64,000 nucleotides of DNA from Candidatus Dormiibacterota bacterium (GCA_963717185.1 CAVQVY010000038.1:103798-167797); one strand, 5' to 3'; positions 1 through 64,000 are shown, numbered from the stretch's first letter. Translations and numbers: made by a program. Notes: generated by a model from the letters alone, not told the origin.

Positions 1-269
1 TGCTGATGTACTTCAGGGTGCAGCCGCCGAGGACCTTCTTCTGGTTCGCCTGCTCGACAGCCAGCTGGGCTGCGTACGCGGGGAACGGTCCGTCGGTGGC
101 GTCTCCGCCGGTCAGGGGGAGGTCGGTCGCCACCGAGACGGTGCCGGTGCACCCGGCGATCCCTGCGCCTCCACTGCTGCTGCTGGTCGTGTTGTTCGAG
201 GTGCCGCATGCCGACAGGGCGATCAGCCCCATGGCCCCCGCGATGGGCAGCAGCCGTTTGGACAAGCTC
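1..269 (-). CDS. ABC transporter substrate-binding lipoprotein (branched-chain amino acid binding family, type 1 periplasmic binding fold); N-terminal part only, gene runs off the window start
   Basis: Minus-strand translation from ATG (rc of 267-269) gives MSLSKRLLPIAGAMGLIALSACGTSNNTTSSSSGGAGIAGCTGTVSVATDLPLTGGDATDGPFPAYAAQLAVEQANQKKVLGGCTLKYIS. It has a signal peptide with lipobox LSAC, a low-complexity S/G linker, then a LivJ-like DLPLTG...AVEQAN motif. This frame is not in the supplied ORF track because it is truncated by the window edge. Confidence 0.55.
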
Positions 270-440
270 ATGAAACTCTCCCCGGAGTGGACTGTTGACT
301 AGGTGTGCTTATCTACACGTCACCGTAGGTCACTGTCAAACGCGACAGCGACCGAGTCGCGGGTACGACGCGTCAAACGCTGCGGCTCACATGAAGGATT
401 GCAAAGTGATGTTCAGAGATGGCGTAGCCCGGCCACGCTG

Positions 441-1106
441 ATGGCGGCAATTGTTGCGTCTGCAGTCAGCGTCATCTTCGCCTGGGTGGTTTTCACCCGG
501 TTCACGCTGACTGGCAGGCCGGCGTTCGCCGCCTGGACCGCCGGGCTCCTCATCTTTGCCGCTGCGGCGGCGTGCCAGGCGGCCGGGGAACGAGCCGGCT
601 TCGACGCGCCGCTCTTCCGAGCCTTCTACCTGCTCGGTGGGGTCCTCGGCGTGATCTGGCTGTCGATGGGCACCCTCTTCCTGCTGGCCCCACGCCGGGT
701 GGCGCGCACCGCGACCCTTGTCCTGGCGGTGCTGACCATCGCGCTCGCCGTCGACGCCGCGGTGGTGCAGGTCGACACCGCGCGCCTGGCCACCACCGCA
801 GGCGTCCTCGGTGACGCCATCTCGGGCGGGTCGCCTCTGCAGTTGGGGGCCGTGGTCCTCAACATCCTGGGCACGCTGGTGCTGGTCGGCGGGTCGGCAT
901 GGTCGGCGTACCGGCTGATCCGCGACCGAGGCGGGGTCGACCGGGTGATCTGCAACGTCCTGTTGACGATCGGGGCCTTCGTGATCGCCGCCGGCTTCAG
1001 CGCCGCGAAGCTGGCCGGTGGGTCGCTGGACACTCTCGGTGTCTACGAGGCGATCGGGATAGCGGTGATGTTCGCCGGCTTCCTGAGCATCGGGCGGTTT
1101 CGCTAG
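441..1106 (+). CDS. hypothetical polytopic membrane protein
   Basis: ORF 303-1106 in the plus frame. From MAAIVASAVSVIF onward there are at least 6 hydrophobic helices and GC3-rich codons. The overlapping 426-aa minus-strand ORF is Arg/Pro-rich junk typical of a wrong frame. No family assignment. Confidence 0.4.
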   Translation: MAAIVASAVSVIFAWVVFTRFTLTGRPAFAAWTAGLLIFAAAAACQAAGERAGFDAPLFRAFYLLGGVLGVIWLSMGTLFLLAPRRVARTATLVLAVLTIALAVDAAVVQVDTARLATTAGVLGDAISGGSPLQLGAVVLNILGTLVLVGGSAWSAYRLIRDRGGVDRVICNVLLTIGAFVIAAGFSAAKLAGGSLDTLGVYEAIGIAVMFAGFLSIGRFR

Positions 1107-1224
1107 CGGTTCATGCCGAAAAGGCGGTGCGGGGCTGTCACAGCCGGATGCCGAGGTCACGCGGTACGCTGTTCTCCGGCCGCGCAAACCGGAGCCCGCG
1201 GACCCATGAGGCAGGAGGAACGCG

Positions 1225-2538
1225 GTGACCGACCTTGCCGTTCGGCACGGTGAGAGCGCGGGGGTGTGGCGGGAGCGCGATGCCGAGCTGATCTCGCCCG
1301 CGTACTCCCGATACACCGACCTGGTCGTCGACCACGCGTTGGGTGCGCACCTGTACACCGTCGACGGGCGTGACGTGCTCGACTTCGGGTGTGGCATCGG
1401 CGTCACCAACCTGGGCCACCTCCACCCTGCGGTGGTGCGGGCGGTGCACGAGCAGGTGGACAGGCTGTGGCACACGTCGGTGACCACGCTGAGCCCAAGG
1501 ATGATCGAAGCCGCCGCGGCGCTGGTCTCGATCACCCCTGAGGGGCTCGACCAGGTCTTCCTCAACAACAGCGGCGCCGAGGCCGTCGAGACCAGCATCA
1601 AGCTGGCGCGACGCAGCACCGGCCGGACCGAGGTCATCGCCTTCACCGGCGGTTTCCACGGCCGCACCTACGGGGCGATCACGCTGACCGCGAGCAAGGC
1701 GAAGTACCGCGAGGGCATGGGCCCGTTTCTCCCCGGTGTGCACCACGTTCGCTACCCGCACTGCTTCCGCTACTGCGACCACGGTGCCGACGAACCCTGC
1801 CCCATCGCACGTGGCGACGAGATCGAGCACCTGTTCAAGACAACGGTCCCGAGCGACACGGTCGCCGCCATCGTCGTGGAGCCGCTGCAGGGGGAGGGGG
1901 GATTCGTGGTGCCCCCACCGGCGTTCCTGCCCCGCCTGCGCGAGATCTGCGACCAGCACGGCATCCTGCTGGTCTGCGACGAGGTGCAGAGTGGCTTCGG
2001 CCGCACTGGGCGCTTCTTCTGCGTCGAGCACAGCGGAGTCCGGCCCGACATCCTGTGCGTGGCCAAGGCCTTCGGCAACGGGCTGCCGATCGCGGGGATC
2101 GTGGCCACACCCTCGGTGATGTCGGCGTGGAACCCCGGTGAGCACGGCACCACCTTCGGGGGCAACGCGGTCGCATGCGCCGCCGCGGTCGCGGTGATCG
2201 AGACCATGCGCGCAGAGCGCATCCCGGAGCGCGCCGCCGCCCTGGGCAAGCGTGTGATGGACAGGCTGCGCGGCTGGGCTGACCGGTTCCCCGAGGCTGG
2301 CGATGTGCGCGGGCTGGGGTTGATGATCGGGATCGAGTTCATGCGCGGCAGCAGCCCGGCGCCAGATGTCGCCGCCACCGTGCAGCGGCTCTGCGTCGAC
2401 AATGACCTCCTCGTGCTCACCTGCGGCATCGACGACAACGTCATCCGCCTGCTGCCGCCGCTCACCATCGGCGAGGACGAGCTCGAGCGCGGCGTCGACA
2501 TCCTCGAACGGTGTGTGGCTGAGGCGGTGGCACGATGA
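1225..2538 (+). CDS. class III (omega) aminotransferase, PLP-dependent (GabT/4-aminobutyrate aminotransferase-like)
   Basis: 437 aa. Carries [32 protein letters not shown] and the [18 protein letters not shown]-lysine region typical of aminotransferase class III. RBS aggagg 8 nt upstream. Confidence 0.85.
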
Positions 2539-4040
2539 TCAGCGAGCGCGAGGCGGTGCACACCGGCAACCTCATCGGCGGTGAGCGCCGCGAGGCAGCG
2601 AGTGGCCGCACCTTCGAGTCGCGCAACCCCGCCCGGCACGCGGAGGTCATCGGGATATTCCCGCAGAGCTCCGCGGCGGACGTCGACGCGGCGGTCGCGG
2701 CCGCGCAGCGCGCGCTGCGTGACTGGCGATCGACGCCATGGCCACGGCGTGGCGAGGTCATCCTCGCAGCGGCGACCATCATGGAGCGGCGCAAGGAGGA
2801 GCTCGCCCGGCTGATGACCCGTGAGATGGGCAAGGTGCTCACCGAGGCCCGCGGCGACGTGCAGGAAGCCATCGACATGGGCAAGTTCATCGCTGGTGAG
2901 GGTCGTCGCGCGTTCGGGGAGACGGTGCCGAGCGAGCTGCGCAACAAGTGGGCGATGACCATGCGCCAACCGCTCGGGGTGATCGGCTGCGTAACTCCAT
3001 GGAACTTCCCGATCGCGATCCCCTCATGGAAGATCTTCCCCGCGGTGATGGCCGGGAACACGGTGGTGTTCAAACCGGCCGAGGACACCCCGCTGTGCGC
3101 GCTGCGCTTCGTGGAGATCCTCGAGGAGGCCGGGCTTCCCGCCGGGGTGGTCAACGTCGTGTTCGGCAACGAGGAGGCGGGCGAGGCCGTCGTCCGTCAC
3201 ACCGGCACCGTCGGGATCTTCTTCACGGGCAGCGCGGACACCGGCCGGCTGATCGCAGCCACGTGCGGGTCGATGCTCAAGAAGGTGTCGCTGGAGCTCG
3301 GCGGCAAGAACGGCATCGTGGTCATGGACGACGCCGACCTCGAGCTGGCTGTCGAGGGCGCGTTGTGGGGCGCGTTCGGCACCGCCGGGCAGCGCTGCAC
3401 GGCATCGTCGCGGCTGATCGTGCAGAGGCAGGTGCTCGGCGACTTCACGGACGCCCTGGTGGAGCGGACGCGCGCGCTGCGGCTGGGCGACGGGCTCGAG
3501 GACGGCATCGACGTGGGACCGGTCATCAACGAGACGCAGCTGCATCGCATCCATGAGTACACCGAGATCGGTGTCCAGGAGGGTGCGCAGCTCCTCGCCG
3601 GCGGGGAGGTGGCCCAGGACGGCGACCTTGCGCAGGGGTTCTTCTACACCCCCACCGTGTTCGGTGACGTGAGCCCTTCGATGCGCATCGCCCAGGAGGA
3701 GATCTTCGGTCCCACCACCGCCATCCTGCCGGTCGACTCACTCGACGAGGCTCTCGCCGCCGCCAACTCCACCCAGTTCGGGCTGAGCCTCAGCATCTAC
3801 ACCAACGACCTGCGCCACGCGTTCAGGGCCATCCACGAGCTCGAGTCAGGGATCGTCTACGTCAACGCACCGACCATCGGCGCGGAGATCCAGCTTCCGT
3901 TCGGGGGCACCAAGAACACCGGCAACGGCCACCGCGAGGCGGGGGGCCACGTGCTCGACGAGTTCAGCGAGTGGAAGTCGATCTACATCGACTACAGCGG
4001 GCGCCTGCAGCGCGCGCAGATCGACACCGACGAACTGTAG
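2535..4040 (+). CDS. NAD(P)-dependent aldehyde dehydrogenase
   Basis: 501 aa. Carries [16 protein letters not shown], the catalytic ELGGKN...GQRCTA region and the EEIFGP motif. The ATGA start overlaps the stop of the upstream aminotransferase. Confidence 0.85.
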
Positions 4041-4049
4041 GCAGCACGC

Positions 4050-4904
4050 GTGACGCAGCTCGAGGAACGCTTCATCACCCACGCGGGCGCGACGGTCCGC
4101 TACCTGGTCGGTGGTGAGGGCCCGCCGCTGGTGCTGTGCCACGGCTTCATCGGCTCGGCCGAGAACTTCGAGACGTGGTTTGATGATTTGGCGCGCATCC
4201 GCACCCTGGTGATCCCGGACCTGCCGGGCTGCGGGGCGTCGGCACCGCTGCGCGAGGGGCGCCACACCGCGGGCGCGCTAGCGGGTGCCGTGGAGGCGGT
4301 GTGCTACAACGCCGGCGCCGCCCATTACGACCTCGGCGGGCTGTGTCTTGGATCGTCGGTGGCGATGGCCATGCTCGAGCGACGTCCGCGCGGCGTCGAC
4401 AGGCTGTTGCTGCACACGCCTCTGCTCGCCCCCGCCCTGGTGCGCCGCCGCTTCCACATGCAGGTGCGCGCCTTCATGGCGCCCGGGGTCTTCCCGGCGA
4501 TCTCCTGGTTGAGCCGCCAGCGCGTGGTCAGCGACCTGTACAAACGCCTCCTCGTCGAGGGGGACAACGTGGACAGCGCTGCCGCCGAGATGAACTTCCG
4601 CAACCAGCTCCGCGCCGACCCGCGAGCCCTGCGGGAATGGGTCCTCGACGGCCTGGTCCGCGACGACGTCGCCTCACTGCGCGCCTTCGGGAGACCGGCG
4701 CTGATCATCGTGGCCTCCGACGACCGCATCGTGGACGTGCCGCTGCTGCGCCGGACCGTGGCCACCATGAACCACGTGCAGCTCGCCTCCGTGGCCGACG
4801 CCGGCCACGGCTGGACGGAGACGTACGTGCGCCGGCAGCTCGAGCTCATCTCCGCTTTCCTGCTCGACCAACCGCTTCCGGCTGCCGTCGCCCAGGTCGC
4901 CTAG
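4050..4904 (+). CDS. alpha/beta-fold hydrolase
   Basis: 284 aa. Has an HGF oxyanion-hole start (VLCHGFIGSAENF) and a nucleophile-elbow-like GLCLGSSVA. Only 9 nt after the ALDH stop. Confidence 0.65.
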   Translation: MTQLEERFITHAGATVRYLVGGEGPPLVLCHGFIGSAENFETWFDDLARIRTLVIPDLPGCGASAPLREGRHTAGALAGAVEAVCYNAGAAHYDLGGLCLGSSVAMAMLERRPRGVDRLLLHTPLLAPALVRRRFHMQVRAFMAPGVFPAISWLSRQRVVSDLYKRLLVEGDNVDSAAAEMNFRNQLRADPRALREWVLDGLVRDDVASLRAFGRPALIIVASDDRIVDVPLLRRTVATMNHVQLASVADAGHGWTETYVRRQLELISAFLLDQPLPAAVAQVA

Positions 4905-4907
4905 TCG

Positions 4908-6056
4908 ATGGCCGGACTGCCGTCGAGCGCCGAGTGCGTGATCATCGGCGGCGGCGTGGTCGGCTGCAGCCTCGCCTACCACCTCTCACTCGCCGGGATG
5001 CGACCGCTCCTCCTCGAGCGGGGTGATTTCGGCGCCGGGTCGACCGCACGCGGAGCCGGTGGGGTTCGCCAGCAGTTCTCCACCGAGATCAACGTGCGTG
5101 TCGGCATGCTCAGCCGCCGGCTTCTCGCGGACTTCGAGGAGGAGGTCGGGGCCACAGCCGACCTCCGCTCGATCGGCTACCTCTTCGTTGCCAGCACCGC
5201 CGAGCACATGGACCGGCTCGAACGAAACGTGGCCATGCAGCACGCCGTCGGGCTCAGCGACGTGCGCCTGCTCACGTGCGACGAGGTGGCCGCCCTGGTG
5301 CCACAGCTCAACGTCGACGACGTCCGCGGCGGCAGCTTCTGTCCCAGCGACGGGATCGCCGGTCCCAACGAGGTCACCTCGGGGTACGTGGCCGCCGCGC
5401 GCCGCCGCGGCGCCCAGGTGGTGGAGGGTGTGAGCGTCGACGGCATCGAGCGCAACGGCGACGCGGTGATGGCAGTGGTGGCCGCGGGGACGCGGATCCC
5501 CACGCCGATGGTGGTGAACTGTGCCGGGCCCTACGCGGCGGCGGTCGCGGCACTGGCCCGGGTCGACGTGCCGGTGAGGCCGTTCCGCCGTCACCTGTTC
5601 CTGACCGAGACGTTCGCGCTCGACCGCGAGCCGCCCATGACGGTCGACATGGCGACGTCCTTCTACTTCCACCCCGAGGGCGACGGGTTCCTGTTGGGGA
5701 TGAGCGACCCCGCCGAGCCCTCCTCGTTCGATACCACCGTCGACTGGGGTTTCCTCGAGCACCTTGTCGAGCACGCCACCCACCGGCTGCCCGCCCTGGA
5801 GCGCGCCGCCATCAAGACCGGCTGGGCGGGCCTGTACGAGGTCTCACCGGACAACCAGGCGATCGTCGGTGAGTCCGAGCTCGCCGGGTTCTGGCTCTGC
5901 TGCGGCTTCAGTGGTCACGGGTTCATGCAGGCGCCGGCGGTGGGCCGGCTTCTCGCCGCCGAGATCACCGGCGCGAGCAGCGAGATCGACCTCACACCGT
6001 TTCGTCCCGACCGTTTCTCCCATGGCGGGAGCACACCTGAGGTCTCGGTGATCTGA
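4908..6056 (+). CDS. FAD-dependent oxidoreductase (DAO family; glycine/sarcosine/D-amino-acid oxidase-like)
   Basis: 382 aa. N-terminal Rossmann motif VIIGGGVVGCSLAYHLS; C-terminal GHGFMQAPAVGRLLAE typical of the DAO family. 3 nt after the hydrolase stop. Confidence 0.75.
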   Translation: MAGLPSSAECVIIGGGVVGCSLAYHLSLAGMRPLLLERGDFGAGSTARGAGGVRQQFSTEINVRVGMLSRRLLADFEEEVGATADLRSIGYLFVASTAEHMDRLERNVAMQHAVGLSDVRLLTCDEVAALVPQLNVDDVRGGSFCPSDGIAGPNEVTSGYVAAARRRGAQVVEGVSVDGIERNGDAVMAVVAAGTRIPTPMVVNCAGPYAAAVAALARVDVPVRPFRRHLFLTETFALDREPPMTVDMATSFYFHPEGDGFLLGMSDPAEPSSFDTTVDWGFLEHLVEHATHRLPALERAAIKTGWAGLYEVSPDNQAIVGESELAGFWLCCGFSGHGFMQAPAVGRLLAAEITGASSEIDLTPFRPDRFSHGGSTPEVSVI

Positions 6057-6063
6057 GCCCGGC

Positions 6064-6267
6064 TCAGGCGCTGCGCCGCCTCGCGAAGTTGGCGCCGACG
6101 AAACAGAGGATCCCCAGCACGGCGGAGAGGATCGCGTGCTTGTAGTGGATCGTGACGTCGCTGGCCAGCAAGCCGGTCTTGGTGGTGGCGTAGAAGATCG
6201 CGACCGCGATGAAGAACACACCCAGGAGGGCGAGGAGGATGGCGGGAAGCGAGGATCGAGAATTCAT
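6064..6267 (-). CDS. small 2-TM membrane protein (67 aa), hypothetical
   Basis: MNSRSSLPAILLALLGVFFIAVAIFYATTKTGLLASDVTIHYKHAILSAVLGILCFVGANFARRRSA. Two clean hydrophobic helices and strong GC3 codon bias. Confidence 0.4.
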   Translation of the reverse strand: MNSRSSLPAILLALLGVFFIAVAIFYATTKTGLLASDVTIHYKHAILSAVLGILCFVGANFARRRSA

Positions 6268-6285
6268 GTGGCTCCAGTTTGTATG

Positions 6286-7143
6286 TCAGTGGAGAACGAT
6301 CAGTCCGACCACGCCAAGGGCTGCACAGTAGCCCGCGAACGGGTCGAGGCGTCCGATCTCGAAGTACTTGACGAGCAACCTCGCGCTCGCGTACGCGAGG
6401 ATGCCGGCGACGACGGCGCCCACGGCGTACAGGCCAAGCGGGGCACCACTACCCGGCAGAAGGGGCACCTCGAGGAGCCCGGCGCCGAGGATGATGGGGG
6501 TGGCAAGCAGGAACGCGAACCGCACCGCCTCGGTGTGGCGCAGGCCGGTCACCAGGCCGCCGGCCATGGTCACTCCTGACCGGGAGATGCCGGGCACCAG
6601 CGCCGCCGCCTGGAAGACGCCGACCAGGCCGGCGCGCGTGTAGCTCAGCTCCTCGATGGTGCCGAAGCGCTGCTCTCTGCCCTGCCGTCCCTCGCCACCG
6701 CGGCGTGCCTCCTCGCGCCGGCGCAGCACCTCGGCGCCGGCCAGGATTGCGCCGTTGACGATCAGGAACGCGGCGGCCGTGCGGGGGTGGGCGAACAGCG
6801 ACTTCAGCGGTGTCTCGAGAAGGAACCCGATCACACCCGCGGGGATGGTGCCGACGACCAGGAGGTAGGCCAGGCGCTCATCGGGCGTCACGATGCGTCC
6901 ACGCACCGCCGCGGTGACGAAGCCGCGGACGATCCGCCACCACTGGTCGCGGTAGAGGATCACCAGCGCGAGACCGGTGCCGAGGTGGAGGAGGGTCAGG
7001 AACGGCACGAAGCTCGGCGCGGCCGGGTCAACCCCGAGGTTGAAGAGCGCGGGGACCACCACGGCATGGCCGAGTGAGGACACCGGGAACAGCTCGGTGG
7101 CGCCCTGGAGAGCGGCGAGGAAGATGACAAGGGCTGTGCTCAC
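6286..7143 (-). CDS. uppP: undecaprenyl-diphosphatase
   Basis: The C-terminal 285 aa of the 658-aa minus ORF, from GTG at 7143 (VSTALVIFLAALQGATELFPVSSLGHA...). It contains the PGISRSG motif typical of BacA/UppP. The ORF track extension upstream is out-of-gene junk. Confidence 0.8.
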   Translation of the reverse strand: MSTALVIFLAALQGATELFPVSSLGHAVVVPALFNLGVDPAAPSFVPFLTLLHLGTGLALVILYRDQWWRIVRGFVTAAVRGRIVTPDERLAYLLVVGTIPAGVIGFLLETPLKSLFAHPRTAAAFLIVNGAILAGAEVLRRREEARRGGEGRQGREQRFGTIEELSYTRAGLVGVFQAAALVPGISRSGVTMAGGLVTGLRHTEAVRFAFLLATPIILGAGLLEVPLLPGSGAPLGLYAVGAVVAGILAYASARLLVKYFEIGRLDPFAGYCAALGVVGLIVLH

Positions 7144-7161
7144 GCTCGCCGAGGATAAGCG

Positions 7162-7184
7162 AAGGGGGGACAGGTCCCCCTTCG
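7162..7184. promoter_or_regulatory. inverted repeat AAGGGGGGAC-AG-GTCCCCCTT in the uppP / MFS divergent intergenic region (candidate operator)
   Basis: Near-perfect 9-bp arms centred at about 7173, inside the 100-bp divergent promoter region. This position is unsuitable for a terminator. Confidence 0.25.
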
Positions 7185-7242
7185 GGCAACCCCCCGCCAG
7201 CGGTGTCACCTCCGGCGACGTGAAGTCGCCTGCGGTGACGGC

Positions 7243-8601
7243 ATGATGAAGGCGATGGAAGAGCTTCAGCCGGACGAGCAGCCGGCGCCGCTCATCACCG
7301 CGGCTACGCCGGCGGTGGGGCCGCTGTCCGTGGCCGGCCCGCCGCTGCGTCGGTGGCCTCCGCCCGCCCTGGCGGTCCGGGCGTTCCGCTGGTACTGGAT
7401 CGCGCAGTGGCCGACGCTGCTCGGCACATGGATGCAGGTCGTCGCCCTCGGCTTCCTGGTGTTCGACCTCACCCACAGCACCACGGCCGTGGCCGCGGTC
7501 GCCGCCGCCGACGGGGTGCCCGCGGTCTTCCTGTCGCTGGGCGGCGGTCTGCTCGCCGACCGCCTGCCTCGCCGCCGCATCCTGCTGTTCACGCAGTCCG
7601 TTCTCGGCCTCAGCTCCGGTGCGCTGGCCGTCCTGGCGCTCACCGGCCACGCCGGGTTCTGGTCGATCATCGTCGTGGCCGTCGTGTACGGGTCGGCCGA
7701 CTCCCTCGACCTGCCCACCCGCCAGGCGATGGTTGCCGACCTCGTCCAGCGCGACCTGATCGTCAACGCGGTGGCGCTCAGCTCCACCGCCATGAGCGCG
7801 ACCCGGATCATCGGGCCGTCCATCGCAGGCCTGCTCATCGCCACCGCCGGCCCGGGAGCCTGCTTCGCGGTTCTCTCGGTCGCCTACATCGCCCCGCTCG
7901 CCGTCCTGCTGACCGTCATCCCCGACGTGGCGCCTCTGCCCCGGGCCGCCGGTGCGACGGCGCTCAGCGAGCTCCTCGACGGGGTGCGCACCGCGCGCAG
8001 GGACCCCCTGGTCCGCGGCATCGTGATCGTGTGTGCAGCGCTCGCCTTCTTCGGCGTCTCCTACATGCCGTACCTGCCAGTCCTGGCACGAACACAGCTC
8101 CACGGCGGCGGGGCCGTGCTCGGCCTGCTCTACTCCATCGGTGGCATCGGCGGGGTTGTCGGCGGCGTGGTGATCGCCACCATCGGCAACACGTCCGGCC
8201 GCCGGCGTCTGCTGACCCTTGGTGGCGCGGTGTACGCGGTGAGCCTGTTCGTGGTGGCGCACTCCTCAGTGCTGCCGATCACCCTGGTGGCGCTGGTGGG
8301 AATCAGCTTCTCGTTCCTGGCCATGAACACGTCGATGACCACCCTGCTGCAGACCGACGCCGACCCGAGGCTGCGCGGCCGGCTGCTCGGCATCTACGCC
8401 ATGCTGTTCGCGGGCCTGCAACCCCTCGGCACCGTCATGTACGCCGCGGTCGGGCAGTTTGTGGGCCTTTTCAACGCGATCGGCGTGGGCGCCGTGGTGG
8501 TCGGGGTGGTGTCGATCGCGGTCGCGGTGTCGCCCGGGTTCCGCGCTCGCTTCACCTCCGGCCCCGCTGCGGCGAGCCGGACGGCGAGCAGGCCTGACTA
8601 G
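7243..8601 (+). CDS. MFS transporter (EntS/MFS_3-like, 12 TM)
   Basis: 452 aa. Conserved MFS_3 N-terminus (RAFRWYWIAQWPTLLGTWMQVVALGFLVFDLT) and LLADRLPRRRIL. Divergent from uppP. Confidence 0.8.
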   Translation: MMKAMEELQPDEQPAPLITAATPAVGPLSVAGPPLRRWPPPALAVRAFRWYWIAQWPTLLGTWMQVVALGFLVFDLTHSTTAVAAVAAADGVPAVFLSLGGGLLADRLPRRRILLFTQSVLGLSSGALAVLALTGHAGFWSIIVVAVVYGSADSLDLPTRQAMVADLVQRDLIVNAVALSSTAMSATRIIGPSIAGLLIATAGPGACFAVLSVAYIAPLAVLLTVIPDVAPLPRAAGATALSELLDGVRTARRDPLVRGIVIVCAALAFFGVSYMPYLPVLARTQLHGGGAVLGLLYSIGGIGGVVGGVVIATIGNTSGRRRLLTLGGAVYAVSLFVVAHSSVLPITLVALVGISFSFLAMNTSMTTLLQTDADPRLRGRLLGIYAMLFAGLQPLGTVMYAAVGQFVGLFNAIGVGAVVVGVVSIAVAVSPGFRARFTSGPAAASRTASRPD

Positions 8602-8611
8602 ACTGAGGCGC

Positions 8612-9544
8612 GTGCGCGTCCTCATCGTCCTCTCCGCAGCCGTGCTGTGCGTGGCCTGCGGCAGCGGCACGGCGTCGTCGTCATCGCCGGCGGCACAGGT
8701 CATCGCGACCGTCGGCAGCACCGCGATCACCGCGGATGCGTTCGCCGTGCGCCTGCAGAGCAGCCTGACAGCCGTCGGGCAGGCGGGTGGGCCGTCGAAC
8801 AACGCCGCGATGACGGCACAGGTCCGCGCATCGGTGCTGCGCAGCCTGCTCATCGACACCGTGATCGCGCAGGAGGCGACCGCCGCGGGGGTCGGCGCCA
8901 CCGATGCCGAGGTGCAGGCGCAGGTGAACGCGGACGAGCAGACCGCAGGTGGGCAGACCCAGCTGGAGAGCCAGCTGGCCTCGCTGGGTGGTTCGCTCAC
9001 CCAGCTCCGCGACGAGATCCGCTCGTCGCTCAATGAGCAGAAGCTCGAGGACGTGTTCGCCCAGCAGCGAGCGGCCGAGATCGAGCAGAAGCTGGCCGGC
9101 GGGTCGGTATTCGCCGCCCTGGCAACCCAGTACTCGGACGACACCACCACCGCGCCCAACGGGGGCGCGCTCGGGGCGGTCCCGCGCAGCCAGGTGCAGG
9201 GCGACGATCCCACCTACGCGGCGGCTGTCCTGGCGCTGAAACCCGGACAGCACACCGAGCCCGCCGTGCACGACGCCCAGGGCTACGACATCGTCGAGCT
9301 CGATGCGTCGACGGCATCCACGCTGACCCTGCGTCACATCATCGTGGACGCACCCCAGCCCTACACCGTCAAGGAGCGTCCCGGCTGGTTTGCCGAAGCG
9401 ATCTTCGAATCGCTCGCCCAGGACTGCTCCGCCGGACAGATCCACGTCTACATCACCAACGTCGGCGACGACCCCTGCGCCGCGGCATCCGCGAGCGCCT
9501 CGCCGGGTGGCTCGTCCCTGCCCGCCGCGACGCCCACTCCGTGA
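8612..9544 (+). CDS. lipoprotein peptidyl-prolyl cis-trans isomerase, parvulin type (PrsA/SurA-like)
   Basis: In-frame GTG at 8612 gives VRVLIVLSAAVLCVACGSG, a signal peptide with lipobox. A SurA-N-like region follows, then a parvulin core (KLAGGSVFAALATQYSDDTTTAPNGGALGAVPRSQ...GYDIVEL). Confidence 0.6.
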   Translation: MRVLIVLSAAVLCVACGSGTASSSSPAAQVIATVGSTAITADAFAVRLQSSLTAVGQAGGPSNNAAMTAQVRASVLRSLLIDTVIAQEATAAGVGATDAEVQAQVNADEQTAGGQTQLESQLASLGGSLTQLRDEIRSSLNEQKLEDVFAQQRAAEIEQKLAGGSVFAALATQYSDDTTTAPNGGALGAVPRSQVQGDDPTYAAAVLALKPGQHTEPAVHDAQGYDIVELDASTASTLTLRHIIVDAPQPYTVKERPGWFAEAIFESLAQDCSAGQIHVYITNVGDDPCAAASASASPGGSSLPAATPTP

Positions 9545-10107
9545 GGGCGTTCCTGGCGATCCCGGTGCTGTCGCCCGCGCTCGAGGATTTCGAGGCCCTG
9601 CGCGAACGCATCGTCGCCGAGGTGCCGGCGGTGCGCTGGGCGCCGGCGGGCAGCCCGCACATCACGCTCCACTTCTTCGGCGCCGTGAGCGCGGACCAGG
9701 CCGAACGCGCGCTGGGGGTGCTACGGCCGGTGATCGCCGCACATCCCGCGATGACGCTGCGCCTGCACGGGCTCGGATCATTTCCTCCACGTGGCAACCC
9801 GCGCGTCCTGTGGTGCGGGGTGGACGACGAGAGCGGGACGCTGAACCAGTGCGCTCTCGCGTGCCGCGACGCGCTCGACAAGGCTGCGTTCCAGACCGAG
9901 GAGCGCCCCTACCGCGCGCACTGCACCCTGGGCCGGCCGCGCCTGCCATGGCCGGACGATGCGCGGGAGAGCTGGCGCCGGCTGGCGCACGAGCAGCCGT
10001 GCACGCCGAGCTTCATCGCCGACCGAGCGGTCCTCTACAAGTCGCTGACCGGGTCCGCAGGGGTCAGCCACGTCCCCCGCGACGTGTTGCCCCTGCACGC
10101 GGCCTAG
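9541..10107 (+). CDS. thpR: RNA 2',3'-cyclic phosphodiesterase (2H phosphoesterase, LigT/ThpR)
   Basis: 188 aa with two HxT/S motifs (HITLHFFG and HCTLGR). GTGA overlap with the PPIase stop. Confidence 0.8.
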   Translation: MRAFLAIPVLSPALEDFEALRERIVAEVPAVRWAPAGSPHITLHFFGAVSADQAERALGVLRPVIAAHPAMTLRLHGLGSFPPRGNPRVLWCGVDDESGTLNQCALACRDALDKAAFQTEERPYRAHCTLGRPRLPWPDDARESWRRLAHEQPCTPSFIADRAVLYKSLTGSAGVSHVPRDVLPLHAA

Positions 10108-10131
10108 CGCGCCACCCGACGTACCACCGCA

Positions 10132-12820
10132 TCAGAGCAGACGCGGCTCGAGGCCCTCGGTGCGGATCTGGTACTGCTCGAGAGCCGCGGTCACCACGTG
10201 CCGCGGCACGCGCTCCTCATCCGCCAGCGCGTCCAGGGCGGCCACGGTGATGTTGGCCGCATCCACCTCGAAATGGCTGCGCAGCGCGGCCCGTGTGTCG
10301 CTTCGCCCGTAGCCGTCGGTGCCGAGCGGGATGAATCGCTGCGGCACGAACCGGGCCACCTGCTCGGCCACGGTCTTCTGGTAGTCGCTGACCGCGACCA
10401 CGGGGCCCTGGACGTCGCGCAGCTGCTCCTCGAGGTACGAGGTGCGCTGCGGTCCGTCGGGGTGCAGACGGTTCCAGCGCTCCACCGCCAGCGCGTCGTT
10501 GCGCAGCGCCAGGTAGCTGGGGACGCTCCAGAGGTGGGCGGCGACGTCGTGCTCGAGCAACATGCGCTGTGCCTCCAGCGCCGCCTGCATCGCGGTGCCG
10601 CTGGCGAAGATCTGGATGGTGTGTGGCCTGCTCCTCCGGGGCGGCCTGGAAACGGTACAGGCCATGCACGATGCCGTCCTCGACGCCGTCGGGCATCGCG
10701 GGCATCGGGTAGTTCTCGTTGTAGAGGGTCAGGTAGTAGAAGACGTCCTCGCCCGCTCGTACATGCGGCGCATGCCGTCGCGCACGATCACCGCCACCTC
10801 GTACGCGAACGCCGGGTCGTACACCTCGCAGTTGGGGACCGCGGAGAACAGCAGTGGTGAGTGGCCGTCCTGGTGCTGGAGGCCCTCGCCGTTGAGCGTG
10901 GTGCGCCCCGCGGTCCCGCCCAGCATGAAGCCTCGCCCGCGTGCGTCTCCGAATGCCCAGACCAGGTCGCCGACGCGCTGGAAGCCGAACATGGAGTAGT
11001 AGATGTAGAAGGGGATCATCGGCTCGCCGTGGGTGGCGTACGACGGTGCCGGCGGCGGTGAAGGTGCCCATCGCACCGGCCTCGGTGATGCCCTCCTCGA
11101 GCAGCTGGCCGTCGCGCGCCTCCTGGTAGCTGAGCACCATGTTGGCGTCGACGGGCTCGTAGCGCTGGCCGAACGGCGCGTAGATCTTGACCTCGCGGAA
11201 GAGTGCGTCCATACCGAAGGTGCGGGCCTCGTCGGGGATGATCGGCACGATCCGGCTGCCCGACCTCGGGGTCGCGGAGCAGGTTGCGAAGGATGGCTCC
11301 GAACGCCGCGGTGGTCGACGCCGGCCGGCCGGCGCTTCCCTTGACAGACTCCGGCCGACACCGAGTCGCCGGGGACGGTGAGCGAGCCGGGTGCGCACCA
11401 CCCGCTTGGGAAGTGGTCCGCCGAGCGCGAGCCGGCGGCTCATCAGGTAGTCGATCTCCTCGGACCGACTACCGGGGTGGTAGTAGGGTGCGATGCCCTC
11501 GTCGAGCTGCTTGTCGCTGATGGGCAGCTGCAGCTTGTCGCGGAAGGCCTTCGAGCTCGGTGTCGCCGATCTTCTTGATCTGGTGGGTGGCGTTGCGGCC
11601 TTCGAAGAGCGAGCCCAGCGTCCAGCCCTTGACGGTGTGCGCCAGGATCGCCGTGGGCGCGCCCTTCTGCTCCAGCGCAAGTCGGTAGCGCGCTGTAGAG
11701 CTTGCGGTAGTCGTGGCCACCGCGACGGAGATGGCGGAGGTCATCGTCACTGAGGTGCTCGACGAGCCGGCGCAGACGGGGGTCGGGGCCGAAGAAGTTG
11801 CTCGCGGATGTACGCGCCGGTCTCGGTCGAGTACTTCTGGAACTGACCGTCGTTGGTGGTGTTCATCTTGTCGACGAGCACCCCGTCGACGTCGCGGGCC
11901 AGCAGCGGGTCCCACTCCCTGCGCCCAGATCACCTTGACCACGTTCCAGCCGGCGCCGCGGAACACCGACTCCAGCTCCTGGATGATCTTGCTGTTGCCG
12001 CGCACCGGACCGTCGAGTCGCTGGAGGTTGCAGCTGATCACGAACACGAGGTTGTCGAGCTGCTCTCGCGCCGCCAGTGACAGCGCCGCGGTCGGCCTCC
12101 GGCTCGTCCATCTCACCGTCACCGAGGAACGCCCAGACGCGCAACTCGCTGGTGTCGGCGATCTTGCGCTGGTAGAGGTAGCGGTTGAAGCGGGCCTGGT
12201 AGATGGCGTTGAGCGGGCCGAGACCCATCGACACCGTCGGGAACTCCCAGAAGTCCGGCATCAGGCGCGGGTGCGGGTAGGAGCTGAGGCCCTTGCCGCC
12301 GACTCTCGTGGCGGAAGTTGTCGAGGTGCTCCTCGGTGAGCCTGCCCTCGAGGAAGGCGCGCGAGTACATGCCCGGCGCCGCGTGCCCCTGGTAGTAGAT
12401 CTGGTCACCGGAGCGGCCGTCGTCCTTGCCACGGAAGAAGTGGTTGAACCCGACCTCGTACAGCGACGCCGACGACGCGTACGTGCTGAGGTGTCCGCCG
12501 ATGCCGTCGCTGCGCTTGTTGGCGCGGGTCACCATCACCGCGGCGTTCCATCGGACGATGCGGCGGATCCGGCGCTCCATCTCCTCGTCGCCGGGAAACC
12601 ACGGTTCCTCCTCGGGCGGGATGGTGTTGATGTAGGGCGTCGAGACCATCGCGGGAACGCCGACGTTGAGACTGCGCGCGCGCTCGGCCAGCTTGCCGAT
12701 CACGAAGCGGGCGCGCGACACCCCCTCGGTGGCGACCAGCGTGTCGAGCAACTCCAGCCACTCCTCGGTCTCGGCCGGGTCGCTGTCGGGCAGCTGCTGC
12801 AGGAAGGCGTCGAAGGTCAT
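10132..12820 (-). pseudogene. aceE: pyruvate dehydrogenase E1 component (AceE), reading frame interrupted at least 5 times in this sequence
   Basis: AceE homology is continuous across ORFs 12119-12820, 11863-12432, 11469-12122, 10217-11680, 10729-11361 and 10132-10665, each in a different frame ([24 protein letters not shown]...; [23 protein letters not shown]; [15 protein letters not shown]; [31 protein letters not shown]; C-terminal ...ALEQYQIRTEGLEPRLL). Total span of about 896 codons matches full-length E1. Confidence 0.8.
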
Positions 12821-12868
12821 GTCACCTGTCCGTTGGATTGGTGCGGCGTCGACCCCCAGAGTAACTCC

Positions 12869-15436
12869 CTATGTTCGCGCGCCCACCTCGGCTTCAGACG
12901 CGTGGTCCGCGGCCTGGGCGCGCTGCAGGCGGAGGGTCTGGTCACAACTCTCGACGACCAGGCGGCGCCCCAACTCCTTCAGCTCCCCGCCCTCGAGCAG
13001 GCGGTCGGCGGCAGCGACCACGCCATCGTCGACGCGGTAGGCGGGGTACATCCCCGCGGTGAAGAACTCGGCCTCCTCCGCGGTGCGCTCACGCCAGTAG
13101 TGCGGCACCATCTCCACCCAGCGATCCAGGAACGGGGCGAACAGGTCCTGCTGGTCGCGCTCCTGGAGGCCTCGGATGAGCGCCTTCTGCATCGCCAGGG
13201 GCGTCTCGGGGTCGATGAGCCGCTCCCACGCCGCCTCTTTGGCGGCGGGCTCCGGGCGAGCCGCGGACGCCGCAGCCGCCTTGCGCAGCCCGACGTCGGT
13301 CCTGTCGCGCGCCAACTCGTCCGTGATCGCGGCCTCGTCGAGCCGGCCTGCCGCGGCCAGGCGGCGGATGAGGAACCAGCGCAGGTCCTGGTCCACGACC
13401 ATGCCCGGCGGAAGGTTCCGTCCCTCGAGCAGCCCGGCGGCCACGTCCAGCTGGGCGTCGCTGTCCGAGGTTGTCACTGTGGCGCGCAGTGCGGTCAGCT
13501 GGTGCGGGGTGCCCGGCGACGACTTCTGAAGGATGCGCTGGCTGGTCTCGTGCAGGAGAGCGCGCAGCGCGGGCCGGTTGCTGGGGTGGCTGTACAGCTC
13601 GACGGCGCCGATGGCCTGGCCGAGGATGTCGTCGACGATCGTGGGCACCGGCTCGTTGGGGGCATGACGCGCGACCAGGTCGATGTAGCGACTGGCCGGC
13701 AGCTCACCGTCGCGGGTCATGTCCCACACCGCCGCCCAGATCAGCGAGCGGGCGAGCGCGTCGTCGAGCTCGCTGAGATGGTCGATGACGGTCTGAAGTG
13801 GACACGTCGTCGAGCCGGATCTTGGCGAAGGTGAGGTCGCCGTCGTTGAGCAGCAGGAGTGCCGGACGGGCGCGGCGGCGGAGCGCCTCGAGCTCGGTGC
13901 GCTCTCCCGACACGTCGAGCTCGAGCCGTTCGGTGCGCACCAACCGCCCGTTGTCGTCGAGGTCGTACAGGCCGACGCCGACGCGGTGCGAGCGTAGCGT
14001 GGGGAACCTGCTGTTGGCCGCGGACTGCACGATGGTGCAGCTGTCGATCATCCCGTCGTCGGTGGTCTCCACCACTGCGTGGAGCACGTTCATGCCCGCT
14101 GTCTGGAGCCATTCACGGGTCCAGGCTGCGAGGTCGCGGCCGGAGTGGCGCTCCAGCGGCGCCAGGAAGTCGCGCAGCGAGGCGTTGGCCCACTGGTGCT
14201 CCTTGAAGTAGTCGCGCACACCACCGAAGAAGGCGTCCTCGCCGACCCAGGCGACCAGCTGGCGCAGCACGGACGCGCCTTTCGCGTAGCTGATGCCGTC
14301 GAAGTTGAGCCGGCCGGTGCTGACGTCGGGGACGTCGGCGGCGATCGGGTGGGTGGTGGGCAGCTGGTCCTGGCGGGCCGCCCACGACTTGTCGCCGTTG
14401 GCGAAGTCCACCCAGGCGCTCGTGTACCTGGTGGCCTCCGACTGGGCATCGTTGCCCATGTACGTGGCGAAGCTCTCGTTGAGCCAGAGGTCGTCCCACC
14501 AGCGCATGGTCACCAGGTCGCCGAACCACATGTGCGCCATCTCGTGGAGGATCGTGCCCGGCCCGCCACGCCAGCACGGTCGCGGGCACCGGGCCGCGGT
14601 AGATGGTGCTCTCCTCGTTGAAGGTGACGCACGCGACGTTCTCCATCGCGCCGGCGTTGAACTCGGGCACGAAGAGCTGGTCGTACTTGTTGCCGAACGG
14701 GTACGCATCTTGAACCGCTTCGCGAAGTGGGTCAGCCCCTGTTTGGTGATCTCGAAGATCTCGGCGTCGTCGAGGTAGCGGCGCAGCGACTGACGGCAGT
14801 AGAGGTTGAGCTCCACGCCCTCGTGCGTGTCGGTGACGCGCGCGTACGGGCCGGCCACCACCGCGACGAGGTAGCTCGACATCACCGGCGACTCCTCGAA
14901 CACCGTGGTGGTCGACCCGTCCGCATCCTCGGTGCGTGCCACGGGCGCGTTGCTGACCACCGTCCATTCCGACGGCGCCGTGACCTCGCAGCGTGAACGG
15001 GCCTTGAGATCAGGCTGGTCGAAGCAGGCGAAGACGCGATGAGCCTCGAAGGGCTCGCACTGGGTGTAGAGGTAGACCTTGCCGTCAGCGGGGTCGACGA
15101 CGCGGTGCAGTCCCATGCCGGTGTGGGAGTAGCGGCAGTCGGCGACCACGCGCAGCGTGTTGGCCGCGGCCAGGCCCGCCGAGGGCGATCCGGTTCTCAG
15201 AGAACGCCGCGACGTCGACGTCCCTGCCGTTGAGCACGATCTCGCGGACCGCCGCGGCCTCCAGGTTGATGAACGTGGAGGCGCCGTCCTGCGCGGCGAA
15301 GGTCGAGCTCGACCGCGCTGCGGAAGTTGTGCGCATCGGCCCCGCTGGTGAGGTCGAGCTGGATGTCGTAGTGGAGGCCGGAGATCAGGCTGACCCGCTC
15401 CTCGGCCTCGGAGCGCAGAAGATCGTCAGGAGTCAC
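12869..15436 (-). pseudogene. pepN: aminopeptidase N (M1 family), frame interrupted at least 3 times
   Basis: The N-terminus MTPDDLLRSEAEERVSLISGLHYDIQLDL is in ORF 15197-15436. The core with [27 protein letters not shown] zinc site is in 13704-15149, with the 14113-14967 frame alternating. The ERAP1_C-like C-terminal domain is in 12869-13729. Confidence 0.8.
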
Positions 15437-15440
15437 CGCC

Positions 15441-16640
15441 CTAGCCTATCGTCCCTGCGCGCCGCCTCTGCCGCGATCTCAACCGGCCCGTTGCAACGCC
15501 TGGTCCAGGTCGGCGAGCAGGTCCTCGAGGTCCTCGATCCCGACGGAGAGCCGGAGCAGCCCGTCCCCGAGGCCGATCCGGTGCCGCTCGTCGGTGGGCA
15601 CCGAGGTGTGGGTCATCAGCCCGGGGTGCTCGGCGAGCGATTCCACCGCTCCGAGCAACTCCGCGAGCGTGAACAGGCCTGAGCCCCTCGAGCACCCGGA
15701 CCGCCGCGGCCTGGTCGGCGAGCTCGAACGACACCATGCCGCCGAACACTCCGCTCATCTGGCGCAGCGCCAGCTCGTGCTGCGGGTGCGACTCCAGGCC
15801 CGGGATAATGCACAGCGCGCACCGCTGCGTGGCCCTCGAGGTGACGTGCGACTGCGAGGGCGTTGTCACTGTGGCGCTGCACGCGCAGCGCAAGCGTCTT
15901 GAGCCCGCGGAGCAACAGCCAGCAGTCGAACGGCGACGGCACGCCGCCGGCGGCGTTCTGGTGGAAACGCAGCCGTTCCGCGATGTCGTCGTCGCTGGTG
16001 ACCAGGCAGCCGCCGAGCACGTCGCTGTGGCCGCCGAGGTACTTGGTCGAGCTGTGCATGACGATGTCGGCGCCGAGCTCCAGCGGGCGCTGCAGGTACG
16101 GCGTCGCGAACGTGCTGTCGACCGCCAGGCCGGCGCCGTGGCGGTGGGAGGCGTCGGCGGCGGCGGCGATGTCGACGATGCGCAGCAGCGGGTTCGTCGG
16201 GGTCTCGATCCACACCAGCCGGGTGCGTTCTGTCATGGCCGCCTCGACGGCGCCGGGCAGAGTGGCGTCCACCGCGCTGAAGGTGACGCCCGTAGCGGCG
16301 CCATCACCTTGTCGAAGAGCCGGTACGTGCCGCCGTACGCGTCCTGCATGTAGACGACGTGGTCGCCCGGGTCGAGCAGCAGCATCGCGGTGGTCGTCGC
16401 CGCCAGGCCCGACGCGAACGCGAGGCCGTGCCGGCCCCCTTCGAGGGATGCGAGGCAGGTCTCCAGCTGCTCACGCGTGGGGTTGTTGCTGCGCGTGTAC
16501 TCGTAGCCGCCGTGGCGCCCGATGCCCTCCTGGGCGAAGGTCGTGGCCAGGTGGATCGGCTGGACCACCGCCCCGGTGGCCGGGTCCGGCCCCTGGCCGA
16601 CGTGGATGGCCCGCGTCGCGAAGCCGGGCCGCCGCGTCTC
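15441..16640 (-). pseudogene. Cys/Met-metabolism PLP enzyme (cystathionine gamma-synthase/gamma-lyase family, MetB/MetC-like), frame interrupted at least twice; start uncertain
   Basis: TRAIHVGQGPDPATGAVVQPIHLATTF lies upstream of ORF 16233-16568. The PLP-Lys region DIVMHSSTKYLGGHSDVLGG is in 15616-16272. The C-terminus is in 15441-15893. Confidence 0.7.
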
Positions 16641-16645
16641 CAGTC

Positions 16646-18014
16646 TCAGCGATGGTGGGCGACGTACTCGAGGAGGTCGGCACGGGTGATCACTCCCACC
16701 GGCCGATCGGCATCGATGATGGTGACCGCGGCCTCGCCGGACAGGAGTGGTGCGAACGCCTCATCGAGAGGCGCGTCTGCAGCGACCGACGTGAAGGGCG
16801 GATCCATGGCCGCCGAGACTGTCGCGGTCACCACTGCCGGGTCGCGGTAGACCCGGTCGAGCAGGGTGCGCTCGGCGATGCTGCCGACCACGGTGCGGTC
16901 GCCGTCGGTGCCCTCCACCACCGGCAGCTGGGAGATGTTGTAGCGCTGCATGAGGTCGATTGCCTCACCGACGGACTTCCCGGCCTCGACCGCAACCAAC
17001 GACGGGACCCTGCCGTCGGCTGCGTGCGTGGCCAGCACCTCGCGCACCCGCGCCGGTCCGAGGCGGTCGAGGAAGCCGTTCTGGCGCATCCACTCATCGG
17101 AGAAGAACTTGGTGAGGTAGTTGCGCCCGGTGTCGGGGAGCAGCACCACGATCACCCCGTCGGGGTCGGTGTCGGCCGCCACCACGAGCGCGGCGTGCAG
17201 CGCCATCCCCGCCGAACCGCCCACCAGGATGCCCTCCTCCCTGGCGAGCCGGCGCGCCGCCACGAATGCCTCGCGGTCCGTGACCTGGATGATCCGGTCG
17301 ACGATGGCGGGGTCGAACGTGCCCGGCCAGAAGTCCTCGCCGACACCTTCGATCTTGTAGGGGGCGATCGGCCCGGAGAAGATCGAGCCCTCGGGGTCGG
17401 CGCCGACCACCTGGACGGCAGGGTTCTGTTCCTTGAGGTACCGGCCGGTGCCACTGATGGTCCCGCCCGTGCCCACGCCGGCGACGAAGACGGTGATGCG
17501 CCCCTCCGTCTGGCGCCACAGCTCGGGACCGGTGGTCTGGTAGTGCGCCTGTGGGTTCTTGGCGTTGAAGTACTGGTTGGGCTGGAACGCGCCGGGGATC
17601 TCGCGAGAGAGACGGTCGGCCACCGAGTAGTACGACTGCGGCGACTCGCGGTCGACGTTGGTCGGGCACACCACGACGTCCGCGCCATATGCCTTGAGCA
17701 GGCTGATCTTCTCGGCCGACATCTTGTCGGGCATGACGAAGATCATCTTGTAGCCCTTGATCGCGGCCACCATGGCAAGGCCATGCCCGGTGTTGCCGGA
17801 GGTGGGTTCGACGATGGTCCCGCCCGAACGCAAGCTGGCCGCTGCGCTCAGCCTCCTCGACCATCCCCATGGCGATGCGGTCCTTGACGCTGCCGCCGGG
17901 GTTGAGCTGCTCGAGCTTGGCCAGCACGGTGGCGCCCACTCCGCGGGTCAGAGCGCGAAGCCGCACCAGGGGCGTGTTGCCCACCAGGTCGAGGATGCTC
18001 TCCGAGTACTCCAC
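16646..18014 (-). CDS. cbs: cystathionine beta-synthase with C-terminal CBS-pair domain (one frame change near 17820)
   Basis: N-terminus MEYSESILDLVGNTPLVRLRAL...LNPGGSVKDR is in ORF 17094-18014. The rest (GGTIVEPTSGNTGHGLA...CBS pair...LLEYVAHHR) is in 16646-17833. The junction looks like a 1-nt loss in a gcgcg run. Confidence 0.75.
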
Positions 18015-18053
18015 CGCCGCGATTCTAGGCGTGTCACGTGCCGCCGCCGGCGC

Positions 18054-20240
18054 TCACTCGGAGGTTGCGCCTGCGGGGAGGAGGTAGGCGCTGTCGATGT
18101 AGTCGTGCACCATCCGCGTCGCCGAGAAGCGCGGGCCGTTGGTGCGCAGCGATCGCTTGATGCGGCGCACCCATTCGTGCGGCACACCGTCGCTGTCACG
18201 CGGTGTAGAAGAGCGGGGCGACCTCATGCTCGAGGAGGTCGTACAGGGCAGCCGCGTCGCGCGTGTCCTGCACGCTGGGGTCGTAGACCGCGTCACCGGG
18301 GATCGCCCAGCCGTTGGCGCCGTCGTACGCCTCGGCCCACCAGCCGTCGAGAACCGAGAGGTTGAGGCCGCCGTTCAGCACCGACTTCATCCCACTGGTT
18401 CCGCTCGCCTCCAGCGGCGGGCGCGGCAGGTTCACCCAGAGGTCGCAGCCGGCCACGAGGTGTGACGCGATGGCGAGGTCGTAGTTGTCGAGGAAGGCGA
18501 CCCTCTCAGCGGCGTGAGCGAGCTCCTTGAAGGTGAACACCCCCTGCGCAGAGCGCTTGCCCTCCTCGTCGTTGGGATGTGCCTTGCCGGCCAGGATCAG
18601 CTGCATGGGCCGGTCGACGTTGGAGATCAGCTCGGCGACGCGGTGCGGCTCCAGGGTGAGCAGGTAGAGGCGCTTGTAGGTGGCCAGGCGGCGGGCGAAC
18701 CCGAGGGTCAGCGAGTTGGCGCTGAACCCGCGCTCGGCGGCGGCCACCATCTCGCGGTCCTCGCTGCGGGCCAGCCTGGTGGCAACGCTGCGGTCGCGCA
18801 CGTACTCGACGAACTCTCCACGCAGACGGCAGCGCAGCGCCCACAGCTCGGCGTCGGGGATGTCGTCCACAGGCGCCCACGTCTGCGGGTCGTCCGCGCG
18901 GGTCTCCAGCCGTCCTCGAGGTGGCGGTCGAGCAGCGCGCGCATCGGTGGCGCCATCCACGTGGGCAGGTGAACGCCGTTGGTGACGTGTCCGATCGGCA
19001 CGGTGTCGACAGGCCGCTCCGGGAACAGCGGCTGCCACATCTGCCGGGCCACCTCGCCGTGGCGGCGGCTCACCCCGTTGGCCGAGCGGCTCATCTTGAT
19101 CCCGAGCGGGGTCATCACGAACGACTCGTGCGGGTTCTCCGGGCGGGTGCGGCCCAGCTGGAGGAAGCTCTCGAAGTCCATGCCGATCTCGGCAGGAAAG
19201 TCGCCCATCACCTCGGCGATCTCGGCGACGTCATAGCCCTCGTTGCCCGCCGCCACCGGCGTGTGGGTGGTGAACACGGTGCGCTCGCGCGCGGCGGCGA
19301 AGGCGGTGTGGCGGTCGGCGCCGGCAGCGATGTCGCGGCGCGCCAGCTCGAGCGGCGCCAGCGCGGCGTGGCCCTCGTTGAGGTGGACGGTCGCCGGGTC
19401 CATGCCCATCGCGTCGAGCACCCGCATCGAGCCGATGCCGAGCAGCGCGTACTGCGCCAGCCTGATCTCCCGGTCACTCTCGTACAGCCGCGCGGTCACC
19501 CAGCGATCGGTCCGTGAGTTCTCGCGCCGGTCGGCGTCGAGGAGGAAGAGCGGGACGCGGCCGACCTGCACCCGCCAGACCTGCACCACCAGCTGGCGGC
19601 CGCGCAGGGGGACGCTCACGGTCAGCGGCTCGCCCGACGCGTTGCGGACAAGAGCGGCAGGAACACGATCGGGGTCCAGCGGGATCCAGTACTCGTGTTG
19701 GTAGCCGGTGCGGTCCATGCGCTGCAGGAAGTAGCCCTGGCGGTAGAGCAGCCCGACTGCGACCATCGGCACCGCCAGGTCGCTGGCCTCCTTGAGGATG
19801 TCGCCGGCGAGGACGCCGAGCCCGCCGGCGTAGATGGGCAGCGACGTGTGTACCGCGAACTCCGCACAGAGGAATGCGACGGGGTGCGCGGCGGAGGCGC
19901 GCCCCGGCATCGGCGGGCGCGCGCGGTCGGCCTCGATGGTGGCCAGGATCGCATCGGCCTGGCTCATGAGCTGCGCGTCAGAGGCGACTTGCTCGAGGGT
20001 CGCGGCCGACGACTCGAGCAGCAGCCGGACGGGGTTGCAGTTGCTGCGGTCCCAGCGCAGGGGATCGATGGCGGCGAAGAGCTCGCTGCCGCCGGGCGTC
20101 CAGGACCACAGGTAGTTGTAGGCGATGCGCGCGTATGCGGCCATCGGCTGGGGCAGCCGCGCCGCCAGGTCCTCGGCGGCACGCACCAGGTCGTAGCTGC
20201 CGTCGATCAGGCCGGGCGCCTCAGCGGCGGTCTCGGTCAT
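18054..20240 (-). CDS. glgP: alpha-glucan (glycogen/maltodextrin) phosphorylase, GlgP family (2 frame changes)
   Basis: The 510-aa ORF 18708-20240 covers the N-terminus and core (EFAVHTSLPIYAGGLGVLAGD; HLNEGHAALAPLE). C-terminal pieces are in 18196-19038 (NLPRPPLEASGTSGMKSVLNG, the PLP-Lys region) and 18054-18296. Confidence 0.75.
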
Positions 20241-20271
20241 AGAGGCGCGATGGTACGCAGGGCGTCGTCGG

Positions 20272-20967
20272 TCAGGCGGGGCTCAGCGTCGCGGTGATCG
20301 CATGCACACCCGCCACCGGGCCGCCGGCGTGGCCGAACACCGCCGTGCCCGCCACCAGGACGGTTGCGCCCGCCGCGGCGCAGGCGGCGGCATTGGCGGC
20401 GTCGACGCCCCCGTCCACCTCGAGCTCGGTGAGCAGCCCCCGGCGGTCGATCTCGCCGCGAAGCTCGGCGACCTTGTCCAGGGTATGGGGGATGAGCCGC
20501 TGGCCGCCGAACCCGGGGTTGATGGTCATCACCAGGGCGAGGTCGCAGATCTCCAGCACGTCGTGCAGCGCGCTCACCGGGGTGCTGGGGTTGATCGCCG
20601 CGCCGGCCCGGCAGTCCAGGGCGCGGATCGCCGACAGCGTCCGATGGAGGTGCGGCGACACCTCCTGGTGCACGGTGATCCCGTCGGCGCCCGCGGTCGC
20701 GAACGTCTCGAGGTGTCGCTCGGGCTCGCGCACCATCAGGTGCAGCTCGAGCGGCAGCGCCGTCTCGCGCCGCAGGGCGCGGACCGTGTCGGTGCCGAAC
20801 GTGAAGTTGGGCACGAAGCTGCCGTCCATGACGTCGATGTGGAGGCGGTTCACCCCACTCCCTTCAAGCGCGTGAACCGCGTCAGCGAGGTGGCCGAAGT
20901 CGGCCGCGAGCAGGCTGGGGGCGATGCACACGGCGTCTGCGCAGGCCTGCCAGGTCGTGCGGGGCAC
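20272..20967 (-). CDS. rpe: ribulose-phosphate 3-epimerase
   Basis: IAPSLLAADFGHLADAV...HIDVMDGSFVPNFTFG...GGVD. The true start may be an internal GTG a few codons downstream of the first Met. Confidence 0.8.
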   Translation of the reverse strand: MPRTTWQACADAVCIAPSLLAADFGHLADAVHALEGSGVNRLHIDVMDGSFVPNFTFGTDTVRALRRETALPLELHLMVREPERHLETFATAGADGITVHQEVSPHLHRTLSAIRALDCRAGAAINPSTPVSALHDVLEICDLALVMTINPGFGGQRLIPHTLDKVAELRGEIDRRGLLTELEVDGGVDAANAAACAAAGATVLVAGTAVFGHAGGPVAGVHAITATLSPA

Positions 20968-21040
20968 GGTTGCAGCCTACCGGATGCACGTCGCCTACAC
21001 CGTGCCGAGCCACGTTCGGAGCATGGCGAATCCCCGGAAT

Positions 21041-21056
21041 ACCGATGTGTATCGGT
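21041..21056. promoter_or_regulatory. perfect palindrome ACCGAT-GTGT-ATCGGT in the AT-richer rpe / histidine-kinase divergent region (candidate operator)
   Basis: The 160-bp intergenic region 20968-21092 is locally AT-rich (gcataaagttagtgtcgtaatggtg), which is unusual for this window. The palindrome lies about 40 bp upstream of the kinase start. Confidence 0.25.
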
Positions 21057-21092
21057 CCAGTCGCATAAAGTTAGTGTCGTAATGGTGGGAAG

Positions 21093-22326
21093 GTGAACTC
21101 GCGCGCCCCAGCCGGGCTTGATGTTGAGCGAGCGCTCGGCGGCGCCGTCACGGAGGTCGCCGCCGCCCTGCGTGCGGAGCCGCGCCCGAGGGACGGTGGC
21201 GACTCGCTGGCCGCGACGCTCGCGGAGCACGCGCTGACGGACTCCATCCGCGGCTGTGCCGTCTGCGTCATCGACGGCGCCGCCGCGGTGCGGGTCGCCG
21301 GTCTCGCGGGCAGCACCGGGGAAGTGACCGAGGGGTCGGTCTGGGAACTGGCCGCCTCCCGTGTCGGAGGCTCTGGCGGGAAGCCAGGCGATGCTCCAGG
21401 TGGAGCCCTCGGCCAGCGCCCTCGGGCAGGCGCTGGGCGTCTCGGAGAGCGGTCAGCTCATCGGTGCCCCGTTGCGCGTCGTCGAGGACGACAGCGGTGG
21501 CTCGACGGCGGTGGGCGCGCTGCTCCTGGTGCGCGACCGGCCGGCCCCGCTGGCCGACGACGAGAGCGCCTTCTTCGAGGACTACACGTCCCTTGCCGCC
21601 CTGGCGCTGCGGACGTCGCAGCAGTCAGGCGCGCAGGCAGCCTCCCAGATGCTGTCGTTCCTCAACCTGGTGGTCCACGACCTCCGTGCCCCGCTGACCG
21701 TGCTGTCCGGGTACATCGACCTGCTCCGTGCCGGCACCTTCGGCGAGGCGCCCCCCGCCTGGGAGAAGCCGCTGGAGATGATCGCCGGCAAGCTCAGCGA
21801 GACCCACCGGCTCGTCGACGACATCCTGCTCGCCGCTCGCCTCGAGAGCGGCACCGTGCCGGCGAGCATCGAGACGCTCGACCTCAACGACGTCATCTCT
21901 CGCGCCACGACGCGCAGCGAGGCGCGCGCAGGGCTCACCGGGGCCAGGATCGAGACCCTCAGACACCCGGCCGTGGTGACCGCGTCGGCTGATCGATTCC
22001 AGGTGGACCGCATCGTCGACAACCTGATCAACAACGCCATCAACTATGGCGGCCCGTCGCCGTGGATCCGGCTGTCAGTCGATGACGCGCAACCGCCTGC
22101 CATCCGGGTCGAGGACCACGGCGTCGGCATCAGCCCGGAGCTCCACGCGCGTATCTTCGACCGCTTCTTCCGTGTCGACAACCGCGTGCCGGGGACCGGC
22201 TTCGGACTCCACGTCGGCCGCGTGCTCGCCGAGGCGTGCGGGGGATCGCTGCGTGTCGAGCGCAGCGTCCCGGGCGAGGGCAGCCTCTTCCGCCTGGAGC
22301 TGCCGTCCGCGATCGCTCAGAACTGA
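21093..22326 (+). CDS. cytoplasmic GAF-domain sensor histidine kinase (one frame change near 21350)
   Basis: GAF-like N-terminus in ORF 21093-21992 (CAVCVIDGAAAVRVAGLAG). HisKA with H-box SFLNLVVHDLRAPLTVLSGYIDLL and the HATPase_c domain (N, G1, G2 boxes: DNLINNAINYG, EDHGVGISPE, GTGFGLHV) in ORF 21361-22326. No TM segment and no adjacent response regulator. Confidence 0.7.
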
Positions 22327-22333
22327 CGCGAGC

Positions 22334-23440
22334 TTGCCCGCGTCGACTGGGTCCACCACCGGTGGCTCCGCACCCACCAACGGTGACATCTCCGAGCTGC
22401 TCGCTCGCGCCGCGGAGGAACAGGAGGGCGGCAGCCAGCGCCAGCGGGCGATGCGGCGTGCGTCGCGCGCCGCCCTCGGCTGGGACGCGCGGGTCGCGGA
22501 CCTCGTCGCTGCCGGTGACTCGCTCACCACGCTGCCGCGGGTCGGGCCCTGGCTGGCAGGCGTGATCGGCGACTGGGTGGCAGACGGGAGCGCGGCCCCG
22601 CCTGCCCCGCCCTTGCGGAGCGGGTTCCTGGCACGAGCCGACGCGCTGCGCGTGGTCGGCAGCAACCCCGGCTGGGAGTCCGCGGTGAGGTGCGACCTGC
22701 AGATGCACACGTTGCGCAGCGACGGCCATGCGTCGCTCGAGGCGATGGCCCGGCGCTGCATCGAGCTCGGGTACAGCCACATGGCGGTGACCGACCATTC
22801 CGAGGGCCTGCGCATCGCCCACGGCATGGACGCAAGCACCCGCGCCGCGCAGGCGGCGGAGGTCAACGAGCTCAACGCGGTGCTGTCCGCCGCCGGGCAG
22901 GACTTCCGGGTCCTTCACGGGCTCGAGATGAACATTGCGCCCGACGGCAGCGGTGACACCGACCCGGAGGTGCTCCGCGGCCTCGACCTCGTGCTCGGCG
23001 CATTTCACTCCAAGCTGCGCCTTCTCGACGACCAGACGGACCGCTACATCCGCGCCCTGCGCAACCCGACCGTCGACATCCTGGCCCACCCGCGCGGGCG
23101 GATCTACAACCATCGCGTCGGTTTGAGCGCGCGCTGGGACGAGGTGTTCGAAGCCGCCGCAGAGCTCGGTGTGGCGCTCGAGGTGGACGCCTACCCCGAC
23201 CGCCAGGACCTCGACGTCGAGCTGCTCCGGCGCGCCGCCCGGCACGAGGTGTGGATTGCCGTCGACACCGACGCCCACCACCCTGTCGACCTCGACGCCA
23301 TGCCGCTCGGCATCGCCGCCCTGGTCGAGGCCGGCGTGCCACGCCAGCGCGTGATCAACACCTTCGGCCGAGAGGAGCTGGCCGAGTGGATCGCCGCGAG
23401 GCGTGCACTCGCGGCGGCGCGGCCGGCCGTCCGCGCGTAA
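22334..23440 (+). CDS. PHP-domain metal-dependent phosphoesterase (PolX C-terminal-half-like); start codon uncertain
   Basis: The C-terminal 250 aa carry the PHP His/Asp motifs (CDLQMHTLRSDGHAS..., HMAVTDHSEG, LHGLEMNI, ILAHPRGR, WIAVDTDAHH). The preceding roughly 100 aa look HhH-like. The long ORF upstream of 22334 is the wrong frame over the kinase. Confidence 0.6.
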   Translation: MPASTGSTTGGSAPTNGDISELLARAAEEQEGGSQRQRAMRRASRAALGWDARVADLVAAGDSLTTLPRVGPWLAGVIGDWVADGSAAPPAPPLRSGFLARADALRVVGSNPGWESAVRCDLQMHTLRSDGHASLEAMARRCIELGYSHMAVTDHSEGLRIAHGMDASTRAAQAAEVNELNAVLSAAGQDFRVLHGLEMNIAPDGSGDTDPEVLRGLDLVLGAFHSKLRLLDDQTDRYIRALRNPTVDILAHPRGRIYNHRVGLSARWDEVFEAAAELGVALEVDAYPDRQDLDVELLRRAARHEVWIAVDTDAHHPVDLDAMPLGIAALVEAGVPRQRVINTFGREELAEWIAARRALAAARPAVRA

Positions 23441-23495
23441 AGGGTCAGCCGACCGGGGCCTCACGGATGTCGGGGACGCGGGTCGGACGCAGCTC

Positions 23496-24185
23496 TCAGC
23501 CGAGCGAGCGGGCAGCGGCGGTGTCGAGGAACCAGAGCAGCTCGCCGTCGATCGGCCGCACTCGCGCCGCGGGGACGGAGCCGGCCATGACACCGCGCAT
23601 CGCCTCAGCCTTGGCGGGGCCGGTGACAACGAACGCAACTCGCGCCGCGGCATTGATCGCGGGCAGCGTCAACGTCATTCGATCGACCGGAGGGTGGCTC
23701 GCCCGCCCCCGCGCCGCCCATGCATCGGTGACATCGAGAACCGCGGTGCCCGGGAAGAGTGAGGCGGTGTGCCCGTCGGCACCGAGCCCGAGGAGCACGA
23801 CGTCCAGGCGCGGTGGGTCGCCACATTCGACCTCGAGGAGCCGCGAGTAGTCGACAGCGGCCGCGTCGAGGTCGGCGCGCTCCGCCTCCATGCGGTGGAC
23901 CTGCCCGGCGGGAATCGGCACCTTGGAGAGCAGCGTGTCGACGACCAAGCGGTAGTTGCTCGCGACGTCGTCGGGTGGCACGGCGCGCTCATCGCTGAAG
24001 TACACGTGCCAGCGCTGCCAGTCGATGCCGCTCGCGAACGTCGAGGACGCCAGCGCCTCGTAGAGGAACTGCGGGGTGCTTCCACCCGAGGCGGCGATGC
24101 GGAACGCGTCGACGGCGCGGCACGCCTCCGAGATCCACTCCGCGGCCGCGGCGGCGAGCGCGATGGGGTCGGTGAGCACCCTGAC
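23496..24185 (-). CDS. pgl: 6-phosphogluconolactonase
   Basis: The last 229 aa of the 785-aa minus ORF, from GTG ([17 protein letters not shown]...GGSTPQ...[16 protein letters not shown]...). DevB/Pgl family. Confidence 0.75.
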
Positions 24186-24189
24186 CTCG

Positions 24190-25280
24190 CCGGGCAGGCC
24201 CTCGCCGCTCACCGGACGCGGCCGCCAGCGACGCGGCGCTGCGCAGGGCGGCGCGGTACACGGGGTCCTCACCGCTGCCCTCGAGCAGGCGGCCGACCAG
24301 GTCGATGGAGTCGAGCTCCGCGACCGGCACGGCTCGCTCGGCGTTGAAGCCGCCGTCGACGTCGATGAGGCAGTGCAGCGCGGAGCCCGCGGCGCTCGAC
24401 CGTCACCAGCGCCTCGTGCCCGCCGGCTCGGCAGTGCAGCGCGATGCGGACCAGGTCGTGCTCGTCGACGCCGGCCTCCTCGCGCGCGCGCGGCGACCAC
24501 GCGCGGTCCGTCCGCGGCGCCCGGCCAGTCCAGCCTGCTGGCCAGCCAGCCGGCGATGAGCCAGGTCTGGGCGGAGATGCGGTCCCCGCTGCACTCGACG
24601 TCGACGCGCGTGATGCCGCGCACGAACGGACGCATCTCCTCGCCGTCGAAGGACTGCGCGAGGAGCTGGCGCCAGATCCGCGATGCGCTCCCAGGCGACG
24701 TCGCGACAGCGAGATGGCAGTCGCCGACGGCGTCGAGCTCGTCCGGCGAGCGGTGCGCAGGGTGCCGGCGTGGTCCTCGTACTCGCCGCTGTCGATGATC
24801 AGCCGCTCGCAGATGGCCACGGCGTCCTGGCCGAACGCCTGGCGGAGCGGCGGCGAGCCGACCAACCAGAGGTAGACGGGGATGTCCGGGACGAGCAGCG
24901 GCGTGACCACGCTGGCGAGGTGGTACGCGGCCTCGCCGCCGACCTGCAGGCGCACCTGCTCGGCGCACACCTGGCCCTCGTCGAGGCCGAGCACTGCAAC
25001 GAGACGTCGGCCTCCATCTGGTCGGCGGCCCTCTGGGTCGGCCAGGATGATGATCGCCCTCGCCGGGTGCTTGGCTGCCCAGCCGTCCCACCGCCTGGGT
25101 GGCCAGGTCCGCGCTCTCGACGTCGACACACGCGGCGACCAGGTTCAGCACCGAGAGCCGCACGGCGCCGCCCTCGATGCCGCCGTTGCGCAGCATCTCG
25201 CGGTGCATCTCGGCGAGGACGCGGTTGACGGCATGCAACCCGCTGGCGTGCGAGACCTGCAGCGGCGCGCCGACCGCGGT
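24190..25280 (-). pseudogene. opcA: glucose-6-phosphate dehydrogenase assembly protein OpcA, frame interrupted at least 3 times; boundaries approximate
   Basis: OpcA segments sit in ORF 24269-25129 ([53 protein letters not shown]) and in the 23496-25853 frame ([16 protein letters not shown]). Confidence 0.65.
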
Positions 25281-25284
25281 CACG

Positions 25285-26885
<1,601 letters not shown>

Positions 26886-26889
<4 letters not shown>

Positions 26890-27825
26890 GACTGCGACGT
26901 TGCCGGGGCGGCTTTGTCCTCGCTCTTCACCGCGTGGCCGCCGAACTCGTTGCGCAGCGCGGCGATCACCTTGTTGCCGAAACCGTCGGGCTGGCGCGAC
27001 TGGTACCGCGCCATCAGCGACAGCACCAGCACCGGCGCCGGCACCGACAGGTTCATGGCCTCATCGATGGTCCAGCGCCCCTCGCCGGAGTCGTCCACCC
27101 AGCCCGCGCAGCTGGGTGAGCTGCGGGTCTCTCTCGAATGCGCGCTCGGCGAGCTCGAGCAGCCACGACCGCACCACGCTGCCCTGGTTCCAGAGATGGG
27201 CGATGCCGTGCAGGTCGAGGTCGGGAAAGTCGTGACTGGCATGGAGGATGTCGAAGCCCTCCGCATACGCCTGGAGCATCCCGTACTCGATCCCGTTGTG
27301 CACCATCTTCACGTAGTGCCCGCTCCCGGCCGGACCCACGTGCAGGAACCCGTCCTTGGGGGCCAGCGTCTCGAAGATGGGTCGCAGGCGCTCCACGGCG
27401 TCGGTCTCGCCGCCGACCATCAGGCAGTACCCGACGGTCAGCCCCCAGATCCCGCCGCTGGTGCCCGCGTCGATGAAGGTGACGCCGGCCTCAGCACAGC
27501 GCCTGGCTCGCTCGACGCTGTCGTGCCAGTTGCTGTTGCCACCGTCGACGATGGTGTCACCGCGCTCGAGCGTGGCCAGCAGCCCGTCGAGGGTCTGCTC
27601 GGTGATCTTCCCCGACGGCACCATCATCCACACAGCGCGAGGGGCCGACAGCTGCGGTGCCAGCTCTGCGAGTGACCCGACAGTGGTCGCGCCGTGCTCC
27701 TCGACAGAGGCGCGCGCCTTCTCGTCGGGGTCGAAGGCAACAACGGCATGGTCACCGTCGCGGCGCAGCCGGTGGACCATGTTCGCGCCCATCCGGCCCA
27801 GGCCGACGAAACCCAGCTGCATCAC
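26886..27825 (-). CDS. gnd: 6-phosphogluconate dehydrogenase, decarboxylating (short-chain type; one frame change near 27100)
   Basis: [19 protein letters not shown]...GNSNWHDS...[28 protein letters not shown] is in ORF 27061-27825. The C-terminus is in ORF 26886-27266. The stop overlaps the zwf GTG (GTGA). Confidence 0.75.
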
Positions 27826-30663
27826 CGCGCCCCGGTGGCGGCGTGGATGACCGAGTCGGTCAGCCGGCTCAACCCGAGAGCGAGGTCACCGCGGATGTGC
27901 AGGCGGATGACGCGCCGTTGGTGGTCACGCAGCGACTGGAGGTCGCCCTGCGCCTGCGCCTGCTTGAGGATCGAGAAGGTGAACGGCTGGCCCGGGATGG
28001 GGACGTCGACCGCGTCGTCAGTGGTGACCTGGATGTAGAGACCGCTGTCGGGACCGCCCTTGTGCAGCTGTCCTGTGCTGTGCAGGAAACGAGGTCCAAA
28101 CCCCAGCGTGGTGGCGACGCGGTGCTCGTCACGGATGGCCACTCGCAGGCGCTGGAGCGCAGCCTCGTTCTCGGTGTTCGGCGTGACGTACGCCATCAGC
28201 GCGACGTAGTCCCCGGGCCGCACCGCCGAGAGGAACTCCGTCAGCGCGCTGTCGATGCTCTGGCGCCCGGGAGCACCGAACACGGAGATGCCGTCGTCGC
28301 TCGCCGTTGCCAACTCGTCGGCGAGGCTGCCGTTCTTCACGTACTGGTCGAGGACGCGCCTGGTGTTGTCCTTGGACTCCTTGACGTTGGGCTCGTCGAA
28401 GGGGTCGATTCCCAGCGCAGCCCCCGCGACCGCGGTGGCGAACTCCCAGGCGAAGAACTCCGCGGCGAGGTCGAGCAGATCGTCGAGCTGCATGGTGACG
28501 TCGGGGATCCCGGCGCTGCGCAGCGCGCCCACCTCGGCGTCGAAGTCGGGGTCCTCGTCGCGTAGGCGCAGCACCGTCAGGATGCGATCCTCGCCGTACA
28601 CACCCGGCTCGCCGATGGGCTCGTCACCGATCGGTATCAGCCCCTTGCCCTCCTTGCCGGTGCTCTCGGCGATCAGCTGCTCCGCCCACAGCGAGAAGGC
28701 GGCGAGGCGCGTCGGCGTCAGGATGGTCACCTTGTCCCGGCCACTCCGCTTGAGCAGCCCGAGGACCGTCCCGAGAGCGAGTCCCGGGTTGAGATCGGCG
28801 AGGTTGCCGGGGCGCGACTGCATGCGCATCCGGTCAGCGCGGTCGAGGAAGGCTTCGATGTCGATGCCGATGATCGACGCGGGCACCAGCCCGAAGAAGC
28901 TGAGCGCCGAGTAGCGCCCGCCGATGTCGCCCGGGTTCTCGAAGATGTGCCGGAACCTGCGCTCGCGGGCGGTCTCACCAAGGGGTGACCCCGGGTCGGT
29001 GATGCAGATGAAATGCTGGCCGGCGTCGAGGATCCCCGCCGAGGTCAGCCATTCCCAGAAGTGGGCGAGGTGGCTCAGCGTCTCGAGCGTGGTGCCTGAC
29101 TTCGACGCCACGATGAACAGCGTGGTGCGCGGCTCGAGGCGCTCGGTGAGCTCGGCGATCGCCGCCGGGTCGGTGGTGTCGAGCACGTGCAGCTCGGGCT
29201 GGCCGGCAGCGCTGCCGAAGGATGTGCGCAGCACCTCCGGGCACAGGCTGCTGCCGCCCATGCCGAGGAGCACGCAGTTGCGGAAGCCGGCCTGCTGCAC
29301 CTCGGTGGCCAGCGTGATCAGCCGCGGAAGCGCGTCGCGCATCGTGTCGATGACGTCGAGCCAGCCGAGGCGGTTGCCGATGACCTTGGCGTGGCCCGCG
29401 TCCCCGGGCTTCCAGAGGTCGGCGTCACGGTCCCAGATCCTGCGCGCCACCTCGCGGGGTGCGTCTGTCGCCAGCGCTGCGCGGACCGCGTCCGTGCTGG
29501 CCGCGAGGTCGAGGTGCTGGCGGCTCCCGTAGCCGCCGCGCATGGCGTCGACCTTCTCCGCGATGCCACGGATCAGGTCGTCGTACGAGTCGGAGAACGA
29601 CTTGACGCCCGCGGTGAGGAGGTCGGCGGTGACCCGCTCCATGTCGATGCCGACCTCGGCCAGCTGTTCCATCACCCGCCTGGCGCCGTCGTAGTCGCGG
29701 TTGACGGTGCTGCCGTCGACGATTCCGTGGTCGCGGAAGGCGGTGATCGTCGACGGCGGCATGGTGTCCACGGTGTCGCGGCCCACCAGCGCCTCGGCGT
29801 ACACGACATCGCGGTACTTGGGGTTCTTGGCGCTGGTGCTGGCCCACAACGGTCGCTGCACGTGGGCGCCTGCCTCCGCGAGCGTGGCGAACTCCGGGCC
29901 GCGGAAATAGCTCTCGAACTTCTCGTAGGCCAGCACTGCGTTGGCGATGGCGGCCTTGCCGAACAGGTCCTCCAGCGTGGCGTTGCCGGGGTCGGCAGCG
30001 AGCTTCTCCTCGATGAGCTTGTCTACCGCGGTGTCGACCCGGCTCACGAAGAAGGAGGCCACGGAATGAACGTCGAGGGGTCGCCCGCTCTGCCTGGCGA
30101 GCCCGGAGCGCACCGAGGTAGGCATGGATGACGTTGTCGTATGACTCCAGCGCGAAGATCAGCGTGACGTTGATGTTCACGCCCGCGGTGAGGGCGCGTT
30201 GGATGGCCGGCACACCCTCGGAGGTTGCGGGGATCTTGACCATCAGGTTGGGACGGTCGACACGCTTCTGGAAGTCGAGCGCATAGGTGATGCTGCGCTC
30301 GGTGCTGTGCGCCGATTCGGGCGGCACCTCCAGGCTGACGAAGCCGTCCGCGCCCCCGGTGCGATCGTGGATGGGTCGCAGGATGTCGGCGGCCCGCTGG
30401 ATGTCGGTGACGGCCAGGCCCATGAAGATGTCCTCGGGGTCGTCGACGCCCGCGGCGAGCAGCTCGCGGATCTGGTCGTCGTACTGGCTGCCCTCCGCGA
30501 TCGCCTTCTGGAAGATGGTGGGATTGCTGGTCATCCCGGTGACGTTGTCCTCGGCGATCAGGCGCTCGAGCTCGCCGCTGGTCAGCAGGTCGCGGCTGAT
30601 GTAGTCGAGCCAGACCGACTGGCCCTGGTCGCCGAGCTGCTGCATCGGGTTCGCCGCGGCCAT
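27822..30663 (-). CDS. tal: bifunctional transaldolase / glucose-6-phosphate isomerase fusion protein (one frame change near 30110)
   Basis: Transaldolase N-terminus MAAANPMQQLGDQGQSVWLDYISRD...MVKIPATSEGVPAIQ is in ORF 29425-30663. The 767-aa ORF 27822-30125 carries the end of Tal followed by a full PGI domain (GMGGSSLCPEV; IVASKSGTTLETLS; SALSFFGLVPA). ATGA overlap with gnd. Confidence 0.8.
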
Positions 30664-32549
30664 TCAGTGCACCTCACGGGCAAGGGCGCGCGCCGCCGCA
30701 ACGATGGCGTCGGCGTCGATCCCGGCGGCGGCCATCAGCTCGGCGGGGGTGCCCGACCCGGGCAGTTTGCGACGGCGAGGTGGACAACGCGGCGGGGGTG
30801 CCATCGCCGCGCAAGGGCTTCGAGAACCGCGCTGGCGATGCCGCCCTCCGGGTAGTGGTCCTCGACGATGACGAGGCGGCCCCCGGTGAGCGCCGACGCC
30901 TCTCGAAGGGTGCGCGTATCGACAGGCTTCACGGAATACAGGTCGATGACCCGGCACTGGACACCCTCGGCGGCGAGGCGGTCGGCCGCGTCGAGGCAGT
31001 GGTGCAGGGTGACCCCCGCTCCGATCAGCGTCACTGTGTCGTCGTCGCTGCTGCGCAGCACCTTGCAGCGGCCGATCTCGAACTCCTCGTCGTTGTCGTA
31101 CAGCGTCGGGTACGCGCCGCGGGTGGTGCGCATGTACACGATCCCGTCGGTGCTGGCCATGTGCAGCACCAGCTTGGCGGTCGAGACCGGGTCGCTGGGG
31201 TACAGCACGATCGAGGTGTGCACCGCGCGCATCGAGGCGATGTCCTCGAGTGCCATCTGCGACGGACCATCAGCGCCGATCTCGCTGCCGGCATGCGACC
31301 CCGCCAGGCGGATGTTGGCCCCGGAGACGCCGGCCATGCGCACGAAGTCGTAGGCGCGGCTGAAGAACGCCGCGAAGGTCGAGGCGAACGGCACCAGGTG
31401 GCGCACGCTCATGCCGACTGCCGCAGCGACCAGCTGCTGCTCGGCGATGAACATCTCGAAGAACCTTTCCGGGTACGCCTTCTGGAACTCGTCGGAATGA
31501 GTCGAGTTGCTCACCTCGCCATCGAGAGCGACCACGTCCGCGCGCCCGCCGAGCGCGGCGAGCGCATCGCCATACGCCTTGCGGGTGGCCACCTTCTCGT
31601 CCTTCGTGTACGTGGGCAGGTTGATGGTCGCGCCGCCGCCGCGGCGCACCGCGGACTGGCCGGGCTCCGGCAAGGGCGTCTGGACGTGCAGGTCGCGCAC
31701 GCCCCCGAGCTCGGCGATCGCGCGCTCGGCCATGTCCGGCGGCAGAGCCTTGCCATGCCACCCGTCCTTGTTCTCGATCTCGCTGAACCCCTTGCCCTTG
31801 ATGGTGCGTGCCAGCACCACGGTCGGTCGCTCTCGCTCCGCCCGGGCGCTCGCCAGCGCCTCGTCGATCTCTTCGACGTCATGGCCGTCGATGACCAGGG
31901 CGCGGCAGCCGAATGCCTCGACGCGTCGCTGGTACGTGGCCATGTCCCACTCGAACTCGGTGGGACCGCGCTGGCCGAGGCGGTTGACGTCGACGATGGC
32001 GGTGAAGTTGCTGAGCCCGTAGTGACCTGCCTTGTCGAGCCCCTCCCAGATCGAGCCCTCGGCAATCTCGGAGTCCCCGCAGACAGTCCACACGTGGAAT
32101 GGCAGCTTGTCGACGGCACGCCCTGCCAGCGCGACGCCCACCGCGATCGGCAGGCCCTGACCGAGCGAGCCGGTGGCCACGTCGACCCACGGGAGGATGG
32201 GGGTCGGGTGACCCTGCAGGCGTGACCCGTGGGTGCGATAGGTCATCAGCTCGGCGTCGTCGATTGCGCCGCATGCCTTGAACACTGCATAGATGAGCGG
32301 TGAGGCGTGACCCTTCGAGAAGATGAGGTGGTCGTTGTTGTCGAGGGCGGGGTTCTTCCAGTCGTAGTGGAGATGGCGCGCGACGAGGACAGCAAGCAGG
32401 TCGCTGGCTGACATGCTCGAGGTCGGGTGCCCCGAACCTGCCTTGGTGCTGGCACGGATGCCGTCCACCCGCAGTTGCTGACCGAGATCGCGCAGGAACG
32501 CGACATCCTCGGCAGTCAGAGCTTTCTCGAGACTGCCTGTCATCGCCAT
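30664..32549 (-). CDS. tkt: transketolase (one frame change near the 3' end, around 30780)
   Basis: TPP-binding region GSGHPTSSMSASDLLAVL...GDSEIAEGSIWEG is in ORF 30735-32702 from MAMTGSLEK. The canonical C-terminus (LPGSGTPAELMAAAGIDADAIVAAARALAREVH) is in ORF 30664-30957. It abuts the tal-pgi start with no gap. Confidence 0.8.
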
Positions 32550-32695
32550 GGTCACGACCTCCCGGGGACTGCTTCCTGGTTGCTTGTCACCCATCATGCC
32601 GCGCTGGCCCGCGGCAGCGCAGCGAGCGGTGCGATGCCCGGCTGGCGTTCGGCCACGGTGTAAACTCGGGGCCCGCTCGAAACGTCGGGATCGCG

Positions 32696-32772
32696 CGCCC
32701 ATAGCTCAGCCCGGATAGAGCGTCTGACTACGGATCAGAAGGCCAGGGGTTCAAATCCTCTTGGGCGCGCCA
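32696..32772 (+). tRNA. tRNA-Arg (anticodon ACG)
   Basis: Cloverleaf by hand: acceptor GCGCCCA/TGGGCGC, D-arm GCTC-AGCCCGGATA-GAGC, anticodon stem TCTGA/TCAGA with loop CTACGGA, T-arm AGGGG-TTCAAAT-CCTCT, discriminator G, encoded CCA. Confidence 0.8.
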
Positions 32773-32805
32773 CCTCTCCTCCGGTCACGCCGGCACGCCA
32801 GTGGG

Positions 32806-33549
32806 TCAGCGCAGGAATTCGAACGGGTCGTCGGCTGCGGCGCGCGACCTGCGCCGGCGCAGGACCACCGCGCCGGCGACAGCGGCGGCGACCAGGACAA
32901 GAGCTGCGATGCCGACAAGCAGCCCGGCAGACGGGCCGGAGCCGCCGGTGGCGGCCGTCGCCGGTGGTCCGCTGTTGGAGGCGGAGCTGCTCGCCGTCGG
33001 CACCGGGCTGAAGGTCAGAGCGGTTGGGGTGTCGGTGGGCACCGGCGTGTCGGTGGGGGTCGGCACCGGCGTCGCGGTGTGCGGCAGCACCACCGTGAAC
33101 TGCTGACCCTGGAACACCTTGCCGGTGTTGCTGTTGGGGACGACCTCGTCGCCTCTGGCGGGATCCTCCAGGTACGCCTGCGGGAAGTGGTCGCCGGCCG
33201 TGGCGTTCGCCGGCACCGTGCCGGTGACCGTGCCCTGGCACTCGGAGCCGGACTTGTTGGCGACCACTGCGGCGAAGCCGATCGGCGTGGTTGCGCCGTC
33301 ATCCCACGCCAGGACGATCTTCAGCCCGCTCGGGTCGCTCTCCTTGGAGTTGGAGGCGCAGTCCGAGTAATCCCACGTGTAGTTGTAAGTCGCTGCGGCT
33401 CCCGGGCCGCCCGACGCCGGTTTGCCGGGGGTGAGGATCAAGGTGGGTGAGGCCGCGTGGGCGACGGTGCCCGGGACGGCGACGGCAACCGCGAGCACCA
33501 GCGCGATCGCCGCAATGGCCCTGGTCAGGGTGCGCGGTAGCTCGGACAC
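32806..33549 (-). CDS. secreted, C-terminally membrane-anchored surface protein with Pro/Thr-rich linker; hypothetical
   Basis: 247 aa. Signal peptide (AIAAIALVLAVAVAVPGTVAHAAS), globular region, PT-rich PVPTPTDTPVPTDTPTALTFSPVPT, C-terminal TM LLVGIAALVLVAAAVAGAVVL plus RRRRSR. Confidence 0.55.
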   Translation of the reverse strand: MSELPRTLTRAIAAIALVLAVAVAVPGTVAHAASPTLILTPGKPASGGPGAAATYNYTWDYSDCASNSKESDPSGLKIVLAWDDGATTPIGFAAVVANKSGSECQGTVTGTVPANATAGDHFPQAYLEDPARGDEVVPNSNTGKVFQGQQFTVVLPHTATPVPTPTDTPVPTDTPTALTFSPVPTASSSASNSGPPATAATGGSGPSAGLLVGIAALVLVAAAVAGAVVLRRRRSRAAADDPFEFLR

Positions 33550-33602
33550 GGCACGCAGAGTACCCCGGACGGGTCGTTCCCATCGCCTAAACTCCGGGCT
33601 CC

Positions 33603-34022
33603 ATGAAGGGCATCGGACGGATCTCCGCCGCCATCGGCGCCGCCGTGGCCGGCATCGGCGCCGCCGTGTTCCTGCACCCGCGCTCGGGGGCGCGCAACCG
33701 CAAGGTCGCGGCCGGCGTGGCCAGGCGGCAGTCGGCCAACGTGGCCACGATGGTCGGCGCCTCGGTCGCCTCTGCCCCGGGGCGGGGCGGTCGCAGGGAG
33801 CTGCAGCTCGCGGACAGCGTTCGGGCCGCGCTCAGCTCCGGCCATGCCGGGTCCGCCGAGGCGCTCCAGGTCAGCGCCCACAAGTCCACGGTGACGCTGC
33901 GCGGCGAGGTCGCGCACCTCGACGACATCGACGCCTTCGAGGCGACTGCGCGGTCGGTCGCCGGTGTCAGCGACGTCAACAACCTGCTCCGCCTCGCCGC
34001 CCCCGCCTCGGCCGGGCGGTGA
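33603..34022 (+). CDS. BON-domain membrane protein
   Basis: 139 aa. N-terminal TM (ISAAIGAAVAGIGAAVFL) and a C-terminal BON-like segment VTLRGEVAHLDDIDAFEATARSVAGVSDVNNLL. Confidence 0.6.
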   Translation: MKGIGRISAAIGAAVAGIGAAVFLHPRSGARNRKVAAGVARRQSANVATMVGASVASAPGRGGRRELQLADSVRAALSSGHAGSAEALQVSAHKSTVTLRGEVAHLDDIDAFEATARSVAGVSDVNNLLRLAAPASAGR

Positions 34023-35056
34023 CGCTCCCGGTCTCACCACCGCTCGAGCCGATGCTCGCCCGTGCGGCTGAGCAGATCCCGTCGGGTCCCGGGTGGCGCT
34101 ACGAACCGAAGTGGGACGGCTTCCGGGCCATCGTCTTCCGGGACGGTGACGACGTTCACATCGGCAGCCGCAAGGGCCAGCCGCTGCAGCGCTTCTTCCC
34201 GGAGATCCTCGACCCACTGCGAGCCGCCATGCCCGACCCGGCGGTCGTGGACGGCGAGATCATCATCGCCACGCCGCGCGGGCTCGACTTCGACGCGTTG
34301 CAGATGCGCCTGCACCCAGCCGCCTCGAGGGTGGCCCGCCTGGCCGGTGAGACCCCGGCCACCGTGATCCTCTTCGACCTCCTCGGCGAGGGCGGTGATG
34401 ACGTGCGCGGACGTCCCCTGGTCACCAGGCGAGAGCTGCTCCTGGGCGCGATCACCGGCAACGCGCGCGTGGCGCTGACGCCTCAGACCGCGGACCTCGA
34501 GGAGGCCACCGACTGGTTCACCCGCTACGAGGGGGCCGGGCTCGACGGGCTCATCGCCAAACCCGAGGACAGCACGTACCGAAGCGGCGAGCGCGGCTGG
34601 ACCAAGATCAAGCACCTGCGCACCGTCGACTGCGTCGTCGGCGGCTACCGCATGGAGGTGACCGGGGGAGGCGTCGGCTCGCTCCTGCTCGGCCTCTACG
34701 ACGCCGAGGGCACCCTCCACCACGTCGGCCACACGTCGTCGTTCTCGGCGAAGGAGAAGCGTGAGCTGGTCGCCAAGCTGGAGCCACTGGTCGGCGGTGA
34801 CAGCTTCGGGCACGGCCGCACCCCCGGTGCCCCCAGCCGCTGGACCAAGGCAAAGGATGCCGACTGGACGCCGCTGCGGCCGACGCTGGTGTGCGAGGTG
34901 TCGTTCGACCACCTCCAGGGCCGACGCTTCCGCCACGCCGCGCGCTTCCTGCGCTGGCGCGAGGACCGCGACCCGGCGGGCTGCACCTACGACCAGCTCA
35001 CCGCCGCGGACGCCTTCAGCCTCAACGACATCGTCGAGCTGCCCGACGCCGGGTAG
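34019..35056 (+). CDS. ATP-dependent DNA ligase, minimal LigC-type (adenylation + OB domains only)
   Basis: GTG at 34019 overlaps the BON stop (GTGA). Motif I EPKWDGFR (the KxDG adenylation lysine), FDLL, LDGLIAKP and KIKHLRTVDCVVGGY are present. Confidence 0.8.
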   Translation: MTLPVSPPLEPMLARAAEQIPSGPGWRYEPKWDGFRAIVFRDGDDVHIGSRKGQPLQRFFPEILDPLRAAMPDPAVVDGEIIIATPRGLDFDALQMRLHPAASRVARLAGETPATVILFDLLGEGGDDVRGRPLVTRRELLLGAITGNARVALTPQTADLEEATDWFTRYEGAGLDGLIAKPEDSTYRSGERGWTKIKHLRTVDCVVGGYRMEVTGGGVGSLLLGLYDAEGTLHHVGHTSSFSAKEKRELVAKLEPLVGGDSFGHGRTPGAPSRWTKAKDADWTPLRPTLVCEVSFDHLQGRRFRHAARFLRWREDRDPAGCTYDQLTAADAFSLNDIVELPDAG

Positions 35057-35077
35057 GTACACCGCGTCTAGCATCGC

Positions 35078-36160
35078 GTGGTGTCCCGCCGTTCGCGCCT
35101 CATCGACAGCGACCCCGTGGCCTCCGCGCGAGCCGCGGGGCTGCGCTACGTCAGCGATGACTCGCCGGGGATACGACGTGAGCCCAAGCGCGGTGGCGGT
35201 TTCCGCTACACCGGCATCGACGGGCGCGCGATCAGGCGGGCGGCGGAGATCCAGCGCATCGCGCACATCGCGGTACCACCCGCGTGGACCGACGTCTGGA
35301 TCTGCCCGCTGCCGAATGGGCACATCCAGGCCACCGGCCGTGACGCCCGGGGCCGCAAGCAGTACCGGTACCACGAGCGATGGCGCGAGGCGCGCGACGC
35401 CACCAAGTACGAGCGCATCATCGCGTTCGGTGAGGCACTGCCTCGGATTCGCGCGCGTGTCGACGCGGACTTGCGCGGCTCCGACCTCAGCCGCGAGCGT
35501 GTCCTCGCAACTGTCGTGCGCCTGCTCGACTCGACGTACATTCGCGTCGGCAACGAGGAGTACGCGCGCGAGAACCGCTCCTTCGGGCTCACCACGATGC
35601 GCGACCGCCACGTGGAGGTGGACGGGTCCAACCTGCACTTCCAGTTCCGCGGCAAGAGCGGCAAACAGCACACCGTGGCGATCACCGACCGAAGAGTTGC
35701 GCGCGTGGTCAGCCGGCTCCAGGATCTTCCCGGACAGCAGCTGTTCCAGTGGCAGGACGACGACGGCGAAATCCACGGCGTCGAGTCCGACGACGTCAAC
35801 TCGTACATCCGCGAGGCCGCGGGCGAGGACTTCACAGCCAAGGACTTCCGCACCTGGGCCGGCACCGTTCTGGCCGCCTGGGCGCTGCAGGAGCTCGGGG
35901 AGTACGCGTCGCAGACCCAGGCCAAGCACCAGGTGGTCGAGGCCGTCGAGTCGGTCGCTCGTCACCTCGGCAACACCCCCGCCGTCTGCCGCCGTTGCTA
36001 TGTCCATCCCGAGGTGATCAACGCCCACCTCGACGGCGCGCTGCTGGCCACCCTCGAGCGCCGGGCGGAGGAGACGCTTGCGGGCTCGATCGACGAGCTG
36101 TCCGGCCGCGAAGCCGCCGTCCTGGCCTTTCTGCGCCGGAGGATCGCCGAGGCGGCCTGA
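35078..36160 (+). CDS. DNA topoisomerase IB (poxvirus/eukaryotic-type, bacterial TopIB)
   Basis: 360 aa. Starts 22 nt after the ligase stop. TopIB catalytic region FRGKSGKQHTVAITDRRV...TAKDFRTWAGTV...CRRCYVHPEV is consistent with the Arg-Lys-Arg-His-Tyr pentad family; the active-site Tyr is in the C-terminal YVHP. Confidence 0.8.
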   Translation: MVSRRSRLIDSDPVASARAAGLRYVSDDSPGIRREPKRGGGFRYTGIDGRAIRRAAEIQRIAHIAVPPAWTDVWICPLPNGHIQATGRDARGRKQYRYHERWREARDATKYERIIAFGEALPRIRARVDADLRGSDLSRERVLATVVRLLDSTYIRVGNEEYARENRSFGLTTMRDRHVEVDGSNLHFQFRGKSGKQHTVAITDRRVARVVSRLQDLPGQQLFQWQDDDGEIHGVESDDVNSYIREAAGEDFTAKDFRTWAGTVLAAWALQELGEYASQTQAKHQVVEAVESVARHLGNTPAVCRRCYVHPEVINAHLDGALLATLERRAEETLAGSIDELSGREAAVLAFLRRRIAEAA

Positions 36161-36181
36161 AGCTGGATAGAGTGGTGCTCG

Positions 36182-36961
36182 ATGGGCGTGCAGACCGACT
36201 ACGCCACGTACCTGCGGATCGACGAGCTGCTCGACCTGCAACAGCCGCTCAGCGACGGCGCGCACGACGAGATGCTCTTCATCGTCGTGCACCAGGTGTA
36301 CGAGCTCTGGTTCAAGCTCATCCTCCACGAGCTGGACGCGGCCGCGGTTGCTCTCGATGAGGGCCGCGCGCACGCCGCGCTCGCACCGATGCGCCGCGCG
36401 GTTGCCGTCGAACAACTGCTCATCGAACAGCTGCGCGTGCTCGAGAGCATGAGCCCCGACGGCTTCATGCGCTTTCGCGACCCGCTGGCGCCGGCGTCCG
36501 GCTTCCAGTCCACGCAGTTCCGCGAGATCGAGGCGCTCTCAGGTGGCGGCGACTCCCGACACCTTCGTGATGCCGGTCGCAGCGACGCGCAGCGCGCCCA
36601 GCTCAGCGAGAGGCTCTCCCAGCGCTCGCTGTACCAGGCGCTCGCCGTGGCGATGCGCGGGGCGGGGTTCGACTTTCCTGACAGCGACGACGACGGCGCC
36701 CGAGCGCGCCGCATGACCTCTCTCACCTCGCTGTACCACGACCATGCAGATGCCACTCGTACCGTCCTGCATGCGCTCTGCGAGACGCTGCTCGACCACG
36801 ACGAGACCATCGCGCGATGGCGGCACCACCACGCCCTGATGGCGGCCCGGGAGATCGGCAGCCGGACCGGCACGGGTGGCAGCCTCGGCGTGGCGTACCT
36901 GCAGACGACGCTCGACCGGCGCTTCTTCCCCGAGCTGTGGGAGGTGCGCAACCACCTGTGA
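36182..36961 (+). CDS. kynA: tryptophan 2,3-dioxygenase
   Basis: 259 aa. YATYLRIDELLDLQQP...MLFIVVHQVYELWFKLILHEL is the characteristic TDO heme-pocket region. Confidence 0.8.
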   Translation: MGVQTDYATYLRIDELLDLQQPLSDGAHDEMLFIVVHQVYELWFKLILHELDAAAVALDEGRAHAALAPMRRAVAVEQLLIEQLRVLESMSPDGFMRFRDPLAPASGFQSTQFREIEALSGGGDSRHLRDAGRSDAQRAQLSERLSQRSLYQALAVAMRGAGFDFPDSDDDGARARRMTSLTSLYHDHADATRTVLHALCETLLDHDETIARWRHHHALMAAREIGSRTGTGGSLGVAYLQTTLDRRFFPELWEVRNHL

Positions 36962-36983
36962 TCTCCAGCATCGACCGCGCGGC

Positions 36984-38198
36984 ATGCGCGAGCTCGCGAC
37001 GCGTCGGATCCCCTGGCCGCGATGCGCGAGCAGTTCGTCCTCCCCGACGGGTTGGTCTACCTCGACGGCAACTCGCTCGGCGCGCTGCCGGTGCGGACCC
37101 CGTCCCACGTCGCCGACGTGGTGGAAAGGGAATGGGGACAGGGACTGGTGCGCAGCTGGCTCGACCACGACTGGATGGAGGCTCCCCGGCGCATCGGGTC
37201 GAAGCTGGCCGCGCCTGGTCGGAGCCGGGCCGGACGAGGTGATCGTCGCCGAGAGCACGACGGTGTGTCTCTTCAAGCTGGTGTTCGCCGCGCTGACGAT
37301 GCAGCCGGGACGCTCCGTCGTGCTCACCGAGGAGGAGAACTTCCACACCGACCTCTACGCCGCAAGTGCCGCCGCACGGGTCTGCGGAGGCACCGTCGAG
37401 GTGGTCCCGCGCGCGCGATTGCTGGAGCGGCTCGACGGCAGCGTGGCAGCGCTGATGCTCACCCACGTCGACTACCGCACCGGGTACATGCACGACATGC
37501 GGCTGATGAGCGCCGCTGCACATGAAGCGGGCGCGCTGACGCTATGGGACCTGTGTCACAGCGTTGCCGCAGTCCCGCTCCAGCTCAACGCGGATGGTGC
37601 CGACATGGCGGTCGGCTGTGGCTACAAGTACCTCAACGGTGGCCCCGGCGCCCCGGCGCTGCTCCACGTGCGCGCGGGGTTGCAGAGCCGGCTCGACAAC
37701 CCCGTGCCCGGCTGGCTCGGGCACGCTGAGCCGTTTGCCTTCGAGCGCACGTTTCGTCCTGCTGCCGGGATCGGCTCGATGATCACCGGTTCGCCACACA
37801 TCCTCCAGCTGAGCGCGCTGGAGTCGGCCGTTGACCTCTGGCTCGAGGTCGACATGTCCGCCGTACGCGCCAAGTCGGTGGCGCTCACCGAGCTCTTCAT
37901 CGAGCGCGTCGAGCAACGCTGCGACGGCATGGGTTTCGAGCTCGCCTCGCCCCGAGACCCCGCACGGAGGGGATCGCAGGTCGCCTTACGCCATGCCGAG
38001 GGGTATGGGATCGTGCGCGCCCTCATCGAGCGGGGCGTGGTCGCCGATTTCCGCGCCCCCGACATCTGCCGTTTCGGGTTCGCGCCCCTGTACGTGCGCC
38101 ACGTCGACGCCTGGGACGCGGTGGAGCGGATCCATGAGGTCATCAGCGCTGGGGCCCACCGTGACCCACGCTTTGCCGAACGCGCCGCGATCACCTGA
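36984..38198 (+). CDS. kynU: kynureninase (one frame change near 37210; start approximate)
   Basis: DPLAAMREQFVLPDGLVYLDGNSLG is in ORF 37022-37525. PDEVIVAESTTVCL...CGYKYLNGGPGAPA (PLP-Lys region)...C-terminus is in ORF 36876-38198. The junction shows a single extra C in gccgcgCctggtc. Confidence 0.75.
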   Translation: MRELATRRIPWPRCASSSSSPTGWSTSTATRSARCRCGPRPTSPTWWKGNGDRDWCAAGSTTTGWRLPGASGRSWPRLVGAGPDEVIVAESTTVCLFKLVFAALTMQPGRSVVLTEEENFHTDLYAASAAARVCGGTVEVVPRARLLERLDGSVAALMLTHVDYRTGYMHDMRLMSAAAHEAGALTLWDLCHSVAAVPLQLNADGADMAVGCGYKYLNGGPGAPALLHVRAGLQSRLDNPVPGWLGHAEPFAFERTFRPAAGIGSMITGSPHILQLSALESAVDLWLEVDMSAVRAKSVALTELFIERVEQRCDGMGFELASPRDPARRGSQVALRHAEGYGIVRALIERGVVADFRAPDICRFGFAPLYVRHVDAWDAVERIHEVISAGAHRDPRFAERAAIT

Positions 38199-38339
38199 GC
38201 GCACTGTGCGATGACCGGGGTGCGGTCTCGTCACGCTTGAGGCAGGATCGTCACCCGGGCATCAGAGGGTCCGTGGGCTGCTCCTGTCACCTTGAGGTTG
38301 GCGCGTTCCTGCGCGCCTTCACGGTGAGGACGGCACAGA

Positions 38340-40103
38340 ATGGGCTCCCGCTTGCAGGGCGATCGCGACGCTCAGGTTCGGCGCAGTCGCGAGTGGGAGA
38401 GCCGCCCTGCGCTGAGCCGAGCGGTACGCGCCGTCGTCGTCGCCGGTCCTGTGGCCGCCTCCTTCGGTGTGGCCGCCCTGCTCAGCCACCTGGTGCCGCA
38501 TGCCGACAGCGTCGCCACCACCGTGCTGTGGTTCACGGTGATCGGGGCGGCATCGCTGGCCACGCTCGTCGTCGTCGAACGTGCGGCGCGAAGCCTGCTC
38601 CCGCTCGCCGCCCTCCTCAACCTCTCATTGATCTTCCCGGACAAGGCACCCGCCCGCTTCGCGGTGGCGAGGCGGACAGGCAGGCCACGCGACCTGCAGG
38701 AGAGTCTCCCGGCGCGCACATGAGTCCGGCCACGAGGACGACGCCCGGTGGATGCAGGCGGTCATCGAGCTGGTGCTGGCGCTCAGCGTTCACGACAAGG
38801 CCTCGCGCGGCCACTCCGAGCGTGTGCGTGTGTTCACCGACCTGCTCGCCGACCAGCTGAAGGTGCCCGACAGCGGCCGCAACCGGCTGCGCTGGGCGGC
38901 GCTGCTCCACGACATCGGCAAGCTCGAGGTGCCGACGGCGATCCTCAACAAGCCCGGCAAGCCCAGCGAGGACGAGTGGGCCGTGCTGCACCAGCACCCC
39001 GAGGAGGGCGCGCGCTGGTGGCTCCCCTGCTGCCCTGGTTGGGCGAGTGGGGCCTGGCCGTGGAGCAGCACCATGAGAGGTTCGACGGCACCGGCTATCC
39101 CCACCGGCTGAAGGGACACGAGATCTCGCTGGCGGCACGGATCGTCTCCGTGGCCGATGTCTATGAGGTGATGACCGCGCCGCGGCCGTACAAGCGGTCG
39201 ATGAGCGTGACCGCCGCCCGTCGCGAGCTGGTGCGCGTGGCCGGCACGCAGCTCGACCCGGTGATCGTGCGCGCGTTCCTCAACGTCTCGGTGGGACGGC
39301 TGTGGAGGACCATCGGGTTCGGGGCCTGGATCGCCCAGATCCCCCAGCTCGGGCGGCTGTTCAGCTTCGGCGGCCTGACCAGCGGCGGCGTGGGCATGGG
39401 GATCGCGACCGCGACCACGGCCACCGTGCTGGCGGTGGGCGGCGTCATCGGGCCGGCCCCAGGCCCGGCGGCCCCGACCCCGGTCGGTCTGCCCCCGGCG
39501 GTTGCCCTGGTCCAGACGCCGGCACCGGGATCCCAGCTGCCGCGTGCTCCAGCGAGGCCGATCACGGTGACCGCAAGCCCGACCCCCGTGCCCGTGTCCA
39601 CTCCGACGGCTGCCGTGGCAGCTCCCACCGCAGCGCCTGCGAGTTCGACACCGCAGCCGGCGTCCCCGCCGGCGTCGCCCAAGCCGACCCCCAAGCCGAC
39701 GCCGACGCCCAAGACGACTCCGACGCCGACGCCGGACCCGTGGAGCTGCGCGCAGTGCACCAACACGTCGCCGACCTGCACCAGCTTCTGCAGCGGCGGC
39801 AACAGTCATACCTGCACGACCTTCTGCTCTGGGGGCAACAACCAGGTCTGCACGGCCACTGTTCTGGGGGCAACAACCTGCAGCTGCGTCACGTACTGCC
39901 AGGGCGGCAACAACGCTGCGTGCCAGGCCATGTGCCGCTCGTCGGTGGTCCAGGTCCCCGTCACAACCGCGACGGTCGCCTCGACGCAGGCCTCCGCGTC
40001 GTCAGCCGGATGGTCCTCAACCCAACGGCAGGGACCGGCCGGAACCCTCCTCGCCGGGCTCACCCAGCTGCTGCTTTTCGGGGTCGCGCTCACACCCGCC
40101 TGA
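38340..40103 (+). CDS. membrane-anchored HD-GYP phosphodiesterase with Pro/Thr-rich linker and Cys-rich C-terminal repeat, copy 1 (2 frame changes)
   Basis: Two N-terminal TM helices; HD-GYP core split over ORFs 38340-38723, 38752-39111 and 38748-40103 (HSERV...LLHDIGKLEVP...HHERFDGTGYP). Then a hydrophobic segment, PT-rich linker, the Cys repeat CAQCTNTSPTCTSFCSGGNSHTCTTFCSGGNNQVCTA...CQGGNNAACQAMC, and a hydrophobic tail. Confidence 0.7.
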
Positions 40104-40199
40104 GCCCGGGCGAAACCTGAATCGCCGGAACAGGATCGTCACCCGCCCATCAGACGCTTCGTCAGCGACCGCTGCCATGTTGTCGCGAAGGCGCCCGGC

Positions 40200-41982
40200 G
40201 TGCCTATGCCCGTCAGCGAGGACGCGAACGACATGGGGACCCGTCAATACCGCGATCGTGAACCCGACGTTCGCGACGCCGAGATCAAGCGCAGCCGGCA
40301 GTGGGACCGACGCCCCGCGCTGAGCCGTGCGGTGCGGGTCACTGTGTTCGCGGCGCCGGTGGCCGCGTCGTTCGGCGTTGCCGCGCTGCTGACGCGCCTC
40401 CTGCCGCGCGCCGACAGCCCGGCCACCGCGGTTCTGTGGGTGGGCGTGATCGCCGCTGCGTCGTTGGTGACGCTGGTGGTCCTCGAGCGCGCCGCGCGCC
40501 GCCTGCTGCCGCTGGCTGCGCTCCTCAACCTCTCGCTGATCTTCCCTGACAAGGCACCTGCCCGCTTCGCGGTCGCCAGGCGCACCGGCAGGCCGCGCGA
40601 CCTGCAGGAGAGCCTGCACCGCGCCCAGGCGACCGGGCACGACGACGACGCGCGCAGGATGCAGTCGATCGTGGAGCTGGTGCTCGCTCTCAGCGTCCAC
40701 GACAAGGCCTCCCGAGGTCACTCCGAACGCGTCCGCGTCTTCACCGATCTCCTTGCCGACGAGCTGAAGGTCCCGGAAGTGGTCGCAACCGCCTGCGCTG
40801 GGCGGCGCTCCTGCACGACATCGGCAAGCTCGAGGTGCCGGCGACGATCCTCAACAAGCCGGGCATCCCCAGCGACGAGGAGTGGGCGGCGCTGCACCGT
40901 CATCCCGAAGAGGGGGCGCGGCTGGTCGGCCCACTGCTCCCATGGCTCGGTGAGTGGGGTGCAGCCGTCGAGCAGCACCACGAGCGCTTCGACGGCACCG
41001 GGTACCCGCACCAGCTGCGCGGCCATGAGATCTCGCTGGCGGCGAGGATCGTGGCCGTCGCCGACGCCTACGAGGTGATGACCGCCCCGCGCCCGTACAA
41101 GCGGTCGATGAGCGTGTCGGCGGCGCGCGCCGAGCTGGTCCGGGTGGCCGGCGCGCAGCTCGACCCGGCGATCGTGCGGGCGTTCCTCAACGTGTCGGTG
41201 GGGCGCCTGTGGCGCACCCTCGGCTTTGGCGCCTGGATCGCCCAGGTCCCCCAACTCGGCCGCATCTTCAGCCTGGGCGGGTGGGCCAGCTCGGGGATGG
41301 GCATGGGCATCGCCACCGCGACCACGGCATCGGTCCTGGCGGTCACCGGGGTCGTCGGTCCGGGCCCGGGCCCGGTGGTCGTCGGCCCGGTCTCGGCGCC
41401 GGTGGCGTCCGCGCCGATGCACACGCCGCGCCCGGCCCCGAAGACCACCGCCAGCCCACCGGTTGCCACCGCTGCCCCCGGACGGCCGCTCCGCCTTCCA
41501 CCCCCAAGCCCACTGGGGTCCCAACCGCCACGCCGACGGCACGGCCCACCCTGACGGCGACGGCCAAGCCCACCCCCAAGCCGACTGCGAAGCCCACTCC
41601 AACCCCAACTCCGACCCCCACCGCAACGCCGACGCCGAGCCCATCGCCGACCCCGGACCCATGGAGCTGCACGGGCTGCACCGACACGCACCCGTCATGC
41701 AAGAGCCACTGCAACAGCGCCAACAACACGAACTGCACCACCTACTGCATGGGCAACAACAACACCTCGTGCACCTCCCACTGTTTCGGGGACAACGACA
41801 AGCTCTGCGTCAACTTCTGCGACGGCGACGGCAACAAGTGCAAGACCAACTGCCGTGACAGCACCGCGGCGGTGATCCCGGTCAACGCTGCGCGCCGCCA
41901 GGCGACTCCGGTGGCGTCGCGGTCCCCGTCACTGCCTGCCACGCCGCCGAGGGCGCGCCGCACGACGACACGGGCACCCTGA
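40200..41982 (+). CDS. membrane-anchored HD-GYP phosphodiesterase with Pro/Thr-rich linker and Cys-rich C-terminal repeat, copy 2 (2 frame changes)
   Basis: Same architecture as copy 1, over ORFs 40200-41078, 40835-41554 and 41209-41982. Long identical stretches with copy 1 (LLPLAALLNLSLIFPDKAPARFAVARRTGRPRDLQESL; ELVLALSVHDKASRGHSERVRVFTDLLAD). Cys repeat CTGCTDTHPSCKSHCNSANNTNCTTYCMGNNNTSCTSHCFGDNDKLCVNFCDGDGNKCKTNC. Confidence 0.7.
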
Positions 41983-41991
41983 CCCGGCTGT

Positions 41992-42723
41992 TCAGCGATC
42001 GCTGCTGCGCGCGCCGCGCCAGCCGGAGATGGCGCTGATCACCACGATCACCACCACCAGGGCGATCGTGATCCGCCCGCTGTACTGGCCAACGGCGTCG
42101 GCGACGTTCTCCGCCGGCTTGCCGATGACGAAGCCGAGCGCGACCCAGAGCCCGATGAAGAGCAGCGTTCCGATGAAGTCGGTGGCGAGGAAACGCCAGA
42201 TGCCGATGCGTGCATCGCCGGCGCCGAAGTAGAGAAGGTCGTTGGGGACGGGCAGGAAGTACGCGAAGAGGATCGTCCACAGTCCCCAGCGCGCAAAGAA
42301 CAACTCCGCCCTGCGGGCGCGCCGATGCCAGCGGCGATCGTGCTTCTCCAGGTACGCCACCAGCGGGCGGCCGTAGCGGCGCCCCGCCCAGTAGTAGAAC
42401 GGGTCGGTGAGCATCGTGTACGGGATCGGCGCAAGCAGGACCGCCCACAGTGGCAGCCGCCCGCCGGCGGCGAACGCCCCGGCGATGATCAGCGAGATGG
42501 TGCTCCCGCGCAGCAATTCCGCGTACAGCGGCCTGGTGAACTGCAACGCCGTCCCCAGCGGGATCCCGGCGTAGTAGTAGATCGACTTGGCGAAGATGGG
42601 TCCCAGGCAGAGCACATCGCGGATGCCCGCGGTCGCGAACAGCTGACTGCGAGCGGCCTCGTCGACGTCACCGCTCGATGCGGGTGTCGCCGCCTCCGCG
42701 TCGTCGGGGCCGGCGTCGCTCAT
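41992..42723 (-). CDS. DedA/VTT (SNARE-associated) family membrane protein
   Basis: The last 243 aa of the 581-aa minus ORF, from MSDAGPDD. Contains FTRPLYAELLRG...PIPYTMLTDPFYYWAGRRYG. Confidence 0.7.
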   Translation of the reverse strand: MSDAGPDDAEAATPASSGDVDEAARSQLFATAGIRDVLCLGPIFAKSIYYYAGIPLGTALQFTRPLYAELLRGSTISLIIAGAFAAGGRLPLWAVLLAPIPYTMLTDPFYYWAGRRYGRPLVAYLEKHDRRWHRRARRAELFFARWGLWTILFAYFLPVPNDLLYFGAGDARIGIWRFLATDFIGTLLFIGLWVALGFVIGKPAENVADAVGQYSGRITIALVVVIVVISAISGWRGARSSDR

Positions 42724-43679
42724 ACGACCTCCCTCACCGGGACGTCGGGGGATCGTCTCGGGGCGGCGGGGGGTCGGGAGAGGATCAGGGCCACCGCCAC
42801 AACGATGAGGGCGGCGGCGATCAGCGTCTGCCCGGTGATGTGCTCCCCGAGGACCGCCCAGCCGAGGAACACCGCCACCAGCGGGTTGACGTACGCGTAC
42901 GTGGCCACCGCGGTCGTGGCCACCTTGTTGAGCAGCCAGACGTACGCGCTGAACGCGACCAGCGAGCCGAAGACGATGAGGTAGAGGACCGACAACCAGG
43001 AGGCCAGGCTGACCTGGTCGAGGTGCACGTTCGCCGCCTCTCCGGTGAGCAGCCCAACCAGCATCAGAAGTGCCCCGCCGCACAGCATCTCCATCCCGGT
43101 CGCCACCAGCGCACGCCTGGGCAGCGCCCCGCGCGTCGCATACAGCGACCCGACCGCCCAGCTCAGCGGTGAGGCCAGCACCAGCAGCATGTGGGCGGGG
43201 TCGCCGGCGCCGCCCGCGCCAGGCCGCAGCAGCACCGCGGTGCCGAGCAGGCCGATGCCGATGCCGGCCACGGCGACCCTGCTGAGGCGGTTGCCGAGCG
43301 CGATCGCTCCGAAGATGGCGATGAAGAGGGGGACGGTTGCGACCAGCAGCGCCACCACGCCCGACGGCACGTACTGCTCGCCGAAGCTGACCCCGCCGTT
43401 GCCACCGAGCAAAAGCAGGCCGCCGGTGATGGCCGTGGCCCGCCACTGCCGCCAGCCGATCGGGTCCTGGGCGGCGCCGCGCATGCGGCTGGTGACGGCG
43501 AGCAGAACCGCGCCCGCGACAAGGAATCGAACCCCGGCCATGAGCAGCGGTGGCATCGTCTCCACCGCCACCCTGATGAAGAGGTAGGTGGATCCCCAGA
43601 TGACGTAGACCGCGGCGAATGCGGCGACGACTCCGCCGCCCACCCGTTGCAGGACGGCAGGCCGCACCAGCGTGGTCAT
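42720..43679 (-). CDS. EamA/DMT-family transporter (10 TM)
   Basis: 319 aa with two EamA repeats (VIWGSTYLFIRVAV...; SWAVGSLYATRG...). Its stop overlaps the dedA ATG (ATGA). Confidence 0.75.
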   Translation of the reverse strand: MTTLVRPAVLQRVGGGVVAAFAAVYVIWGSTYLFIRVAVETMPPLLMAGVRFLVAGAVLLAVTSRMRGAAQDPIGWRQWRATAITGGLLLLGGNGGVSFGEQYVPSGVVALLVATVPLFIAIFGAIALGNRLSRVAVAGIGIGLLGTAVLLRPGAGGAGDPAHMLLVLASPLSWAVGSLYATRGALPRRALVATGMEMLCGGALLMLVGLLTGEAANVHLDQVSLASWLSVLYLIVFGSLVAFSAYVWLLNKVATTAVATYAYVNPLVAVFLGWAVLGEHITGQTLIAAALIVVAVALILSRPPAAPRRSPDVPVREVV

Positions 43680-43756
43680 CGCCGGCCACCCTACGGCATC
43701 GGCGGCGAGCGACGCGCTGCGGACACCGCCCTACCATGGCTTCGAGGAGGTATGGA

Positions 43757-45178
43757 TGATGGCCGTTGAGCTGGCGCAGATGCGCTCCGTCAACCCGCGA
43801 CGGAAGAGCGCGTCGCCACCTACCCGGTGCACTCGGAGCGCGAGGTCGGCGCGGCTCTCGACGCCGCCATGGCCCGCCGTCCGGCTGTGGCGGGCACGCC
43901 CCTTGCCGGCCGCTGCGCGCTCATGTCGGGGTCGGCGTGCTGTTGCGTCGAGCGCAGCGACGCGCTCGCCGCTCTGATCACCGCCGAGATGGGCAAGACC
44001 CATCGCCGAGGCTCGCGCGGAGGTGGAGAAGTGCGCGTTCACCTGCGACTGGTTTGCCGCACACGCGGCTGAGCTCCTCGCCGACCAGCCCTTCCCGAGC
44101 GACAGCCCGCGCAGCTTCGTCGCCTTCGAGCCGCTGGGCACGGTCTGGCCGGGATGCCGTGGAACTTCCCGCTGTGGCAGGTGTTCCGCTTCGCCGTTCC
44201 GGCCCTGTGCGCGGGCAACTGCGGGGTGCTGAAGCACGCCTAGAACGTCAGCGGCTGCGCGCTGGCCATCGGCGACCTGTTCGAGGAGGCGGGGTTCCCA
44301 CGCGGCGTCTTCGCGGTGCTGCTCATCCCCAACGACCGGGTGGCGGCTGTGATCGAGGAACTCGCGAGTTCGCGGCCGTGACGCTGACCGGGAGCACCGC
44401 CGCGGGCCGCAGCGTCGGTGCGGCCGCGGGCCGCAGCCTCAAGCCATCGGTGCTCGAGCTGGGCGGATCTGATGCGTTCATCGTGCTCGAGGACGCCGAC
44501 CTCGGGGCGGCGGCGTCCACCGCGGCCAGGGCACGCTTCCAGAACGCCGGGCAGAGCTGCATCGCTGCCAAGCGCTTCATCGTGGTCGATTCCGTCGCCG
44601 CGGATTTTGAGGACCTGCTGGTTGCAGAGGCGCGCAGGATCGTGGTGGGGGACCCGCTCCGGGAATCGGTGACCATGGGTCCGCTCGCGCGGGGCGACCT
44701 CCGCGACACTCTCGAACGTCAGCTCCGCGACTCTGTCGCCCTGGGGGCGACGCTCCGGTGCGGCGGAGGCCGCCTCGATGGGCGCGGCTACTTCGTCACC
44801 CCTGCGGTGCTGACCGGGTGCACGAGTTCCATGCCCGCCTTCCGCGAGGAGACCTTCGGTCCCCTGGCGGCGGTGATGCGCGTCGGCTCGGCAGACGAGG
44901 CACTGTCCGCGGCCAACGACTCCGACTTCGGTCTCGGCGGCAACATCTGGACGCGCGACGAGGAGCGCGGGGTGGCCCTGGCACGGCGCATGGACAGCGG
45001 AGGGGTCTTCGTCAACGGCATGACGCACTCCGACCCGCGCGTCCCATTCGGCGGAGTCAAGGACAGCGGTTACGGACGCGAGCTGTCCAGCTTCGGCATT
45101 CGAGAGTTCGTCAACGTCAAGACCATCTGGCGGCCCGCCCCGGATGCCTCCGGCGACGCGGGAACGCCGGCCGAGTGA
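43757..45178 (+). pseudogene. aldehyde dehydrogenase (GabD/succinate-semialdehyde DH-like), several frame changes plus an in-frame TAG
   Basis: ALDH homology runs across ORFs 43672-43977, 43827-44072, 44023-44232 and 43766-45178 (C-terminus with [26 protein letters not shown]). TAG at 44241-44243 lies within ...[30 protein letters not shown], at a conserved Ser position. Confidence 0.75.
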
Positions 45179-45255
45179 GGCACAACGGGCACCCTCGCAT
45201 ATCCTGTGCGTAGCGCCATGCGCATCGACGGGATGCGAACAGAGGCACGCACGGC

Positions 45256-46262
45256 ATGACAGCGAACGGCAGTCCCCGCCAACGTCACCCAGTTCGCCGG
45301 TTCGCGGCAGTGGCGTTCGTGGTGCTGCTCGCCGTGCTCTCGGCGACCGGCGCGACCGGCCTCCTGCCCGCAGGTGGCGACGTCGCCGTGGGCGGCCCGC
45401 TCGCTGTGCATCCCGCGACCGGCGCCGGCGCATCCACCGACCAGCTACCGGACGATGCGCTGCCCCCTCCGGGGTTGCGCAGCCGCTGACGGTCTCGGTT
45501 CCCGCCGGTCCTCACCTCACCGTTCCCATCCTCTACTACCACTACATCCGTCTCATCCAGCCGTCGGCGCAGAACCTGCTCAGCTTCGACCTCTCCATCT
45601 CGCCCGCGATGTTCGCGGAGCAGATGGCGCTGCTCCATGTCGAGGGTGCGCATCCCATCACCCTGGCGACGTTGATGGAGGCGCTCGCGGGCAGGCGCGC
45701 GCTGCCGTCCCGCCCCGTCATCCTCACCTTCGACGATGGGTACGCCGACTTCGCGACCGCCGCGGAGCCGGTGCTCTCGCGCTACGGCTTCGTGGCGACC
45801 GACTTCGTGGTCAGCGGCTTCATCAACAGGCCACGCTACATGTCGGCTGCTCAGGTGCTGCAGATGGAGGCGGACGGCATGGTGATCGGCTCGCACACCG
45901 TGCACCACGTCGACCTCGCGTCTGTTCCGCCGGCAACCGCGTGGACTGAGATCGCCGATGGAAAGAGCGCGCTGGAGAAGCTGCTCGGGCACCAGGTGCC
46001 GGACTTCGCCTACCCGTACGGCGCCGTCAACGCGGCCGTCGCGCAGCTGGTGCAACAGGCGGGCTTCCGCGACGCCGTGACCACCGCGAGCGGGGATCAG
46101 CAGACGCTCTCCGGGCGTTTCGAGCTGCACCGCATCGAGATGGGGGGCGCCCCCAGCCTGGCCACCTTTGCCCAGGACGCCGGCGTCCCACCACCGACGG
46201 AGGTCCAGTTCGCGGTCATCGCGTTCCTCGTCCACCAGCAGCTGCTGGCGCGTACCGCGTGA
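45256..46262 (+). CDS. polysaccharide deacetylase (NodB/CE4 domain) with N-terminal membrane anchor (one frame change near 45480)
   Basis: Signal anchor RRFAAVAFVVLLAVLSATGA is in ORF 45256-45489. The NodB domain (VILTFDDGYADF...HTVHHVDL...AYPYG) is in ORF 45144-46262. Confidence 0.7.
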
Positions 46263-46389
46263 GCCCCGGCTTTCAGCTGGGGACGGGCCGCTCGGGGGCG
46301 CCGCGCGCATAGCCGCTGCAGCGCAGCACCGGGAGCGCGGGTAGCGGGGAAACCTCTGGTCTGACTCCGACAGCCGGCACATCCAGAAC

Positions 46390-46427
46390 TGTGAGCGTGC
46401 CCCGCGGATCACGCGGGCATGCTCACA
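46390..46427. terminator. long GC-rich hairpin between convergent genes (candidate bidirectional terminator, no U-tract)
   Basis: TGTGAGCGTGCCCCGCG-GATCA-CGCGGGCATGCTCACA, a roughly 16-bp stem with one bulge and a 5-nt loop. It lies between the deacetylase stop (46262) and the HAD hydrolase stop (46423). Confidence 0.35.
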
Positions 46428-47241
46428 GCTCGCGCAGAGCCCGGGCGGTGTTGCGGACATGGCCATGGGCGCGGCGCACCGCCGGGCCTGAAACAGAGGC
46501 GAACCGCCGCGGCAACCGGCGCAGCCCAGCCGCGCTCGGCCGAATCGCCGTGCGCTGGAAGCGCTCGACCGGCCAGCCGAGGCTGCGCGCGTGGGCGGTC
46601 AGACGGCGATCGCCGTTGACGCAGACCGGGTGTCCAACGGCCTCGAGCATCGGCAGGTCGCTGGCGAAGCTGTCGCCGTAGGCGTAGGACTGGGCGAGGT
46701 CGACGTTGTTGGCGGCGGCCAGCTCGCGAACCGCGTCCGCCTTGCCGGCGCCGTGGCAGAGGCGGAGGATGCGGCCGGTGTACCTCCCATCGCGCAGCTC
46801 CGCGTCCGTGCCGGCCACGCCGTCGACGCCGAGGACCGAACCGAGCACGGTGATGAACTCCCGCGGCGACGAGGACACCAGGAAGACCAGGTCGCCGCGC
46901 TCGCGGTGCCAGTCGATGCGCGCTCGAGCCTCGGCGTAGACGCGCGGCAGCACGTGCACCGGGATCACGTCGCCGGCGAAGCGCAGCAGCCGCTCGGACT
47001 CGACACCGGCCACCAGTGCCCCGGCGCCACGCACCGCGTCGCGGATCTGCACCTCGTCGAAGCCGTACAGGCTGAAGCGGGCCTGGACGACAAGCGACCG
47101 CAGCATCGCTCGCGTCGGCATCAGGCCCGCGCGGCGCATCGGCCGGGCCACGTGCAGCAACGAGGAGCCGCGCAGCAGGGTGCGGTCGACGTCGAAGAAC
47201 GCGGCTGCGCGACGGGTGGGCTGGTCCTGCTCGGCTACCAT
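46423..47241 (-). CDS. HAD-superfamily hydrolase, subfamily IB (SerB/phosphoserine phosphatase-like)
   Basis: From MVAEQDQPT. Motif I FFDVDRTLL, motif II VSSSP, motif IV GDSFASDLPMLE. The upstream part of the 368-aa ORF is out-of-gene. Confidence 0.7.
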   Translation of the reverse strand: MVAEQDQPTRRAAAFFDVDRTLLRGSSLLHVARPMRRAGLMPTRAMLRSLVVQARFSLYGFDEVQIRDAVRGAGALVAGVESERLLRFAGDVIPVHVLPRVYAEARARIDWHRERGDLVFLVSSSPREFITVLGSVLGVDGVAGTDAELRDGRYTGRILRLCHGAGKADAVRELAAANNVDLAQSYAYGDSFASDLPMLEAVGHPVCVNGDRRLTAHARSLGWPVERFQRTAIRPSAAGLRRLPRRFASVSGPAVRRAHGHVRNTARALREL

Positions 47242-48172
47242 GCGCGAAATGTCCAGGGTTGCGAGCCGCGGCGCGGTCTCTGCGCCGTCCAGTGTACGGG
47301 CCACCGCTGCTGAACTGCTTTCACGCGCAGAGCAGCGCATCGGCAGGTCGCGCAACATCGAGCACTGGCAAGCCGGTCTGGCTCGCTGGGATGCTGAGGT
47401 GCTGCTCGCGCACGTGCTCGACGTGGACCCCGAGAGCGACGGCGTGCGGCGATCGATGACGGTGTCGCCGTCGCAGCGACGGCGATTCGACGCGCTCGTC
47501 GAGCGCCGTCTCACCGGCGAACCGGTCAACTACATCACCGGTCACTTCCGCTTCCATGGGCTCGACCTGGTGGTGCGCCATGGCGTGTTCTCGCCACGAG
47601 CCTCCAGCGAGCTGATGGTGGACCTGGCCACGACACGGTTGCGCCGCCGTCGCGGACGTCGCGTGGCTGTCGATGTGGCCACCGGCGCGGGCGCGGTGGC
47701 CCTGGCGGTCGCGTCGGACAACCCGGGCAGTGAGGTCTGGGGCGTCGACATCTCAGCGGACGCCGCGCGGCTGGGCCGGCTCAACGCCAGGCGCCTGCAC
47801 ATCGACAACGCGCGCTTCGCAACCGGCGACATGCTCGCGGCCCTGCCGCGCGGTCTGCGCGGGGAGGTGCAGGTGTTCACCATCCATCCTCCCTACGTCG
47901 CACGCGAGGAGGTGCGCACCCTGCCCGTCGAGATTCGGCGGTTCGAGCCGCGACACACGCTGACTGATGGGTCCGACGACGGGCTCGGGCTGGTCCGCCG
48001 CCTCGCCGACGACGCACCCGCCTGGCTGCGTCCCGGTGGCTTCGTGCTCGTCGAGATCGCGCCCTACCTCGCGCGTGCCACCGCCACCGTGCTGCGGCGT
48101 GGCGGTTTCCGCGATGTCCGCTCACATCGCGACAGCCTCGGCGTCACGCGCATCGTCGTCGGCCGGTTGTGA
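47240..48172 (+). CDS. prmC: protein-(glutamine-N5) methyltransferase, release-factor-specific (HemK/PrmC family)
   Basis: From ATG 47240 (MREMSRVAS...). Carries EVLLAHVL, GEPVNYITGHFRFHG, the SAM motif VDVATGAGAVALA and IHPPY (an NPPY variant). Confidence 0.7.
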   Translation: MREMSRVASRGAVSAPSSVRATAAELLSRAEQRIGRSRNIEHWQAGLARWDAEVLLAHVLDVDPESDGVRRSMTVSPSQRRRFDALVERRLTGEPVNYITGHFRFHGLDLVVRHGVFSPRASSELMVDLATTRLRRRRGRRVAVDVATGAGAVALAVASDNPGSEVWGVDISADAARLGRLNARRLHIDNARFATGDMLAALPRGLRGEVQVFTIHPPYVAREEVRTLPVEIRRFEPRHTLTDGSDDGLGLVRRLADDAPAWLRPGGFVLVEIAPYLARATATVLRRGGFRDVRSHRDSLGVTRIVVGRL

Positions 48173-49229
48173 CCGAGGCCGTCACCCCGGCGCTGGGCCC
48201 GCCGTGGCGGCGCCCGATGCGCGGCCGGCTCGACGAGCTGGTCGATCGACAGCGTGGCGTTGCGCGGCAACCCGCTGGGTGACCCGAGCGCACGACCGCT
48301 GTGGGTCTACTCGCCACCGCGCGACGACGTGCGCGCCGCAGCTGCCGGTGATCTATCTCATCCAGGGCTTCAGCGGGCAGGTGGACATGTGGCGCAACCG
48401 CAGCCCGCGGCCAGCTCACCGCGATGGAGCTCATCGACGAGCTGTTCAGCGATCCCGGCGGTGCCGCCATGCCGGGTCGCGATGGTCGACTGCTGGACGT
48501 CGCTCGGGGGCAGCCAGTACCTCAACTCGCCCGCCACCGGCCGCTACCACACGTACCTCTGCGAGGACGTGGTGCGCTTCGTGGACGCGCACTATCCGCA
48601 CGCTGGCGCATCGGGACCACCGTGCCATCACCGGCAAGTCGAGCGGCGGCTACGGCGCCATGATCACGCCGATGCTGCGTCCCGACGTGTTCGGGGCCCT
48701 CGGCACGCACGCCGGCGACGCGCTCTTCGAGCTGTGTTACTGGCGGGACGTGCCCGAGGTGGTGCGCGCGCTTGCGCGACAGCAGTACGAGGGCTCGTAC
48801 CAGAGGCTTCTTCGACGACGTCGCGCTCCCGGCTGCCCGCGCCCAGGAAGGATGACGGCATGCTGTCGCAACATGTGGGCGATGGCCGCTGCGTACTCGG
48901 CGGATGACGACGGCACCGTCCAGCCTTCCATTCGACACATCGACGGGCCAGATGATCCCGGAGGTGTGGGAGAGGTGGCTGGCGTGGGACCCGGTGCGCA
49001 TGGTGCCCGGACACGCCGACGCGCTGCGGTCGCTGAGCGCATCTACATCGACGCGGGCACACGCGACGAGTGGTTCCTCGACCTCGGTGCGGTGGCCTTC
49101 CGTGACGCGCTGGCCGGCATCGGTGTGACCGACGTGCAGTTCGAGCTCTTCGACGCCGGCCACATGTCCATCGACTATCGCTACCCGATGGCGATGCGCT
49201 ACCTGGCTGAGCGGATCGGCGCCGCCTGA
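48169..49229 (+). pseudogene. esterase (putative-esterase/esterase-D family), frame interrupted at least 6 times
   Basis: GTG 48169 overlaps the prmC stop. Homology islands hop among ORFs 48254-48907 (ALRGNPLGDPSARPLWVYSPP; GGSQYLNSPATGRYHTYLCEDVVRFVDAHYP), 47967-49229 (VIYLIQGFSGQVDMW; ITGKSSGGYGAMITPMLRPDVFGALGTHAGD; RIYIDAGTRDEWFLDLGAVAF...), 48424-48663 and 48904-49128. Confidence 0.6.
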
Positions 49230-49780
49230 GCTTCAGCGGCGCGCCGGCGCGCCCGTCTCCACCGGCGCCGGCTGTTCACGCGCCACGCACAGGCCGGCTC
49301 GGTAGGCGCACCACCGCGGGGGTGACCTCCGTGTCAGGCGGCGGCGGCAGCTCGGCGAGGCACCCCGCGCCCGCGCCGGTCGTCGGGGCCGTCGTCCTGG
49401 TCGCGTTCGTCGGAGCTGGCCGCGGTCAGGTAGAAGGCGGAGAGCGAGCCGAGGAACAACGGAGAGCACGAGTGCCATCGGCAGGGTCAGGGCGAGGTCA
49501 ACCTGGCCCTGGATGCCGATGAAAGCCAGGACCAGCGAAGGTCACGACCAGGGTGGCCGCGGGCACGACCCACACCCAGAGCGTGCGGCCCTCGCGGTCC
49601 GCCCCGAGCTTGCGCTCGAGCTTCCTCAGCGCCGGGGGAAGCCAACCGAACAGCCCACGGTCCTGTCGCTCCATCTGACCATCGTACGCGTGTGCTCCCG
49701 GCGACGAGAGCGCTCTTGACAGGGCCCCGGCCGTTCCACACGCTCGCGGTCTGAAACGTTCCCTTCCTGTCCGGCCGACG

Positions 49781-51376
49781 GTGGCAGCAGTGGACGCCGG
49801 CGGCGTGAATCGCCGGCAGTTCCTCAGGTACGTGGGCCGCGCGTCGCTCGCCGTGGCAGCGCTGGCTGTGCCCGGTTGCTCGACGGTGATGCGGTCGGTC
49901 ACCGGCAGCCCGTCTCGCACCACGACCTCCCCGCCGAACCGCGTGCCCCCCACCGACGCCGACTGGGCCGCGCTCGCCGGCCAGGTCGGCGGCAACGTCG
50001 TGCGTCCCGGCGATGCGATGTACGGACAGGCGGCGCGCCTGTTCAACCCGTACTTCGACGGCGACGCGAAGCCGCTCGGCGTCGTCTACTGCGCGTCGGC
50101 CGCGGACGTGCAGCGCACCATCGCCTTCGCGCGCACCCACGGTGTGCCGATGACCCCGCGCAGCGGCGGTCACAGCTATGGCGGGTACTCGGTCAGCGAC
50201 GGCGTCGTCTGTGACGTCACCCCGATGGCCGGTGTCGCGGTCAACCGTGACGGCACCGCGACCGTCGGCGCGGGCGCGCGGCTCATCGACGTGTACGCCG
50301 GGCTGGCGCAGCACGGGGTCGCCCTGCCCGCGGGCTCGTGTCCCACCGTCGGCTTCGCGGGCCTCGCCCTCGGTGGCGGCGTGGGTGTGATGGGTCGCAA
50401 GTTCGGGCTCACCTCCGACAACATCGTGGGCCTCCAGGTCGTGACCGCGGCGGGAGACCTGCTGACATGCGACGCGTCCACCAACAGCGACCTCTTCTGG
50501 GCCTGTCGTGGCGGCGGGGGCGGGAATTTCGGCGTGGCCACGTCGTTCACCGTGTCGACCCACCCGGTGTCCGCACTCGTCCTCTTCCAGCTGGCGTGGC
50601 CGTGGTCAGCAGCTGCCAACGTCGTGGCCGGGTGGCAGAGCTGGATCACCACCATCCCGGACGAGCTCTGGTCCAACTGCCACCTCCTGTCCACCGGGAT
50701 GCCGGGGCCGCCGTCGGTCACCGTGGGTGGCGCCTACGTCGGGGCTCAGGCCGCGCTGACCCCGTGGCTTGCCACCCTGCGGCAGGTGGTCGGCCTCGCC
50801 CCGACCAGCACGTCGGTCGGCACCCACGGCTACCTCGACGGGATGCTGGTGGAAGCCGGCTGTGGCGGGCAGAGCACCGCCTCCTGCCACCTGGCCCCGC
50901 AGGGCACGGTCCAGCGCGAGGCGGCGGTGGGACGGTCGGACCTGGTGCTGCAGGCGCTCGGCGCCGAGGCCATCGACACGCTCATCCAGGGCGTCGCAGG
51001 CCGCCAGGCCAACCCGGCCGCAACCACAGTGGCCGGCGTCGCTTTCGACTCCTTCGGCGGCGCCATCAACCGCGTTGCTGCCGACGCGACGGCGTTCGTA
51101 CACCGTGACGCGCTGTTCGGAACGCAGTACAACGCCACGTGGCCCACGGGCGCGTCGCCGGCGATCGTGCAGAGCAACGTCGACGGTCTCGACAACCTCT
51201 ACACCGCGATGCGACCGTACGCGAGCGGCTTCGCGTACCAGAACTACATCGATCCCAGGCTCGCGGACTGGGAGCACGCGTACTACGGCGCCAACCTGCC
51301 GCGCCTGAAGCAGGTCAAGGCGAAGTTCGACCCCGACGGCTTCTTCCAGTTCGCGCAGAGCATCCCCGCGGGGTGA
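49781..51376 (+). CDS. Tat-secreted FAD-linked oxidoreductase, BBE/VAO (FAD_binding_4 + berberine-bridge) family
   Basis: 531 aa, intact. Tat motif RRQFLRYVG; FAD-PCMH region RSGGHSYGGYS (His attachment site) and CPTVGFAGLALGGG; BBE-like C-terminus YQNYID...PDGFF. Confidence 0.8.
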   Translation: MAAVDAGGVNRRQFLRYVGRASLAVAALAVPGCSTVMRSVTGSPSRTTTSPPNRVPPTDADWAALAGQVGGNVVRPGDAMYGQAARLFNPYFDGDAKPLGVVYCASAADVQRTIAFARTHGVPMTPRSGGHSYGGYSVSDGVVCDVTPMAGVAVNRDGTATVGAGARLIDVYAGLAQHGVALPAGSCPTVGFAGLALGGGVGVMGRKFGLTSDNIVGLQVVTAAGDLLTCDASTNSDLFWACRGGGGGNFGVATSFTVSTHPVSALVLFQLAWPWSAAANVVAGWQSWITTIPDELWSNCHLLSTGMPGPPSVTVGGAYVGAQAALTPWLATLRQVVGLAPTSTSVGTHGYLDGMLVEAGCGGQSTASCHLAPQGTVQREAAVGRSDLVLQALGAEAIDTLIQGVAGRQANPAATTVAGVAFDSFGGAINRVAADATAFVHRDALFGTQYNATWPTGASPAIVQSNVDGLDNLYTAMRPYASGFAYQNYIDPRLADWEHAYYGANLPRLKQVKAKFDPDGFFQFAQSIPAG

Positions 51377-51389
51377 TGCAGCCGCGCGC

Positions 51390-52241
51390 TCAGTCGAAGA
51401 TCTCGGGGCTGTCCTTGCTGATCCGCTCGAAGATCGGCTGGAACTGGAACCAGCCGGCCAGGTCGAAACCCAGCTGGCCGCGGGTCTGCAGGGCTTCGTC
51501 GTGGCCGATCTGGCGCGGCTTGCTGCCGGCACCGGCGGCTGCCGAGTACGCCATCAGCTGCGACTGCGAGGTGCGCTCGAGGGTGAGGAACCACCACGCG
51601 GCACTGTCCACGCTGCCTCCGACGGTGAGCATGCCGTGGTTGCGCAGGATGACCGCCTTGTGGTCGCCCAGGGCCTCACCGATGCGCCGGCCCTCGGCGG
51701 CGTCGAGCACCACCCCGGTGTAAGTGTCGTAGACGCCGACGTCGTCGTAGAACGCGCAGGCGTCCTGGGTCAGCGGCTCCACGGTCAATTCCAGCGACGA
51801 CAGCGTCTTCCCGTACGGACCGTGCGCGTGTGCCGCGGCGATGATGTCGGGACGGGCGGCGTGCACAGCGCAGTGGATGGCGACCGCGGCGCCGTTGACC
51901 GCGCGGTTGCCCTCGACCACCTCACCATCGTGGGACACGCGCACGAGGTCGCTCTGGCGGATCAGGCTGAAGTGCATCCCGAACGGGTTGACCCAGTAGC
52001 TGTGGGGCTCAGCCGGGTCGCGCACGGTGATGTGCCCGGCAACGCCCTCGTCCATGCCCGCGCGGCTGAACATCCGGAACGCTGCCGCCAGGCGCACCTT
52101 GCGGTCGTAGCGCTCGTCGTCGACGTTGTCGAAGGTCGGAGGCTGCGGCAGGAACAACTCCCTGCCGGCGACCGCCTTGGCGGCCAGATCGTCCATCTCG
52201 GACTCCCACGGGTTGGCCGCCTGGCCGTTCGTGATAGTCAT
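51390..52241 (-). CDS. class II aldolase/adducin-family protein
   Basis: From MTITNGQ. Zinc-ligand motifs GHITVRDP, HCAVH and NHGMLTVGGSVD. Confidence 0.75.
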   Translation of the reverse strand: MTITNGQAANPWESEMDDLAAKAVAGRELFLPQPPTFDNVDDERYDRKVRLAAAFRMFSRAGMDEGVAGHITVRDPAEPHSYWVNPFGMHFSLIRQSDLVRVSHDGEVVEGNRAVNGAAVAIHCAVHAARPDIIAAAHAHGPYGKTLSSLELTVEPLTQDACAFYDDVGVYDTYTGVVLDAAEGRRIGEALGDHKAVILRNHGMLTVGGSVDSAAWWFLTLERTSQSQLMAYSAAAGAGSKPRQIGHDEALQTRGQLGFDLAGWFQFQPIFERISKDSPEIFD

Positions 52242-52276
52242 TTCGCACCCTCCCCGCAACCTGGCGGTTGATCGAC

Positions 52277-52351
52277 TGGAGCCGACGGTCAGGATTGAAC
52301 TGACGACCTACCGCTTACGAGGCGGTTGCTCTACCACTGAGCTACGTCGGC
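52277..52351 (-). tRNA. tRNA-Thr (anticodon CGT)
   Basis: rc gives GCCGACG-TA-GCTC-AGTGGTA-GAGC-A-ACCGC-CTCGTAA-GCGGT-AGGTC-GTCAG-TTCAATC-CTGAC-CGTCGGC-T-CCA. It is 75 nt with an encoded CCA. Confidence 0.8.
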
Positions 52352-52398
52352 GCGCGGCCCGGCGTCGCGCCGAACCGCACCTATGGTACCGGCGCCGG

Positions 52399-53300
52399 CT
52401 AGGGAAGCCCGGCGTGCGGGACGTCGACCTCGGTGGCGATCAGCACCGCCTCGCGGGACTCTTTGCGGTTGTTCTCGAAGTAGTCGGGCGAGCAGCAGAG
52501 CAGCAGGGTGCGGCCCGTCTCGCCGCCGAGCGCGCAGGCGAAGACGCCGAGGCCGCCTGGCGGCCGCACCTCATCGACGATCTCACCTCCTCGGGCCACC
52601 CGGATGCAGCGACCGCCGAGGCCGTCGGCGGCCCAGATGTGCTCTTCCGCATCGAGCGTGCAGCCGTCGGGGGCGACCCGGAGCTGCTCGAACGTGGTCA
52701 TCGCATCGCCGAGCGCGACCTCCGGACCCAGCTGCGCCCAGACTTCGCGATCAACCAGGGAGCCGTCCGGCGCGATGGTGAACGAGGTGTAGCGGTTGGC
52801 CAGGGTCTCGCCGACGACCAGGGTGGCGCCGTCGTCGGTGATCACTGTGCCGTTCGGGAAGATGAGCCCCTCCGCGGCGACGGTGACGCCACCGTCGGGG
52901 TCGACGCGCTTCAGCGACGTCGTCGACGGGGTGTCGAACGCGTAGAGGTCGAAGCCAAAGTCGCCCACCAGGCGCGACCCTGGCTGTCCACCACCATGTC
53001 GTTGAGCAGACCGGTGCACACGTCGGACAGGTCGGCGTGGACGGTCACCGCGCCGTGGGGGTCGCGGCGGAGCAGCCGGTGGTCGCGCATCGACGCCACC
53101 AGCAGCGAGCCGTCGGGCATCCAGCCGAGCCCGGATGGCTGGCCCTCGACGGCGAGCACCTCTGTCTCCTCGCCCTGCGGTGAGACGGTGAACACCGCGT
53201 GGCGGTACATGTCGGACACCCACCAGCTGCCGTCGCGCCAGCGCGGCCCTTCGAAGAAGGCGCCGCCCTCGACCAGGGTGCTGAACGCGCGATCGGCCAC
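52399..53300 (-). CDS. SMP-30/gluconolactonase/LRE-like (SGL) beta-propeller protein (one frame change near 52950)
   Basis: The N-terminus is in ORF 52911-53300 (FEGPRWRDGSWWVSDMY...). The rest is in ORF 52399-53223 (FPNGTVITDDGATLVVGET...). Confidence 0.65.
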
Positions 53301-53344
53301 GCCCGGACTGTAGCGGGCGGAGGCTCCGCTACCCTTGCCCTGCG

Positions 53345-55786
53345 ATGACCGAGACGACGTCCCCCCCGAGCACCACCGCGTCGCGCACGCTCGACGCCTA
53401 CGACCCCTCCGCGGTCGAGGCGAAGTGGCGGCGCACCTGGGACGAACGCGGCGACTACCGCACCGACCTGGAGTCGGAGGACCGTCCCTTCTACAACCTC
53501 TCCATGTTCCCGTACCCGTCCGCGGAAGGCCTGCACGTCGGCCACATGGTCCCGTACACCGGCATCGACATCCACGGGCGCTGGCGGCGCCTGCACGGTG
53601 ACAACGTGTTCCAGCCGATGGGCTTCGACGCCTTCGGGATCCACAGCGAGAACTACGCGCTGAAGATCGGCGAGCACCCCGCGGTGGTGATGCGCCGCGC
53701 GGTCGCCAACTTCCGCGAGAACCAGCTGAAGATGATCGGCGCCATGTTCGACTGGGAGCACCAGGTGAACACGGCCGACCCCGCCTACTACCGCTGGACC
53801 CAGTGGATCTTCCTCCAGCTGTTCAAGGCGGGCCTGGCGGAGTGGCGTGACGGCGCGGTGCTGTGGTGCCCGTCGTGTCTCACCGTGCTCGCCAACGAAC
53901 AGGTGGAGCAGGGCAGGTGCGAGCGCTGTGGCTCGGTGGTGGAGACACGGTGGCTGCGCCAGTGGTGGCTGAAGATCACCAACTACGCAGCCGAGCTGCT
54001 CGACGCCCTGGACACGCTGGACTGGTCGAAGTCGACCAAGCTGATGCAGCGGAACTGGATCGGCAGGCGCGAGGGCGCGCGCATCGTCTTCGACCTCGAG
54101 GGCTGCGAGCGCAAGGACGTGGCCGTCTTCACCACGCGCCCGGACACCCTCTACGGGGCCACCTTCCTGGTCATCGCCGCCGACCACCCGCAGCTCGAGG
54201 AGTTCGTGCCCGATGACCGGCGCGGAGAGGTCAACGCCTGGCGCAACCGGATCCCGGGGCCGGACGCCGAGCCGGACTTCACGGTTGGGATCGACCTCGG
54301 CTCCTGGGCCATCCATCCGCTCACCGGGCGGCGCCTCCCGGTGTGGGCCGCGCCGTATGTCCTCTTCGACTACGGCACCGGCGCGATCATGGCGGTGCCC
54401 GCGCATGACGAGCGCGACCACGCGTTCGCGGCCGCCCACAGGCTGCCGGTGATCGAGGTGGTCGCACCCCCCGAGCCGGTCGAGGGTGCGTACGCCGGCC
54501 AGGGCACGATGGTGAACAGCGGCGACTTCGACGGGCTGACCTCGGACGAGGGCCGGCGGCGCATCGTCGAGCGTCTCGAGAACAGCCAGCGCGGCGAGGC
54601 CACCATCACGTACCGGCTGCGGGACTGGCTGGTCTCGCGCCAGCGGTACTGGGGTCCGCCGATTCCCATCATCCACTGCACCAAGGACGGCCAGGTGCCT
54701 GTCCCCGAGGAGGACCTCCCGGTGCTGCTGCCCGAGGTGGAGGACTTCCGCCCCACCGGCACCGGCGTCTCCCCGCTGGCCACCGTCGAGGAGTGGGTCA
54801 ACGTGACCTGCCCGGTCTGCGGTGGGCCAGCGCGTCGCGAGACCGACGTCAGCGACACGTTCGTGGACTCCTCCTGGTACTACCTGCGCTACCCGTCGAC
54901 CGACTTCGACGACGTGGCCTTCGACCCCGATCGCACCAAGCGCTGGCTGCCGGTGGACATGTACATCGGGGGCAACGAGCACGCCGTCCGCCACCTGCTG
55001 TACGCGCGCTTCGTGATGCGGGCGCTGCATGGCCTCGGACTCGTCGATGAACCTGAGCCGTTCACACGGTTCCGAGCACACGGGATGATCGTCAAGGACG
55101 GCTTCAAGATGTCGAAGAGCCGTGGCAACGTCGTCAACCCCGATGAGTACATCGAGAAGTACGGCGCCGACACCTTCCGGCTGTACCTGATGTTTCTCGG
55201 CCCGTACACCGCGGGCGGCGACTTCCGCGATGAGGGCATCACCGGGGTCACGCGCTTCCTGCACCGTGTCTGGCGCGGCACCCAGCACGCCACCGGCGTC
55301 GACCTCGACGACGAGCTGCGCGAACGGCGCCGCCACCGGCTCATCGGGGGCGTCGACGAGGACATCGCCGGGCTGCACTTCAACACCGCGATCGCCCAGC
55401 TCATGGAGTTCGCCCGCGAGGTCGACCAGGAGGCCACCGAGGGCCGCGGCCGCCGCGTCGACGCCGAGACCCTGCTGCTCTGCCTGGCGCCGTTCGCGCC
55501 CTACATCACCGAGGAGCTGTGGCAGCGCACCGGGCACGAGGGGTCGGTGCACGGCCGCGGGCAGTGGCCCGAACACGACCCAGCCCTTGCCGCACGGGTC
55601 GAGGTCGAGGTCGCCGTGCAGGTGAACGGCAAGCTGCGCGGCACCCTGACCGTCCCGGCCGGGACCGGCCAGGACGAGTTGCGCCAGCGCGCGCTGGAGC
55701 TGCCGCGCGTGGTGGCGTTGCTGGCCGGGGCCGAGCCGCGCAAGGTGATCGCCGTCGTCGACCGCGTCGTCAACCTGGTCGTCTAG
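53345..55786 (+). CDS. leuS: leucine--tRNA ligase
   Basis: 813 aa, intact. HMGH-type HVGHMVPYTGIDI, CP1 editing domain, KMSKS present as FKMSKSRGN. Confidence 0.9.
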   Translation: MTETTSPPSTTASRTLDAYDPSAVEAKWRRTWDERGDYRTDLESEDRPFYNLSMFPYPSAEGLHVGHMVPYTGIDIHGRWRRLHGDNVFQPMGFDAFGIHSENYALKIGEHPAVVMRRAVANFRENQLKMIGAMFDWEHQVNTADPAYYRWTQWIFLQLFKAGLAEWRDGAVLWCPSCLTVLANEQVEQGRCERCGSVVETRWLRQWWLKITNYAAELLDALDTLDWSKSTKLMQRNWIGRREGARIVFDLEGCERKDVAVFTTRPDTLYGATFLVIAADHPQLEEFVPDDRRGEVNAWRNRIPGPDAEPDFTVGIDLGSWAIHPLTGRRLPVWAAPYVLFDYGTGAIMAVPAHDERDHAFAAAHRLPVIEVVAPPEPVEGAYAGQGTMVNSGDFDGLTSDEGRRRIVERLENSQRGEATITYRLRDWLVSRQRYWGPPIPIIHCTKDGQVPVPEEDLPVLLPEVEDFRPTGTGVSPLATVEEWVNVTCPVCGGPARRETDVSDTFVDSSWYYLRYPSTDFDDVAFDPDRTKRWLPVDMYIGGNEHAVRHLLYARFVMRALHGLGLVDEPEPFTRFRAHGMIVKDGFKMSKSRGNVVNPDEYIEKYGADTFRLYLMFLGPYTAGGDFRDEGITGVTRFLHRVWRGTQHATGVDLDDELRERRRHRLIGGVDEDIAGLHFNTAIAQLMEFAREVDQEATEGRGRRVDAETLLLCLAPFAPYITEELWQRTGHEGSVHGRGQWPEHDPALAARVEVEVAVQVNGKLRGTLTVPAGTGQDELRQRALELPRVVALLAGAEPRKVIAVVDRVVNLVV

Positions 55787-55908
55787 ACACCGGCGCCATC
55801 GCCGCGCCCGGAGATCAGCTCAGCCCTCGGTGGGAAGCGTGAGCGGCCCGGATCGACATAATCCGACACCTTCATGCCCACCTTGCCAGCGGACCGGGTG
55901 GTCCACAC

Positions 55909-57085
55909 ATGACCTTGATCGTCGGCATCGCGGACGAGTCGCGCGATGGTGAGCGCCGCGTCGCCGCCAGCCCGGCGAGCGTGCGTGCCCTGGTGGCGGC
56001 CGAGCACGAGGTCGTGGTGCAGAGCGGCGCCGGGGCTGCGGCGGGCTGGGCCGACGAGGAGTACACGGCGGCGGGCGCGACCATCGCGGCAACGGCCGCC
56101 GAGGTGCTGAAGAAGGCGTCGGTGCTCCTCTGCGTCCGCGGCAGCGGCGCCGGCGCGGCGACGTGGGAGGGGGTCGGCGAGTCGCACACCCTGGCCGGGC
56201 TGTTCGACCCGCTCGGCGAGCCCGCCGCGATCGAGAGGCTGGCCAAGCGTGGCGCCACGGTCTTCGCGATCGACCTGCTGCCGCGCATCACCCGCGCCCA
56301 GCCCATGGACGTGCTCTCGTCACAGGCGACGGTCGCGGGGTACAAGGCTGTGATCGTGGCCGCCTCCCTGTCACCGCGGCTGTTCCCGATGCTCACCTAT
56401 GCGGCCGGCACCATCCCGCCGGCCAAGGTGCTGGTGCTCGGCGCCGGTGTCGCCGGCCTGCAGGCGATCGCGACGGCGCGCCGCCTCGGCGCCAACGTCA
56501 GCGCCTACGACGTCCGCGCGGCGGTGCGCGAGCAGATCGAGAGCCTGGGCGCCCGCTTCGTCGACCTCGCGGACGTCGCCGCCGGCGAGGAGGACGCCTC
56601 GGGGTACGCGACCGGGGCGGACGAGGCGGAGCTGGCGCGCCAGCAGGAGGCGCTCGCCGCGGAGATCAGCGCAAGCGACGTGGTGGTGACCACCGCCCTG
56701 GTGCCGGGTCAGCGCTCCCCGATCCTGGTCACCGCCGCGGCGATCGAGGCGATGAAGCCGGGCTCGGTGATCGTCGACCTCGCCGCCGAGCGTGGCGGCA
56801 ACTGCGAGGGCACCGTCGCGGGTGAGACCGTGGAGATCGGCGGGGTGACCCTGGTCGGTGCCGAGAACCTGCCCGCCACGGTCCCGCAGGACGCCAGCCA
56901 GATGCTCGGCCGCAACCTCGCCAACTTCGTCATCCACATCGCCACCGACGGCGCCATCAACCTCGACGGCGACGACCCGATCGTGCAGGGGACCCTGGTG
57001 CCCGCGGGGGGAAGGTCGTCAACGAGCGCGTCGCCGCCCTGGTCGACCCGACGAGGGCGGGCGCGTCCGCTGAGGCCGGCTCGTG
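55909..57085 (+). CDS. pntA: NAD(P) transhydrogenase subunit alpha part 1 (dI, alanine-DH-like); one frame change in a G-run at 57006-57011
   Basis: The dI domain with GAGVAGLQAIATARRLGA Rossmann is in ORF 55909-58323. The true C-terminus ...AGGKVVNERVAALVDPTRAGASAEAGS* ends at TGA 57083-57085 in the adjacent frame. The supplied 804-aa ORF is a frameshift read-through artefact. Confidence 0.75.
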
Positions 57086-57361
57086 AACATCGAGACCGGC
57101 CTCTACGTCTTCCTGCTGGCGTCGTTCCTCGGGTTCGAGCTGATCCGCCGCGTCCCCCAGCTGCTGCACACCCCGCTGATGTCGCTGACCAACGCCATCT
57201 CGGGCATCGCGCTGGTCGGCTCCATCGTCATCGTCGGCAGCTCGCGTTCGGTCACCACCACGGTGCTGGGAACCATCGCCATCGCAGCGTCGTCGTCGAA
57301 CGTCATCGGCGGCTTCCTGCTCACCGACCGGATGTTGCGCATGTTCAGGAAGCGCCGCTGA
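57083..57361 (+). CDS. NAD(P) transhydrogenase subunit alpha part 2 (small membrane subunit)
   Basis: 92 aa, 3 TM helices. GTGA overlap with pntAA; its TGA overlaps the pntB ATG. Confidence 0.75.
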   Translation: MNIETGLYVFLLASFLGFELIRRVPQLLHTPLMSLTNAISGIALVGSIVIVGSSRSVTTTVLGTIAIAASSSNVIGGFLLTDRMLRMFRKRR

Positions 57362-58831
57362 TGCGCGACACCATTGTCCAGTACCTCTACCTCGCGGCAG
57401 GCCTGTCGTTCATCTTCGCGATCAAGTGGATGACAGCGCCGACCACGGCGCGCCGGGGGGTCTTCGCCGGCGAGATCGGCATGGTGCTGGCGGTGGTGGG
57501 CACCTTCGTGCGTCCCGAGGTGACGCAGTTCACCTGGATCGTGGTCGGACTCATGGCAGGTGCCGCCATCGGTGTGCCGCTGGCGGCGTTCGTGCCCATG
57601 ACCGCGATGCCGCAGCGGACCGCGCTCTCGCATGCATTCGGCGCGGCCGCGGCCACGCTCGTCGGCGTGGCGGAGTACATCATCCGCCAGCCCCACCTCG
57701 ACCGATTCACCACGGTGGTGCTCGGCATCGAGGTCCTGCTGGGTGGCCTGACGGTGACGGGCAGCCTGATGGCGTTCGGCAAGCTGCAGGAGATCATCCA
57801 GGGGCGTCCCGTGGTCTATCGCGGCCAGAACGTCGTCAACCTGACCATCCTCGCCGTGGCGCTGGCCGGCATCGCGTGGCTGGCGATCGACCCGAGCATG
57901 GTGTTCGTCTTCGGCGTGGTGGTCGCCGCCGCGGTGGTCTTCGGGGTGCTGCTGATCATCCCGATCGGTGGTGCGGACATGCCCACAGTGATCGCGCTGC
58001 TCAACTCGTACGCAGGGCTGTCGGCCGTGGCCATGGGTTTCGCTCTCGACAACAAGGTCCTCGAGATCGCCGGCGCGCTCGACGGCTCGTCGGGGTTCAT
58101 CCTCGCGGTGGTCATGTGCCGCGCCATGAACCGCAACTTCCGCAACATCCTCTTCGGCGCCTTCGGCCAGGTGACCATGTCGTCGAGGTCACGGAGCGGA
58201 CGACCGGCCGGTGCGCAGCGGCACCAGCGTGGACGGCGCGGCCATCCTCGACGGCGCGCGCATGGTGGTGATCATCCCGGGGTACGGCATGGCGGTGGCC
58301 CAGGCGCAGCACAAGGTGCGTGAGCTGTCGGACGCTCTCGAGCGCAACGGCAGCGAGGTCCGCTTCGCGATCCACCCCGTGGCCGGCCGCATGCCGGGGC
58401 ACATGAACGTGCTGCTCGCCGAGGCGGACGTGCCCTATGACCACATGGTGGAGCTCGAGGAGGCCAACGAGCTGCTCTCCCGCGCCGACGTGGCGATCGT
58501 CATCGGCGCCAACGACGTCACCAACCCGGCTGCCAAGAACGAGCCGGGCAGCCCCGTGTACGGCATGCCCATCCTCGACGTCGACAGCGCGGGCAGCGTG
58601 CTGGTGATCAAGCGAAGCATGGCGCCGGGCTTCGCAGGCATCGGCAACGAGCTGTACTACCTGCCCAACACCACCATGCTGTTCGGTGACGCCAAGCAGG
58701 TGGTGGGCGCGCTGGTGAGCGACCTCGCGGAGATCCCGCTGAGACAGCACCCGGCCGCGCGTCAGCTCGTTGGTTCTGTCTCGCCCCCGCTGTCGACGTC
58801 CTGGATGAACCGCACCAGGCCCTCGAAATAG
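57361..58831 (+). CDS. pntB: NAD(P) transhydrogenase subunit beta (one frame change near 58190; the real 3' end is probably earlier than the ORF stop)
   Basis: The membrane domain is in the 55909-58323 ORF's other frame from MRDTIVQYLYLAAGLSFIFAIKWM. The dIII NADP domain is in ORF 58211-58831 (VIIPGYGMAVAQAQH...VIGANDVTNPAA...GIGNELYY). Confidence 0.75.
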
Positions 58832-59736
58832 GTTGCCTGGTCGTCGTACATGGCCATGTGGCTGCCGTTGCCGCAGAGCAGGAAGCGGCCGTTCGGCAGC
58901 TTCGTGGACAGCATCTCCATGTGCGCGGGGTCCATGGTGTCGTGGGTCGCGCCGATGACCAGCGTCGGCACGGTGATGTCGTGGAGGTCGGCGACCCGGT
59001 CCCAGTGCGCGAGCTTGCCGCGGCGCCGAGCTCGCTCGGGCCCTGCATCGGGACGTAGATCGACTGGTTGATGCGCGCGAATGCTCGGTTGGCGGGATCG
59101 GGCCATTCCTCAGCGGGCATGCGCAGCACGTGGTGCTCGTAGTGGTGCGGGATCAGCAGCTCCATGTAGCGCGGGTTCTCGTAGTCCCCGGCCGCCTCGA
59201 GCTGCTTGATCTCCGCGAGCGCCGCCTGGTCCATGGCCGGCATGAGGACCTCGTTGGCGTACGCGTTGTAGGCCGGGATGCTGGCCATCATGTTCGAGAT
59301 CACCAGCCCCTTCAGGTGGCGCTGGTGGCGCAGCGCGTACTCGATGGCGAGGATCCCGCCCCACGAGTGTCCGAGCAGGAAGAAGTTGTCCGCTGTCCAG
59401 CCCCAGCGCCTGCCGCACCTGCTCGACTTCGTCGACGAAGCGGTCGAGGTCCCACAGGTCGGGGTCGTCGGGCTGGTCGCTGTAGGCCGAGCCGAGCTGG
59501 TCGTAGTAGTAGTACTCGATGCCCGCCGCCGGCAGGTAGCTGTCGGCCGCCTCGAAATACTCGTGGGTCGCCGCCGGGCCGCCGTGGAGGAAGAGGAGCT
59601 TCGCGGTCGGGTTGTTGCCGACGCGCTTGGTCCAGACCCGGAACTCACCCTTGGGCGTGGTGATGGGGACCAGCTTCACCCCGCCGCCGAGCAGGTCGTC
59701 GCGACCTGAGTAGTCCAGGTACTGTGCCTCGTTCAT
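58762..59736 (-). CDS. pip: proline iminopeptidase (S33 alpha/beta hydrolase), 2 frame changes
   Basis: The N-terminus is in ORF 59110-59736 (LLFLHGGPAATHEYF). The nucleophile elbow GHSWGG is in ORF 58608-59648. The C-terminus is in ORF 58762-59106. Confidence 0.7.
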
Positions 59737-59793
59737 CGTTCACCCCCACAACGGCGCGGCGCCTGCCTCCGCGGGCTCAGCGCAGGGTAGCGG

Positions 59794-60249
59794 TCATCGC
59801 GGGCCGAGTCTCGGCCCCTCGAAGAGCATCGGGGTGTGGGCGATGCCGTCCTCCACGTAGTCCGGGCCGCTTCGCTCGAACCCGATGCTCTCGTACCAGT
59901 CGGCCAGCCGTGCCTGGGCGGCGACGCGGACCGGCCCGGTCGCCCTGCCGAGCGCGTGACCGACCAGGAGGGTGCCCAGGCCGCGGCCGCGGTGGGACGG
60001 TGCGGTGACCACCCGGCCGAGCCATGTCGCGGCGTCGGGGCCGGGGTAGCTGCGCAGATAGGACACCGGCGCGGCCTGGTCCTCTACCCAGAGGTGCTCC
60101 GTCGTGTCGAGGACGTCGCGGCCGTCGAGCTCGTGGTAGGGGCAGCCCTGTTCGACGACGAATGTGTCGAGCCGCAGCCGGACGATGTCGTGGAATGTGC
60201 GCGTGCTCAGCTCGGCGAAGCGGGCAACGTGGATCGAAGGTGCGGTCAC
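59794..60249 (-). CDS. GNAT-family N-acetyltransferase (ElaA-like)
   Basis: 151 aa, intact. Acetyl-CoA motif RGRGLGTLLVGHAL. Confidence 0.7.
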   Translation of the reverse strand: MTAPSIHVARFAELSTRTFHDIVRLRLDTFVVEQGCPYHELDGRDVLDTTEHLWVEDQAAPVSYLRSYPGPDAATWLGRVVTAPSHRGRGLGTLLVGHALGRATGPVRVAAQARLADWYESIGFERSGPDYVEDGIAHTPMLFEGPRLGPR

Positions 60250-60365
60250 GCCGACAGCCTAGTCGGGGAGCCCGTTCGCTGTTCACAAGCCGTCAGATCG
60301 ACCGGTAACGGTGCCTCGCGGGTCTGGCCCGACGGCCCTGCGAGTCGCTACGATCCACCACGCCC

Positions 60366-61669
60366 ATGGACATTCAGGATGGTGTGGGACGGCGGATGGA
60401 GCCGGGCACGGGCGCGTGGGCGCTGCCTGCGTCTCAGATGCTCGTCGCCGACCTGGTCGAGGAGTTCAACTCGGCGCCCGACAGCGAGACGCTGGTGGCC
60501 CGCGTGCTTCATCGCGCCGTCCTGGAGACCCGGTCCGACCGCGCCGTGATCTCGTGGATCGACGGCGACGAGATGATCGTGGCCGGATGCCTCGACCCCT
60601 TCGGTGAGCCGGTGGTCACCGGCAGCCGCTGGCCGCTCGCCGGCGAGCAGGTGAGTGTCCTGGCCCTCTCCGCAGGGCGGTGCGGAGGCGGGGACGCTCG
60701 ATGGGACGGCCCCGGGCCTTGCCGACGCCAGCCCGGCGCTGCTCGACACCTATGCCGGCCTCAAGCAACTGCTGGTGGCGCCGGTGTCGGCGGCCGGCGA
60801 GCACACGGCCATCCTCTGTGTGAGCCGGCGGCGGGCCGAGGAGTTCGCCGCCGAGGACCGCGACGCGCTCGACGCCATCGCCCGCTCCGCCGCCCAGCCG
60901 CTCCGCGCTGCTCGGCTCGACGACCTGCTCGGCGCCGCGCTGGCAGAGCTGGGTGAACGGCTCGCCGGGGAGGAATCGGTGGAACGGGTCAAGACGGACG
61001 TCCTGCGCCTGGCCTCGCACGAGCTGCGCAGCCCGCTGACCGTCCTGCACGGCTACCTGTCGCTGATCCGCGGCGGCTTCTTCGGCGAGCTCCCCGGGCC
61101 GCTCGACGACGTCATGAAGATCCTCGAGCGCCGCACCGGGGAGATGAATGCGCTGGTCAACGACATGCTGCTGGCCGCCCGCATGGAGGACGATCCGTCT
61201 CCCGCGACGGCGGAGACCGTCGACCTCCGGTCCCTGGTGCGCGAGGCCGCCGAACTCGGTGGCACCACGCGCCTCGGAGCTGCACCGGCTGCATGTCGAG
61301 GTGCCCGAGGAGCCTGTGCTCGCTCGCGTCGACGCCCAGCGGGTGGTCCTGGCCCTGCGCAACATCATCGACAACGCCGTCAAGTACTCGCCCGACGGCG
61401 GCGACGTGACCTGCTGCGTCGTCGACGACCGCGAAACAGCCAGGATTCGCGTCGCCGACCACGGGCTGGGGATCGCCCCCGAGGACCGCGACAAGCTGTT
61501 CACCCGTTTCGGCAGGGTCGTGACCACCGCCAACTCGCACATCCCCGGGCTCGGGCTTGGCCTGTACTTCACGCGCGAGGTGGCGCGCCGCCACGGAGGC
61601 GACGTGGCCCTCGTCGACGGCGACGGCGAGGCGACCGTCTTCGAGCTGACCCTGCCGCTGGCGCCCTAG
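60366..61669 (+). CDS. cytoplasmic GAF-domain sensor histidine kinase, paralog of the 21093-22326 gene (2 frame changes)
   Basis: GAF is in ORFs 60366-60956 and 60655-61944. H-box LRLASHELRSPLTVLHGYLSLI. HATPase_c is in ORF 61148-61669 (DNAVKYSPDGG; ADHGLGIAPE; GLGLGLYF). Confidence 0.7.
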
Positions 61670-61674
61670 CCGGC

Positions 61675-63791
<2,117 letters not shown>

Positions 63792-63795
<4 letters not shown>

Positions 63796-64000
63796 CCAAC
63801 CCTCTCCAGCAGCGCTGCCGGGAAGGTGGCGAGCAGGTCCGCGAGGGCCACCTCGCCTCCCGACATCGTGGTCCCGTCGCAGAGGTTGCGCCAGTGGCCG
63901 TCGGGCAACGAGATCATGGTGTCTCCCCAGCTCCCGCTCCGCGTGAGGGAGCGGCGTTGTGCTATCGCGATCACCGCTGCGGGGAGACCCCGGATGAAGG
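63792..64000 (-). CDS. 3' end of an unidentified upstream gene (partial, runs off the window end); its stop overlaps the glgX start
   Basis: The ORF track frame 63792-63974 is in the same orientation as glgX, with a 4-nt stop/start overlap. There is too little sequence to assign a family. Confidence 0.3.

Follow-up and report, generated by a model that had tools for sequence, protein, structure and literature searches.

The interruptions of reading frame that break up recognisable genes in the DNA analysed here, a window of 64,000 nucleotides, are very probably uncorrected single-base consensus errors in an assembled Candidatus Dormibacterota sequence and not mutations of the organism. At least 83 frame-disrupting events were found over 23 otherwise well-conserved genes, 80 of them in our catalogue and three at junctions recognised later. 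An earlier, sequence-only reading had left the choice between an error-ridden draft and a genome in active decay. The absence of the indels from relatives, their spectrum, the selection acting on the affected genes, the clustering of the events in blocks and the precedent of a Nanopore-only metagenome-assembled genome (MAG), L041, strongly support error, and decay was rejected.

Reading frames are interrupted in 23 genes

GC3-phase Viterbi segmentation detected numerous switches of reading phase within continuous coding sequence of the window, and the short-read relative L015 showed exactly one phase segment per gene when the same four genes were compared. Filtering of whole ORFs by GC3 missed the broken genes because the frames were mixed within each ORF. 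Junctions were placed with our own frameshift-aware protein-to-DNA alignment (dynamic programming), in which intact orthologs from related short-read contigs served as queries; it replaced plain tblastn chaining, which was too noisy for junction placement. Nucleotide multiple alignments and Pfam profile coordinates provided further support for the junctions. The interrupted genes, and one event between genes, were as follows.

10135-12820, minus strand: aceE (pyruvate dehydrogenase E1); 11 insertions and 1 deletion, with 1-bp insertions near 10630, 11041, 11262, 11357, 11383, 11553, 11689, 11800, 11920, 12093 and 12304 and a 1-bp deletion at 10754
12872-15436, minus strand: pepN (M1 aminopeptidase); 5 insertions (13797, 14559, 14986, 15174, 15305) and 2 deletions (14706, 15000)
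15461: spacer between pepN and metB; private 1-bp insertion outside coding sequence, which L041 and four short-read relatives all lack
15482-16643, minus strand: metB-like PLP enzyme; insertions at 15680, 15796, 16288, 16302 and 16643
16649-18014, minus strand: cbs (cystathionine beta-synthase); one insertion, 17833
18057-20240, minus strand: glgP-type alpha-glucan phosphorylase; insertion at 18201, deletion at 18904
21093-22326, plus strand: GAF/histidine kinase 1; one insertion near 21357
24211-25307, minus strand: opcA; nine events, near 24388, 24477/24490, 24681, 24705, 24719, 24753, 24986, 25028 and 25075
25288-26889, minus strand: zwf (glucose-6-phosphate dehydrogenase); eleven events, near 25695, 25713, 25864, 25940, 26020, 26114, 26293, 26380, 26475, 26535 and 26619
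26901-27822, minus strand: gnd (short 6-phosphogluconate dehydrogenase); insertion at 27105, from alignments and Pfam
27825-30662, minus strand: tal-pgi fusion; insertion at 30090
30665-32500, minus strand: tkt (mammalian-like transketolase); 1-bp deletion near 30770
36967-38198, plus strand: kynU (kynureninase); insertion at 37211
38237-40103, plus strand: HD-GYP-type (HD_5) protein 1; junctions near 38710 (insertion) and 39025 (deletion)
40200-41985, plus strand: HD-GYP-type protein 2; junctions near 40785 and 41443, from phase segmentation and Pfam
43759-45178, plus strand: second aldehyde dehydrogenase (ALDH); at least 3 net frame changes, near 43998, 44147 and 44362
45256-46262, plus strand: polysaccharide deacetylase; one junction near 45450-45465
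48214-49217, plus strand: esterase; 10 events, with insertions near 48244, 48340, 48409, 48457, 48598, 48804, 48822, 48865 and 48920 and a deletion near 49036
49236-49683, minus strand: small membrane protein; frame changes near 49278, 49357, 49457 and 49533
52402-53318, minus strand: SGL/SMP-30-like gene; deletion at 52966, on which four references agree
55909-57074, plus strand: pntAA; 1-bp deletion near 56999-57011
57353-58831, plus strand: pntB; insertion near 58195
58763-59736, minus strand: pip (proline iminopeptidase-like hydrolase); insertion near 59392, deletion near 59020
60309-61669, plus strand: GAF/histidine kinase 2; insertions at 60675 and 61252

All 22 genes that the sequence-only reading had named as needing frame changes were borne out by protein-to-DNA alignment, multiple alignments and Pfam, and the extra C that it had reported in kynU near 37210 coincides with the insertion at 37211. 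Its total of at least 24 genes came down to 23, including the small membrane-protein gene at 49236-49683, which it had not listed. The genes that it had described as clean (leuS, glgX, the BBE oxidase, ALDH-1 and ligase-TopIB) were uninterrupted in the protein-to-DNA alignment. TDO, rpe, pgl, the class II aldolase, the HAD hydrolase and the PrmC-like methyltransferase were also clean, as was every gene between 1 and 10.6 kb. An Rfam scan of the window returned two tRNAs and nothing else.

The frame-corrected proteins showed full coverage of their Pfam profiles and were up to 94% identical to orthologs. Corrected AceE, with 892 residues and matches to PDH_E1_M, Transketolase_N and Transketolase_C_1, spanned residues 1-892 of the L116 ortholog and shared 92-94% identity with its counterparts in L015 and L116; the corrected aceE, pepN, metB, zwf and opcA reading frames contained no stops. 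In pepN, where the events at 14986 and 15000 form a compensating pair, correction gave matches to Peptidase_M1 (positions 3-218 of 218) and ERAP1_C. The corrected metB-like gene, whose start codon is disrupted by the insertion at 16643, matched Cys_Met_Meta_PP (2-381 of 381), and matches were likewise obtained for zwf (G6PD_N, 1-183 of 183; G6PD_C, 1-295 of 296), the second ALDH (Aldedh, 8-461 of 461) and the esterase (Esterase).

Parts of a single domain or protein lay in different frames at several junctions. The deletion near 30770 shifts the last 25 residues of the transketolase (PAELMAAAGIDADAIVAAARALAREVH) to another frame. In HD-GYP-type protein 1, which was compared also with its neighbouring paralog, Pfam placed positions 6-87 and 95-169 of HD_5 in different frames, and in pip it did so for positions 3-69 and 69-105 of Abhydrolase_1, with the C-terminal part in a third frame. 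The deacetylase changes frame between its N-terminal membrane segment and its catalytic domain, and the junction coincides with an 8-nt length difference from the relatives. The insertion in GAF kinase 1 was placed from a phase switch, from an alignment with a 198-aa L116 protein and from the location of HisKA and HATPase_c in the downstream frame.

Events are concentrated in three blocks

The events were far from evenly spread: in 1-kb bins, the 80 catalogued events had a dispersion index of 3.9 (chi-square p = 1.6e-23 versus a uniform rate). Three blocks that together make up 16% of the window held 61 of the 80 (76%).

10600-16700: hot block A; 25 private indels of 1 bp each, 22 of them insertions and three deletions, or 4.1 per kb
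24300-27150: hot block B; about 22 events, or 7.7 per kb, in opcA, zwf and the start of gnd
48200-49600: hot block C; 14 events, 13 of them insertions and one a deletion, or 10 per kb

Block A, analysed in a six-way alignment with 2-4 intact short-read relatives, covers aceE, pepN, the pepN-metB spacer and the metB-like gene. The protein-to-DNA queries for block B were L116, L001 and L004 proteins. Block C, which covers the plus-strand esterase and the minus-strand small membrane-protein gene, was scored as non-coding by the GC3 model because its frame changes are so frequent. The ratio of insertions to deletions was 49:8 within the blocks versus 10:9 outside them (Fisher p = 0.008). The blocks ran across gene boundaries and both strands and included the intergenic insertion at 15461, and the density of events followed the blocks and not the identity of the gene. 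The background outside the blocks was about 0.35 indels per kb, so that clean genes such as leuS and glgX are unremarkable (the probability of zero events is about 0.42-0.44). The sequence-only reading was thus correct that the interruptions are not uniform, but the pattern that it had described gene by gene is a pattern by block.

Single-base insertions predominate and avoid homopolymers

Insertions outnumbered deletions by 59 to 17 in the catalogue (binomial p = 1.4e-6) and by 60 to 19 with the three later junctions, giving 76% insertions among classifiable events (60/79). Nearly all events were of 1 bp, and neither large deletions nor IS elements were seen in the window. Against at least 83 indels, the corrected genes together contained one in-frame stop, a TAG at 44241-44243 in the second ALDH, where as many as 9 small indels appear in the alignment. 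At this site GCC TAG AAC in the window corresponds to GCC AGC AGC in the relatives. The stop had been regarded as a substitution; insertion of a T, loss of a C close by and a single mismatch account for it in fewer steps than the four substitutions otherwise required, and on this alignment it is probably indel-derived.

Indels in homopolymers are the classical signature of Nanopore or 454 sequencing, and the textbook Nanopore error is a deletion in a homopolymer. The sequence-only reading had seen such a signature in short G/C runs, and its G6 example in pntAA does adjoin a 1-bp deletion (near 56999-57011). This is one of few run-adjacent events, however, and indels were not concentrated in homopolymers in the window. 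Among the private 1-bp insertions, 40 were exactly placed, and 31 of these (78%) had no identical neighbour and thus a run length of 1, versus the 50% that random insertion would give, and only 3 yielded a run of 3 or more. Among 17 background events, 5 had a run of at least 4 no more than 15 nt away, versus a chance expectation of 20%. Homopolymers as the main cause were rejected on these run-length and neighbourhood tests. Half of the insertions in the window create a CpG, versus 23% expected. This insertion-rich, homopolymer-avoiding and CpG-creating spectrum, with its three kb-scale blocks, is unlike textbook Nanopore error and in that respect counts against consensus error; so does the observation that, unlike raw-read error, the block insertions were accompanied by almost no extra substitutions.

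The affected genes are intact in relatives and remain under selection

Comparison with orthologs from related genomes, a check that the sequence-only reading had proposed, found the relatives intact and the indels private to the window. None of the exactly placed 1-bp indels between 10 and 27 kb occurred in the intact short-read relatives aligned there, up to four in number (L015, L114, L115 and L116), or in L041, and L082, L084 and L100 likewise lacked those at 43.8-49.7 kb. No lesion was common to the window and any of the relatives. In the intact relatives the genes are full-length and arranged as in the window, and L116 and L114 match it in gene order and content. Nucleotide identity to the closest relatives is 82-88%, and none belongs to the same species; the best Cbs homolog is 98% identical as a protein, yet its contig is only 85% identical in nucleotide sequence.

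Selection was assessed from the share of window-private substitutions that fall at codon positions 1 and 2, for which neutrality predicts about 0.67, with the branches leading to L116 (intact) and to L041 for comparison.

aceE: window 0.20, L116 0.21, L041 0.23
zwf: window 0.26, L116 0.24, L041 0.21
opcA: window 0.35, L116 0.52, L041 0.34
pepN: window 0.29, L116 0.38, L041 0.28
metB: window 0.23, L116 0.31, L041 0.28

These five genes carry 43 frameshifts together and no excess of neutral substitutions; the window's shares match those on the two comparison branches, and a three-way alignment that included L015 agreed. Since private substitutions are mostly at third positions despite up to 12 frameshifts per gene, there has been no relaxation of selection. 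As far as codon positions in these alignments can tell, the genes hit by indels are shown to be still under full purifying selection.

Origin of the interruptions

Consensus indels of long-read assemblies are known to fragment gene calls, and near-finished genomes from R10.4 reads need about 40-fold coverage (PMC9262707; PMC12007338). Private 1-bp indels that split conserved genes, and whose correction restores full length, are what the window shares with such errors (see also PMC12313526). The nearest precedent is L041 (MFD04580.bin.2.77, whose reads are public), a documented MAG of the same phylum from the Microflora Danica long-read collection, produced by metaFlye and a single Medaka round from Nanopore reads only (PMC12313526). 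It shows the same signature, with 35 private 1-bp insertions versus 6 deletions, at positions that differ from those in the window. As 69% of the L041 insertions are non-duplicative (run length 1) too, concentration in homopolymers is not a defining property of that pipeline.

The window is a contig of an uncultured Candidatus Dormibacterota soil bacterium, probably from a long-read-type metagenome assembly, and its sequencing platform was presumably of the long-read type. Outside the blocks the density is low, at about 0.35 indels per kb; the three kb-scale blocks would add 4-10 spurious 1-bp insertions per kb, which poor local read support or polishing may have left in the consensus; gene callers would then split each affected gene. 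Low depth, a mixture of strains or failed polishing may lie behind the blocks. It is possible, if rather doubtful, that an artefact other than low depth was responsible, such as the collapse of co-occurring strains, stretches missed by short-read polishing in a hybrid assembly or a fault of data processing. What speaks for an origin of this kind is that the blocks, unlike raw-read error, have insertions away from homopolymers and hardly any additional substitutions; collapsed haplotypes are reported to produce apparent frameshifts in long-read assemblies (PMC8445201). For strain collapse in particular, the inserted base matched no alternative allele of the relatives at two sites checked by eye, and doubling of SNPs from strain mixtures found no support there.

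Mass pseudogenisation is known from reductive genome evolution of the Mycobacterium leprae type, in which, as in the window, many recognisable genes are interrupted, central metabolism included. A lineage losing such genes through real frameshift mutations, like M. leprae or recently host-restricted symbionts, would fit the number of genes affected, the in-frame stop in the second ALDH, the variation in lesion density between genes and the existence of a second Dormibacterota MAG, L041, that is also full of frameshifts. Natural pseudogene spectra are, however, biased towards deletions, cover a wide range of sizes and cluster at repeats, whereas here insertions exceed deletions about 3 to 1, nearly all events are of 1 bp and most insertions are not of the slippage type. 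Decay of the M. leprae type would also leave relaxed selection, nonsense mutations, large deletions or IS elements, and lesions shared with related strains or genes lost relative to them. Instead, third codon positions dominate the private substitutions in genes with up to 12 frameshifts (0.20-0.35 at positions 1 and 2 versus about 0.67), one stop stands against at least 83 indels, no indel is common to any relative and the L041 events lie elsewhere, the blocks cross gene boundaries and intergenic sequence, and gene order and content match intact relatives. We consider genuine decay highly improbable. Genes with a shifted frame can be rescued by transcriptional slippage or programmed frameshifting, as at poly-A tracts of endosymbionts, and genes rescued in this way, like those of the window, remain under selection; if the DNA were correct, purifying selection on the corrected proteins would demand some rescue mechanism of this sort, be it programmed ribosomal frameshifting, transcriptional slippage or RNA editing, that keeps the genes functional as encoded. 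But the sites have no common motif and lie mostly outside homopolymeric or slippery runs, none is conserved, and orthologs are in frame at every one of them. With up to 12 sites per gene and 4-10 per kb, in both +1 and -1 directions and one of them intergenic, they are far denser than in slippage-rescued genes and fit no known recoding system; we consider such recoding extremely improbable. It is just as hard to believe that the DNA is correct and that the lineage makes full-length proteins through RNA-level deletion editing or high-frequency frameshifting despite dozens of non-templated single-base insertions in essential genes; were it true, rescue at the RNA level would extend to the lineage of L041.

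Consequences for the annotation of the window

Since the indels behave as sequencing or assembly errors by every test, the apparent pseudogenes in the window are not to be believed. Calls of pseudogenes, split genes, fusions, short ORFs or non-coding sequence are unreliable before polishing, least of all to be trusted at 10.6-16.7, 24.3-27.15, 43.8-44.4 and 48.2-49.6 kb. With 23 genes broken by apparent errors, gene calls across the window are affected, as the sequence-only reading had anticipated when it warned that every downstream interpretation would suffer. The same defect is flagged in the public species-representative MAG contig CAVVVH010000002.1. The value of the finding is practical and not biological. 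Setting private indels against the codon positions of private substitutions can separate error from decay in other MAGs for which reads are not at hand.

Relatives of the window and its gene content

The G+C content was 70% across the whole window, which carries two tRNA genes. A scan of its clean cystathionine beta-synthase fragment against GTDB species-representative genomes placed the window among Candidatus Dormibacterota MAGs, with L015 (contig names of Illumina/MEGAHIT type) and L041 (a Nanopore-only MAG contig) as nearest contigs and L001–L005 as more distant ones. JGI metagenomes provided further syntenic contigs, L081–L100 around leuS and L114 and L116 around cbs. Nucleotide identity between the window and all relatives found was 77–88%, and none was of the same species. 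The short-read relatives used in the alignments contained full-length genes in the order of the window, with intact AceE (892 aa), PepN (857), MetB (386), Zwf (528), OpcA (363), Gnd (311) and GlgP (728).

Gene content differed among the syntenic relatives: pepN (window 12872–15436) was missing from L001, L002 and L004, and a PHP-domain gene (22375–23440) was present in the window and L041 and missing from L116. A 3.6-kb segment between the esterase side and leuS (49650–53290), with a BBE-type FAD oxidase, a class II aldolase, tRNA-Thr and the SGL gene, was missing in L082, L084 and L100; a small insertion or deletion next to the tRNA gene may account for the difference. In the short-read JGI contig L116 (10001–11543), Cbs was called as a 433-aa gene and a separate 46-aa gene, which suggests a C-terminal frame change or divergence there too. 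The window also contains a pentose-phosphate operon (23499–32500: tkt, a tal-pgi fusion of 938 aa, gnd, zwf, opcA and pgl), whose transketolase is of the short mammalian-like type (568 bits against human TKT 3ooy). A cluster at 33603–38198 comprises a BON-domain gene, an ATP-dependent DNA ligase, a bacterial topoisomerase IB, tryptophan 2,3-dioxygenase and kynureninase. It is followed by a tandem paralogous pair of HD_5/HD-GYP membrane proteins (38237–41985) with a Pro/Thr-rich linker and a Cys-rich C-terminal repeat region.

Reading-frame interruptions

At so high an overall G+C content, third codon positions reach about 90% G+C, so that hidden-Markov segmentation of this signal follows the reading phase. 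It gave a single phase per gene at 1–10 kb and dozens of stop-free phase switches at 10.1–20.3, 23.4–27.8 and 48.3–49.8 kb. Frameshift-aware protein-to-DNA alignment of intact orthologs from short-read relatives to the window gave identical events with separate reference proteins. The window held at least 83 frame-disrupting events in total. All 22 genes that the sequence-only reading had named as broken were found to be so, together with one more, and those it had termed clean were clean.

Frame disruptions by gene (aceE to both kinases from frameshift-aware alignment)
aceE: 11 one-base insertions and 1 deletion
pepN: 4 insertions, 1 deletion and one compensated pair
metB-like gene: 4 insertions and 1 at the start codon
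opcA: 9 events
zwf: 11 events
esterase: 10 events
small gene adjoining the esterase: 4 events
cbs, glgP, gnd, tal-pgi, kynU, second ALDH: 1–3 events each
SGL, pntAA, pntB, both kinases: 1–3 events each
tkt: final 25 residues in a different frame
pip and the two HD-GYP genes: frame breaks between successive Pfam profile positions, or on comparison with one another
deacetylase: membrane segment and catalytic domain in different frames

Spectrum and clustering of the indels

In a six-way alignment of 9.5–28.7 kb, none of the exactly placed one-base indels of the window was shared: at each of them the columns of L041 and of up to four short-read relatives ran on unbroken. The indels at 43.8–49.7 kb were likewise private in an alignment with three relatives. 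A catalogue of 80 events contained 59 insertions, 17 deletions (binomial p = 1.4e-6) and four 2-nt events; with three later-found junctions the ratio of insertions to deletions was 60:19. No larger frameshifting deletions or IS elements were seen in the window. Most spontaneous one-base insertions duplicate a base by slippage within a run. Here, among 40 insertions with an exact base position, 31 had no identical adjacent base (50% expected at random) and only 3 made a run of three, a pattern opposite to that left by mutation. Classical homopolymer sequencing error, as proposed from the sequence, did not account for the events either: a run of at least four lay within 15 nt of 5 of 17 background events, compared with 20% by chance. 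Among private insertions at 10000–27200, half created a CpG (23% expected) and 78% avoided identical neighbours (50% under the null), a signature that may reflect a specific basecalling or polishing fault.

Three blocks making up 16% of the window held 61 of the 80 catalogued events (dispersion index 3.9; chi-square p = 1.6e-23).

Density of catalogued events
block A, 10.6–16.7 kb: 4.1 events per kb
block B, 24.3–27.15 kb: 7.7 events per kb
block C, 48.2–49.6 kb: 10 events per kb
rest of the window: 0.35 events per kb

Insertions and deletions stood at 49:8 inside the blocks and 10:9 outside (Fisher p = 0.008), and a fourth block, a small one, may lie in the second ALDH. Because block edges fall within genes, block C takes in one gene on the + strand and one on the − strand, and one private insertion of block A (15461) lies in a spacer between genes, the clustering belongs to the stretch of sequence and not to particular genes. 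Clean leuS and glgX are expected at the background rate (probability 0.42–0.44), and the event-free first 10.6 kb is only mildly unusual (probability 0.02).

Selection on the interrupted genes

Selection on the interrupted genes was intact, and this was the key test. In three-taxon alignments, we counted sites where the window differs while two relatives agree, each of which marks a change on the branch leading to the window. For aceE, with its 12 frameshifts, 99 such changes fell at third codon positions and 24 at first or second positions, the latter a fraction of 0.20 compared with 0.21 on the intact L116 branch, 0.23 on that of L041 and about 0.67 expected under neutral evolution. The window fractions for zwf (0.26), opcA (0.35), pepN (0.29) and metB (0.23) were near or under those of the L116 and L041 branches, and by counts the hot-block genes had no more private substitutions per site than clean genes. 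New substitutions outnumber new indels several-fold, and a dozen independent frameshifts gained by drift would have required neutral substitutions to accumulate as well; none were seen among the window-branch changes by codon position.

After correction, Pfam profiles were complete (Cys_Met_Meta_PP 2–381/381, Aldedh 8–461/461, G6PD_N 1–183/183, G6PD_C 1–295/296) and the proteins were 85–94% identical to their closest orthologs. A single in-frame stop was left over all corrected genes, at 44241–44243, where the window reads GCC TAG AAC and the relatives GCC AGC AGC; gain of a T, loss of a C and a single mismatch would explain this TAG more simply than four substitutions.

Origin of the interruptions

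The same defect was observed in L041, the public contig CAVVVH010000002.1 of the species-representative MAG MFD04580.bin.2.77. It had 37 phase segments within 21 kb and, at 1–18300, 35 private one-base insertions and 6 deletions, with 69% of insertions lacking an identical adjacent base. Its broken genes include pepN, metB, cbs, glgP and opcA, and its indel positions all differ from those of the window. It comes from the Microflora Danica long-read catalogue, whose authors used only Nanopore reads, metaFlye and a single Medaka round and report Nanopore-associated errors in lower-coverage MAGs (PMC12313526). L002, another MAG of that catalogue, was clean. In the literature, long-read consensus indels are one of the standard reasons for fragmented gene calls, and about 40-fold coverage is given as the requirement for near-finished R10.4 genomes (PMC9262707; PMC12007338).

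We conclude that the interruptions are very probably sequence errors. Real decay of the genome, which the sequence-only reading had set beside draft error, is highly improbable: every defining test applied, namely relaxed selection, lesion spectrum and shared lesions, came out against it. Recoding of the interrupted genes is less credible still, being contradicted by motif and conservation tests. As for how sequence errors arose, we infer both the sequencing platform of the window and the cause of their concentration in blocks, which may be low depth, collapsed strains or unpolished stretches. The interruptions hold no biological novelty; they are a quality warning on everything else reported from the window.
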